Counted from the stretch's first letter, positions 1 through 64,000 are shown. The stretch: 64,000 nucleotides of DNA from Leucoraja ocellata (GCA_036785375.1 JAWMAR010000485.1:62001-126000), one strand, 5' to 3'. Made by a program: numbers and translations. The notes: generated by a model not told the origin, from the sequence alone.

Positions 1-408
1 TTTCCATTGTAGCAGAAGCTGAAGCACCTCAACACATGCACATTACAATGCAAGCTCGGACTGATTAATAAGGCACAGGCTACATGTTACAGGCACAGGC
101 ACATGTTAAAGCCATCACAACTCTCCATCTGTCCATCTGTACTTCAACTGGTATCAACTTCTTTGTACCAAAAACCGCTAAGGTACCAGTCTGGAAGAGT
201 GGAGCACAAACCAGCTGACCTCTCTTGGAACAACAACATTCATGACTCCGCCACTATAACTCCTGGCCCCATCACTGGTGTTTGTCAGCTAGCCCAGACC
301 CCGAGGCTGGACTAAGTGGGTCAATAATTGCTCAAGATTATCCGTCCATGGCTGTATATGGGAGGCTCACCATCAACCTGGCTGCAAATTCTTGAGCAAT
401 ACTGTAGT

Positions 409-732
409 GGGCAGCACAGTGGCGCAGAGGTAAATTTGCTGTCTTACAGGGCCAGAGACCCGGGTTCAATCTTGACTATGGGTATTGTTTCTATGGAGTT
501 TGTACGTTCTCCCTGTGACCGCGTGGGTTTTCTTTGGGTGCTCCGTTCTCCCCCCACTCTCCAAAGAAGTACAGCTTTGTAGTTTAATGGGCCTCTCTAA
601 AAATAGTAAATTGTCCCCAGTGCGTGTAGGATAGTGCTGGTGTATGGGGTGATCGCTGGTCGACGCAGACTTGGTGGGCAGAAGGGCTTGTTTCTGTGCT
701 GTATCTTTAAAGTCTAAAGTCTAAAGTCTAAA
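409..732 (+). mobile_element. tRNA-derived V-domain SINE (HE1-like)
   Basis: A-box-like TGGCGCAGAGG, B-box-like GGGTTCAATC, central TATGGAGTTTGTACGTTCTCCCTGTGACCGCGTGGGTTTT, CR1-like tail GGGCAGAAGGGCTTGTTTCTGTGCTGTATCT and (CTAAAGT)n end. Confidence 0.85.
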
Positions 733-826
733 GGTGCTGTAGGTGAGGCTAAAGAAGTCAGACACCAAGGATAAGGTGATTAGTAGGAAATTGTATGGTT
801 TAACTGTTATTGTATATATATAAATT

Positions 827-1199
827 GGGGCAGCATAATGGCACAGCTTGTAGAGCTGCTGCCTCACACCTCCGGTGACCCAGGGTCATTCCCTACCTCC
901 AGTGCTGTCTGTATGGAGTTTGCACGTTCTCACTGTGACAGCAAGGGTTTCCTCTGGCTGCTCCAATTTCCTCCCAAATCCCAAAGACTTGCAGATTGGA
1001 AGATTAATTGGCTACGGTAGCTAACTTGCATGCAATGTGTTGGTGAGTAGTAGAATCTGGAGAAACCGATGTGAACGTGGGAAAAATAGGAAAACTGGGA
1101 TTAATGTAGGATGTGTGTAAGCGGTTGGTTTATGTCCGGCACAGACCGATGGTGGGCAGAAGGAAATGTTTCCATGCCATAACTCCCTGTGACTCTCTA
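827..1199 (+). mobile_element. Older HE1-like V-SINE
   Basis: Same tRNA head and CTGTATGGAGTTTGCACGTTCTC core; degenerate GGTGGGCAGAAGG...TTCCATGC tail. Confidence 0.75.
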
Positions 1200-1821
1200 A
1201 ATGTGGTTTGCAAATGATGATATGGTTGGACTGTTTTCAGGAATTGTGGTCTTGTGACTCTGACGAAGATTAGAAAAAGAGTGATGGTGATGTTGCAGCT
1301 CTGGCAAATGAGGAATCACAGCTTATGCTATTAACCCGTGGGTATGGACATTACTGGGAGAACAGGATTTAACAATCACTGCTAACCGCGTTTGAGAAGA
1401 TTATGACAGACCTTAACACTATAATTGTTGCAATGCTGTTAAACCTGGAAAACTAGAATGCTGATCCAGTGATAAGGGAGAAGTGCAGTCTAATTGTAGG
1501 TTGGTGTGTGACTGCACCTCAAGTGATTGTGAACACACGTCTTGCTGCCGATATCTCTCCACGTGACAAAGGCTACAAGTAAGTTTGTCACTGTCACCAC
1601 AGCACCCATTATTTCCTGGTCTAGCCTATTATCCCCAGCTATATAACATTGATTCCCATTGTACACTGTAGAAAATCTCTCAGTGTTTTTAAATGTACAC
1701 AGTATACTGCATGTCCCATTGTTCTCCAAGGTACTGTGACAGGAACTAACATCATTCACTGGCAGTAAATTAAAATTAAAAAAAAACTACAGATGTTGGA
1801 ATTCTGGGAAAAAAAGAAACA

Positions 1822-2043
1822 AAGGTTACACAAAAAAGCTGGAGAAACTCAGCGGGTGCAGCAGCATCTATGGAGCGAAGGAAATAGGCAACGTTTCGGG
1901 CCGAAACCCTTCTTCAGAAGAAGGGTTTCGGCCCGAAACGTTGCCTATTTCCTTCGCTCCATAGATGCTGCTGCACCCGCTGAGTTTCTCCAGCTTTTTT
2001 GTGTAACCTTCGATTCTCCAGCATCTGCAGTTCCCTCTTAAAC
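1822..2043 (+). mobile_element. Palindromic Penelope-derived mini-element with hammerhead motif
   Basis: 94-bp perfect inverted repeat 1822-1915/1917-2010 with a 1-nt spacer, plus 3' extension ending CTGCAGTTCCCTCTTAAAC; flanking direct repeat AAAGAAACAAAGGT at 1813-1826 and 2044-2057. Confidence 0.85.
1890..1917 (-). ncRNA. Minimal type I hammerhead ribozyme motif (Penelope-associated)
   Basis: Minus strand reads CTGAAGA-A-GGGT-TTCG-GCCC-GAAA-CG-TT: CUGANGA box, 4-bp stem II with UUCG loop, GAAA box, palindromic ACGU stem III, GUU cleavage triplet. Confidence 0.7.
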
Positions 2044-2493
2044 AAAGAAACAAAGGTGTTGGTTTCACACAAAGGGCAGTGGGTGTACAGAACAAGCTGC
2101 CAGAGGAGGTAGTTGAGCCAGGTACGATCGCAATGTTTAAGAAACGTTTGGATTGGTATATGGATAGGACAGGTTTAGAGGGATATGGGCCAAGTTCAGG
2201 CAGGTGGGACTAATGTAGCTGAGACATGTTGGTCAGTGTGGGCAAGTGTGTGCAGTGTGTGCAGCATCCGTGGAGAGACAACAAAATTAATGTTTCAAGC
2301 CTGATAGAGTCCCTCTGGTAGACTGATCAGGAAGGTTAAGATGCATTGGATCCATGGTGACTAGGTCATTTGGATTCAGAACTGGCTTACTCATAGTACA
2401 CAGAGGATTGTGGTGAAAGGGTATTATTCTGGCTGAACATCTGCGACCAGTGGAATTCTGCAGGGATCTGTGCGGGATCTTTGTTGTTTGTGA

Positions 2494-2503
<10 letters not shown>

Positions 2504-2535
<32 letters not shown>
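2504..2535. repeat. (TA)n microsatellite
   Basis: About 16 TA units inside the old CR1 fragment. Confidence 0.95.
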
Positions 2536-2538
<3 letters not shown>

Positions 2539-2619
2539 GACTTGGATTTAAATGTAGATGGGTTGCTTAGGAATTTGGTGGAGTTGCAGATAGTAATGAA
2601 GGATGTCAAAGTATACATT

Positions 2620-2722
2620 AGGTACAGGATACTGAGTTGGATGATCAGCCATGATCATATTGAATGGCGGTGCAGGCTCGAAGGGCCGAATGGCCTACTC
2701 CTGCAGCTATTTTCTATGTTTC
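2620..2722 (+). mobile_element. Severely 5'-truncated young CR1 3' end
   Basis: AGGTACAGGATACTGAGTTGGATGATCAGCCATGATCATATTGAATGGCGG...TTTCTATGTTTCTA is near-identical to 3871-3976; TATACA duplicated at both flanks. Confidence 0.8.
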
Positions 2723-3227
2723 TATACAACAGGGTATAGATCAGCTGCAGACGAGGGCGGATATCCCTATCAAAACATGAGAGGGGGGACACAATTTCTT
2801 GCAGGCCGCGCACATACCCACACACAAACACACAAACGCGAGGCTTCGGCCATGGGCCCTGTGGACGGTAACATCGGGAGCTGACCTGGTTGGTGACCGA
2901 CTCTGAACTCCAGCAACAGCAGCTTCGTCCACCCCAAATCGTGGGGCTTGAATCGGCACATTCGTGGGGCCTTTCATCACTTAGCACGGCTTAAAATCAG
3001 TCAACATCGGGAGCCTCGATCGCCTCGATGCAGCAGAGTGATTTTAAGCTGGGCCGGGCAATTAAAGGCCCCGCAAACGGGCCGATTCAGCCCTTAGAAA
3101 GCGTCTGATACCCGCTTGAATCTTTCAAAAGCTACAATGTGATAAATAGCACAAACAAATAAAACTGAAGCAAATTAATGCAAACAGAAGCACCAACCAT
3201 GGAAGGGGGAGAGAGAGAGAGAGATGG

Positions 3228-3976
3228 TGGCCGATTAGGAAAAGGAGAGATGCAACGAGACCTGGGTGTCATGGTACACCAGTCATTGAAAGTAGGCATG
3301 CAGGTGCAGCAGGCAGTGAAGAAAGCGAATGGTATGTTAGCATTCATGGCAAAAGGATTTGAGTATAGGAGCAGGGAGGTTCTACTGCAGTTGTACAGGG
3401 TCTTGGTGAGACCACACCTGGAGTATTGCGTACAGTTTTGGTCTCCTAATCTGAGAAAATACATTCTTGCCATAGAGGGAGTGCAGAGAAGGTTCACCAG
3501 ACTGATTCCTGGGATGTCAGGACTTTCATATGAAGAAAGACTGGATAGACTCGGCTTGTATACGCTAGAATTTAGAAGATTGAGGGGGAGATCTTATAGA
3601 AACTTACAAAATTCTTAAGGGGTTGGACAGGCTAGATGCAGGAAGATTGTTCCCGATGTTGGGGAAGTCCAGAACAAGGGGTCACAGTTTAAGGATAAGG
3701 GGGAAATCTTTTAGGACCGAGTTGAGAAAAACATTTTTCACACAGAGAGTGGTGAATCTCTGGAATTCTCTGCCACAGAAGGTAGTTGAGGTCAGTTCAT
3801 TGGCTATATTTAAGAGGGAGTTCGATGTGTCCCTTGTGGCTGAAGGGATCAGGGGGTATGGAGAGAAGGCAGGTACAGGATACTGAGTTGGATGATCAGC
3901 CAGGATCATATTGAATGGCGGTACAGGCTCGAAGGGCCGAATGGCCTACTCCTGCACCTAATTTCTATGTTTCGAT
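3228..3976 (+). mobile_element. Young 5'-truncated CR1 LINE (ORF2 C-terminus plus 3' UTR)
   Basis: Translates as RDLGVMVHQSLK...LYRVLVRPHLEYCVQFWSP...YEERLDRLGLYTLEFRRLRG, one frameshift near 3585, then SRTRGHSLRI...FFTQRVVNLWNSLP; TSD GAGAGATGG at 3219-3227 and 3977-3985. Confidence 0.92.
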
Positions 3977-6247
3977 GAGAGATGGGAAAAACATACTAAA
4001 TACTGTGAGTGACCTGAATGAGGGACTGACCTGCAAGCCAGCCAGGAAACCCGTTCGACCGTATTCCTTAATGACCTGACCCATTTAAATCCGATACCCG
4101 TTTAAATCTTTCCCATCCACCAATACATCCAATTAGTTCAAATAGTAATTGTACCCACATCAGACAGCATTGGAAATCAAAACACAACTGGTGACACATC
4201 GTGTTAATACGGTGTTAATAGAGACATATAACAAACGCTTAACATTGATACCCCCACTGTCTCACGGAAAGCGGAGATTTTAAGGGTTTTTTTTCACCTA
4301 ATTTCAAAATCCGGATTAAAAAACATGGGGCTGCGGAAATGGGCAGAGAAATAGCAGATGGCGCTTAACCCAGTCAAGTATGAGGCATTGCAATATGGGA
4401 GGTTGAATTTGACCCTTAACAATATTGATAAATTGATCCTAGTCCATAGCTCCCTGAAAATGGCCACATAAGTAGATAGAGTGGTAGAGAAGACATATGG
4501 CATGCTTGCCTTCATTGGTCGGGCATTGAGTATGGGCATCAGAAAGTTTCATTGCAGCTTTATAGAGTTTTGGTTAGGCCGTATTTAGAGTTTGTGTGCA
4601 ATTCTGGTCCTTTTCAGAAAGGATGTGGGGACCTTGGAAAGAGTACTGAAGTAAAACAGAATGCTGCCTAAATTAGAGAGTTTTAGCTATATGGAGAGAT
4701 TGTGCAAACTTAGATTTTTTTTCCTGAGGCATCAGAGGTTGAGGGGGACCTGCTGGGAGTATATAAAACGATGAGAGGCATAGAAAGAGTTGACTGTCAG
4801 AACCTTTTGTCCCCAAAGTTTAGAGGGCAAAGCTTTAAGTTGAGCGGAGCAAAATTTAAACGAGATGTGTGAGCATGTATTTTACCCAGAGAGTGTTGGG
4901 TTTGTTTGTACCAGCCCTTTCGGTCTTCTTGGGTGGGAGGATGGGGCGGTAACCAGTGCCCATTGAATCATGTGAACTTTGGAACGACAGCACTGCAGCG
5001 GCAAGCAAGCGCTGTGGGACATGTAGGGCGGGGAACAAAACAGCTCCTTCGACGGAAGGCCAATTCTCAGGCGGAGCTGATATTCCGGCAATTATCGAAG
5101 TTAGTGTCAACGCACTTTCATCCCAGAGTTTTCACAATTCCCATTTTAGCACGCCTTTCATCTTCGCCTCTACTCAACACACCGCCGATGCACATCTCCT
5201 CAAACCACTTCATAAATATTGCATTGATTAAAAAAAAAAAATGTTTAGTAAAACACAATCCTCCTAATGGATGATCGGATATTGTAAACCTGTTTGCTGC
5301 GGGAATTATTATTCTGGGGGGGGGGGGGGGAGTGGATTGATCCAGATGTCACCGTGGGAGAAATTATCAGTTAGGGATATTTTTTGGGGGAGGATGATGT
5401 TCTACAGAGATTGTAAGAATTTCACAGGCAGTTGGGAAAGGGCTGTTGCAGCGGGAGGGGTTTGGCGGTGGATATTATTTATAGATTTGAATTGTCAACA
5501 TGATGCTTACTTAAGCTGGGCGGGAGCTTGTTTGGCTTGGGTACCCTGCCCTGCCTATCTCAGGTACACGCCCAGAGACCTGGAAAATACAAGCATAAAA
5601 TTAACAGCATTTATTGGGCCGTAGGCTCACGTCCCCGACGCCGTGTTTGTGCTAATCTAACACCACTCCCCTCGCTTCCCGGTCTAATAGTCCGATTTAA
5701 GACGCGTTTTCCAATCTGCGTTACGCTAAAACGTCATAGGCATTAGTGCTTCAGCGCCCGGCGATATTGTGGTTAAAATCCATTCGGAGACGAGGGTGTG
5801 ATCAATTGAAAGCGCTGACCATAATATCTGGCTCCCGGGGGCGTATGGATCACAATCCCATTTAAATTCGATAAAAGGCATGTTAAACGAGCAAGCGTGC
5901 ACGTGTGCGCAGAAGTGAGAGCGGGTCTCAGACATTGATACTGCTCCGCTTTGCATTGAATATTGTAAGCACACAGGTTGATGGCTCTGAGTTCAGATTT
6001 CGCAATGCAAATATTGACTTCAGTCGCCTTGATCCCGTACGTCCACTCCCACAAACAGTTTGAGGGAGGGGGGGAGGGGGGGTGTCACAGGCGAGATTGC
6101 AGCCTTTACTGGCACGCCTTGCAATGAGGAGATGCACTCGGACGCCCACACCCCACCACACCTCCAGTGCTCCCTCCCTCCCGCTGCTTAAGGTGCAGTC
6201 AGCGGCGGCGCTGGGTGTTGGTGGCTTGGCGCAGGCTCAGTGTGTTT

Positions 6248-6255
6248 TGACGTCA
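6248..6255. promoter_or_regulatory. Consensus CRE (TGACGTCA)
   Basis: Perfect CREB/ATF palindrome about 480 bp upstream of the ATG, followed by GC-box-like GGAGCGGGGCAGAG. Confidence 0.55.
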
Positions 6256-6732
6256 GTGTGGAGCGGGGCAGAGGCTGGTGCACTCTCGGGCTCTCTCTCT
6301 CTCTCCATTGTCAGCAGTCGAACGATGCGATCAGGCTGAACCGCCGCCGCCGCCCAGCACATCTCACCCCCACACTAATCCACTGACAGCCTCGGCCGGC
6401 CCCAGTCCCCATTCTTTCTCTCTCTCTCTCTTTCTCTCTCCTCCCCTCCCCATCCGAAGGCTCATCCGCTGTCTTGATTGTGCAGAGCTGCGGCGAGAGA
6501 GTGAGGGGAAAAAAAATAACGCCAGCTTTTTTCCAGGATATTCGTGCTTCTGTACAACGGTAAAGGGACGGAGTGAGTCCGGCTGCTTTTTCCCCACCCC
6601 CCCACCTTCCGGCTTTGGATGTGCGATTAGAACCCCGGCGTCTCGCAGCGAGAGGGTTCAGTCGGAGCGAGCGAGTGTGAGTGAGTGAGTGAGGAGAGAG
6701 GCCAGAGCTGTGCGAATTTCCACACACTAACC

Positions 6733-6850
6733 ATGGGATGTACAATGAGCGCCGAGGAAAGGGCAGCCATGGAGCGGAACAAAGCCATCGAGAAATCCAT
6801 CAAAGAGGATGGTATCACCGCCGCCAAGGATGTGAAGCTGCTGCTTCTCG
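6733..6850 (+). CDS. GNAO1: G protein Go alpha subunit, coding exon 1
   Basis: ACCATGG Kozak context; [39 protein letters not shown](G); 118 coding nt followed by GTAAG donor, the standard Gi/o exon 1 length; Gly2/Cys3 acylation sites. Paralog identity not certain. Confidence 0.93.
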
Positions 6851-7070
6851 GTAAGCCCTGAGTTCCCCGAACCCCTCCCTGCCTCTTCCCCGACTACCCT
6901 CACTGACAGCCCCGGCCAGCAGGCAGCGAGCTCCCGGCAGCTCGGCGGGCCTGCCCGCTCACTCTAATCTCTCTTTATCTCCTTACATTCACGAACGCAC
7001 CCTTTCCCCCCCGTCCTCCGTAACCACTTTCTCTCATCATCCCTCGTTCTCTCTTTCTGTTTTCCTACAG

Positions 7071-7113
7071 GGGCGGGCGAATCGGGGAAAAGCACCATCG
7101 TTAAGCAAATGAA
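7071..7113 (+). CDS. GNAO1: G protein Go alpha subunit, coding exon 2 (P-loop)
   Basis: Polypyrimidine tract plus CTACAG acceptor; 43-nt exon encoding (G)AGESGKSTIVKQM(K); GTAAGT donor; phase matches exon 1 across a 220-nt intron. Confidence 0.95.
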
Positions 7114-8644
7114 GTAAGTGGCTTCTGCTTTTATTTTGAGGGGGGCGATGATTTGATTTTATCATTCGAAATGGATTATAATATCGCGCACACATCACCC
7201 TCTTCATATGTTCACGCCTTAGTTTTGAGTCGAGACTGTATCTCGAGGTTAGATGTATATTAATGATAGAGACCGCCATATTTATGGTGCTGTTATCCAG
7301 TCTCCTGTCTCCAATATATTGAAGGTTTTGGTGGAAGGACAGTGACTTTTATCAACATGTGCACTTTGGCCATTGGAGGGTCCAGACTTGTTTTTGCTGA
7401 GGATGGGCTGTTTATTTGTGTCCAGTGTCCTCAATTCTTTGGGAAAGGGTGTGGATCCGGTGTATTTAACGTTGTAGCTGTGTTGGCATGGCTGGGTCTG
7501 CTCCAGTGAATGTGCGAGTATGCATCAAGACAGAGATTGGGGTTCGGTATCATCTACCGCTACCAATTAAGATGTAATACCAAGCTCTCATGTTTGTCAA
7601 GTATTTTTGCCACGTTTGACACTGGGCTGGAAGGCCAGCTCTCTGAGATTTATTAAAACAAATGTCTACATTGGATGCGAAATTAACCCGACAGACGGCA
7701 ACCTGGACATTTTATCGTCACGATCCATTGTGGTAATTAATCAGCCTGGTTGCACAGATTCCGATTCACAGTATTAATAAATGGGTGGAATTCGTGGAAT
7801 TTCTGGTCAGTTTGGTCCCACCCTATCCAATACATTCATTTGAATCCTGATTTCTTCAGGCAATGTGGGATGGAGACGATTTGAAAGGAGGGGGGTGGTT
7901 TAATAAAGGAATGTGCTGAACATTTCTAATCAGTCTATTTTTGCTGTATAATAATGATCGAGGCCTGTCTGTAATTTTTATGGCTGGCCCGGGTTTGTGT
8001 ATGGTGGAAGTGAATGTCCATGCCCACAAATCGCTAAAAGATAGTGGGTGGGTTGGGACAGCAGTCCAAGGCATGTCTCATTTGTACAGAGCGCATCTGG
8101 AGTGTCATGTGCTGTTTTCTGGTCATTCCATCCTAGGAAGAGTGCAGTGCCTTGGATAATAAATGCAGCACAGATTCACTAGGATAATATTGGAGCTTAA
8201 ATTACGTCCTTGGCTTGTTCCCTTGAGTTAAGAATGCTAAATGCCAATCTGTTAAATATTTTTTGATAGTTAGAAATGATAATTTCACCTCACACTGCCC
8301 CGCCCCAGACCAATTGAAACACAGGGTACATTAAAAACCAATAATAATCTTGGCATTTCAATATTGAAATCATAGAAAGCTTTCCCCATGTAAAAGTAGT
8401 AGAAATCTGGACATTTCTTCTCCAGAAGTGTTATGATTGCTGAGACAATTGAATTGTTCAGGACCATGATTGATAGGATTTAATTTGGTACGGTGTCAAG
8501 AAATGTCTTGGCGGTGATTGCATGGAGTTGATTAAAATAAAGCATGAGCTGATTGAACAGCAGAGCTGGCTCCAGGCTAGAATGGCTGCATGTTTCTTCC
8601 TGTGACAATGCCTGCATATCTCTTTGTATATCAACGTGGAAGCT

Positions 8645-8730
8645 GGAGATGGTGCAACTCAGTGGGTCAGACAGCATCTTTTCAGAAAAGTTAATAGGTG
8701 GCGTTTTGGGTCGAGACCCTTCTTCAGTGA
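8645..8730 (-). mobile_element. Degenerate Penelope-tail mini-element
   Basis: AACTCAGTGGGTCAGACAGCATC...GGCGTTTTGGGTCGAGACCCTTCTTCAG matches the family; hammerhead GAAA box mutated. Confidence 0.65.
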
Positions 8731-9539
8731 AAGGTGGGTTCATATCTGGGTGATGAAGTTTGAGTCTTACGTGCTTCTTCTTGGAAGAACAAGCAGATAA
8801 GGTTGAAGATGCTGTTTCTGGGACTCATGTCGGTGTTGCAGCCTAAATTAGTTTGGTTTGTGGATTGTTTTACACTGGGTTGGTACAGGTCAGAGACACC
8901 TAGTATGGTCAAGGTCTACTTTCTGAACCATGTTGGCTTCCAGGCATTGGTTCTTTTTGTACACATTAGCAGGGGTCTACTACTACTGCTACTACTATGT
9001 CAATGTTCTATATCTCCAAACTGCCTCAACTAAAATCTCACCCATATTCATGTTACTTCTGGACAATATCAAAAATCGACCCTTTATATCCAAACTAGTG
9101 CCAAGTTCTGTGTTTCCCAAACCCCTACAAACCAGATTACCCCCCCCCCCCCCCCTTAACTCCAGTCACCTGGTAAAATCCCACCCTTGCATTTAGATCT
9201 TTCCATAGCTCCATCAGTTTACGTTTTCCACCCTGCAAGGCACAGACAAATGTGCATCTCTGGTTCTAGCTTTCTGGTTGTCTTTGCTTCACCACAAGAA
9301 GCCAGCCATGAATTTATGTCTTCTACCCACCCTTAAGCACCCGGCCTCTCCACCCCTCCTCCTGAAAAGCGCTTCTTCTAGTCCTCTCACCACAACCAGG
9401 CATTTGATTATATGTCCAATGTCTTCTGTCAAGCATTTTTGGAGATATTTTATCCCGTTTTCCGTGGGCTGTTTTGTGGCATTTGGTGGCATTTCCGTGC
9501 CATCACCGTCCACGTTTGATTTGTTGGGCTCTTGGCTCC

Positions 9540-10200
9540 ATGTGTTATGACGGGCCCTGTGTGCGCTGAGCTGGGTCAGTGCGCGCAAGGGGTGCGTTTC
9601 ACCGCCGCTCAGTTCTGCGTGGGACCAGAGTTTAGCCCGGACTGTGCTCTCTGATCGGCCGGGATGAAAGGTGATAAACCCTGTCCTGTCGCTCCTGACC
9701 AAGAGCTCCATTCAGGGACTGTCCCGGCCCCCTGGATGGGGTTTTTAAGCTTGGAGCCAGACCAGTGGCAGGTTGGAGCCGGGATGAGGAGCCGGGGACC
9801 GAAGGGCGAGAGGCGGCGTGAGCTTGTGGAGACCGGTGGCGGCCGAGCGACTTTCAGCCGCTTTCGTTGGTGGACAGCGCCCAGGCAGATACGCCGAGCG
9901 GCTTCGGCAGCGCTCGGGCGAAGTCGGCGCCGCGGGAGGGAAGGAGAAGGCGGGGAGAAAGGCGGGGCTGAGCGGCCACGCAGCGGGCGGAGCTGCTCGA
10001 ATCCCCGCGGGTGCTCCGAGCCTGGCGTGCACTGGGTTAAAAGCCCGCAGCTCACCGTGCTGGCTCTGGGGAACGCTGTTAACAGCAGGAAGAGTGGCGA
10101 GGTGTGGTGCGGACATCAGCAGAGAGAACCATTCTTGTTTTCCTCACGACAATCCTGCCGAAATTGTCCCAATCTCCGCGCCGCCAAACAGCACAGAACA
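9540..10200. promoter_or_regulatory. Second, intronic CpG island
   Basis: Dense CpG and GGCGGGG boxes in otherwise CpG-poor intron; not similar to other repeats in the window. Confidence 0.65.
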
Positions 10201-13200
10201 CCCCGAGGCAATTAGGGAGTTGCACCTTTTCTTGTTGCCCCAGCCCTTGGCATGAGTGAGCTATGTACCACACAGGCATGAAGCACTGCCTACCAAAGAT
10301 ACAGTGTCTTGCTGCCTACCGTTACAGAAAGGGTGCTGGAAGCAAGGCTGTAATATGTTCACTTACACAGCACGCCTGTCGCTAAGACTGGTGTCACCAG
10401 TGAAATAAAACGAAGCTACTCTGCAGTTCAGAATTGAAATATGTTTTACCGTGTGTGTGACCAGATCTTGCCACACGGTTGGAACCCGGCTATGCGTGTT
10501 CTGAGTTTGATATGATGTGGTCTTTGCAGTGTTTCAACCGATTTGAGGTCGAGTGTTGACTGACCCGTGGAAATTGTACAGAAGTTGAAGTCCATTCAAA
10601 TGATGCAAATACAATCACTTATCTCTCAAAATAAATAATTTTCAAATATATTTACATTTTTTAAGTATTGTAGTACTGACCAATTGACACTACTGGCAAT
10701 GGCACCAAACCTAATTGTTGTAGGTGGATTCTGGACCAGTTTGGTTTTAAAGGAAAGAGATGTCGAATGAAAAACATTGTCAGCGTCTGAGAGTTTAATA
10801 GCTATGAAGGAAAATAGCATTACTATTAATCATTTGTGAATTATGGAGAGAGATAATGAATACAAAATATTGAATTATTCACATATCTTTAGTTGGGCAC
10901 GGAATGAGGGCAGGGACAAACAGTGGATACAGTCTCTTCGAAACTTTCCACTGACATACTCTGTATGATGTGAACAACAACATTTAGACATTTGAGATGC
11001 CCCTGGTGATATTATGCAAGAAACGCAAATGTTCAATGGATTTCTGAGCACGGTTGCTTATTTGCATTGCATGTGTACCTAGGGACATATCGAGCTATTG
11101 GCAGATACGTGACATAAACAATATTTGAGTCACAGCTGGTGGCAAATTGGCTTTGGACAATTAGGTAATTCTTAGTACAGACCAACATCTGAACATGCAA
11201 TGTCACTGGGTGGAAGTTCATGTTTATTAAATAGTTCTGCTTGCATTGATTAAGCGAAAGATTGAGAAAGTTGTTCTAAAATTGTTCATTGCTGGAATTC
11301 ACAATTGAGCTGCACACAATTCCAAAAGCCCTTTCCATCTTGGAGAACATTCAGAAATGTTAATCGATGTATGATACTTTGGTTGAAAGCATAATCATTT
11401 TTGGATACATCACAGAAACAGTCACGTATAACGAGTGTTAGAGCACCAAGTCTTGCCACAAGATGATCTGCAATAATGTGCAGAAAACTCACATTGAATC
11501 AAATTTATTTTGTTTTGGTTTTATTTTAGAACTCCCAATAGTACCACTGTTAGGTCCCTGATCTTTGCAATTCAAGATGATTAAATACCGTTATAATGAA
11601 CTTTTTGCACCTGATCCTGTGTAATCAGTTATTGTGGAGGGTGACAAGTGGGGCGAGGGGGTCCAAAAATAGCCTCTACCCACTGCTTAAATAACTAAGT
11701 CCAAAATAAATCTTTACATTGCATGGAATGTCACAATTCTATTTGCAATTAACTGGAAGTGTATTGTTGAGTAAAATTGAACTTCTTTGGGTTCTTAGTG
11801 GGAGAGTCTTTATATACCGGCAGAAATATTTTCGCATTTCGCAGCTAACAAAATGACTGTGTCATAGAGCAGCTGCTAAAGTCCAATTGTGTTCATTTGA
11901 AATGGCACGTAATCCATTTAATGTTTAGGTCGCAGCTCCTACAGCCCGTGTACTGCTCGTGAAATGCTGTGAAGTATAACACCTTGATGGCAGGTATTTT
12001 TCATATCATTCACTCATTACTGACATAATTACATTTTGTATCCGTCATAAACAGCGATTTATGAAGTTTGTGGTCATTTGGTCTGCTGCTGCTGACCTCC
12101 ACTCCTCCCCGTACCTACCCACATCTTGTTTTTAAACAAAGATACAATAAAAGGAATTGGGAGCTTCCAAGTGCTTAAATGGTTTCATGTAGAATATTAA
12201 GGAATCCCAAGCCGCTCAGCTGAAACTCATTAATGGTGTAATATTTTTCAGTGCATAATTGGTGAATGCACACTAAGAAAAAGTGCGAGTTGCACAAGAG
12301 AATTGGGGTTTGGAATATTTTCTTCAAAGCTTGAAACTTTCCAACTAAATTAATTTTTCCCACCTTGAAATTTTACCAATTATTAAAACTTCTAAGAATT
12401 TCAGGAATATTTTTATTCATAGACGAAGGAGATTTAGAGATCACCGTGTTTTAACATAAAAAGTGTCAAGATTCGGAATCCTATACAGTGGGGGAAAAAA
12501 AATAACACTTTCATTTCTGGTTTTGCCAGGACTGAGTCATGTGGTTAAACATTAAATAGTTTCGGATGAGAGCTATTTGTTTGTTGACGGGACAGAGCAT
12601 TACTAAATAAACTTACAATTCTGTACCTGGGGATGGTGTTAGATTACAGAGAAACCTAAAAGGGGATACCTGAAAAAAAGGTCTATAGATCTCTTACAAT
12701 GTGCTTATTAGTTGGTGCAAGTTCACAACACATTGTTCATTGATTGTCCACCATTTTTATTCATTTGTAATTGTAATAAAGGATATGGATGGCTAAGTAA
12801 AAAAACATACATCTCAATATTGGTGCAATGACTTTCTTTTCAAGGATGAACCTAAGGCTAATTGAAACAATAGTCAGGGAGTGATTTTCTTTAGGAGCTT
12901 AATGGGGCAATGTGGATAAAGTTTTATTTTTGTATCTTCTCACTGAGATATCCACGAGCGATTGATAAATTGGTTTCTCGGGCTGGGAAGTCTACATTTT
13001 GGGGGAATGTTTTCACAATAAGGAGTGAGATGAGGAAGCATTTCTTTAAAATGAAGGGTTGCATATATTTGAAAATCTCTACTTCAGGGGGCCACTGATG
13101 CTTAGTCATAGCACCATGTTTCTTTAGTGCTATTGGAGATGCTTTGTTCCAGTCAAGTAGAGAGTTTTCCGTCGCAATCCTGGTTTGTGCTGTGGAAATG

Positions 13201-13869
13201 GAATAATTACTTTGGGCAGGGATGACGACCATCCTGGAAGTGGTGATGTGCAGTAGGGCGCAAAAGGTGGAGACACATGCATTGCAATTTAGAAAAATTG
13301 GATTAGAAGCATACAAAGTAAATTCCACATAGAATGATGGTCCAGAGGGCATCGGAAAGTGAAAGTGCAGTTGAATATGAAGCCTTAGTCTATCTTTACT
13401 CCCACTTCAACAGTTATGGCTGTGTGTTCAACAGCAGACAGCCATTTTTCTTCCAGCTTTCTATCTCTATTAAATCATTTTTTTCTTAGCCTTAGCCTGT
13501 TTTCCTTCTTGCCAAAACCCCGATTTTTTGATTGGATTTCTGTGAAGTCCTTCACTTGTTTAGTTTTCCTGCAATAAAGGTACAAAATAAGTTGTTGTCG
13601 AGAAAGGGTAGTCCACATTTATCACAAACACAGGAACTCTCATGTGCCTCAAGCATAGAAGGATATGGACCTGGTGCAGAAAATTAAATTTGTGTCCATT
13701 GGCAAATAGGTTGCATGGATATAATGGCCAGAATGATCTGCTTCTGTGGTGTACTTTGCCTTTATAGTTTTTGTGGACAGAAGTTGACCTGTCATAATTA
13801 TGCCTGGGAAAATTATGGGACTTTAATGTGAAGCTGGATGATATGAGTGCTTTTCGTGGACCTTGGAGA

Positions 13870-14565
13870 GGAAGAGCATATGATGAGCGGTTGACAACTC
13901 TCGGCCTGTACTCACTGGAGTTTAGAAGGATAAGGGGGGCCGCATTGAAACATAGTGAAAAGTCTGGATAGAGTGGATATGGAGAGGAAGTTTCCACTAA
14001 TTTAGTTTGGTTTAGAGATATAGTGCGGAAACAGGCCTTTCTTCTCACCGAGTCAGCCCTGACCAGCGATTTCCAAACGGTAACACTATCCTACACACGG
14101 GATCATTTCCAACTTTTACTAAAGCCAATTAGCCTAGAAACCTGGAAGTCTTTGGAGTATGGGAGGAAACCGGAGCACCCGGAGAAAACCCACGCAGTCA
14201 CAGGGAGAATGTACAAATTCTGTGGAGACGGCACCCAGAGTCAATGTCGAACCCACTGTAAGACAGCAACTGTAAGACAGCAACTCTACCACTAAGCCAC
14301 TGTGCAGCCCTTTTTTTTTACTCGTGGGAGAGTCCAGGACCAAACTGCACAGGCTCAAAATAAAAGGACGTACCTTTGGAAGCAGGATGAGGAGGAACTT
14401 CTTTAGTCACAGTGTGGTGAAACAGGTTCATGATTAGTAAAGGCATTGAAGGTTTTGGGGAGCAGGCAAGGGACTGGGGTTAAGAGGTAGATCAGCCATG
14501 ATTGAATGATGGAGTGGACTCAATGGGCCAAATGGCCCAATTCTTCTCCTATGACATGAACTTAT
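13870..14565 (+). mobile_element. CR1 3' fragment interrupted by an antisense SINE
   Basis: TATGATGAGCGGTTGACAACTCTCGGCCTGTACTCACTGGAGTTTAGAAGG...; resumes GGGAGAGTCCAGGACC at about 14326; ends ATCAGCCATGATTGAATG...GGGCCAAATGGCC. Confidence 0.7.
14001..14310 (-). mobile_element. HE1-like V-SINE
   Basis: Reverse complement of the SINE core (GGGAGGAAACCGGAGCACCCGGAGAAAACCCACGCAGTCACAGGGAGAA) with (AAACT)-type tail. Confidence 0.85.
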
Positions 14566-16429
14566 GAAGGATGGATAGAATTGGAATTACAGACAGGCAT
14601 TTATAGTGCATGAGAAAGAGAAGCAAAGGGAACATCAACTCACAATGGGGGAAGAAAGGAGAGTCGAATGATGAGAGAATTCGTGGAAAAGTAGATAGAG
14701 ATTACAAATGATAGAAGCTGAGGGGTGAATAGATGATTATACTGCAAGGGGAGACTTGTGGAGGAGAGGTACAGTAAAACTCTAATACAAGGGACCTCTG
14801 CATTATAGGAGGAACTGTATTCATAGTATTGGTCCATTTAACAAATTTCCATAAGGCAAAGTTGTGTCATCTACAAATGCGTCAGGAGCACAAGATGAAA
14901 AAATGCATTTTAATTTCAATCATTTATTTTTTCTCACATGGATACTGTAAGGATGATTTTCACTTGCACGAACAGTGGTAACGTGGAGGTCACCTATAAT
15001 TTGGTATCCAGTTGCTCAGATTTCCTGATGATTTGACTCGCATATCAGACCAAAGTGTGATCTTGTGGTTGGGAACGCGAGCGTGCTGTGTACCTGGGTC
15101 TGGGTCTTTTGACTTTTGACTGGAACCAGAAATGGGTCTGGAATATGAGAGGTCGGGAACATTTGTTGGTTTATGGTCAGAACCAGGATCTGGAGTGTTT
15201 GTATATATGCTGCTTCCTTTAAACTCATTGCATTCACTGGAAAATGTATTGTACTGATATGGAATATAAAAAGAGAGTGAAATGGAAATCTATATTGGTA
15301 TTAATAGAATTTAATATCCAATAGTCTGATAAAACAGTCAAGTCAAAGAGGTGCCAGATTCTCATAATTTTACTGTAAATTGTAGCAGTAACTACATAGA
15401 TGGTTCTAAGTTTGAAAAAGTGAAAGGCGATGAGACCAAGACACTCCACCTCACCCTCACCACCCCTTGTCTGCGTATTCCTTTACACATTTTGGGAACT
15501 GAGCAAATGTTGTAATCAAATAAAACCCAGTATATTTACATGTCATCTCTCTCTATGATGATGAAACATCTGAACAGGTACCCTAATAATAGATTGAGGT
15601 TACAAAACAACAAAAATACAGAGAATTCTTAGAGTACACAACTTATAATTGTTCTGCTATTTTTATTTCATATCTTGTGCCTGGTTGAATTGATTTGACC
15701 ACATTCATTTCACATGGGAAGAAAATCATAAAGCCTATTTAATTGAATGTCCAGTTGTAAATTCTATCCCAAATGAGTTATTTGTTTCAAAATGTAGGGA
15801 GAGGATCACCTCTGGTGTTTCAAACTATGATATACGAAATCTGTCAGAACAAAAATCTGGAATTTGCATTGCCACATAATTCTCTGCTATGCAAGATACC
15901 CCATCTCCCTCTGAATTGAGTGCTGTCCCAGTTAGCCTCTCCTTTGGAACCAGGTTTTAACATAATTTTCCATACTTTTCAAATTCCAAACAGCTGCTCT
16001 TCCTTTTAAAAGAAACTTAATAATTTAATCTGTAAACCAATGCAAAGGAACTGGAAGTTTGTCAGTGATCGCCTCAGTGGGGTCATGTAACCTCATGTTT
16101 TGATTTGATAACATAACTGGACAAATAGACTACAATATGATAGTCTATTAGCTGATTGTGGTATTTAGAAGTATTGATTAAATTATATTCCATAGAAACT
16201 GATATATTACTGTAACTGCTTGTTTTAGACTGTTCTAAAGACCAATCTACCTGCACCCCTCCCTTTGGCCTCTTACATTGGCATTGACTATTCCATTTTT
16301 TTCCAAACAAAGGAATTTTTTTCCTTTTGAAGTTGCAATACACTGCCCACTGAGAACCCACACAAACATTATTGTTAAACCAGCTGACAAGGGTGCTGCT
16401 ATTATTTTGTTGAACTGACTTCTGCCTCA

Positions 16430-17780
16430 GCGAGGTTGAAAGCCAGATCTCAGACATTCCCTCGTGCCTCCCTCTGGACCATGTCAGGACATTGTCTCTT
16501 AATCACTGCCCACATTTCCTCACATATCATCTCTCCATAGCTTCCAGCATCATAGTCTCCCAACGCCGCGCAACCTGCTTCTACCTTTCTCCCTATAGCC
16601 CACAAGTAGGAGTAACCTTGGAGTCATAATTTCTTCTCTGGTGGAACCTATTTCCATTTGTGACATTTCTGATGACCTCTGCCTCGTTGAGTTTCCAGTA
16701 TCCTGGTCCCAACAGGCTCATTTTCACCATGGGCATCCCATCCCTGAACACCTCCACTTTATTGCAGAACAAAGACCCTGACCAAACCCCCTCACCATCA
16801 CACTGCTTCATGTGGCTGCTCATTCTCACACTAAACAACTGCTCCATTTTTTTAAACTGCAAGTCAAGGGTGCAGATATGAAATCCTGCAGAGGCCAATA
16901 TGTCTGTATTGTTGTGGGAGGCTTTGGAAACTTCTTGGTTCAGACTGATTTGGCCTCCTCCCTCTCTTCTTTCCCACCACTTTTTTGATTGTTTTGGTGA
17001 TGCTTGGCAACCTTGTACAGAATTTAAACACATTGTTGCTGCCAGTTTCACCCCACTCTCATTTTGATATGATTTTCCTCTACTCTTTCTCAATTTATTT
17101 CCTCAATCTCAGCAGACAGGTTAGCAATCAATATCCATCACAGACTCCCACAGCTGTCCTGGACACACCTTCTCCCATTCTACAAGCATTCCATTCTCCC
17201 AGTTCCTCTGGCTCCATTGCACATGTATGGATAAGGCAACATTTTTTAACCATGCCTTTTTCATCTTTCATTGTTGACAGGACTTCAACTGCATCTAATT
17301 CATTTCTTGCTGTTTTGCACTAACCTACTCCACCCCCCCCCCCCCCTCCCACTGCAAGGATAAGGTTCCCCTGAAATTTGCCTTCCATTCCACCAACTTC
17401 CACTTCCTCTGTAATTTCCACCACCTTCTACATGATGCCACCACCAGGCACAACTTTTCCTCGTCTCTTATCTCAATGTTCGAACTGGCTCCTTGGTTCT
17501 GCTTTAACAACCTCAGAAGTTCTAACTGCAGTTTCCCATGAAACAGTAGGAGATGCAACACCTTCCCTTTTGCCATTTTCTTTGCTCTGTCCAGGGAGTC
17601 CTGAAACATCTTCCCTGTGAATCAGTGATTTCCACTCCAGTGAACTTCATCTGGAACTTGCAAAATGGTCTCTTCTATATCGGAGAGAAATCTAATGCAG
17701 ATTGGGTCAACACTTTTCAAAGAACTCCCCTTCAGTCTGCAAGAGGGTTCCTCAGCTTTCAGATGCCTGTTTCTGAGTGG
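16430..17780 (+). pseudogene. Decayed Penelope-like element (RT through GIY-YIG)
   Basis: Frameshifted remnants in the expected order: RLIFTMGIPSLNTS (cf. xxTMDVxSLYT), LILTLNN, TDSHS, SIPFSQFLWLHCTC, KDKVPLKFAFH, RRCNT, GLFYIGE. Confidence 0.75.
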
Positions 17781-19199
17781 AATATTTTTAGGTCAGTCAA
17801 CTGCACTAACCAGCCTGTTGTGAGACGAGATCGAGGATTGATGTGAAATCTCGCTTTAAGAATGCCTAATGTGACCTGTAAAAATGATGTGTTGTCATAG
17901 AAAGACTCTTTGACTGCAGTTAGCATTAGTTAGTGGGGCAGAACTGGGTGCTCTACATTTCATCCTATTCATACCATGGCTGATTTGGGAGCACTTAGGA
18001 CAGCAATGCAAGGTTTATTCCTCGGGCCTGCCGTCTATCATCTCTTGAGCAGAGAAATAAACATGAAATTTGAGAGGATTTGATTGGGTGACTAGCGTAA
18101 ACCTGTTTATGCAAGATAACTCGGGTTTGGACATTCTTCACAAGTCCGCCTTGTTTCCACCACTGGCATTGATCCATCTTGTGGAGGTATTGATTGAAGT
18201 TTGGCCAATCCCCATAAGAAATAGTTCGAATGTGAAAGCATTACTGTGCCACATTGTGTGGTTGGCAAAAGTTGAAACTTTTATCAACTGAAAACGCTGT
18301 TGGTTCCGTTGATACATGTCAGTGGTATCATCTCGCTGAGGCGGTGAATCTGTGGAATCCCAGACGGTTGTGGAGGCAAGGCCATTGGAAGTATTTAAGA
18401 GGAAGTCGATAATTTTTTGTAAGTTTGGGGAATAGAGAGCAATGTGGAAATGGCTTAGAAGAGGAGATAGGACTAGGGCAGGTCAGCTGTGGTTGAACTA
18501 ACTTGAGGGGCCGAGTGACCGACCCCAGCATCTATTTTCCTATATCCTTATGTTCACAGAAATAAAAGGATTTTTGTGGATGTGACCCATTTTTGGACCC
18601 ATTTGCTTTTAATTGTGAGAAATTCTATGTACCAACCTTTTTAAAAATAAATGTTGTTAGTGTGGCCAGGTTTATTGGAATATTTAAGCGATCCTTGTTT
18701 CTGATTGCCAAACCTGGTTTGTGAGAGCTCCACCTAATATTGACCTTGCTGACTCTAAAGTAATTGATGGTGATTTTAATTACACCGGAAAGAATAAGCC
18801 AGTATCAGTGTGGAATCAGTACCCAGTGAAGCAGGTCATGTATGACTGGCACTAACTACTCTCTCATCGGCTCTGCTGCAGTAACTTTGGCAGAAGTACA
18901 GCAGAGTTGGCTGTGGAAGCGTACTGGTTTTTGAAGCTGTGGGTTTATGTCACTGGTAACATCAAGTGGTCCCTCTTGTTCCTTAATTTTCCATTTGCTT
19001 TGTTGATCGCTGCATCGGCTGGGGCAGAGACAAATAGGCAGAGACATTTTGTGTCTGTTGTAGATTAATGTTAAGAAGTTAATGTTTTCATAAGACAGGA
19101 GCATTTTGTGGAATAGATTTTGTAAGACCATAAGACATATGAGCAGAATTTCAATTCCATAACTCGCTAAAGGTGGTAGCGCAGGAAGATAGGGTGGTA

Positions 19200-19815
19200 A
19201 GGTGTGCTTGCCTTCATTGCTAGGGGTATTGAATATAAACATCAAGTAGTCTTGATGCAGCTCTATGGGACTTGGAGTATTGAGTGCAGTTCTGGTTGTC
19301 CCAATACAGGAAACATGTGGAAGCTCTGGAGATGGTGCTGAGGAGATTTATCAGAATGCTGCCTGGATTAGAGGGATTCAGCTATAGGGAGAGGTTGGAT
19401 AGACTTGGATTGTTTCCTCTGGAACGTAAGAGATTGAGGGAGACTTGTATATATTTGTATATAAAAAATTATGGGAGGCGTAGATAGGACAGGCAGCCAA
19501 AGCCTATTTTCCCAGGGTGGAAATTGCCGACACCACAGAGAATAGCTATAAGGTGAGAGGGGGGAAATGGAATAGAGATGTGCGGGGCAAGTTTTTTACA
19601 CAGAAGGTGGTAGGGCATGGAACACATGGCCACAGATGGTAGCGAAGGCAGATACAATAGTGGCATTTAAGAAGCTTTTACATAGGCACATGGATTTACA
19701 GCGAATGGAAAGATATGGATCACTTGCAGGCAGATGAGATCAGTTCAGCTAGGCATCATGTTAGGCACAAACATTGTTGCCTGAAAGGCCATCTCCTATG
19801 CTGTACTATGTTCTA
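19200..19815 (+). mobile_element. CR1 ORF2 C-terminal fragment plus 3' UTR
   Basis: QFWLSQYRKHVEALEMVLRRFIRMLPGLEGFSYRERLDRLGLFPLE. Confidence 0.85.
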
Positions 19816-20274
19816 ATTAGGCCATTCAGCCCATCGAGCCTATTCTGCCATTCAGTCAAGACTGATCTATTTTTCCCTTGCAACCCCATTCTCATGCCTC
19901 CTCCCTGAAACCTTTGACGCTCTTACTAATTAAGAACCTATCAATCTCCGCTTAAAGAATACACAATGTCTTGGTCTCTGTCCAAGCTCTATCACAGCTG
20001 TTTGTGGCAATGAATCCACCAGCCTCTGGCAAAAGAAATTCCTCCTCATCTCCATTCTAAATGTGCAATTTCAGGTTTATCATTAGTTCCTCTATATAAT
20101 TTTACCAGCAAAAACTAGATTAAGCATTTGTGTGCTCACTCAAATGGAGAGATCCAGAGACGAAGATGAGCTGGCTGTTTCGCTTCTAATTACTACCTAA
20201 TGCATAAGAATAGGTTTCAGTTCACAGAAGGAGTGTCCCCTGAAAGCTATCTTGTGTGAAGAGGATGAATAATT

Positions 20275-21310
20275 AGAGTCATACAGTGATACAGCATGGA
20301 AACAGGCCCTTCGGCCCAACTCGCCCACACTGGCCAACAATGTCCCAGCTACACTAGTCCAACTTGCATGCACTTGGTCCATATCCCTCCAAACCGGTGC
20401 TATCCATGTACCTGTCTAACTGTTTCTTAAACGATGGGATAGTCCCAGCCTCAACTACCTCCTCTGGCAGCTTGTTCCATACACCCACCACCCTTTGTGT
20501 GAAAAAGTTACCTCTCGGATTCCTATTAAATCTTTTCCCCCTCACCTTGAACCTATGTCCTCTGGTCCTCGATTCCCCAACTCTGGGCAAGAGACTCTGT
20601 GCATCTACCAGATCTAATCCTCGCATGATTTTGTCCACCTCTATAAGATCACCCCTCATCCTCCTGCTCTCTATGAAATAGAGACCCAGCCTACTCGACC
20701 TCTCCCTATAGCTCACACCCTCTAGTCCTGACAACGTCCTCATTAATCTTTTCAGAACCCTTTCAAGCTTGACAATATCTTTCTTATAACATGGTGCCCA
20801 GAACTGAACACAATATTCTAGATGCGGTCGCGCCAACGTCTAATACAACTGTAACATGACCTCCCAAGTTCTATACTCAATAGTACACAAAAATTCTGGA
20901 GAAACTCAGCGGGTGCAGCAGCATCTATGGAGCAAATGAAATAGGCAAAGTTTCGGGCCGAAACCCTTCTTCAGCAGTCTGAAGAATACTCAATACTCTG
21001 ACTGATGAAGGCCAAAGTCCCAAAGGCCTTTTTTACCACCTTATCTACCTGCGACTCAGCCTTCAAGGAACCATGCACCTGTACTCCTAGATCCCTCTGC
21101 TCTACAACACTATCCAGAGGCCTACCATTTACTGTGTAGGTCCTGTCCTTGTTCGACGTCCCAAAATGCAACACTTCACACTTCTCTGTATTAAATTCCA
21201 TCAACCATTCCTCTGCTAATCTGGCCAATCGATCCAAATCCGCCTGAAATCTTTCACAACCATCTTCACTATCTGGAAAACTACTAACTTTTGTATCATC
21301 AGCAAGATTT
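20275..21310 (-). mobile_element. CR1 LINE (RT from ADDTK to the 3' end)
   Basis: ORFs 20971-21321 and 20354-20836: ADDTK...WLMEFNTEKCEVLHFG...RDLGVQV; RPHLEYCVQFWAP...FFTQRVVGVWNKLP; tail GGGCCGAAGGGCCTGTTTCCATGCTGTATC. Confidence 0.92.
20883..20985 (+). mobile_element. Penelope mini-element (inverted arm only) inserted in CR1
   Basis: GTACACAAAAATTCTGGAGAAACTCAGCGGG...CCCTTCTTCAGCAGTCTGAAGA; TSD ATACTCAATA at 20873-20882 and 20986-20995. Confidence 0.85.
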
Positions 21311-21569
21311 GGAAATGTCACAAATTGTGATACAGTTTAAGTAATTCTTTTTAAATCTAAATATATCAAGCTGATTAACACATGGGATGATATGAGTGCT
21401 TCTGCACTAATTTCTTGAGGTTGCAGTAAGGAATATGCTCCAGTAAATGAGAGCTATCGATCACCAGCAAGACTAGTATTTATGGCCCATCCTTGTGGTC
21501 CTTAACAGTCTGGATCAAGCAGTGATCAGTTAAAGGTCATAAGCTGACTGGTCCAATAAGGTGAGCCTA

Positions 21570-21863
21570 GGGCGGCACAGTGGCGCAGCGGTAGAGCTGC
21601 TGCCTTAGAGCCAGAGACCCAGGTTCGATCAATGACCACGGTGCTGTCTGTACGGTGTTTGTATGTTCTCCCTATGACTATGTGGGTTTTCCCCGGGTGC
21701 TCTGGTTTCTTCCCACATTCCAAAGACGTGCAGGTTTGTAGGTTAATTGGCTTCATTAAGCTGTAAAATTGTCCCTAGTAATATTAGTGTAGATGGTGAT
21801 CGCTGATCAGCGTGGGCCCAGTGGCCGAGGGCCTGTTTTCGTGCTGTATCTTTAAAGTCTAAA
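21570..21863 (+). mobile_element. HE1-like V-SINE
   Basis: TGGCGCAGCGG A box, GGTTCGATC B box, V core, CR1-type tail. Confidence 0.88.
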
Positions 21864-22525
21864 GCCAATTTCCTCACTCTGAAGAATACGTACATCATTT
21901 GGGTTTCTTTGACAATCTGACTTAACTGGCACCATCTTTTCATTTCTAAATAAAAGTTCTCTTTAATATTTTAACACGACAAATCTTGATTTTGTAATTT
22001 TAAAGTGAATGTCTCAACTGCTTTAACAGCAAATGATTTATAAATTTCTATTCACTTTTGTGTAGAGCAGTGCATCTCAGTGGGACCCCTAATCAGCCCG
22101 GGCCTGGTTATTAAATCAGGACCATGGTAATATTGGTAATTAAAGGGAATCTCTTCTGAAAGGTTCAGCATGCTTGCATGTAAAATGCTTCCTGTGTACC
22201 ATTTATTATTTCTGCTGGTATTGTGTGTTCCACTAAGAATATATATGTTGTGTTCCCATGTTTGTGTGTTGGTGATTTGGTGTAACAGTATTGAAAAGCT
22301 GCTGCACTGGAGGAGTGAGTTCCTAAACTTCCCTTGACCCTATTTTTTTTTTTAATTGAACGGATATCTTTGGTGCCCAAGGCAATATTTAAATTGACAT
22401 TTATAATCAAATTAATTACCCTGCCATCCAATAATCCAATATTTCCTTTGTCCTATCCATTCCCCGCGGCTCCATACTCTGCAACGCAAAGACACCATTT
22501 TCTTTTTAGCTCCTTCTCAGTTTGT

Positions 22526-22662
22526 GTCTGATGAAGGATGCTGGACCTGAAACATTATCAGGTTATCTCTTGATACATTATCTCTAGTTTGTCTCTCCAC
22601 GGATGCTGCCTGACCTGTTGAAGAGTTTCCAGCATTTTCTGTTTATGTTTCAGAGTTCCAGT
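22526..22662 (+). mobile_element. Old Penelope-tail element with degenerate hammerhead
   Basis: CTGATGAAGG...ACCTGAAACATT, then GATGCTGCCTGACCTG...TTTCCAGCATTTT. Confidence 0.6.
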
Positions 22663-22789
22663 TTTTGTGTTAAAAAATAAAAAATTCTAATTGATTTGCG
22701 ATTGGTGAGCATTGTATTGATTGTTGTGGGGACATTTGTGTAACTTGACTGTTGTGTTTATTTCTTCCTATTTGTGCTTTGAGGCTTCT

Positions 22790-24960
22790 TAAGAATATAG
22801 GGCTAAGAGAATAGGTCAGATGAATATGTGGCTAAAGGGAAGGCATGTGAGGAAGAGCTTTAGATTTCTTGGGAAGATGAGACGGGTTGCACGAGAACTA
22901 GACAAAGTAAAATATTCCCAAGGAGGTTCGGAAAGATTTAAACTAATTGGGCCTGGAAATGGGACACAGAGGAGATGTGCATTTGGATGAATAATGCAGT
23001 TAAATATAGGAGGAAAAATTAGACCAGTAGTCAGACATGAGCAAAAGACATATTGGAGGAATACATGGCAAAATTATAACTGTTTTAACGCAAGAAGTCT
23101 GATTAGTAAAGCAGATTAACAGACCATTGATCAGCGCATAGGAATGTGATATAATTGTGATCATATAGACATAGTTGAAAGAAAGACAGGACTGGCAACT
23201 CAACGTTGCAAGATACACAGTCTTCAGGTGCAATGGGCGGTGAGGGGAGATTCAAAAGAGGAAATAGCATTGCAGTATTGACTATGGAGACCAACACTGC
23301 AGTAGTAATGGACAAGCTTTTCAAAATGAGACCATGTGGTTAGAGTTTGCACACAGAAAGGAGGCAATCGCCTTGCTTGGGGTGTATTACAGACCTCCTA
23401 ACAGTCCGCAGGAGATTGAGGAGCAGGAATGTAGACAGCATCCAGGGAAAGTTGTCACATTGGATTCAAAATTGGCTTAGTGTTAGGGAGTAGAGGGTGA
23501 TGGTGGAGGGTTTTTGACACGATTGGAAGGCTGGTGTACCACCGACATGGATTCTTACTGTTTCCTACATATATTAGTGATTTGGATAGGAAATATAGTA
23601 GGTATGATCGGTAAGTTTGCAGATGGCATGAAAATTGGTGCTGTTGTTCATAGTGAGAACTATATTTGTAGGTGCAGGATGATGCTGATTAGTTGATAAA
23701 ATTATGAGACATTTCATGATGGGTAGAGCAATGCAGGTGGAATGTAATCTTGATAAATGCATGGGAGGACTAATACAGATAGGCCATACACAATGAATGG
23801 TGTGGGCTTAAAGGGTATTGAGAAACAGAGTGTCCTGAGTGTACAAGTCCACAAAACCTCAAAGTTGGCAGATAAGGTGGTATAGATGCTTGGACATAGA
23901 ATATAGGAGTGGGGTATTAAAATTAAAATATTGGTTAAGCCACAGGTAGACTACCATGTATGGTTCTGGTTGCTACACTACAGGAAAGATGCTCCCTGGT
24001 CCGCTGAGTTCCAGCGGTGTATTTTATTGCGACAGGAAAGGCAAGATTGCACTGGAGAGTGCAGAGCAGATGCATCAGATGCACCCTAGCACAGAGCATT
24101 TCCTTTATGAGGAGGGACTGGAGTTTCTGGGATTGTTTTCCTTGGGTGGAGGAGACTGAGATGGGTCCTGATTGAGGAATATAAAATGATGAGGGATGGG
24201 ATGTGCAATAAAAAACCTTTCCCCTTGGCAGAGATATCTAAAACTAGAAGACGTGGGTTGAATGTAACGGGTAATATGTTTCAAGGTGATCTGAGGAAGA
24301 ACGTTCTCACCCAGAGGAGTAGTTGGATTCTGGAACACATTGCCTGTTAACTTTTATGTGGCTGTGTGTCCTGTTGCTTTTCACTTAGTATGGCTGTATG
24401 GTAACTCAAATTTCACTGTACCTTAATTGGTACATGTGACAATAGACTGACCTTAAAACATTGAATGGGTGATAGCAGCAAGTACATTCACAATGTTTAT
24501 GAAGTATCTAGATGAGCAAATAAATCCTCAAACCATTCTTTGGGCAGCACTGTGGCGCAGCAGTAGAGTTGCTGCCTTCAGCTCCAGAGACCCGGGTTCA
24601 ATCCTGACTACCGATGCTGTCTGTATGGAGTTTGTACGTTCTCCCCATGACCTGTGAGAGGGTTTTCCGGCTGCTCTAGTTTCCTCCCACACTTCAAAGA
24701 CATCCAGGTTTGTAGGCTAATTGGCTTGGTAAACTTGTAAATTGTCCCTTGTGTGTAGGATAGTGTTAGTGTGTTGGGATCACTGGTTGGTGTGGACTCG
24801 GTGGGCCGAAGGGCCTGTTTCCACGCTATATCTCTAAACTAAACTAAACTAAACTCAGAAGGCTATGGACCAAATGCTGGTAAATGGAATTAGTATACAA
24901 AGCACTTGATAGATGACATAAACATGGTGAGCCAAAGAAACTGGTTCTGTGCTAAATGAT
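22790..24960 (+). mobile_element. Old CR1 with AP-endonuclease and RT remnants
   Basis: CFNARSLISKAD at 23081, GVYYRPPNS at 23379, MIGKFADGMKIG at about 23600 and a degenerate C-terminal domain; contains nested insertions. Confidence 0.75.
24542..24855 (+). mobile_element. HE1-like V-SINE
   Basis: Full head/core/tail with (AAACT)n end. Confidence 0.9.
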
Positions 24961-25809
24961 TCTAAGAAAGGTGCTATATTAACGCAGTGTTATTTTCTTC
25001 CATGGATTTGGTTTTTGCTAATGATTTACTAATTGCTAATGAATGAGAGCCACTGAATCATTCAAAATGGGACGAGTTGGGAATGGGACGTGCCTGTTCA
25101 CTTACCGGATTTAGGCAGTGCGCTGTTCATCTTTCTCTTCAGCTTGTGCCTTTCTGTTCTCACAGATCACAGTGATCAATTTTCTTGTCAGGCGAGGTTA
25201 TAGCAGGTACATATCAGGCCGATCATGTAACAATGGAAGCCATGCGAGTTCTCCATTGAGAGACCAAATTGCCGGGCTCCATGGGAGTTCATGCCTTCAC
25301 AGTCACTGATGATGGCCGTATTGATCTCATGCCAATAGAAAACATGCCAATTACAAGCTGAGAGAAACCATGCCCTTCCTGTGCCAAGAGACCAAACTGG
25401 TTCCTGCCGTGCGATGGCACTTTTCTATGCTAGGTATTCATGGGGTAAATCAACCACATATGTAGAAGAGCCATCACGACATATGCCTTGGAGACTCTGC
25501 CAACCATTGCCAGGCTTCTCGTAAATTGAAGTTGCATTAAGAGACCTTGCTCAGTCTATTCCTGGAGAGACCATCTGCTCTACTGCAGGAGCTGATGCAC
25601 GTGCTCAAGTTATATAATCTTTGCAAGTAACTGGCTCCTGTTACAAAACAGTCACACAGCTTGTCTGATTGCACAGTTGGTGAGAGTGGGATGAAAGTGA
25701 GCCATTGGTTTTAAGATATCCCAAGGTCAGAGTGTCTGCACACATCTGACATATAGTGGCGTACTCTGAGCTATAGACAGAAAATTGTTGATCATTTACT
25801 CCTTGAGGT

Positions 25810-26240
25810 CAGGTCAAGAATGTTTTATCATTATATATCCCAAAACAGAACAAGAAAATTCAACACAACAATGCAGCACATATGTAAAACAAAAAATGCA
25901 GCACAACAGATATGTAAAGATAGGACTCTGTAAACACCATGATAAGCAATTAAAAAGTTCAGTATTTAAAAACAAACAATAATTGTGGAAACCAAAAACA
26001 ATGCTCCAGATCTATGTAGTTCTGAGCTCAGTTAGAAGTTGTAACGTTTAATAGCCTGATGGTTGTTGAGAAGTAGCTGCAACTGAACCTGGGATGTTAC
26101 CGTTTTCAGGTTCCTCCTATAGCTTCTTCCCAACGGCAGGAGTGAAATGGGAGAGTGGCCAGGGTGGTGTGGGTCTATGATGATACTGGTTGCCTTTTTG
26201 AGACAGTGACTCTTGTAGATCCCTTTGATGGTTGGGTGGA
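25810..26240 (-). mobile_element. Rex1/L2-group LINE 3' remnant
   Basis: Minus strand translates as IYKSHCLKKATSIIIDPHHPGHSPISLLPLGRSYR, resembling the DPxHPxH.LF.LLPSGRRYR C-terminal motif. Confidence 0.65.
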
Positions 26241-26304
26241 CTTGCTACAGTGAGATTACCCAGTGCTGGTAACTGTGTCGATGTAGTTATGCATTACATT
26301 ACAC

Positions 26305-26510
26305 AATAGGTGCAGGAGTAGGCCATTCGGCCCTTCGAGCCAGCACCACCATTCAATGTGATCATGGCTGATCATCCCGATCAGTACCCCGTTCCTGCCT
26401 TCTCCCCATATCCTCTGACTCTGCTATTTTTAAGAGCCCTATCTAGCTCTCTCTTGAAAGCATCCAGAGAACCCGCCTCCACCGTCCTCTGAGGCAGAGA
26501 ATTCCACAGA
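26305..26510 (-). mobile_element. CR1 3' end
   Basis: Reverse complement of the 3' region seen at 3757-3960. Confidence 0.85.
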
Positions 26511-28099
26511 TTGAATGAACTAAGTCACAACCAACAGTGAACACTAGGGTTATGATGAGTTGCATATTGATAAATTATGGACAGCTACAGATAAACCAGT
26601 ATGCTCCTGAGTATACAGTAAAGAGTTCATAATTAGTTTTAATTTAATAAGTTCATTATTTTATCTTTTCATCGGTTAAGGCTATGTTTCACAATAGTAA
26701 GACCATTCTCCTCTCAGAATCATTAATCCTTAGTAGTGAGGAGATGGAGCACTGGGGAGGATGATGATTTGATAGCTGTAATGATGACAACAGTTGTGTC
26801 CCTCATCTGGTCATTGTACCTAGGAAAACCAAGGTGTGATTGACCCATCTAAGTCAGTTTTGAGTTCATCTGGATAAAATTTGTCACAAGAATAGGAAAA
26901 TCACACTTAATTTTTCAGTCCGGAAAGAAGAAGAATGGAATTGGTTCCTTTTGCAGAGCTGCATGTGGATATGGAAATTGGGCATAGATAGGGTTAAGTC
27001 TGGTTCTGAATTACTCTCAGAATAAAATAGGAGGTCTTACTTATGAGGCCAATTTTTCCTCCCAGATTTTGTCTGCAGCAAAATTGTAAACCCATTTATA
27101 GCATGTATTCTGAAGACTTTGCTATATTTGGGAAATATTACCTCATGTCAAACATCCATGCAGCTCTGGAAAGGGGCGGTGTTTCAGGAGGGAAATTAAA
27201 ATATTATTTCCAGAAGGGAAACAATGAATTGGAAGAAATTATACCATTTGAGGGCTTCAAATTAAATACATATTTAAAAAAAAAAAGTGATAAATATTTT
27301 ATTCCTGTTTGAAGCAATGAACCACCTTCTTGAGAATTGGAGATTTTTCTTTAAGCAGGAAAATGATCAAGCTGCCTGAAAGGGTGGAGGGACAGATTCA
27401 ATGATAACCTTCATGGTAGATTGAATGAATGCTTGGAAATGAAACACAAGTCTGAGATTATTGAGAAATTGTCAAGGGATGGGGTTAATCGGAACACTCT
27501 TCCAAAACAATTGGCACATGTACAATGGTTAGAATTACTTTTTCTACTTTAACACTGAGTTTGTTGGTTTATCTAATCTTGTTTCCGCCACGGGAGAGTC
27601 TAGAATGAGAGGGCAGAGTTCCAAGATCAAGCAATTTAAAACTGACAGTGTAGGAAATTCACCCAGACAATGGCCAATCCATGGAATTCTTTCGCCCAGA
27701 AGGTTGTGGAGGCTTGATCACTGGGATATTTAAAGAGGAGCTAGATATTTTTTTTGAGAGGTCACAGAATTGGGGCACTGGGTAACTGGCACAGAAGAGG
27801 AGCAGAAAGGAAGCGTGGATCAGAATGGGCCATTATCATATTGAAGGGCAGGCAGGCTAGAGGAGCTGAGTGGCCTACTCCTGCTCATCTTTTATATGTT
27901 TTTATGTTCTAATCTATACTGGGCGAAGGCTCATTCATAGAAATCTTTCATTCCTCTGTATGCTGAAACAAGAGGGGATTCCTTCCATTGAGAAGATCAG
28001 TAAGTCTTTCCTGAATGCTTTCCCAACAATTAGGTAGCTTGTGCATCTCTGTGTTTTGCTAAGGCAGGCTGATGATTTCACAAACCTTCTCAAGCATTT

Positions 28100-28228
28100 A
28101 GCATACACCGTGAATGGCTCGATTGTAATTATGTATTGTCTTTCCACTGGCTGGTTAGCATGCAACAAAAGCTTTTCACTGTACCCCGCCCGGTACACGT
28201 GACAATAAACAAAAGCTAAACTGAACTG
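28100..28228 (+). mobile_element. L2/Rex1-type 3' tail
   Basis: TTTCACTGTACC...GGTACACGTGACAATAAAC stem-loop tail; a related copy lies at about 24380-24445. Confidence 0.5.
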
Positions 28229-29293
28229 CTTCCAACAGTGTTGTCGCTCTATGATTATTGTGCTCACATCTCTTATTGGCTTCAGACCACTTAGCCTTCA
28301 GACTTAGAGTCAAGGAGCTGAGCTCTGGCTGACATTAATTATACCCCAATTTCTTGAGATCTTTGCTGCTCTGATAGGAACATGATATTGACTTGATCCG
28401 CCATCCATCCATGTTCTCCAGAGATGCGGTCTGACCCGCTGAGATACACCAGCATTTTGAGTCTTTTTTTTAAACTGGCTTTTACAGTTCCCTGATTCTA
28501 TTCTTTGTTTGCTTCTCCAAGTTCATCCATTTGACCAACTTTTTATGTCACCCTGTATTAAATCTCTTCCTTTCTAGCCTGGCTTCCATTTCCCTTGTGT
28601 CTCTTTATGTGTATACAGTTTATAAAAGCAGAGTTGTGTAAGTGAGTTGTGTACACTGGGGTGACATTTACGATGAATTCAACCTTTAATGGAGTGTGAA
28701 ACTGACTGAAGGGGAGTTTCAGAGTTGTATCTCTGAAATCACTGTGCGGTTTTGTATTTTGAATGAAACACAAGAGTCCCTTTCATTAAATAACCTCTAC
28801 AGCAGTCAAACCTTTATGGTTGTTCTTCTTCTTGCGTATGGCGTGCACAGCCTAAAGTTGTAGGACAACTTGTTCTATTTGATTGTGCACGCTGGGCTGA
28901 TTGCATTCGTCGAAACAGGGAAGGTTGCAATCTTCCACCCCAACATTTATGGATAGAAAAGATCTTGAAGAATGTGGGCAGGTGGGACTAGTATGGATGG
29001 GGCATGTTGGTCGGTATAGGCAAGATGGGACGAAGGACCTGTTTCCATGCTGCATGACTCTATGACAGGATAGGATGCCATTATGCAGTAGCTGGTCTAT
29101 TATTGTGGAGACAGATTTTCTTACTATGAATTAGATGCAAGTCTGACCTTGGGACAAGGGCAGGGCTATTCTTACCTATGTCTGATGAGTAGGTGTGAAG
29201 TGCCTTCTGACGCATTAACCTGAGAACAAGAGCAACCTGAAATGCTTCAGTTTTATTCCATCTGTTTAGAAAGTGATGAAGGGAAAGTTGATG

Positions 29294-29490
29294 GTTACAC
29301 AAAAAAGCTGGAGAAACTCAGCGGGTGCAGCAGCATCTATGGAGCGAAGGCAATAGGCAACGTTTCGGGCCGAAACCCTTCTTCAGACGGAGTGTTTCCT
29401 TCGCTCCATAGATGCTGCTGCACCCGCTGAGTTTCTCCAGCTTTTTTGTGTAACCTTCGATTCTCCAGCATCTGCAGTTCCCTCTTAAAC
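29294..29490 (+). mobile_element. Palindromic Penelope mini-element
   Basis: 58-bp perfect arms 29293-29350/29398-29455; same 3' end TTCCCTCTTAAAC as the 1822 copy; TSD AAGGGAAAGTTGATG at 29279-29293 and 29491-29505. Confidence 0.88.
29359..29386 (-). ncRNA. Minimal hammerhead ribozyme motif
   Basis: CTGAAGAAGGGTTTCGGCCCGAAACGTT on the minus strand, core intact. Confidence 0.7.
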
Positions 29491-29922
29491 AAGGGAAAGT
29501 TGATGTTTTGTTGAAACAAGTTTGTAACAGCACTTTATGCAAATATATGTGCGTGGAGTAATATTGTGATTCGTGCATTGGGAACTGGGTGAATGAAGCT
29601 GTAATTGGCAGCAATTAACAGATTGCATGAGATTTGGATCTTGCCTTGGTAATTAAATGAATACCATAGACTCTCGTTGGGCTTTAACATTATCTATCCC
29701 TTGATAGGTGATGTAGGTAAGCATATGAGGGACAACGGATTAGAATGATGTGCTGATGAGGTTTTCATTATTGGGGTTGGAGAAAACTCACTTGCATTAT
29801 AAGCACTGAGCATTAGGGACCAAATGGCCCACTTCTGCATTGTATTCTGTAATTTAAGAGAGTGTTGTCCACCAGTATGGTTGCAGCTGGAGGATAAAAT
29901 CAGCATTTGGGAACTGGATATG

Positions 29923-30141
29923 TATAAGAAAGAACTGCGGATGCTGAAAAAATCGAAGGTAGACAACAAATGCTGGAGAAACTCAGTGGGTGAGGCAGCA
30001 TCTATGGAGAGAAGGAATTGGCGACGTTTCGGGTCGAGACCCTTCTTCAGACTGAAGAAGGATCTCGACCCGAGACGTTGCCAATTCCTTCTCTCCATAG
30101 ATGCTGCCTCACTCGCTGAGTTTCTCCAGCATCGTTTGTCT
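29923..30141 (-). mobile_element. Palindromic Penelope mini-element (second subfamily)
   Basis: About 90-bp arms around centre 30051 (CTTCTTCAG-A-CTGAAGAAG); TSD ATTT(G/A)GGAACTGGATATG at 29905-29922 and 30142-30159. Confidence 0.88.
30023..30050 (-). ncRNA. Minimal hammerhead ribozyme motif
   Basis: CTGAAGA-A-GGGT-CTCG-ACCC-GAAA-CG-TC on the minus strand; GUC cleavage triplet. Confidence 0.7.
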
Positions 30142-31938
30142 ATTTAGGAACTGGATATGGTTTGTAAATATTATTAACACTAGTTTACAGGATTATAATC
30201 CAGCAATGTGCTCAGAACAGGAGATTTGAGAAAGGTAATCCAGGATATGGCTTGAAACAGAACATCCATGGCATCAATTCATGAGCAGAGCAAAAGGGGG
30301 CAGTGCTAATGGTTAACCTGATAGATACCATAAATAGCCGAGAGTTGACCAGAGCTCTGTGAGAGTGGGGACTGCAGTTGGGCTCTGCGGTTGTCAAACT
30401 ATATTGTTTTATTGGAACTTGAGGCAGGGCAATAGCTTGCAGTCCGCAGGGCAGCGTATTTTAGTGCTATCAGTTGCTGGTACATCCCGTCCACAGGCCA
30501 ATGACAAGTACTCAATGCCAGACTTCTACAAAATGACAATGAAATAAGAGCAGCTGCTGAAAAGAAATGTGATTAAATGACATTAGGCCAAGTTCCATTT
30601 ATATTTAATAGCAGGATTTGTACATCTGGACAGAGGAAAAAGCAACGTAGATTGCAGACGTGGGGATTGGCGACAGATAGAGATTACTGATTAAAAGTAC
30701 CAGCCGGGATTTGCCCATGGCTTTTTTTTGAGAAAGAAATGCAGCTGTTTGAGGATAAGTGGGTTGATTTGAGATTTGCAAAGTAAAATATGCTTCAGAT
30801 CCCTCTGGTGTGTGCTTGTGCGTAGCAGATGAGTGATGGGATGTGCAGAATAGCAACAATAGCACCAGCAGACACTAAACCATTGGATGCTCTCAGTGCG
30901 AGAGAGGCTCTCTAGTTAATTGTGTTTGTGCCAAGTCTTTGCCAGAAAAATCCAAAACCAATCCCACTGCCCTCCCCTCCCTGCAGACACGTATTTCGTT
31001 GTTTCATATGTTTATTCACGTCCCTTAAAAGAAAACCTATTGATATTAGATTGGTATCAGTTTCTCCCAGAAGTAAACTATTTCATACTTTCACAAAACA
31101 CCAAGATAGTTTTCATAACCTCTCCGCTCACTCCTGAGAATTAAGAACATTTTGTCTATTCCCCATTTCCCTGTGAATTCGGCTCAAGCCTGGTTGAGAA
31201 TCTTAAGAGTTCAGGGCCGAGGGAGTAGTGGCTTTTAAACAAGAGGATCCCCTTTCCTTTCCATCAGGTCATAAAACGAGCAAGGTGTCATTCATTCACT
31301 GATGAAGCCCAAGGGCATTTTCCCCATTAAATACAATGACTACTTGCTGTTCCTGTGACAGTTTTGCCAGATAAAGATGTCTTGACCTTTTCAACATTCT
31401 GATTTGATTAAGAAGCTTGCGTGTGGCCTTGCATTATTTCTGCTCCGTCTGATACTTGCTCCCTAGGCAGAGTATCCTTCTATTTCTAGTGTTCTATTTC
31501 TTGATTATTTTTTTTCCTCTCCTTATGCTAAATTTACTACTTGGGACCTGAACTCAACACACTCCCGATCTCCCTGACGCTACCCCATTCTGGTCAATTA
31601 CCTTCCACCAGAATGATACATACAGAATAAATTGCAATACACCATTGTTAACGAGACCCCAGCCAGCTTTTCTTTTACATTGATGGTTATACACATCAAT
31701 TAATGTTTGCCCATTAGTCTTTTAAATAGTTAGATGAAGGGTGGTACAGCGATGGTTTCAGCAGATCAAAAAACATAGCAGTTTAGGCCCCACATTTGGG
31801 CTCAATTAATTCTTCCAGTCGTATCATTTCTGAAGGTTATTTTTGGTGGATTTTAATCCTGGTTCTGAATCTCTATAAATGTTGAGTATTCGTTGCTAAT
31901 AAGACCCAATAAAGTACACCATCAGAAACTCAAACCAT

Positions 31939-32144
31939 GGTGGCGCAGCGGTAGAGTTGCTGCCTTACAGCGCTTGCAGCGCCGGAGACCCGGGTTCGAT
32001 CCCGACTATGGGTGCTGTCTGTACGGAGTTTGTACGTTCGCCCCGTGACCGCGTGGGTTTTCTCCGAGATCTTCAGTTTCCTCCTACATTAAGTAGGCTG
32101 ATGTGCCCAGTTCCGTGCCGTATCTCTAAACTAAACTAAACTAA
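31939..32144 (+). mobile_element. HE1-like V-SINE, internally deleted
   Basis: TGGCGCAGCGG and GGTTCGATCCC boxes, V core, (AAACT)n tail. Confidence 0.85.
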
Positions 32145-35100
32145 CCATTTTTCCAATTTGACGAGATTTGACTCTCAAGTATTAATTCAGTGGATAAGTT
32201 TTTGAACCATGTTGTGTAAATAAGTGGTATGAATTTCTGCTGCAAGTGTAGGAAACAAATTTCCAATTATAAACAGTTGATGACTCAGGATAATGAAATA
32301 TTATAAATGTCACATAACTGTTCTTTAGTATTTTTTAATTTTGCAATGACACAACCATATTGCTTGTATTGCAGTTTATAGATGTCTTGATTGAAACAAA
32401 ATATTTTGGCAAGGGAAATATATCTATAAAAAATGGTCATTATTACCCTTGGGCTTTCTCTTAATTTCCGAGGTTTTCTTCCCTTTATGTGGAGTCTTAT
32501 TTTATCATCACCAATAATTACTTGTTCCATCTCTGGCCTGCAAAACTTCTAATCGTTCTCACTTGGAAGCTTGGAGATTCAGAACAGCTTCCAAATATCT
32601 CTGATCCGTGCCTGATGCAGATCAATTGCATAATTGTTGCAGTGATTAATCAACAGCTCTGCTCCGCCTGTATCATTCTACAAAGATAATGGAAGGTGAA
32701 TTAAAGAGACCTTGGGCCGTCTTGCCTAATAATTCATTTTTATTGGCCAATAATTCCTCCGTACAATGTTGTCATTCCTTTTCAATAATAACACTTCACT
32801 TCACATTGTAAAGAAAAATAAATGTGACCCATAATATCATTCAGAATGAACATCCTTGCGTTCTTAGTGCATCCTTGAAAACTCGGTGCCACTTATTTTT
32901 CTTTCTATCCCAATTATTGGAAAATCCATGTCAGAATATGAAGACAACCTTCATGCTTGAATGGTAGAAGGGAATACATCCTTTACTCTACAAATTAATG
33001 ACCCACTACCAAAAATCACAGTTTTCCCAAAGACCACTGTGCAGCCACAATGCCTTTTGATTTTGTTGGTGTACCATTTATTTTGAAAAGTTACAGATAA
33101 AGTTTTCTCCCAATACTGTTCATATAGTTGAAGGCTTCAAAGAACAAAGATCTATTCGTGTGTGTTTAATGAGAGTGAGCCAGTGTGCCCAGAATTAACA
33201 GTTACCCTTTTCAACTATAATTGGATTCCAGAACCCATAAAGATATCCAGCACACATACCTTGTGCTTTGGGCAAGTAGACTCTCAGTACCAGATCGAGT
33301 TGCACAGGTGAACATTGTTGAGCATTCAGATTTAGAACAATACAATGAAGTGCTTGAAGGCGAGAAGATAGGAAAATATTTTGAAAAATAACAGTTCACA
33401 GTAGTTTTAAAAATATTCTGCAAAATTGTAGCAGTTTCTTTGTAGATTTCTACAAAGCAGAAGTCACGTAACATTCCAAATCTAAGTTCAGATCCCAAAA
33501 TAGAATTAAATCTGCTCTATCAGAACCATAATTTATGTCAAGTGAAACTTTTCTGGGTTACAGAAAAGCTGTAGATCAGTAGGTATTCTGAGAGTAATTT
33601 TATTTATCCCTTGTGGAGAGACTTTAATGTCAGGATGTAACCGTCTATCAGCAGAAAGCTTTCATTTCTGCTTTAATTAAATTTCTCCATCCTTGTGTAT
33701 ACTAACTATCACACATTAACATGTTGCACATCCTGTCCAAGACAAGTATTAATGAATCTTTGAGTAGAGGTGATGATAAAAGGAGAATTTACCCAGGACA
33801 GAAATTGCTAATAATCAGACAATGTCTGAGCTTTGATTATAGAATCCTCTATCAAATTTCCAGATCTGTCTAGTTTTCTAATGACTGCCTAATGCCTGCC
33901 TCAATTAAGCAAGGGTTCCCTTATAATCCAAGCTTATCTTCAAAGTTTTTTTAAATCTTAAACAGGTACAATTCCTCATTACCCTCTCCAGTTTCACAAC
34001 CCTGACATTTTTCCATTTTCCATTATTAGTATTCCATCTCGTCCATAATATGCATGTCTGAGGAATACTGTTATACCTTGGTCCTTGTTAGTTGTAGTAT
34101 TGAAGTGCAGTTATTTAATATGCTAGACATGAGATAATGCTCTTACCACTGCATTGAATAATGAGGGCAGTACCAGTCACCTTATCCCCATAATATCAAT
34201 ATAGCAGTTCCTCGGGCTTAGACATCTTCAACTGCTTCCTCAAAGGCATACCTTGAACCAGAATTTCAGAAGTGGAGTTGTTTGCACGTCCAGTTCTGTT
34301 CCCAATTTCTCAGCTAATGTAGTTGTGGCCCATGTGCATCAAGCTTGAGGTAATAATTAGACTTTAGCTGACAAGTCATATTTTCATTACTTTGTTAAGA
34401 AACAGCCACATTATTACTAGAATCAAACCCCAACCATCAACATCCTGGAGGCCACCATTAACCAGAGTCCTGATATAAATATCATGGCCAAGAAAACATT
34501 GTGCATGAAACCCTCATAAAATATGAAGCATCACTCGAGAAGTGACTGGAAGAGCCAGCTTTGACCAATTCTGAAGGTACGGCAACAATCATATTTGAAG
34601 GCCAGTCCACCATCCACCTGCAGTCATCACCAGCCTCACTCTGCACAATGAACACAGAATTCTTGCATCTACAAACACCTTGTCGCAGCCGATATTTACG
34701 CCTAACACACATCTTCACAGATGGCATGGACCTCAATTCACCATCTCCAGGGCATCTCAGAGACCATTCCATAGGAGGCATACAGGATGCCAGCATTGTT
34801 TACAAGGAGCCACTGCCTTATCAGGATACTAATGTCTGTCTAGGCCATATTTTCTCAGGATGATCCTCATGGAGCTCTATGTTCATAAAATCTCACGTAC
34901 AAGCACACATATGTTCCTGGACAACACGTGGTCGAGGACCGTGTCTCTGTCAATGAATTACAAATGTTCTCAAATGGGTCATAAGGTATATGATCAGAGG
35001 AGCATGGATCAGGAGTAGTAAACTCAGCCGCTCAAGCCTGCTCTACCGTTTAATACGATCATAATTGATCTAACTGCAACTCAACTTCACATACCCATCT

Positions 35101-35396
35101 CCCCAACACTAAGCCTTCACTCTCTTGCTAATCAACGATCTATTTAACCCAGCCCAAAATATATCACTTTGCTTTCACTGATCTGCGAGGAAGAGAGTTG
35201 CAGAGACAGAAGACCAGCTGAAAGATGTGCACCGGGAAGATTGGCTTGCTTTGTAGGTATTTGGCCTCTGACATTATCTCAAGGGAAAAGTAAATGTAAT
35301 TTAAATGAGAAATGAAGTTGCCTTTTTTCCAAGGATGGATGGTGATGACAAATAGACTTTCTCAACAATGCCTCTGGTTCTGAGTAAGCCCCTGTT

Positions 35397-35640
35397 GCTA
35401 CATAGAAACATAAAAGGATAGAAAAATATGTGCAGGAGTAGGCCATTCGGCCCTTTGAGCCAGCATTGCCATTCAATATGATCATGGCTGATCATCTAAA
35501 ATCAGTACCCCGACCCTGCTTTTTCCCCATATCCCTTGATTCCTTTAGCCCAGAGAGCTAAATCTAACCCTCTCTTGAAAACATCCAGCGAATTGGCCTC
35601 CGCTACCTTCCGTGGCAGAGAATTCCACAGATTCACAACA
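35397..35640 (-). mobile_element. CR1 3' end
   Basis: Reverse complement of the CR1 3' UTR with (TTCTATGT)-type tail. Confidence 0.85.
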
Positions 35641-36047
35641 TCTAGCTGAGACGGAGGAAGGAAGGCTCTGTCCATTTTTGGCTCAGTAGATGTCTTGGAG
35701 TCACAGCTGCAGTATGAAGGTTGCAGTGAGAGATTGGATCATTCTAATGAAGACTACTTGTAAGGTTGTGGTAGCTGAAATAATGTTGCAACTGTAAGTG
35801 ATTTTAAAGTGAGCGTGCAGGGAGTGGTGGACGTAACGGGATTTACAAGTACCTTTCCCTGATCAGACGCTGTATCTTGGTACATCCACATGTGTGTCCT
35901 CTTGAGGTTGCCGGATGCCTGTGAGGCCCCTGTGGCTGTGGGTCTGGGCTGAGTAGTTCTCCATCCTCGACTTCCTCTTCCGCCAGGTGCACGTTTTCAC
36001 CTGAGTACTTCTGCTGTCTGGCCTCAACATGCAATGCTTCAGCTCAT

Positions 36048-36188
36048 CTGAAGAAGGATCTCGACCCGAAACGTCACCCGTCCTTTCTCTCCAGAAATGC
36101 TGCCTGTCCCGCTGAGTTACTCCAGTGTCTCCCTTCAATTTTGTGTCTACCTTCAATTTAAACCAGCATCTGCAGTTCTTTCCTACAC
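36048..36188 (+). mobile_element. Penelope mini-element, sense arm only, starting at the hammerhead core
   Basis: CTGAAGAAGGATCTCGACCCGAAACGTC...CTGCAGTTCTTTCCTACAC; flanking TTCAGCTC(A/G)TCT duplication. Confidence 0.82.
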
Positions 36189-38889
36189 GGTTCAGCTCGT
36201 CTAATGGCCAAATTATCCAGCAGACCACACTAATATAAGTAACTATGGCTGGTGATTGCTGCAGGGTATCACTGCCACTGGTGCTGGACATTAACGTCGC
36301 ACTTTCAGCAGCCCTGCCGTGGTCTCTGCTAAGGTCCGTGGCTGTGACATTGTCCAGTTGGTATGCTTGGAGCTGTGAGTGGAGATTGCTGAACAGGGGA
36401 GTGAGGGGTTGGGAGGGGATATGGCTTTGTCCCTCAAAGTCCATCCTTAAGGGCAGTGCAGCCCCTGAATAATGAGAAGCAGTTGTGATCATTTCTGAAT
36501 GAATGAGCCGTAGGAGTTGCCGCTTCATATGGAATTGACCATCAAATTCCGGTTTACAATGCCATGCATGTTGTGAGAATGTAGCCCTTCCTATCAGTGA
36601 TCGTTTGTGGGTTTGTTAATGGAAACTCCAACAAGTGTGGTGTAGGCGTGTCTGCACAATGGGCAGTCCTCTGTCTTTGGGTTTTGGACCAGAGGGTCAA
36701 CTCAGCACTGCAGTCTAATGCTTCTGGAGCAGAGAGGGTTGTGGTTCTGTCTTCTCCTGGGGTTTGAAGGAAGACAGAGAAGGAGAGGGAGAGATATGTA
36801 GGACTGCAGGGGAAGGGGGAGCTGCAGGAAAATGGAAAGAGGGACAATGGCGAAGGGAGGCAGAGTGCGTGTGAGAAAATAAGTGTTACTAATCAAGCCT
36901 TATCAATCTCCACTTTAAATATACCCAATCTTGGGTACTTAAAAATACCCATTAAACTCATGGGGCCTTTATCTCCATACTACCCATAAACCCACTGTCC
37001 CTAAACCTTGTGGCCACTGTGTCCCATTGACCCTAAACCCATGGGATCGCTCTGTCCCACACACCCCCTAACCTCTCTGGACCTCAACCTTTATCCCAGT
37101 GGTCCAAGCTTCCTTGCTGTCACTGAATTACTGTAGAAATCTAATAAAAGGATGCATGACATGCGATTTATGGACTTCACATCATCCATGCTGCACTGGG
37201 GCATCAACCTAGAACATGCTTGTAAGTCTCTAAAAAGCAAGTCCACCAGCTGCCAGTTGCAAACTCAGCCTGGCACCTCGATTTCCTCATGTACGCCAAG
37301 CGAAAACAACAAAGGAATTGACACTTCAAGATAGCGGCAGGGTATTTATTCCCTGCATCTTATGACCTCCAGCCATTCGTGACGTTAGCATTTCATTCTT
37401 TGTTTGCGAGTGATGTAGATTAATGAGTTAGATTTCTTTAAATAAATCAATGACTGACTTAATCTCATTGTACTAGTGATTTTGTGGAACTTATTTTCCT
37501 CCCAATGTAATTTTACTGAGGTAGGACTTTGGCTGGTCATAAAAAGCAACGTCCATTTCCTAGCATTGGTAAATGAACACAAGTACACTCCCTTATTCCT
37601 TGTCGACATCACAGCAGGTGTCCCTGTGGCAGACGATCTTTAAGATTGTACAGCAGACAATAAACACTCTGCATATTTAGGAATTCTGAAGCCATTAAAT
37701 AAATGGTTGCCACATTGGTAAACATTCCAAAGGCCATACCACCTCTCTATTCCATTCTGATACTGCAAGATCAGAACAAAACCTACTATTTATATTCTGC
37801 CTTTAATGTAATAAAGTGCCCAGTGCACTTCCCAGGAGCATTTCGGACTCGTTTGCAGGAATGTTCTGAGCTGTAGAATTTTATAATGCATTAACGGAGT
37901 AATGCTCTGGGAACCTGTTATATCTTTTTGATGGATAGCTTGCTGACTTGCGATTCTGTAGCCCCACTTATATTGGTAGAAGAGTATTGTACCTAGCACC
38001 CTCCTGCTCGGGTTTTGTGGCTTTCAGCGGGTCTGTGGAAGGATTTGTTGCAAAGAGAGCCAGGATTTTCCCTGGTCAGCTGCCAGTTCCTGTTTAGAGT
38101 CGCTTTATTTCAGACTGTGAGTGGATTAGGTGTTATGGGTTCAAAGGATGGCTCCCGTCTTGTAGAATTAGGACCTACTTGATTAAGTGTAGGAGCGTGG
38201 AGCTTGTATGCGCACATTCAGGATATAACAGCAATGTGGATTTAATTGTTTAATACTCATTTGCGCTGCTTTTTAACATGTGGAAGAATCAGTGTTTTTT
38301 GCTGTGTAGTAACAACATTGGATTCTCTCCAACAATGTTCTGGACTTGCTTTTCTGTGAAGGAAGAAATTCAGACTCTTGAATCGGGTCTCTTTCAAAGG
38401 CCAGTGCTCCCATTCTTCAAATACTTTGTCCTTGTTTCCACAATCCTTCACTGCCTCATCTCTGAGCGTCACTAGTTAATTGCCTTCAAGTTGAAGTATT
38501 CTGAGTTGTTCTGTCACCTACCCAAGCTAGAACTTTCAGGAATTCCCTCTAAGAACTGGTCACTATCCTCTCACCTCCTTTAAGATATCTTTTGAAACCT
38601 AGTTCATTGACCAAGGTTTTGAGCCAGTATCTCTTTTTGTGGCCAGCTATTGATAGTGCGGTTGTTACAGTAAGTAGCTAAAGATCCCAGATATGTGCTT
38701 GTAGTTGGCTTTCCAGAAAGATGGCTTGAGGTTGTATAGAATTGTTCAATGGAAGCTTGTAAGTTTGGAGGAAGAGAATGTTACCTGTGATCTGGTGTTC
38801 ATACTGATCCAGTGGAGACCTAGGATCGTGTCACCATTCTGAATGGCAAAGGAGGCAGCTCTACAATTGCAATATTATGATGCTGGTGC

Positions 38890-39190
38890 AGGGACGGCAC
38901 GGTGGTGCAACTGTATAGTTACTGCATTAGAGTGCCAGAGACCCAGGTTCGATCCTGACTACGTGTGCCATCTGTATGGAGTTTGTACGTTCTCCCTGTG
39001 ACTGCATGTGTTTTCTCCAGGTGCACTGGTTTCCTCCCATATCCCAAAGACGTACAAGTTTGTAGGTTAATTGGCTTTGGTAATAATTGTAAAATTGGCC
39101 CTAGTATATAGGACAGTATTGGTGTACGGGGTAATCAATGGTCGGCACGGACTCAGTGGGCCGAAGAGCCTGTTTCCGGGCTGTACATCT
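38890..39190 (+). mobile_element. HE1-like V-SINE
   Basis: GGTTCGATCC B box, V core, GGGCCGAAGAGCCTGTTTCC tail. Confidence 0.88.
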
Positions 39191-39626
39191 GATTATAATA
39201 ATTGATAGAGATAGCTTTTTTTAAAGGATGACTGATGCAATTTCCTCCTTCAGAAGAGGGATTTGATATTGTAAAATGACCATTTATAATGTAGAGGAGT
39301 ATTCAATTCTCTGCATGTTTGGATCCCAGTCAGCGAGCCTGAACAGGAATCTATGGGTTTATGAGGTCAATATGAGTCTAGCAGTGAGCCCCTCACCTCC
39401 CTGGCCTCCACCCTGTCCATAGTGAGCTAGTGCCTTCCAGCTGTAGTTGTGAACAATCGTCAGAGATCAGTCCTCTAAACTTTGAGTTTGGGAGGAGTTA
39501 GGGCTGTCATTTGGAGGGACTGTGCCATCATCCTGCTGAATGTGTACAGGTTTAGATAGCTGCAAAGGATGACATTGGGTTTGTCAGTGAATTCCCCCAC
39601 TGTCAATTCTGTTGTTTATGATCAGG

Positions 39627-39847
39627 ACTTTGCACGTTCTCCCTCCGGCCATGTGGGTTTTCTCTGGGTGCTCTGGTCTCCTCCACATTCCAAAGACGTG
39701 CAGGTTTGCAGGTTAATTGGCTTCTGTAAATTGTCCCTAACATGTAGGATAGAACTAGTGCATGGATGATAATTGTTCGGCACAGACTTGGTGGGCCTAA
39801 GGGCCTGTTTCCATGCTGTATCTCTAAACTAAACTAAACTAAACTAA
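39627..39847 (+). mobile_element. 5'-truncated HE1-like SINE
   Basis: V core plus tail and (AAACT)n end. Confidence 0.85.
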
Positions 39848-40324
39848 AAATGAAGTGTGTAGGAAAGAACTGCAGATGCTGGTTAAAATGAAAAATGACT
39901 TTCTCATCAATAATTGTCACTTGATTCATGGAAAGACAGGTCTCCCTATAATTGCAGCACAGAGTACCTGAGGCAGAAAGTTCCTGATTTGTCAGTCACG
40001 TGAGAAATAATATTACAGCTAATAAAAATCACTGGGTAGCATAATGACTTTCAAAGCCTGTTTAGATATTCTCTTTCTATATTTTCAAAAACAGTCAGCA
40101 TCGCCTTATGAGGTACAATGGAAACTCTTTACAGCAGTTATCCGTGAAAGACAGACATGCCGGAAAAAGGTCGACACCAAAGAAGAAAGACATTGGCCTA
40201 GCCGCTGGTAAAGGGTTCTGACTTAAGAGTTCTGAACCTTTTGCACACTCTGTCATCTTCTTGAGCTGGGCAAAATGTTAGACCAAGGTTTGCAGAAAAA
40301 CTCCTCAATATGTTTAAAGGGTGT

Positions 40325-40472
40325 GTGGGAACCAGGGCCCCAGTGAGTTGCAAGGAAACATAAGTACCGGAATTCCAATTAGTTTCAAGGGAGCACTGGA
40401 AATGGGGCACCAGTAAGTTTAAAGAGGGTGGGGACCAAGGCACCAGTGAGTTTTAAGGGAGAGCAGGAAACA
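40325..40472. repeat. Degenerate ~32-bp tandem repeat
   Basis: Recurring GG(A/G)ACCA(G/A)GGC(A/C)CCAGTGAGTT...AAGG-like units, 4-5 copies. Confidence 0.5.
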
Positions 40473-40851
40473 TTATCTACTAAGTCAGATGGCAATTCAT
40501 TGGCTTTCAGAATAATAGTATAGTGAATTATCCACATTTTTAAAAACCATCAAATTCTTTCAGATGATGGAAATCAGGATGTTTTACAGTTTACTCGTGT
40601 TCAATATGAAGGCCGCAGATTGTTCTGCTTTATGGCCAATGGGAAGGAAAGCAAGTGGTTTCAACTGTCTGATGCTGGTGTACCTCATTAACCTACTTCT
40701 CTTTAGTTTTTTCAAGCTTGCCTACGACAGACTTCCAGCCTTCCTGCTTTTGCTTCCCTTTTCTGTGCACAATAAAATAGAAACATACTTGCTGTAGAAA
40801 TAATTGATCCAGGTTGGCTGCCAGTATAGGGCAGATTGGGTGTAAGCAGTG

Positions 40852-40937
40852 GTACACAAAAATGCTGGAGAAACTCAGCGGGTGCAGCAGCATCTATGGA
40901 GCGAAGGAAATAGGCAACGTTTCGGGCCGAAACCCTT
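40852..40937 (+). mobile_element. Penelope mini-element, inverted arm only
   Basis: GTACACAAAAATGCTGGAGAAACTCAGCGGG...CGAAACCCTT, nearly identical to 1826-1911. Confidence 0.85.
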
Positions 40938-41802
40938 GCCACTGCCATTAAGGTGCCAAGACGTGGGGTTGAGTTTGACTCCAGCTGATACTGGCCACAG
41001 AGGCATGAGCTTGACCTTAACTTCCTCTTCTAGACAGTAGATGACAGCTGATTCCTGGATTAAAGTTCTGATTTAGGCTCTGAAGGTCTCTTCAAGTTCC
41101 CAGTGAGACTTCAAAAGGCAGTCTGGGTTTTCCTGCATGGGCCAATGCAGCAGCACAAGGCAGTGGGGCTTGGAGAGGGACACAACTGCATGGATTGTTT
41201 TTAGTACGTGTGACCCTGGTGAACCAGAGGCCTCCAGAATCCCACCCACTTGATCCAGTACCTGGAGCTTATCAGTTGAAGACCTCCTGGTCCTAATTGA
41301 TAGCAGAGCTCCTTGGGGTTTGCTGAGAGATGGCCAATGCTTCTCATCAAATGAGCTTCTCTGCAGAGGTCCTTGTTGGAAGTTAAATTTAGCGTGGAAA
41401 AGTGGCACTAGAGGCTATCGGACAGTTGCCTGTGGACACTGAATTGGAGAATGAATCATCAAATTTAATGAGCCCCAGGAGAGATCATTAATGAGAAAAC
41501 ATTTGAGACTTTTTTCAAAGTTTTATGAAAACTGCTTGGCTAGGGCTGTCGATTACCTTGGTTCGCACCTTCAAACCAAGATCTAAAATGTGCTTGTATC
41601 TATCTGCTTGACAAGGTGAACTGTAGGTGAAAAGAATGGTGCTTGCTGAGGATATTGTGGAATTTTCCTTCTATTTGTGGCTTACAGTATATTTCACTTG
41701 AGGTGCAGTGGTGTAGAATGCATGCCGGAGTGGGTTGGAGGTGGATGGGCAAAGATGTCATAAGTAACCGGAGTAAGATCTGGACAACCATTCATTTGAT
41801 AG

Positions 41803-41909
41803 ACACAAAGTGCTGGAGTAACTCAGCGGGTCAGGCAGCATCTGACTGAGTTACTCCAGCACCTTGTGTCTTATCTTTGATGTAAACCAGCATCTGTAGT
41901 TCCTTGCTT
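41803..41909 (+). mobile_element. Penelope mini-palindrome lacking the hammerhead centre
   Basis: ACACAAAGTGCTGGAGTAACTCAG / CTGAGTTACTCCAGCACCTTGTGT arms; TSD TTCATTTGATAG at 41791-41802 and 41910-41921. Confidence 0.8.
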
Positions 41910-42575
41910 TTCATTTGATAGCCTAGCTACTCTGTCCTGCAGGTACGTCTACGATTGTTTTGGCGTCATTATCGCCCATTATTCTTTTCCAACCATTATT
42001 TTACCTCGGTTGGGAAGCCTTGATTATAGAAACATAGAAAATAGGTGCAGGAGCAGGCCATTCGGCCCTTCGAGCCAGCACCGCCATTCAATATGAGCAT
42101 ATCTGAAAATACACAAACTTTGGTGAGAGGAGAGCACCCGCATTTTACTGCCCTTGAAGTTGGCTCCTCTGTTGGTAAACTGCTAGGAATCTTGATGTAG
42201 CACTCTTGATGAGGTGAAGATAATGGTTCTGATAAGAACAGAAGAACACATGAACAGGTTTCCAGCAGCTGTAGGAGCAGTCGACTAGGCACCTCAAGCC
42301 TACCCTGCCATTTAAAATGGTCATGTTTGATCGATGCTGGCCTTAGCAACTCTCATGTGCCAGTTCCCCATAACCCTTGATCTTTCAAATATTTATCTGT
42401 CTTCACCATCAATATATCTAATGGCCTGGCCTCCATCACTCTCAGGGGCAGAAAGTTTCAAGAATCTCTGGGAGAAGAAATTTCTATGCACATAATTTTT
42501 AGATAATCAAGCCCTTATTTAACAGCAATGTCTCGTTGATTGTTCCCTCTCCCACTTTTGAAAACATCTCCACAT

Positions 42576-42700
42576 CTAAAGAAGGGTCTCTACCCGAAAC
42601 GTCACCCATTCCTTCTCTCCAGGGATGCTGCCGGTCCCGCTGAGTTACTCCAGCTTTTTGTGTCTATCTTCGGTTTAAACCAGCATCTGCAGTTCCTTCT
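42576..42700 (+). mobile_element. Penelope mini-element, sense arm only
   Basis: CTAAAGAAGGGTCTCTACCCGAAACGTC...CTGCAGTTCCTTC; TSD TCCACATCTA at 42569-42578 and 42701-42710. Confidence 0.82.
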
Positions 42701-42749
42701 TCCACATCTACCATGCCAGGCTCCTTATTTATTTGAATGAGGTTCGTTT

Positions 42750-43200
42750 GACTGATTCCTGGGATGTCAGGACTTTCGTATGAAGAAAGACTGGAAAGAC
42801 TCGGCTTGTACTCACTAGAATTTAGGAGATTGAGGGGGGATCTTATAAAAACTTACAAAATTATTAAGGGGTTGGACAGGATAAATGCAGGAAGATTGTT
42901 CCCGATGTTGGGGAAGTCCAGGACAAGGGGTCACAGCTTAAGGATAGAGGGGAAATCCTTTACGACTGAGATGCAAAAAACATTTTTCACACAGAGATCT
43001 CTGCCAGAGAAGGTAGTTCATTGGCTACATTTAAGAGGAAGATAGATGTGGCTCTTGTGGCTAAAGGTATCAGGGGGTATGGAGAGAAGGCAGGTACGGG
43101 ATACTGAGTTGGATGATCAGCCATGATCATATTGAATGGCGGTGCAGGCTCGAAGTGCCAAATGGCCTACTCCTGCACCTATTTTCTATGTTTCTATGTT
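42750..43200 (+). mobile_element. Young CR1 3' fragment
   Basis: MSGLSYEERLERLGLYSLEFRRLRGDLIKTYKI; near-identical to 3500-3976. Confidence 0.9.
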
Positions 43201-44881
43201 TGAACTCCAGGGAGTATCGACCTAAACTGTCTCTTGGCAGGTCAACCCTCTCATCCCAGGAATTAGCCTTGTGGAACTCATTTATACTGCCTTCAACACT
43301 TCTATCCTTGCATCGGTAACTTATGTTTCTCTTTCCACGGATGTTGCCCGACCTGCTGAGTGTTTCCAGCATTTTCTGTTTTTGTTTCAGATTTCCAGCA
43401 GCTGCAGTTTAATATTTGATTTTTAAATAGTTCCTCAATTTCCAGAGCAATCTCTGCAGAGCATAACTGAGAAATGGGAAATTATTTTGACCACAAGAGC
43501 AAAATCAAAATGTCCAGCAGACTTCTTGAATGATATCATGGTTGAGCCTCTTCGATGAATTTTCAGGATTTTATTGAAAGGCCATTGGTGATATTCATAA
43601 TGCTGTACTCTCATCTCTGACGCTGAGATCATTTCCATTGTCCAAGCTTACAGCTTTACTGGCAGTTCCAGAGTTCCTGCCTACAATGACCACAGACAAC
43701 GTCTAGTAGGTAAAAACCTGCAGCTAAAACGCCTAGCCATGTTGGTACTGACTAAATTGATGGACTGGTATGAGAAAGAGAACAATTGTTCTCAGCTAAA
43801 TGTTTGCCCATTGAGATGAAACAACATGTGACCACAGGACTTCTAGCAAGAGGTCTAATTACTTGGATTACTCTTTCGATCAAACACGATAAAAAATTCC
43901 AATCAAGAAGACCCTGTAAGGACCATAATTTATTTTTGGTGGCAAATATCTGCCTTTTCTCAGCGAGAAAGGCTTTCTGTAAAATTGTTAAATTGTGCAG
44001 AAAGAATGGTAGCTTTTACCTAAACAACCACATCTAATCAGGAATGCAGCACAGATACTACAGCCTTCATCTGGACTGGACTTCCGAAGTCAGCCCAGAT
44101 TTTGTGCCCCATGTTCTGGAGTCTTGAACCGATGACCTGAGTATTTATACAATCATATTATTAACATAATTTCTAGGTTATGGTGTACAAATTGAAAGCC
44201 TATGTTTGGCTGTGCAGTGTGATTAGTCATCAAGGGATTGAATATTAATCAGGAAAGGTCTTTGAGAATAATGTCTGACACATATCTTGGATCATTCATC
44301 CTCTTAATAATAGGCCCTTACAGCATGACAACCTTTCGCACTTGTTCAAGATATGAAAATCCCAAATCGGTGGTCTCCTTTCAGCTCAAGGCTCGAAAGA
44401 AATCAGCTGTGATATTATTGGCAATACTACTGGAGTGAATCAGTGCAATCAAATCAGTTTATATTAACAACAACACTGTGAGGGGAAAGGACAGAAAATG
44501 AATATTTATTTAATTGCCTGCGGCCATAGTGGTTTGTTCCCTAATGTTTGTGTTGTATTGTAGGAAATAAAGTATTCAGATTCCTTTCCCCTCCACATGC
44601 TTCATACACGACCAACTCAGTCTTTATTGCTTGGACTAAAATGAGAATTGGTTTAATGAAGCAGAGCTGTTGACAAGCTCCCAGTATATTCTCTGCCCCT
44701 GGAGACACTGGTCGTAATGCAGGCAGGAGCATGGTATGGAAATATACAGCAGCACTGGTGGTGTTAAAGATGGCCCAGTAATCCAGCACCCCCACCCTGT
44801 TCTGCTCCTCAAAAACAACATGGCTGCATCCCAATGTCACCAGCACACCTTGAGTTTATTGATAGTTAAAGGCAATTGGTT

Positions 44882-45175
44882 TTTAGTTTAGTTTAGAGAT
44901 ACGCATTGAAACACGCCCTTCTCCCTACTGAGTCAACGCCAACCATTGACCACCCATTAACACTAGTTCCGTGCTACACCACTTTCTCATCCACTCCCTA
45001 CACATTTTTTTTATTTACAGAGGCCAATTAACCTAAAAACTCACACATGTTGTGGGATGTGGGTGGATTACCTGGAGAAAACCAACATGGTCACAGGGAG
45101 AACATACAAACTCAGACAGACGTCAGGGGGAAGCTGTGAGGTAGCAGCTTTACCAGCTGCGCCACTGTGCTGCTC
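44882..45175 (-). mobile_element. HE1-like V-SINE
   Basis: TTTAGTTTAGAGATAC tail; reverse-complement V core. Confidence 0.75.
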
Positions 45176-45699
45176 TAATTAACGAAAGCCAGTGAAGTTC
45201 GTATATGTTCACATTCAGACTAGGTGTAACACCAGTCAGATTAGCTTGGAATATAAACGTGTAGGACTAGGGTGTGTAGGTTGCGGTGGGCCACAAGTCC
45301 ACATTAGATGGGTTGGTGAGACAACAGTTGTTCAGATGGTGGGATCTGATGAGTTAGTTAGGCTCACATTAGGCCTGGGAGTGTACATATTGGGGACCTG
45401 ATGTGCTGGTGGCACTCTGTACCTTCTTAGTTCGGCGTGTTGAAGGTGCGATGGTTTGGTGTAGGCTGATAACCACAGCTGGTGCACACCTTGTCAAAAC
45501 AACCTTATTTTGCAAACCTAAAGGCCCCCTGGGTGATAGTACCATGAGAGTAACCAGTCCACAGAGACACCCTACGAACTTTGCTTCATTTGTTTCACAA
45601 AGAACAACATGCATGTAATGATGGTGATGGAAAGAGTGATGCTTGTCCTTTCTCAAGAGTACACTGAGTTCAGCACAAAGCGATCTTTCAGTGATCCAC

Positions 45700-45910
45700 T
45701 GTGGAAACAAGGAACTGCAGATTTGCTGGTTTGCTGGAGTAACTCAGCGGTTCAGACAGCATCTCTGGAGAACATGGATAGGTAACATTTGAGGTCGGGA
45801 TCTGAAGTCTGAAGAGCAGTCCCAACCCAAAATGTCACCAGAGGTGATGCCTGTTCTCCAGACTTTTTGCCTGACACGCTGAATCATTCCAGCATTTTTT
45901 GTCTTTTTTT
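45700..45910 (-). mobile_element. Older palindromic Penelope mini-element
   Basis: GGAACTGCAGAT...GCTGGAGTAACTCAGCGG arm, central TCTGAAGAG...CCCAAAATGTCACC, degenerate return arm. Confidence 0.65.
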
Positions 45911-48454
45911 CAGAGCACTTGCAATCCACCAATTATCCCAAGTTCAATGATTCCAAAATACATAACAACCAATTAAGTGATTATCATGGATGTAATGCAG
46001 GAAACATGGCGTGCCGAGCAAGATCCCACTATGACAAGGCAATCATCACTAAAATGTAGAGTGAATGGTAGCTGTTAGCATTGGTGAAAAGCTACGCTCT
46101 TTCAAAGAGTGTCTTGGGATCTGTTATGGTTTCCCAAGAGAAGCAGATGGGGCTATCCAAAGGATGTATGGAATGGGAGGGTGTGTATTTCGAAAAAACT
46201 GTCTCCTGCCTTCTGCAATTTCCAAGAGTGGGAATATTTTCTTTCAGTCCTGTCCTGTTAAAAACACAATAATAACATGGGGAATAAAATCAGCGCTGGC
46301 CATTCGGCCCCCTTTTTGTCTTCTCAGTAAGATTGCAGCATTTATTTCATCGCCACTTTCTTGCTCTTGAGCCCACGCCTTTTGATTCCTTTGATCATTG
46401 GAAAATTTACAGATCTCTCCCTTGGATATATTCTTAGCCTTCACAGCCTCCGGGGATGGAACATTCCAAAGATTCCTCCTCCCCGGGTGAATGCATTTCT
46501 CCTCCATTATCCCACGGCATCCATCTTGACTGCGCTGAGAGATTTTGACAGACAGCTGATGAGCGAGGAACCTCATGAGTGCATCATGACCCTGCTTGTG
46601 CATAACAGTGTAAGAATAAGAAATGCTCTGGAAGTCAGATGGAGACACAGCTGATCTCTCTAGCCACCTCTAGACCCTCCTCACAGATGCTGCCTAACCT
46701 GAGTGTTTACAGCAGTTTCAGTCTTTCCAACTCTTCTGACATGCTTTTTTTGTCTTTTAGGTTAAAGGTTGCGAAATGTTAAGAATTGTTTTGGATAAAT
46801 TCTTCTCTCTTTGGCTTCATTTCCTCCTTCTTCATTGCTCTATTCCTCAATATATAATCCCTGTTGCTTCCACTCTTTCACACTCATTCTCTCCAAAACT
46901 CATGGTCATGTTAACATGCATCTGTGAACCCAATCTTCTATGTTAGAACCTCACCTGTCACTCTTACCACAGCAATAAATTGGCAGCAGAGTCACCAACA
47001 ATATCCCCTGGCTGTGACCATGGTTCCCCATCCTTCCTCAATCGTCCTGCCATCTTTGCAGCTTTGGATGTGGTTCAGATTTGTTCCTTGTTGGACACCT
47101 GATGACCCTCCCCAGGTTCCAGCCATAGCCACGAAATCTCCTGCAAAGGCACTTCTCCCATTCAATTAGCATCACTGTCAGAATCCTCCCCCAAACACCA
47201 TCTTCCATATCATCCATTTGTTCTCCTTCAGTATTATCATTCAAAGGCATCAAGCAGGACACATTATTGACAGCCTTCAGTTCTGTCTCCCTATCCTCAT
47301 CTCCTCCTCTCACTACTTTTGTGCTCTCTGGTTGCCTGTCTGATACATAACACCATGTTGAAACCAGTGACAATTGGCTTGTTCATGCACAACCCTGAAT
47401 GAGTTGCATTTTACTCTGGTTAAAGGTTTTGAAGGTCAAAGCCAGGTCTGATGCCACAAGTTTGGTGCCATCCCATTCCAGGCCAGTTTTATGATGGGGT
47501 AGGTTGGTTCCGATCCCAGTATCCTCTCCAACCCCAAGATTATCATCTCTCCAATAGGAGTTCCTACTTCCTGCTGTTCTTTTTATGCCACACCACAATC
47601 AAAGTTGGAAACCTTTGTGCTTATTTTACCACCGACTGTCCGAGCTGCTCCCTCATCTTCAACATTTACCAAAGCAGGTGGTGATCCAAAATGCTTGTTA
47701 TATCCTAACTTCATATGTGAAAATTTGACTTGTATTCGCTACGGTTTAGAAGAATAGGAGAATGTCTCACTGGGAGGGCTTGAGAAGTGGCAAGACCAAA
47801 ACAAATTCAAGACTAGTACATTCTAAAACCAGTGTCAGCTTAGAAATTAGATAGTGATTATTTCGCATTAATGAATTCAGTGTCATGGCAATAACTGTTT
47901 GTAGGTACTTTCATTTTAATTTTAGAATCCCTCCAGCTGTTTTCTAGTGAGTAATGGTTGCACAACATGCATGGTTTCCACATCAGCAGCCTGCAAGTCA
48001 TGCCTTTCTCTGCCAACTAACCCACCCTTTTGGTCCATTGCTGGGAAAATTAGACCATCCTGGTGTGGCAGTGGTCAGCATTCAGGATCAACTCCGTACT
48101 TCCATGTGAAGTCAAAACATTGTGTGGGTTGCCCGCCTGACGGTGTTGGAGTTGCATGAAGTGAGAATGATGCACAGTTCATACAACAACATCAAAGGCT
48201 TGCCTTGTGCAATGCTGTGGTAACACTGACATCACTTTCAGTCTGGTGTGCCCTGAGGATGCGTTGAAAGGCCTGGCTCTACTCAGCAAGAAACACCGCA
48301 GGGGCCATCCTGACATGCAGCTCCTGAAAGGACAAATCACAGAGCAAGCAAAACTCTTCTAACACCATCTGGATTGTGCAAATGAATAAAGGGATGGTGC
48401 AATAGTGGGAGAGCGTTGCAATGATCAGAGGGTCTAACAGTAAGAGGGTGACGG

Positions 48455-48682
48455 AAAGCTTTACAGTGCCAGAGGGCAAAGGGGAATGTTATAGTGAGGG
48501 GAAGAGGGAGAATGATATAGAGTGGTGGTGAAAGATAATGTTACAGTGAAGGGACGAGGAGAGTGCTACAATGTGGGTATGAGGGGGAGTGTTACAGCGA
48601 GTTAGTGAAGGAGTGTGTTACAGTGAGGGGGCATGGTGTGCGTTAGAAAGAGTTACAGTGAGGTGGTGAGGTGGAGTGTTGC
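48455..48682. repeat. Degenerate ~26-bp purine-rich minisatellite
   Basis: Repeated (G/A)TGTTACAGTGAGGGG-like units, about 8 copies. Confidence 0.6.
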
Positions 48683-49881
48683 ATTACAAATGCCTGGTTT
48701 GTTTTTAATTTCAGCTTGTTATCTGTATTTAAATTCCATATCTGCCGTGGTGGGAATTGAACACTAAATTGTTAACATTGTAATTTAACTGCTGCACCAC
48801 CATCCAGGTATGCTGAGAGGTTACCAAAAATTGTACAATTCAATGGTACGATACAAAAGCAAATATGAAATTTGATCTCGGTCTTGTTGGTGTCAAGTTT
48901 TAAGAAGTGTAATTCATCTGGAGAACACTCAGTGGAACAAGGCCTCATCTACAAAGGAGAAGGTCTTGTATTTATTGTATACCACTCTCTGACCCCAGTG
49001 CCGAAATGGCACTCAGCAAAGGGGGTTTACAAGTTGTATCATTCACACAGAATAACATTCCTTATCCCATCTCAAAGCTGTTTCATTTCCAGTATGTCAT
49101 AATGAATGGGAGAGTCAATTAGGGCCAAAACATTAACACTATTTAACAACAGTCAGGCCAGCAGACACATGAAGGGCACTCCAGAATCGCCATTAGTTGT
49201 GATTTACATCAAAATGATTACAGTATCCTTTTATTTCACATTTACTAACGAGGACCCTGAACGCTACTAAAAGGGTGATTTGACACGTTTAAACCTAACT
49301 CATTGGCTAACAAAAAATTCCGTGGTAATGACAATTATACCTTGAGACCGAGAGATGAAGAGAGTGGTATCCATTTCTACAAGTTTCCAATTGGATGGGC
49401 TAGGTTCAGCCTCCCCTTCCTCTTAACCTTGCCAAGGGAAAACAGGGAAATGCTTCACAGTCTAATTTCCTAAACTGTACCCTGGTCCTTTTATCTCCTT
49501 GTGGTGAACACTGTCATGATTCTAAAATGATCCAGGTTTGACTGTTAGAACCTCTGGGGTTGAATGGGCGATTGTATAAACAGAACTTGGTTTACTGATC
49601 ATAGGAGGAGGTGTGTATTCATATAATTGTTTTAACCATATGTAACAGTGAGTAGGCTCTGTTAACAATGTTAAAATGGGAAGAATGAAAGAACAAAACA
49701 TTTGGAGCTCAAAAATGTTACATATAATGGGACATGTGTAGGCGGTGCAATGGTGCATGAATTCAGCATTGTGCTGTCACGTACTGCAAGTGGAGGACTT
49801 GGTGCAGTTGTATACATGGGCTGCACTTCACCATCTAACTTAGTAACCTGGCTGCACAGGACGGCACAGTGTTCTGTTCCT

Positions 49882-50180
49882 TTCAGTTCAGAGATACAGC
49901 GCTGAAACAGGCCCTTTGGCCCACCGAGTCTGCACCAACCAGAGATCCCCGCACGTTAACACCACCCCACACATACTAGGGACAATTATTTTTACATTTA
50001 TTCCAAGTCAATTAACCTACAAACCTCCGTGGTGTACGTCTTTGGAGTGTGGAAGGAAACTGAGGATCTCGGAGAAAACGCACGCGGGTAACGTACAAAC
50101 TCCGTGCTGACAGCACTTGTAGTCGGGATCGAACCCAGGTCTCAGGCGCAGTAAGGCAGTAGCTCTACGACTACGCCAAT
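49882..50180 (-). mobile_element. HE1-like V-SINE
   Basis: GATCGAACCCAGGTCTC (reverse B box), reverse V core and tail. Confidence 0.82.
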
Positions 50181-50190
50181 GTGTTGACCC

Positions 50191-50473
50191 AGTGATGCAG
50201 CAGTAGAGTTGCTGCCTTACATCGCCAGAGACCCTGGTTCGATCCTGACTACAGGTGCTGTCTGTATGGAGTTTGTATGTTCTCCGCTGACTGTGTGGGT
50301 TTTCTCCGGGTGCTCCGGTTTCCTTCCACATTCCAAAGATGTGCAAGTTTGTAGGTTAATTGGCTTATGTAAATTGTCCCCAAGGAGTAGTGTAAGATAG
50401 AACCGGTGATCATTGGTAGGCGTGGACTTGGTGGGTTAAAGGGCCTATTTCCACGCTGTTTCTCTGAACTAAT
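50191..50473 (+). mobile_element. HE1-like V-SINE
   Basis: GGTTCGATCC, V core, tail. Confidence 0.88.
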
Positions 50474-51927
50474 CTGCATTACGGCATAGAGGGAATGCTC
50501 AACAAGTCAGGGTACGGTACAAATTTGTGCTGGTGTTCAAATTTTGGAGGAGGATGTTGGCATAAGGATCTCATTCAGATTTACAAGGGAACCAATCTTA
50601 ACTGTGACAGGGTAACATTTACAGCAAATCAATATTTTATACACAGCTATAAAACTAATAGCAACCATATGCATGGGATGCAGGGCTCTGAACTGAAGTT
50701 TGTTGACTGGAATGATACTATGATCAGTACTGTATTATTGTAGCAAAGGCGAAACTGATGGGGAGGTGGCAAGTGAATTCCAATTCTGAAACAGTAGATG
50801 CAACATGGCTTATTTGCTTTATCTTGTTTTGGAACCTTGAAAGATATAGAGAGAGAGGTTAAGTCTCAAATGGCATCTGCATCTCAGATCAATAGGAAAT
50901 ATGTCCAGTGTTTAAAAATGCATACACTTTCCTTAGTGTTGTGTCTCACTGATCTATTGCATGCAATTACAACTACATGAGAATCCTCAGTCTAAATGCA
51001 ATCTCTGCTGTTGGAACTACAGTATGTACTAATTCTAATTCTAGATGACATATTAAATGTTAATTTAATTGCACAATTGGCCGCTTTGTATAGCAAAATA
51101 AGATTGCATTGAGATGAAACTGTTTTTGTAATTTCTCTTGGCTGTCAAAACTTTCAGTGGCAAGAGAGTAGTCCTGTACTAATATTAATTCCCTGGAATT
51201 TTGGAACCATTGTCCACAGAGTGCATGAAGGTTACATCGTGATGGACAGAAGGTCTAATGTGGAACGGTATAGTTACAATCGAATAATTACCATTAGGCC
51301 TTATTATTGTTTATGTATGCGAACAAATATTTGTTTTGCTTTGCAAAAATTGAATGGGATGCAATGGAACAGTAACCATTTATTTTGACTAAATTAATCT
51401 TGCAACTAAGACGTAATAAGTCATGTTAGCTAAAAGGACCTTTTGTGCAAGTGGAATAAATTGGTTTCACTGTTTGCGTTTATGGATCAACATAGTGCAA
51501 AGTCACAAGGAGCTACCAAAAAACATATTGCTTGCTCGCAAACTCTGCTCCAGCTTAGGATCGCTAACACTAAAACGTCAAATGATAAAACTTATTTAAG
51601 GCACTCTTAGTTAATGCATTACCAAATAATAATACTCTTAATTATGGTCCTCATCTATTCAATTACTAATCTTAAATACCTACAATGAAAACTACAAGGT
51701 CTCATTGGCTGATGACACGAAGATTGGTAGCATTGTAAATGTAAACCTGTGCTCAAATGATTTGAACATTGGCAAAGTTGAGTTTATGTACTTTGGACCT
51801 AAATAAATGAAAGAAGAGCAAACTTTCTACAATTGGAAAGCTAGAATAGGAGAAGACTCAAATGTCTACAATCTTTGGAATCCGGTGATTATTATTATGC
51901 AACCACTCCACACGCGTCTTGCTCATG

Positions 51928-51986
51928 TTTGATGCACAGAGCTGTATTTAACTGTAGAATATTTGATGCACAGAGCTGTATTTAAC
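51928..51986. repeat. Short tandem duplication (period 34)
   Basis: TTTGATGCACAGAGCTGTATTTAAC at 51928 and 51962. Confidence 0.9.
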
Positions 51987-53229
51987 GAGAATATTTAACT
52001 GTACACATATGGGCATAATCAAGACTTTACCTCCTAGTGTTCTAGTACTGTGTGGTATTTTGAGCCCCATACCCAAGGATATTGTCACTGGATAATGCAG
52101 TTCATATGCATCAATATGATGTTCAAATAGATGGAGGGAATTAGACGATAGATTAGATCAAAGTTGGAGCACATAATTCTGGATACCATTCTTTGAGAAT
52201 AGGTCAATTGGCCTTGGGAGCAGAGCAGCCTAGATTTATGAGAATATTACTTGGATTCCAAGGGTTAAATTACAATGAGAACCGTTTTGCCCTGGAGTAA
52301 AGAAGAGTAAGAAGGAATGAACAAAGTTTTCAAGATTCTCAGGGGACCTGTTTTGGTGGAAAGAGAAGATTATTACAGCTGGTTGATAGGTCTGGGGCAA
52401 GTTGAAGTGATTGGGCCTTTGAACATATTGGGAAAGACTGGTTCATGGAAAAGGGGGTGGATGTATGGAATTCTGCTCCACTCCTAGAGTCATACATCAT
52501 GGAAACAGGCCCAAGATGTCTAAGCTGGTCCTATATGCCCACGTTTGACACGTTTTCTTCTAAACCCTCCTATCCATGTACTTAAGTCCAAATGTCTTAA
52601 GTGTTGTTACTACATATAAAGATTAAATATAACATTTATAATAATATTAATAACATAATATTAAATGTTAGATATAAGATCTGACTGTGGGTAGTAAAGG
52701 ATTTGGAGCAAAGGCAGAGAAATAAAGTTCCATCTTAGATCTGTCATAATGCCAAAGGACACATTAGGATTGAGGAGCTGAGCGCCTGACACACATCCCT
52801 TGTTCATGAACTACTACCCTCAACCTCACCACTGGGCTCAAGTTCAGGCAGCTCTGATTTGAGCAACACATGAGCTCAATGTATTGCAGTTTCTTTCAAA
52901 TGTTGCTGTTTATTGAGGGGAAAGACATGAAGTTGTGTTTTCCAGATGTCAATTCAGGGTTTTAAAGTGTAACCTACTGCAGTCCTTCATATTGTTTAAA
53001 TAGCTACGTGGAGCATAAAGTAAAACAGGCAGTATAGACTCATTGACTAATCAGATTTGACAGATCTGCAGAGTTGGAGATTTCAGCCCTTCATTCACCA
53101 TTAATATTGTAGACAGCAATATTCCAACAGTGTAACTGGAGGAGGGAATCGGGTTACCCAGACAGAAAAGATAGTTCCCAGAAATGAGAAAGGATCCGAA
53201 AGATGCATTAGAGGATGATCTCGATCCGT

Positions 53230-53358
53230 CTGAAGAAGGGTCTCAAACCAAAACATCACCTATTCCTTTTCTCCAGAGATACTGCCTGAGCCGCTGTGTT
53301 ACTCCAGCATTTTGTATCTACCTTTGGTGTATACCACAATCTGCAGTTCCTTCCTGCA
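53230..53358 (+). mobile_element. Penelope mini-element, sense arm
   Basis: CTGAAGAAGGGTCTCAAACCAAAACATC...CTGCAGTTCCTTCC; AAGATGCATT duplicated in the flanks. Confidence 0.75.
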
Positions 53359-54129
53359 TCGGAAGATGCATTGCCAGGTTAAGAAATAAATGGATGGGTG
53401 GTGTGTTTGGAGGTAAATGATAGTAGAGAGTATTTGGGCCAAGTGGTCAGGCATGATGGAGTGCACTTATGTTATTAGTAAATTTGGAAATTCATTGAAA
53501 ATAATAGATAAAACAGAAATATAATCTTGTTTGTTACATGCTTTCTGCACTCACCAGCTTCTTGCGGTCCTCCCACAATCTTTTCTGTCGGCAAAAACAG
53601 GCCTGTGTGGGGCAAACTGAGGCTGTTGCAAATGGTGTTTTTGCAAATGAGAGTCTGGCTAAAATGCTACGAGCAATGAAATGAATGACGTGAGAATATT
53701 TGTTCAGAAGCAGCCAGAATCTACAGCAGCAGTCAGACTACATTTGCTGGAGGCATGGCGAGGCGAGATTGTGGCTGTGGCAATGTGTTTCAGCAGTTGC
53801 TATTCTTGCAAACAAGCAAGCAGCAGAACCACTCAACGAACAGAGTGTATGATTAAGGGAAGACTAGCTTGCCCCTAGCAACCTGTACAGGACATTATAG
53901 TGAATCCAGCAAGTATCACTATCCAGTAGCAATATGCCTCACCTTTCCAAGTACAGTATTTTAATATAATACCAGGAATCTGCACAATTTCAGTTTCATC
54001 CCAGGAACACATAGCTGGCATATTCCTCCAGTTGCCTGATTGTGATTGTGAGTTCCCCTGGTCCTCATCTTTCACCCAACACCCTCTGCAGCCAACACAT
54101 CTTTCTCTGACACTTCCGCCATCTTCAAC

Positions 54130-54822
54130 AATTGACTTTTCAGCAGTCCCATCTTTCCAGACCCCTTTCTACATGTTTTTGGTTTGCTTATCCCTTCCCA
54201 CCAAACCAGCCCTTGCACTGGCACTTTCCTCTGCAACTGCAGGAGATGCAATTCCTGCCCCTTCAGCCCCAATTTAACATCCATCCAGGGACCCCAGCAG
54301 CTCTTTCAGGTGAAATAGAGATACGAGTGCACCTCTTCCAACCTCATCTATTGCTGTTGGTGCTCCCGATGTGGCCTCCTTTACATCAGCAAGACCAAGC
54401 ATAGACTAGGTGACCATGTCAACCTTTCTGTTCTAGGCCTCCTCCATTGCCAGAGTAAGGCTGCACATAAATTGTAAGAGCAGCACCTTATATTCCACAT
54501 GGGTAGCATACAACCCAAATATTTGAGAAATGCATTCTCCAAATAATCAGCTCCCATTTTCTCTCCCTTTCCCCTGTCCCCTCGCCCACCACAGTGCACA
54601 CACATTTCTTCCAACTTCTCCTCCCACTCTACTCACACTATCCCTTTCTCCTCCTCTACGTTCAACCCTTTTCCAGCTTTCTCTCCCCAACTCCATCAGT
54701 CAGAAGAAATGTTCCGTCCCGAAACGGCCCCTGTCCACTCCTTCCACATGTGCTGCCTGACCTGCTGAGTTCTTCCAGCGCTTTGTGTTTTGCTCAGGAT
54801 TCCACGATCTGCAACTTCTTGC
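54130..54822 (+). pseudogene. Penelope-like (Neptune-type) 3' remnant: Cys-rich linker, GIY-YIG endonuclease and hammerhead-bearing tail
   Basis: One frame from 54220 reads GTFLCNCRRCNSCP...QVK*RYECTSSNLIYCCWCSRCGLLYISKTKHRLGD...LGLLHCQSKAAHKL*EQHLIFHMGSIQP; tail 54697-54822 matches the mini-element arm. Confidence 0.88.
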
Positions 54823-55638
54823 GACTCCTGCTTGTGATTGGTGGTATCTGATTCACAATTCTATTGAAGGCTGCTGACTCTTCTTTCCTCCGCCATCTCC
54901 ATTGGTTATTGAAGTGACTGAACAGCAGGTTTTGTTACACCGTCCAATGTCTTTGGGTGTGCCACATATTGAACAAAGGTACATGGAGTTCCCTTTGGCT
55001 CGGTGCATGGCAGTGGAGATGACAGTTCTCTGTGCACTGGGTTGACAGTCAGTAGAGAACAAACATCTAGTCGAAACAAAACACCTTCATCTCCACTTCC
55101 CTCCTTATGCCCATACCCTACCCCGGCTTCTGTCATTTTCCTTCAATGTATTTGAGAGTCTGGCAACAACAAATTGGATTTCTGCAGCTTCTTTGACATA
55201 ATATTTTACTGGAGCAGATTGAACAAAAATTGCTACCTAGCTTTTTCACCAATAGCCTGCCTGTGCTAAAAGGTATCTTTGATGCCAAAGCAAGCAGAAT
55301 ATGATCTGCTAGATACAGGTCAGTGCAAGAGGTTGGCTGCATCACTTACATCCAATCACGGATGAAAGAAGCCAAGCAAACCATTGTATTCAATCCGCCC
55401 AGAAGATTTCTTGACACCTGTGGGCCCCACCCATGATTTTTCTGGTTTGTGAGTTTATTTATTTTTGATTCCAAGCTCAAGTCTATAGTTCTGCATTTTC
55501 TGCAGTCTTGGGAAGGTTATAGATTTGTGCAGCAGAGAAATAGGTCCATCAGCCCACCATTTCCCTATCAACCATGCATATACCGATCATACTAGTTCCA
55601 TTTACCTGCATGCAGTCTGTCAAGGTTTATCAATATTC

Positions 55639-55741
55639 AGTCTGAAGAAGGGTCCCAACCTGAGACCTCACATATCCATGTTCTTCAGGGATGCTGCCTG
55701 ACCCGCTGAGTTATACCAGCACTTTGTGTCATTTAAAAAAA
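55639..55741 (+). mobile_element. Penelope mini-element, single short arm
   Basis: AGTCTGAAGAAGGGTCCCAACCTGAGAC...CCAGCACTTTGTGTC; TSD ATCAATATTC at 55629-55638 and 55742-55751. Confidence 0.78.
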
Positions 55742-56208
55742 ATCAATATTCTAATTCTGTTGATCTAATTCAAAAAATTTACACTGACAGATCAGCAAGA
55801 TGTGCTGCATTACAAAGCATTAATTATTGTGAATAAAATCACTCTCTAATCTGTTATCCGTCTTCTGCTCGATGTTGAATTACCAGGGTTTTTGTCTTTA
55901 TATTTTTGTGTTCAGTGTTCAGTTATGCTGACAGCTTGTCATCCGTCATTCTGACATGATAAAAGAATGTCATGACAACGCAAAAGCACTTGGCAAGTGA
56001 GGGCATCAAGACCTCAAGAAGAGGAATGAAAAATTGTGAGGCATTTCTTTTAATTTAATGGGGGAGTTGAATGAACAATGGAGCAAGACAAATGGTTAAA
56101 TTACATTTGTTAGCTAGTTTTGGGACAAAACTGTGGATTTGCCTCGGCCTAGCATAGCCTCAGCACAGGAGGTAGCACAAATGCGCAGTTAGTAGAGTCA
56201 CTGTTTTA

Positions 56209-56528
56209 GAGGCAGCACAGTGGTGCAGCGGTAGAGTTCCTGCCCTACTGCGCCAGAGCTGCAAGTTAGATCTTGACAACGGGTGCTGTCTGTACGGAGT
56301 TTGTGCGTTCTCTCTGTGACCGCGTGGATATTCTCCAGGTGTTCCGTTTTCCACTCACATTCCAAAGAAGGCAGGTTTGCATGTTAATTGGCTTCTGTAA
56401 ATTGTCCCCAGTGTGTCGGATAGAACTTGTGTACAGATAATCGTTGGTCAGCGCGGACTCGGTGGGCCGAAGAGCCTGTTTCCACACTGGAGCTCTATAC
56501 TAAACAAATCTCTAAACTAAATTAAACT
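56209..56528 (+). mobile_element. HE1-like V-SINE
   Basis: Head, V core, GGGCCGAAGAGCCTGTTTCC tail. Confidence 0.88.
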
Positions 56529-56653
56529 CTTAACTATATTGTCTCACAACGCTTGCGACCCCGGTTCAATCCTGGAGTTCACACAATATCCATGTACCAC
56601 ATGATTTTTTTTTCCCGAATGTTCTGCTTCCACCCATATCCCAAAGACATACA

Positions 56654-56787
56654 GTGTAGGAAGGAACTGCAGATGCTGTTTTAAACCGAGGATGGGCACA
56701 AAATGCTGGAGTAACTCAGCGGGACAGGCAGCATCTCTGGAGAGAAGGAATGCGTGGCGTTTCGGGTCGAGACCCTTCTTCAGACTG
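56654..56787 (-). mobile_element. Penelope mini-element inserted in an older SINE
   Basis: GTGTAGGAAGGAACTGCAGATGCTG...GAGACCCTTCTTCAGACTG; TSD AGACATACA at 56645-56653 and 56788-56796. Confidence 0.85.
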
Positions 56788-58556
56788 AGACATACATTTT
56801 GGAAGGTTAATTGGCCACTGTAAATTACCTCTTATGCTTAGGTGTTCTAGTAGGCTCTTGGAGTGGGGGGTATTAATGGGTATATGGGGTGAATAGGTTG
56901 GAAGGAAATTTAGTGGGTAATTGGCAATGCTCCAAAACCCAGTATGAGCACAATGCTAAGAGCCTGCCTTACATGTCATAAGAAAATAGGGTAACATAGA
57001 AATCCTCATTAACACCATTACCATGCCACCTATTGCTTCAGTGGAAGAATTGTGTTATTTTGTTCTATATCTTGAGCTGTCATGGTTTAAAGTCACATTT
57101 CAACGCAATATTCCAGTGCGCTGACCTACCTCAGAATGCAACATTAAATTGGGATACAAATCAAAATACTGCAGATGCTGGAAATTTGAAATAAAAACAG
57201 AAAATGCCACAAACAATCAGCAGAACAGAGGGCACCTGTTGACGGGACTGTGACTGAAATGTTAACTGTTTCACTTTCCGCAGATTGTTACTTGACGATA
57301 TAATGTGCTTTAGGGGATGTTGTCAGCATCTTTCTCTTCACTAGATAAGATGGGATAAATTCTGAATTTAACACAAAATAACACAAAATGCTTATTATTT
57401 AGTCCAAGAATGTTTATTTGTCATTTATCAGTGCTCTCACCAGTTTCTGCATTTTCTATATTAAAATTATAGTTTTGTACAGTCCATCCATTGAATGCAA
57501 TAGACACAAAGGTAAAGAGTGAAGTTCTCAGTGTCCTGACCAACCCTGAACCAGTGCTAGTCACTTATCCCTTTGTGGAACCTTGTATGCTAAATGTCCA
57601 CTTTATTTCTGAGATCACAGTGATCACATGTTCGTTGGGAGTGGAGCGCATTGGGACGTTTTGAGTTGGGAAGAGCAATTGTATTTCCCGTTTGTTCATA
57701 TTTGACATCTGTTTTTTATTTTCATACTCTATTTTCTCAGCCCTTTCTTTGGACCGGTGCAAAAAGCACTGGAAATGCGCTTTAAAAGATTGTTCTTCCC
57801 ACTGTGCTTATTAGTCAGTCGTAGAAGGTTTATTGTGCCAGTTGTCAGTGCTCCTCACCCACTGCTCCAGTTCCTGCAGCTCTGGAACAGATCACTCGCC
57901 TTCATTTGAAATAATTAATTGAATCTCTGCCCCCAAGGAGTACTCATTAAGGAGACAACCTTTCTATTGGTTACTGTTTCCAGATTGTGGTTATTTTGGT
58001 ATTTACTGGAAATCGCCATTCTGGTTTTGATTTGTACATGGGCAAAGACTTTATTAAGATTTCTAAATTATTTTTACTTTGTTAAACCAATTTATTGATT
58101 CTGTACACTGTATGTATTTAGAAGGACAGGCGGTGGATCTGGTGCTAAAATAATTGAGCACTTTATCAACTGCTTCGTTTTAAGGAAGAGGACCAGGGTT
58201 TGAGTAACGGCTGACCAATTTCATTAGAGGTTATCGATGCTTCTTAAAGGTCAACATTAAGGTTCCCATAACTGTATCTAATTGTTACTGAGATGGAAAC
58301 AGTCATTTGAAAATGGGCATGTTACTGTAGTAATTCCACTTCCATCGACAAATAGTTAATATTTGAGCTCAGCTCGATTGGAAGATGTCTGAGAACAAGG
58401 AGAACAATGGCCTTTTGCACCTCTTTGTAAAAGCTAGGTCATTAGTTCCATTCCCCCGCAGTACAATTTATTTTGCTCTTTAGGAATGTGTCTAATTTCC
58501 TTCAGCGAGTTACTATTCATTGTATCTCCATCACTTTTTTGGGTAGCGCAGTCCAT

Positions 58557-60156
58557 ACATCTCCAATTATTTTTTCCCAGTTACCTCAACTGTGCATTCT
58601 CCAGCAACTGTTAATCCACATCCACACTCCTACACAATAAGAGATACTGCTCAGAAATAGTGGAGCTAATAACAAATAATCCCACTATAATGGAATTGTA
58701 GAATTACAGAATTGTTATAGCACAGAAGGAGGCTATTCAGCCCATTGTGCCTCTACGGGCTCTGATCCTCTTCCCGAACTTTCCCATATTTATTTTCAGG
58801 TCTCTATTGAAAGCCACAATTGATTCTGTTTTTGGTGCCTCTATAACTGCTGAGTTCCAGATCACACTGCTTTACAGCTTTCCATCTCATCCCTCTTGTC
58901 TCTTTGGCTCCAACATTTCAAAAAAATAATCTGTGCTCCCTGTTCAGTGAAGCAATTCAAATGGGAACAGCTTCCCTCAACTCACCCTTTCTAACTTAGT
59001 CATGATCAATTCTCAACCTTCTTTGTCCAAGGAGAACAAGCACAGCCATCACCATTCTACCTTTGTAGCTAAAGTCCCTCATGCCCAGATCCATTTCCAG
59101 TGAAGATTTTCCATAACCTCTCCAGGATCTTTACACTCTTCCTCAAGCGGGCAGACCTGAATTGGATGTTAACATTAAGTGCATAGATAGATTAACTTGC
59201 AACACTTGTCCCTATGAAAGCTCCACTTGATGAGCCATTCACCTATCATGATGTTATCTGAGACTTTGTAATAAAGATCAAAAGGGCCGCACCAATTACG
59301 ATGTTTCATCAAGGAACTTTTCGCGAAATGTTATTTGCACATGTGACATTTTGCACAACTATTAGCCTTCACCTTAGACTTCACCTTTTGGGCTACCAGA
59401 CTTGGGATTGTCATCTACCTTTACACAAATATTCAAAATGTACATGGTGCAGTAAGTAAATGGTTTAAAACAATCACTGTGGTTATGATTCTCCAACCCC
59501 TTAGGATTCTGTATCCTCCTGAATAAGTGAAATCCTTGCATGACCTGTGTACCGATTGATCCACACAACTCCACTATGACTGGTTAAAATGAGAGTTGAC
59601 CAACCCTCCACAAACAAGAAACAAATAACGAGAAACCTAGTTCATGGTGGATGTGAGTTGCTGATAGGTTCAAAATAACATTTTGAGATTATTGGTATTA
59701 CATACAATGCAAATCTTCTGTTTTACACACATTTTATTTTCAGTGAACGGTACAATTTGTTTTTCATCAAAGGCTCCACATGCTCAGCCCTGACATCCAT
59801 CCCATTTCATGAGTTAGCTTTAAGGAAATCAAGGAATATGGGGAGAAAGCAGGAATGGGGTACTGATTTTGGATGATCAGCCATGATCATATTGAATGGT
59901 GGTGCGGGCTCGAAGGATTGTACTCCTGCACCCATTTTCTATGTTTCATCTCTGTATCAACCATCCACTTTCCCCAAACAAGGAAACACAGAGAGATCAT
60001 GGACGCCTCCCAAAGAATACTGCAAGTGTAGCTGGACATCTCCAATTTGTTTTTCCTAGTTACCTTAACTGTCCATTCTCCAGCAACTGTTAATATCACA
60101 CATCACCACCCCTATACAATAACAGATACAGCTCAGAAATAGCGACGCTAAAACAA
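58557..60156 (+). repeat. Pair of diverged ~120-bp direct repeats (58557-58675 and 60036-60156)
   Basis: Shared ACATCTCCAATT...AGTTACCT(C/T)AACTGT(G/C)CATTCTCCAGCAACTGTTAAT...GCTCAGAAATAG. Confidence 0.85.
59820..59946 (+). mobile_element. CR1 3' end
   Basis: GGATGATCAGCCATGATCATATTGAATGG...TTTCTATGTTTC. Confidence 0.8.
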
Positions 60157-60847
60157 CAGCACATTCATTGGTCACAGTAAAGTTCTCTGCAACAAATATT
60201 AATATCTGCAACAAGATTAATATATGATTCATTACTTTGTATAGCTGGTGGATAGTGAGTTGCGACCAGACGGTTATGTACTTTTCTCCTGTTCTTTCCT
60301 ATCTTGGCATTCTGGCATTCTTATACTATCTCAGTGATAATTGCTGCATTTTTAGCTCTGAATGCTCTATGGATTCCTTACTAAAATCTTCCTCGAACAT
60401 CATTTCTCCCTCCTTTTCCTCTACCATTGGAAGATGTGCCTGTGCCTTGCGGCTTAATGGACCAGAACTCTGTCCATTGCTCTATTCAGATTTGAAAGCT
60501 TGACCAATAATTCCAATTTCTGTTTAGCAACCCAAGTCTCAGAAATCTTGTACTGCTCAGGTTTCGCATGTTCGGAGTTCTTCAACAACAAATAGATTTT
60601 GCCGCCTTAAAAGTGATCACGATTAAATTTCAGAAAAGCAATAGATTATACCTGACAAAGTATAATTGACCAATCCTGGTGTTGTCTGTAGGCAATGCCA
60701 CAGGAAATTAGCCACTATGGTTGATTTGCTTTCATTATCCTCATTATATTTCTACATATTTGCCTGAAGCTGGAGCGTTATTTGAAAATGCCAGTATCTT
60801 TACTGTGGTACTGGGATAGAGGTTCCAATCCTTGTCTAGGTTTGGGT

Positions 60848-61093
60848 ACAGTGGTTGCTGCCTTATGTCGTCAGAGACCTGGGTTCGATCCTAACTATGG
60901 GTACTGTCTGTAAGGAGTCTGCACGATCTCCCTGGGACCACTTGAGCTTTCTCTGGGTGCTCCGGTTTCCTCCCCAATTCCAAAGATGTGCAGGTTTGTA
61001 GTCTAATTGGCTGTTGTAAATTATCCGATGGCTGGCTGGCGAGGTCTCGGTGGGCCGAAGGGCCTGTTTCCACATTTTATCTCTAAACTAAAC
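60848..61093 (+). mobile_element. HE1-like V-SINE
   Basis: GGTTCGATCC, V core, GGGCCGAAGGGCCTGTTTCC tail. Confidence 0.82.
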
Positions 61094-61624
61094 CACCTGA
61101 CCTTTGCTGCACTGTTGCTCAGTGGTACCAAGTGAGGTTCAAACTGGAGGGGTTGCTGTTGTGGTTCCTCACAAGCCCAATTATGGGCCAAACTGCAAGC
61201 GCAAACAATACCTCTTTCAATGTCAGCTGAAGAACAGCTCCCAGAAACATGAAACACTGCTTTCTCTTGTTTTCATTGCAGCTTTCGAGATACTTATAAA
61301 TAAATCCTGTGAGACAGTAAAGGGCCTGATCGAATGAGCAAGTTGACAAAGTCACTCCTTTATTGTGAGCAGGCCACGTGTTAGCTCACATTCTCTGTGG
61401 CGTTGTTGCCACAGTTCAGATCCACTAGGCGCAGCTGCACGATTGATGCCATGGAGTGCCTTTCCCCCAGGAGAAAGCACTGGAGCTGGAATGAGGCCAT
61501 ATGATGTCTTCTGTAGAGACTGTGTGAAGCACAAGAGCTTCAGTTAATAGGCCACTGGGTGTGGCTGCAACAAAGAAAGCACCATTTGGAAGGATCCAGC
61601 AGCACTGATTCCTAACTGGTGTGG

Positions 61625-62620
61625 TTTAGTTTAATGTAGAGACATTGCATGGAAACAGGCCCTAGGCCCAAGGAGTCCACACCGACCATTGATCACCCGT
61701 TCACACTCATTCTCTGTTTTCCCACTCACCCGTTGCTTACACACTATTTACAGGAGCCAGTTTACCTACAAAGCCGCAGGCCTTTGGGTTGTGGGAAGAA
61801 ACCTGAGTACCCGGATGAAACCCACATGGTCCTGGGGACGATATGCAAACCCACATCGTGCAGTAGATTTATTCACTCGGGCTGCTTTCCAATTTATAAA
61901 TATGTGGAGTCACACAGAGATACAGCATGGAGACAGGTCCTTTGGCTCACCAAGTCCAGGCTGATCATCAACCACTCATTGACACATATCCTAAATTACT
62001 CATTTTATTCTCTCCCTATTGCCATCAACTCTCCCCAGATTCTACCGCATATCTCCACGCTGGGGTTAATATACAACCATCAATTAACTCCCCGACCTGC
62101 ACACCTTTGAGAGAAGGAGGAAACTGGAGTACCCGGAGGAACCCCACGCAGTCACAGGGAGATTGTGCAAACTCCACAACAGAGGAATTGAGGCCTGGGG
62201 TAGATCAGCCACGAGTGCCGGATGAACGATTCTGCCACTACTCGGTGGGGAATCACTGGTGGAGCTTGGCCTGCAGGGCTGTGTAAGACTGGCAGCCATA
62301 ACACTCACTTTCCAGGTGACTGCTAGATTGGATTGGGTGGCAATCAAGGGGGCACAGTTGGCACAGCTGGCAGAACCGCTGCCTCACACCTCCAAGACCT
62401 TGGTTCAACTCTAATCTCTGTAACTGTCTGTGTGCAGTTTGCCCATTCTCCCTAGTTTCCACTGGATGCTCTCCTTTCTCCCATTTCCCAAAGCTGTACA
62501 GGCAGATTCATTGGACTCCAATAAATTGACCAGAGTGTGTAGGTCAGTGGTAGAACCTGAGGAGTTGAAGAGAATGTGGGAAGAATGAACATGAGATTAG
62601 TGTAGGGACTAGTGTAAATG
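61625..62620. mobile_element. Cluster of older V-SINEs (61625-61850 minus, ~61907-62180 minus, ~62349-62620 plus)
   Basis: Degenerate V cores (e.g. GGAAACTGGAGTACCCGGAGGAACCCCACGCAGTCACAGGGAGA) and tails. Confidence 0.7.
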
Positions 62621-62870
62621 TTGTGTGTTAAATGAATGTTGTGAACTTGGTATACCAAAGGGACTATGAGTGCCTTGCATCCTGTGCACGTGTCATCAGA
62701 GAGCCTTCACTTCCCCCTTGCTTCTTGATTTTAAGCTTAATGTGGGCAAGAGGGAGGGTGAGGCTCACTGCTGAACATCCTGTTTTGCAAAACCACTACA
62801 TTTCAGGCAGAATCACTGAGGAAAATTCTATGCTTAAAGCTTCCTGTACCGATAATAATATAATGAAAAC

Positions 62871-63160
62871 ATAGTTTAGAGATACAGCATGAAAACAGGC
62901 CCTTTGGCCCACTGAGCCCACGCCGATCATTGATCACCCGTACACTAGTTCTATGTTATCCCACTTCCCGCATAGGGTCAATTTGCAGAAGCCAAATAAC
63001 CTTCAAGCCTGCATGTCTTTGTAATGTGGGAGGAAACCGGAGCACCCGGAGGAAACCCACACCGTTACAGAGAGAACATACAAACTCCGCACAGAAAGCA
63101 CCCATAGTCAAGATCAAGCCGGTGGTCTCTGATGCTGAGGCAGCAGATCTACCACTGCAC
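62871..63160 (-). mobile_element. HE1-like V-SINE
   Basis: GGGAGGAAACCGGAGCACCCGGAGGAAACCCAC reverse core; TAGTTTAGAGATACAGC tail. Confidence 0.85.
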
Positions 63161-63601
63161 CATTTACATAGATATACATGACTTGAGATGCCCAGCAGCC
63201 AGCATTAAGAGCATAAGCAAAGCTTCGGTGTAGGAAATGGAATAGTCAAATGGCAAACTGCAATGTGATCATAACCAGGTCATCTGTTTGAGTGGTTGAG
63301 GGATAACAAGGCTATTAAATGGTTGCAGTGTGAGCACAGACTGCAGCCCTGCATGTCCCCACTGCAGGCAACTACAGCAGATGAATCAGTCTGCCACCAT
63401 CATGAATGGTGAGAGCGGACGCTCTATATTCATCAGGACACAAGCAGACGGCCCTACTCTATGAGAGAGGATCTTATCACTACCAGTGACTTTGATTAGC
63501 AAGCAGATTTTACCCTCCTGGTGAATCTGCTTTTTATTGTGATCCTTTGTCCTGCTTGTCTTTTTAATGTGTGACGTGAAAAATGCCACCAGTATATATT
63601 A

Positions 63602-63892
63602 GAGCACAGTGGCACAGCTGGTAGAACTGCTGCCTCACAGCACCAGAGACCCTGGTTCGATCGTCACCTCCGGTGCTGTCTATGTGGAGTTTGAATGTTC
63701 TCCCTGTGACTGTGTGGGTTTCCCCTGGGTGCTCAGATTTTCTCAAACATTACAAGGACATGCGAGTCTCTGTAAATTGTGCCTAGTGGGTAGGGAATAG
63801 ATGAGAAAGTGGTACACACAGAAATGGTGTGAACAGGTGATCGATGGTCAATGTGGACTCGGTGAGCGGAAGGGCCTTTTTTCATGCTGATA
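63602..63892 (+). mobile_element. HE1-like V-SINE
   Basis: GGTTCGATC B box, V core, degenerate tail. Confidence 0.82.
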
Positions 63893-64000
63893 CTTTCAAT
63901 CCATTCTCGTGGTTATCTAGTCCTCACTCCTGCGGCTGTGAAAACTGGTGTACATCACGCCTGCTTCCATGGTCAGAGGTTACGCTCAACCGGCGGGGTC

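Follow-up and report, generated by a model that had tools for sequence, protein, structure and literature searches.

The repeated unit scattered through the 64-kb stretch of DNA analysed here (the window) belongs to a cartilaginous-fish Penelope-like element (PLE) of Neptune type, of which it is the 3′ end, that is, the pseudo-LTR (pLTR) core plus an optional tail, and its insertions are probably abortive short cDNAs of that element, initiated internally and primed on both strands. Hammerheads in PLEs are known already, as are dispersed solo copies, tails and inverted pairs; what stands out here is the end geometry, namely two 3′ end sites, inverted pairs that mix them and a fixed 5′ stop. This geometry and the reading of its origin both come from one 64-kb window.

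An nhmmer model seeded on seven copies gave 29 matches at E≤10 in the window and none in the reversed window; leaving out two at E=1.8 (32056 and 60011) and adding one old arm, we count 28 arms at 22 loci. All 14 sites named in the original prediction are included, and the shared unit claimed for them is present at 14/14. A 27-nt core pattern with up to three mismatches matched 10 times in the window and never in 100 shuffles, while a strict minimal-hammerhead descriptor matched 7 times (shuffles: mean 0.26, maximum 3). A pattern scan across bacterial and archaeal genomes returned no match. An Rfam scan at E≤10 gave 17 matches, all below gathering score, with none to hammerhead families and no tRNA match on any unit. 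The sub-threshold microRNA matches among them (1871-1961) are an artefact of a perfect palindrome, and the units do not look like a tRNA-derived SINE, there being no tRNA-like head and the ends being fixed sequence sites rather than a simple-repeat tail. Positions below are numbered from the C of CUGA with the copy at 56654 as reference; arm ends were trimmed by eye, with about 3 nt of uncertainty and, in old copies, without target-site duplications (TSDs). The loci are as follows.

1826..2043: inverted pair, subfamily A, TSD about 14 bp; arms identical over 90 nt, tail-less 1826-1918 (minus, intact core) and tailed 1917-2043 (plus, from +3)
2261..2325, minus: old relic with broken core, weak (E=0.02); similar weak old relics at 23985-24026 and 46681-46723
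8655..8727, minus: solo, subfamily B, broken core, short 3′ end (+72), no TSD
20884..20985, minus: tail-less, subfamily A, with 11-nt inverted stub and 10-bp TSD, inside a LINE RT remnant (LINE frame pieces 20354-20839 and 20971-21336 on either side)
22526..22663, plus: old subfamily C copy, intact core, non-palindromic stem III, partial tail, TSD borderline
28395..28492, plus: decayed tailed copy from +21
29294..29492: inverted pair, subfamily A, 15-bp TSD; tail-less arm (minus, complete to -2), about 6 nt of filler, tailed arm (plus, from +33)
29923..30142: inverted pair, A/B intermediate, 18-bp TSD with one mismatch; tailed arm (minus, intact core) and tail-less arm (plus, A14G) meeting in a TCAG-n-CTGA quasi-palindrome
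36047..36188, plus: solo tailed, subfamily B, intact core, stem II with 3/4 pairs, 12-bp TSD
39856..39890, minus: tail-only insertion (+97 to +130), 8-bp TSD, E=1.7e-5
40853..40937, minus: tail-less, subfamily A, from +7 (no CUGA), no TSD
41803..41909: inverted pair without hammerhead, 12-bp TSD; tail-less arm from +48, tailed arm from +63
42576..42704, plus: solo tailed, with a 10-bp TSD that overlaps the start of the element and G5A at the 5′ junction
43325..43410, plus: old subfamily C tailed relic from +34
45702..45908: old inverted pair, no significant TSD; tailed arm (minus, internal deletion) and tail-less arm (plus, from -3)
53228..53358, plus: solo tailed, G12A, about 19 extra stem II-like nt in front, 13-bp TSD (53197 / 53360)
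54049..54826, plus: 5′-truncated Neptune-type PLE with decayed hammerhead unit and tail, 14-bp TSD with one mismatch
55639..55741, plus: solo from -3, A14G, partial tail, 10-bp TSD
56654..56787, minus: solo tailed from -4, U16.1C, numbering reference, 9-11-bp TSD
57160..57345: very old probable inverted pair, subfamily C, left arm tailed, outside the five pairs discussed below

TSDs of 8-18 bp are significant at 12/22 loci (nulls p about 0.01 or lower), and at 66% AT against 57% they indicate AT-leaning targets. The expectation that many copies carry TSDs holds for 10 of the 14 named loci; searches at 8645, 40852 and 45700 found none significant, and 22526 is borderline. The 3′ end originally given for the unit is found at 9/14 loci, the others ending earlier and the tailed copies extending about 10-12 nt past it. 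The description of the family as recently active fits subfamily A alone (4 loci; five of six arms 0-1.2% from the consensus, one arm 5.6%). B arms lie 2.4-23% from the pooled consensus, and the C consensus was built from six decayed relics. Only subfamily A is young, and a recent origin of most copies is not supported.

The proposed connection to a Penelope with GIY-YIG is borne out at 54049-54826, where the unit and a decayed GIY-YIG coding end lie inside one TSD (54035-54048 and 54827-54840). The insert runs from a Cys-rich finger and GIY-YIG domain (about 54070-54545) through a pyrimidine-rich 3′ UTR to a decayed hammerhead unit beginning at about 54697 (nhmmer, E=5e-17) and the tail. Its decayed coding end was recognised by translation; the fragment has 802 relatives at E≤0.001 (best 1e-25), and 149 relatives align to 54070-54545 (tblastn). 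GIY-YIG was found in eight of 12 long relatives scanned, once above the curated cutoff, with RVT_1 ahead of it in 5/12, and three cysteines ahead of the endonuclease are invariant in 7/7 aligned sequences. Pfam gave no family for the decayed fragment itself, none of 123 candidates in a word-indexed search proved a longer relative, and a PDB sequence search with one 816-aa relative had no match. The putative Neptune type is read from the Cys linker ahead of the endonuclease. This single ORF-linked copy (54700) represents an old lineage, neither A nor B. The insert is 5′-truncated, and neither it nor the rest of the window contains an RT part of the PLE; likewise the 64 kb hold no full-length or partial-tandem element and no direct pLTRs around a full ORF. 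Variable TSDs with 5′ truncation, an optional tail and an inverted copy tailed at one end are PLE traits encountered here.

The 3′ ends of the 28 arms fall at +87-94 (9 arms), +120-130 (14) and +108-110 (3), with two shorter, giving two end classes about 40 nt apart that bound the PLE tail. Truncation is polar, 11 arms missing the hammerhead side and two the far side, and therefore cDNA synthesis begins at the far end. On the 5′ side, 16/17 arms reaching +3 end at -4 to +3, within 7 nt of the hammerhead start; with one value per TSD-fixed locus the count is 9/10 (p=6e-5 even at 10x the observed truncation rate). RNAalifold on 10 tailed arms found nothing beyond a non-covarying 4-bp hairpin; a conserved structure at the RT start sites is therefore not shown. 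Furthermore, five named loci (1822, 29294, 29923, 41803 and 45700) are head-to-head inverted pairs, which were absent from the original prediction, and 5/5 scored pairs combine one tailed with one tail-less arm (chance 0.013-0.031, in a small sample).

Three other templates were considered. One starting at the hammerhead cut is ruled out, as no arm begins at the cut site, +29, the nearest starts being +21, +33 and +34. An opposite-strand reading, with element RNA ending at the hammerhead, is contradicted by ORF sense and truncation polarity. For TSD-flanked solos a spliced template with a first exon is also rejected, the TSD directly meeting about -4, with the exception of 19 stem II-like nt at 53230.

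In the anole PLE, the protein cuts both strands and extends them, begins reverse transcription at a pair of neighbouring internal sites that flank the tail, requires RNA past these start sites and uses an uncleaved template (PMC11167929). In the favoured reading of the present inserts, the element's own RT/GIY-YIG protein made the short cDNAs in three or more waves, A being young, B older and C oldest; there are two start sites, about +90 and +130, and most cDNAs end at -4 to +3. The endonuclease would nick both strands in a staggered manner, and each 3′-OH could prime at either internal site on what was presumably uncleaved RNA. One priming event would give a solo copy, tailed or tail-less, whereas priming from both nicks would produce two head-to-head arms, only one of them tailed, that meet at a microhomology junction; a tail-site cDNA halting at the upstream site might yield the tail-only insert. 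The precedent for both-strand priming is biochemistry on a Poseidon-clade element, not a Neptune one (PMC11167929).

The inverted pairs might instead arise by fold-back of one cDNA at a 5′ quasi-palindrome with a self-primed second strand, the palindrome also setting the 5′ boundary. This is possible but appears considerably less likely than not to be the explanation. The junction at 29923 does pass through TCAG-n-CTGA, variants are common to both arms of a pair, and 18- and 38-bp palindromes occur at the 5′ ends of rotifer pLTRs (PMC3846280). The 11-nt inverted stub at 20883 is also easier to explain by fold-back than by priming from a start site. Against it, second arms stop at +90, as do solo tail-less inserts, and at 29294 and 45700 each arm has sequence missing from the other: the tail-less arm extends further 5′ than the tailed one, and therefore neither arm is a simple fold-back copy of the other. 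Later deletion at the palindrome centre could mimic unequal arms.

The original prediction left the choice between true non-autonomous elements and stereotyped truncation products, and the evidence favours the latter over self-propagating elements. A SINE-like non-autonomous family, whose short masters would have their own transcription start at about -4 and depend on mobilisation in trans, is unlikely, despite the sharp 5′ boundary and the young clade A, which is supported 100/100 and has no ORF-linked member in the window. Rotifer pLTRs suffice for mobilisation in trans (PMC3846280), and retrozymes have been argued to be non-autonomous PLE derivatives (bioRxiv 10.64898/2026.07.22.740005). 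However, the copies end at the RT start sites and the anole protein requires RNA further downstream, so a mini copy should miss part of the binding site. Tailed copies, moreover, cannot derive from tail-less ones, and a full-length A element is not to be expected in only 64 kb.

A further reading, which we offer tentatively and regard as improbable, is that the short inserts are the Penelope counterpart of retroviral strong-stop DNA. The transcript would begin at the initiator-like TCAGT just upstream of CUGA, and a protein dimer would prime two cDNAs from two target nicks at two start sites on one RNA. RT would reach the RNA 5′ end after 90-135 nt and normally jump to the transcript 3′ end, where cleavage at +28 in the downstream pLTR would leave a roughly 31-nt terminal redundancy; failed jumps would integrate as short inserts, possibly hundreds per megabase. 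Against this, at least two copies contain position -4, no extra G (a cap signature) is visible at solo junctions, and none of the anole RNA-seq reads ends at the cut site (PMC11167929). If true, it would assign the PLE hammerhead a specific role and bring pLTR, tail and inverted structures into one scheme. A literature search found nothing on this family in cartilaginous fish and no strong-stop or twin-priming PLE model, a weak negative with most subscription literature outside the search.

The motif itself fits the published minimal type I PLE form, as predicted: all three subfamily consensuses (A, B, C) retain 11/11 core bases, the extra base before G10.1-C11.1 and a paired stem II are present in the consensus, and the palindromic 15.2-16.2 is CG in A and B. 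Between lineages 0/11 core positions vary against 45/107 others (p=0.004), whereas after insertion the core decays like the rest (10/100 changed against 154/1133 elsewhere, p=0.36). Among individual copies the 11-nt core is intact at 6/14 named loci; a palindromic stem III accompanies it at 4/14. The copy at 40852 lacks CUGA, 41803 lacks any hammerhead, and 42576, 8645, 45700, 53230, 55639 and 56654 carry core substitutions. The reported stem II difference keeps its pairing (U-A to U-G) but is one-sided and accompanied by a loop change, and two-sided change occurs in 0/6 tested pairs (13 arms).

That the copies are working ribozymes, cleaving as dimers and spreading retrozyme-like via cleaved or circular RNA, is hard to credit, even with a consensus that is a minimal PLE hammerhead including palindromic stem III (PMC4209133) and with all four A-versus-B changes within the motif structure-compatible. 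Stem I has 0-2 contiguous pairs in 12/12 arms checked, below the published helix I of about 3-5 bp. Predicted in-context probabilities are ≤0.14 for stem II and ≤0.04 for stem I, and dimers are predicted to pair preferentially as a stem II duplex. No copy starts from the cut site, and 8/9 frog retrozyme dimers show no cleavage (bioRxiv 10.64898/2026.07.22.740005). Dimer cleavage at these loci, as originally suggested, is unsupported because there are no head-to-tail dimers (none among 10 tandem rows or 22 loci) and paired copies lie on opposite strands. Judging from motif state, the inserted copies are mostly dead ribozymes, and we infer that the hammerhead is selected in autonomous source elements and is a passenger in inserted copies. 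A MITE of a DDE transposon, suggested by six loci resembling perfect or decayed palindromes, can be dismissed as was foreseen, since solo copies lack terminal inverted repeats (5 copies, 4-9/15 ungapped matches), the TSD is variable (8-18 bp) rather than fixed and short, truncation is polar and the linkage is to a GIY-YIG coding end.

How PLEs replicate and why they keep a hammerhead are still open questions, and the sharply defined insert ends hint at the copying mechanism. If the window is typical, its roughly 22 inserts in 64 kb would mean about 340 per Mb (a one-window extrapolation), and such a genome would preserve an extensive natural archive of where RT starts and stops and of the junctions, in which both-strand priming and the strong-stop idea become testable by counting inserts. 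The palindromic inserts are liable to mis-annotation as MITEs or microRNA hairpins, and motif counts would overestimate working ribozymes.

Non-LTR retrozymes (PMC7229834; bioRxiv 10.64898/2026.07.22.740005) are likewise short, non-coding, PLE-related and equipped with type I hammerheads, but they form head-to-tail arrays of about 170-400 nt with mostly canonical hammerheads, none of which occur here. In the passages covered of Cervera and De la Pena 2014 (PMC4209133), metazoan PLE hammerheads share CUGANGA-H, the G-C closed stem II, GAAA, the two-base palindromic stem III and NUH, and are mostly dispersed single motifs from truncated PLEs, with opposite-strand pairs 100-700 bp apart; helix I, 2 bp here, is mostly 3-5 bp there, D. 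virilis and a few others also having 2 bp, cartilaginous fish are absent among the species of the alignment figure, and the ends of solo copies, mapped here, are unmapped in those passages. Penelope, Naiad and rotifer PLEs (PMC3846280, PMC8557442, PMC2377424) similarly have an inverted 5′-truncated copy beside the element, solo pLTRs, a 30-40 bp tail usually at one end and TSDs of 8-10 bp, whereas the insert here is usually just the 90-135 nt end; published work explained the tail first by endonuclease resolution and later by RT start sites. For the Poseidon element PAc of Anolis carolinensis (Frangieh et al. 2024, PMC11167929), the main text is silent on inverted insertions and on a fixed 5′ stop, and our element differs in its Neptune-type linker and in the lack of a start codon at stem II in A and B. 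The likeness is otherwise close: in PAc, too, some 100 nt separate the hammerhead from two RT start sites downstream of it, the start-site sequence is AC-rich, the tail lies between the sites, both strands are cut and extended, targets lean to AT and the RNA template is uncleaved.

A unit lies at every one of the 14 positions named in the original prediction (14/14). A profile built from a seven-copy seed gave 29 matches at E<=10 in the window against 0 in the reversed window, and the core pattern was found 10 times in the window and never in 100 shuffles. With two matches at E=1.8 left out and one old copy added, there are 28 arms (single unit copies) at 22 loci, numbered here with the C of CUGA in reference copy 56654 as +1 and the predicted cut after +28; arm limits were placed by eye, with an accuracy of ~3 nt. 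TSDs are significant at 11/22 loci (score >=8; random null 0.009, mismatched-flank null 0.004) and, under a wider search, at 53230, making 12 loci in all. That many copies carry TSDs was thus correctly anticipated, with a length range of 8-18 bp rather than 9-18; their AT content is 66% vs 57% for the window. A LINE frame is split by the copy at 20883, with one half on either side of the insert. Other repeats in the window are as follows.

3169-3886 (+), 20354-21336 (-) and 2311-2472: LINE RT remnants, the 20883 unit being inserted in 20354-21336
409-733, 829-1185, 21568-21769, 24551-24860 and 31942-32102: SINE-like family, ~300 nt
38892-39215, 50192-50490, 56210-56521, 60828-61109 and 63603-63895: further copies of the SINE-like family, ~300 nt
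2543-2726, 3794-3977, 26305-26418, 35425-35639, 42040-42111 and 43015-43198: dispersed repeat family (D12, D17), often adjoining LINE remnants

We take the LINE remnants to be CR1-like. The SINE-like family, with ~ten plus-strand copies and more on the minus strand, terminates in short repeats, (CTAAA)n among them, has one weak tRNA match (31934-32013), and may resemble the shark HE1 SINE. Two GC-rich stretches carrying long open frames (~5900-6900 and 9600-10250) are probably host promoter or first-exon islands.

The 54700 copy follows a stretch rich in pyrimidines and the decayed remains of a reading frame that holds a Cys-rich finger and a motif resembling GIY-YIG; a single TSD encloses the whole piece.

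54049-54826: PLE coding end plus unit, between the two copies of a 14-bp TSD (one mismatch)

This bears out the proposed tie of the unit to a Penelope GIY-YIG enzyme. A Pfam scan of the coding fragment gave no match and a word-indexed search found no longer relatives; an exhaustive search recovered 802 relatives (E<=0.001), the three best being whale shark, little skate and stingray proteins (the three named among nine looked up). GIY-YIG was detected in 8/12 relatives scanned, with RVT_1 upstream as well in five, mostly under curated cutoffs. The cysteines preceding the nuclease, which PMC3846280 gives as a marker of Neptune-type elements, are invariant across the alignment of relatives. Since nuclease and finger share one TSD with the unit and these cysteines are invariant, the unit is the 3′ end of a cartilaginous-fish Neptune-type PLE, with the caveat that the linked copy is old, lacks RT and belongs neither to subfamily A nor to typical B. 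Another PLE coding fragment, further decayed and running from thumb to nuclease start, lies at 17140-17690 (+; tblastn E=2e-7), with no hammerhead unit attached.

In a tree of the arms of >=70 nt (21/28), the young subfamily is a distinct clade.

1822, 20883, 29294 and 40852: subfamily A, clade support 100/100

Five of its six arms are <=1.2% from consensus. B arms are 2.4-23% off a pooled consensus, a reference that somewhat overstates their age, and subfamily C is older still; the description of a recently active set therefore suits A and not B or C.

The 3′ ends of the 28 arms fall at +87-94 (nine), +120-130 (14) and +108-110 (three), with two shorter. The two main classes are separated by the PLE tail; in the anole element (a Poseidon-clade PLE of Anolis carolinensis) this tail extends from one RT start site to the other (PMC11167929). 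The tail also occurs by itself.

39856-39890: tail-only insert with an 8-bp TSD

Within 39824-39898 this insert lies immediately behind a SINE-like repeat, adjoining its (CTAAA)n tail. Each of the five inverted pairs scored, in which two arms lie head-to-head, combines a tailed arm, running ~40 nt further, with a tail-less one (5/5; chance 0.013-0.031); a sixth, very old pair with one ambiguous end was left out of scoring. A tail on one inverted arm only is described in PMC3846280 and PMC8557442. At the 5′ side, 16 arms end between -4 and +3, 11 fall short of that boundary within the unit, and one continues into the ORF. Counting one value per TSD-fixed locus (n=12), 9/10 of those reaching the boundary end at it (p=6e-5 with the truncation rate set to ten times that observed). 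No arm (0/28) starts at +29, downstream of the predicted cut. Some junctions carry extra sequence: ~19 nt between TSD and unit at 53230 (53210-53228) look like the stem II region, as though RT had jumped to a second template; a 6-nt filler at 29294 (29388-29394) is similar to the nearby arm there; and the filler at 40852 (40938-40945) repeats 7-8 nt from the left flank in inverted orientation.

The insertions thus display nuclease linkage, TSDs, polarity of truncation, two 3′ sites and one 5′ boundary. We infer staggered nicks on both target strands, either of which could prime synthesis from an internal start site; the anole protein uses nicks on both strands in this way in vitro (PMC11167929). 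One priming event would yield a solo copy, and two a mixed inverted pair with arms joined by microhomology. The 5′ boundary may be the 5′ end of the RNA or a stop at the TCAG-T-CTGA quasi-palindrome. TCAGT at this boundary resembles an initiator. PMC3846280 describes both an Inr-like motif in the pLTR (pseudo-LTR) and rotifer pLTRs that start with palindromes. By analogy, the boundary may instead be connected with a 3′ splice site: the D. virilis element has its transcription start at 371 and the end of its intron at 491 (PMC2377424), with the hammerhead core running from 496.

A true non-autonomous family would have to propagate from such copies. The anole protein requires RNA beyond the start sites (PMC11167929), so that copies ending at these sites should not propagate; the analogy favours by-products. 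Inverted pairs could also come from a single fold-back, which the 11-nt stub at 20883 does resemble; however, each arm at 29294 and 45700 carries sequence absent from its partner, which a single fold-back cannot yield unless the centre was deleted later. A MITE is ruled out by the 8-18 bp TSDs and by the absence of terminal inverted repeats from the five solo copies tested. If transcribed, the pairs at 1815-2017, 29312-29437 and 29960-30142 would form near-perfect RNA hairpins of 90-100 bp, which might give rise to small RNAs and could mislead microRNA annotation.

The unit consensus fits the minimal hammerhead of PMC4209133; an Rfam scan of the window gave no hammerhead match. Across the three subfamily consensuses, the core varies at 0/11 positions vs 45/107 elsewhere (p=0.004), and this invariance points to selection in the source elements, the C consensus being drawn from six decayed relics. 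Within B copies, core and remainder decay alike (changed non-CpG sites 10/100 vs 154/1133, p=0.36), so conservation of the boxes over their flanks holds between subfamilies and not within B. Among the named loci, 6/14 have an intact core and 4/14 a palindromic stem III as well, three of these four lying in inverted pairs. The preferred predicted dimer is a stem II duplex (three copies tested). Stem I has 0-2 bp in 12/12 arms checked, predicted in-context probabilities in five copies are <=0.14 for stem II and <=0.04 for stem I, no base pair shows a two-sided change, and the window holds no head-to-tail array. The inserted copies are therefore best read as mostly inactive, against the expectation of working dimer-cleaving ribozymes.

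The feature is real and correctly classed, and the family is probably already catalogued under a Penelope name. A literature search whose scope ended short of key subscription papers and repeat databases found neither a fixed 5′ stop nor two-site twin priming in PLEs. The portion of the PMC4209133 (2014) alignment examined holds no cartilaginous fish, and bioRxiv 10.64898/2026.07.22.740005 includes one chondrichthyan genome but has tandem retrozymes as its subject. PLE hammerheads, dispersed single truncated motifs, opposite-strand pairs, tails and inverted copies are already published; the main interest here is the end geometry, which bears on PLE mechanism.
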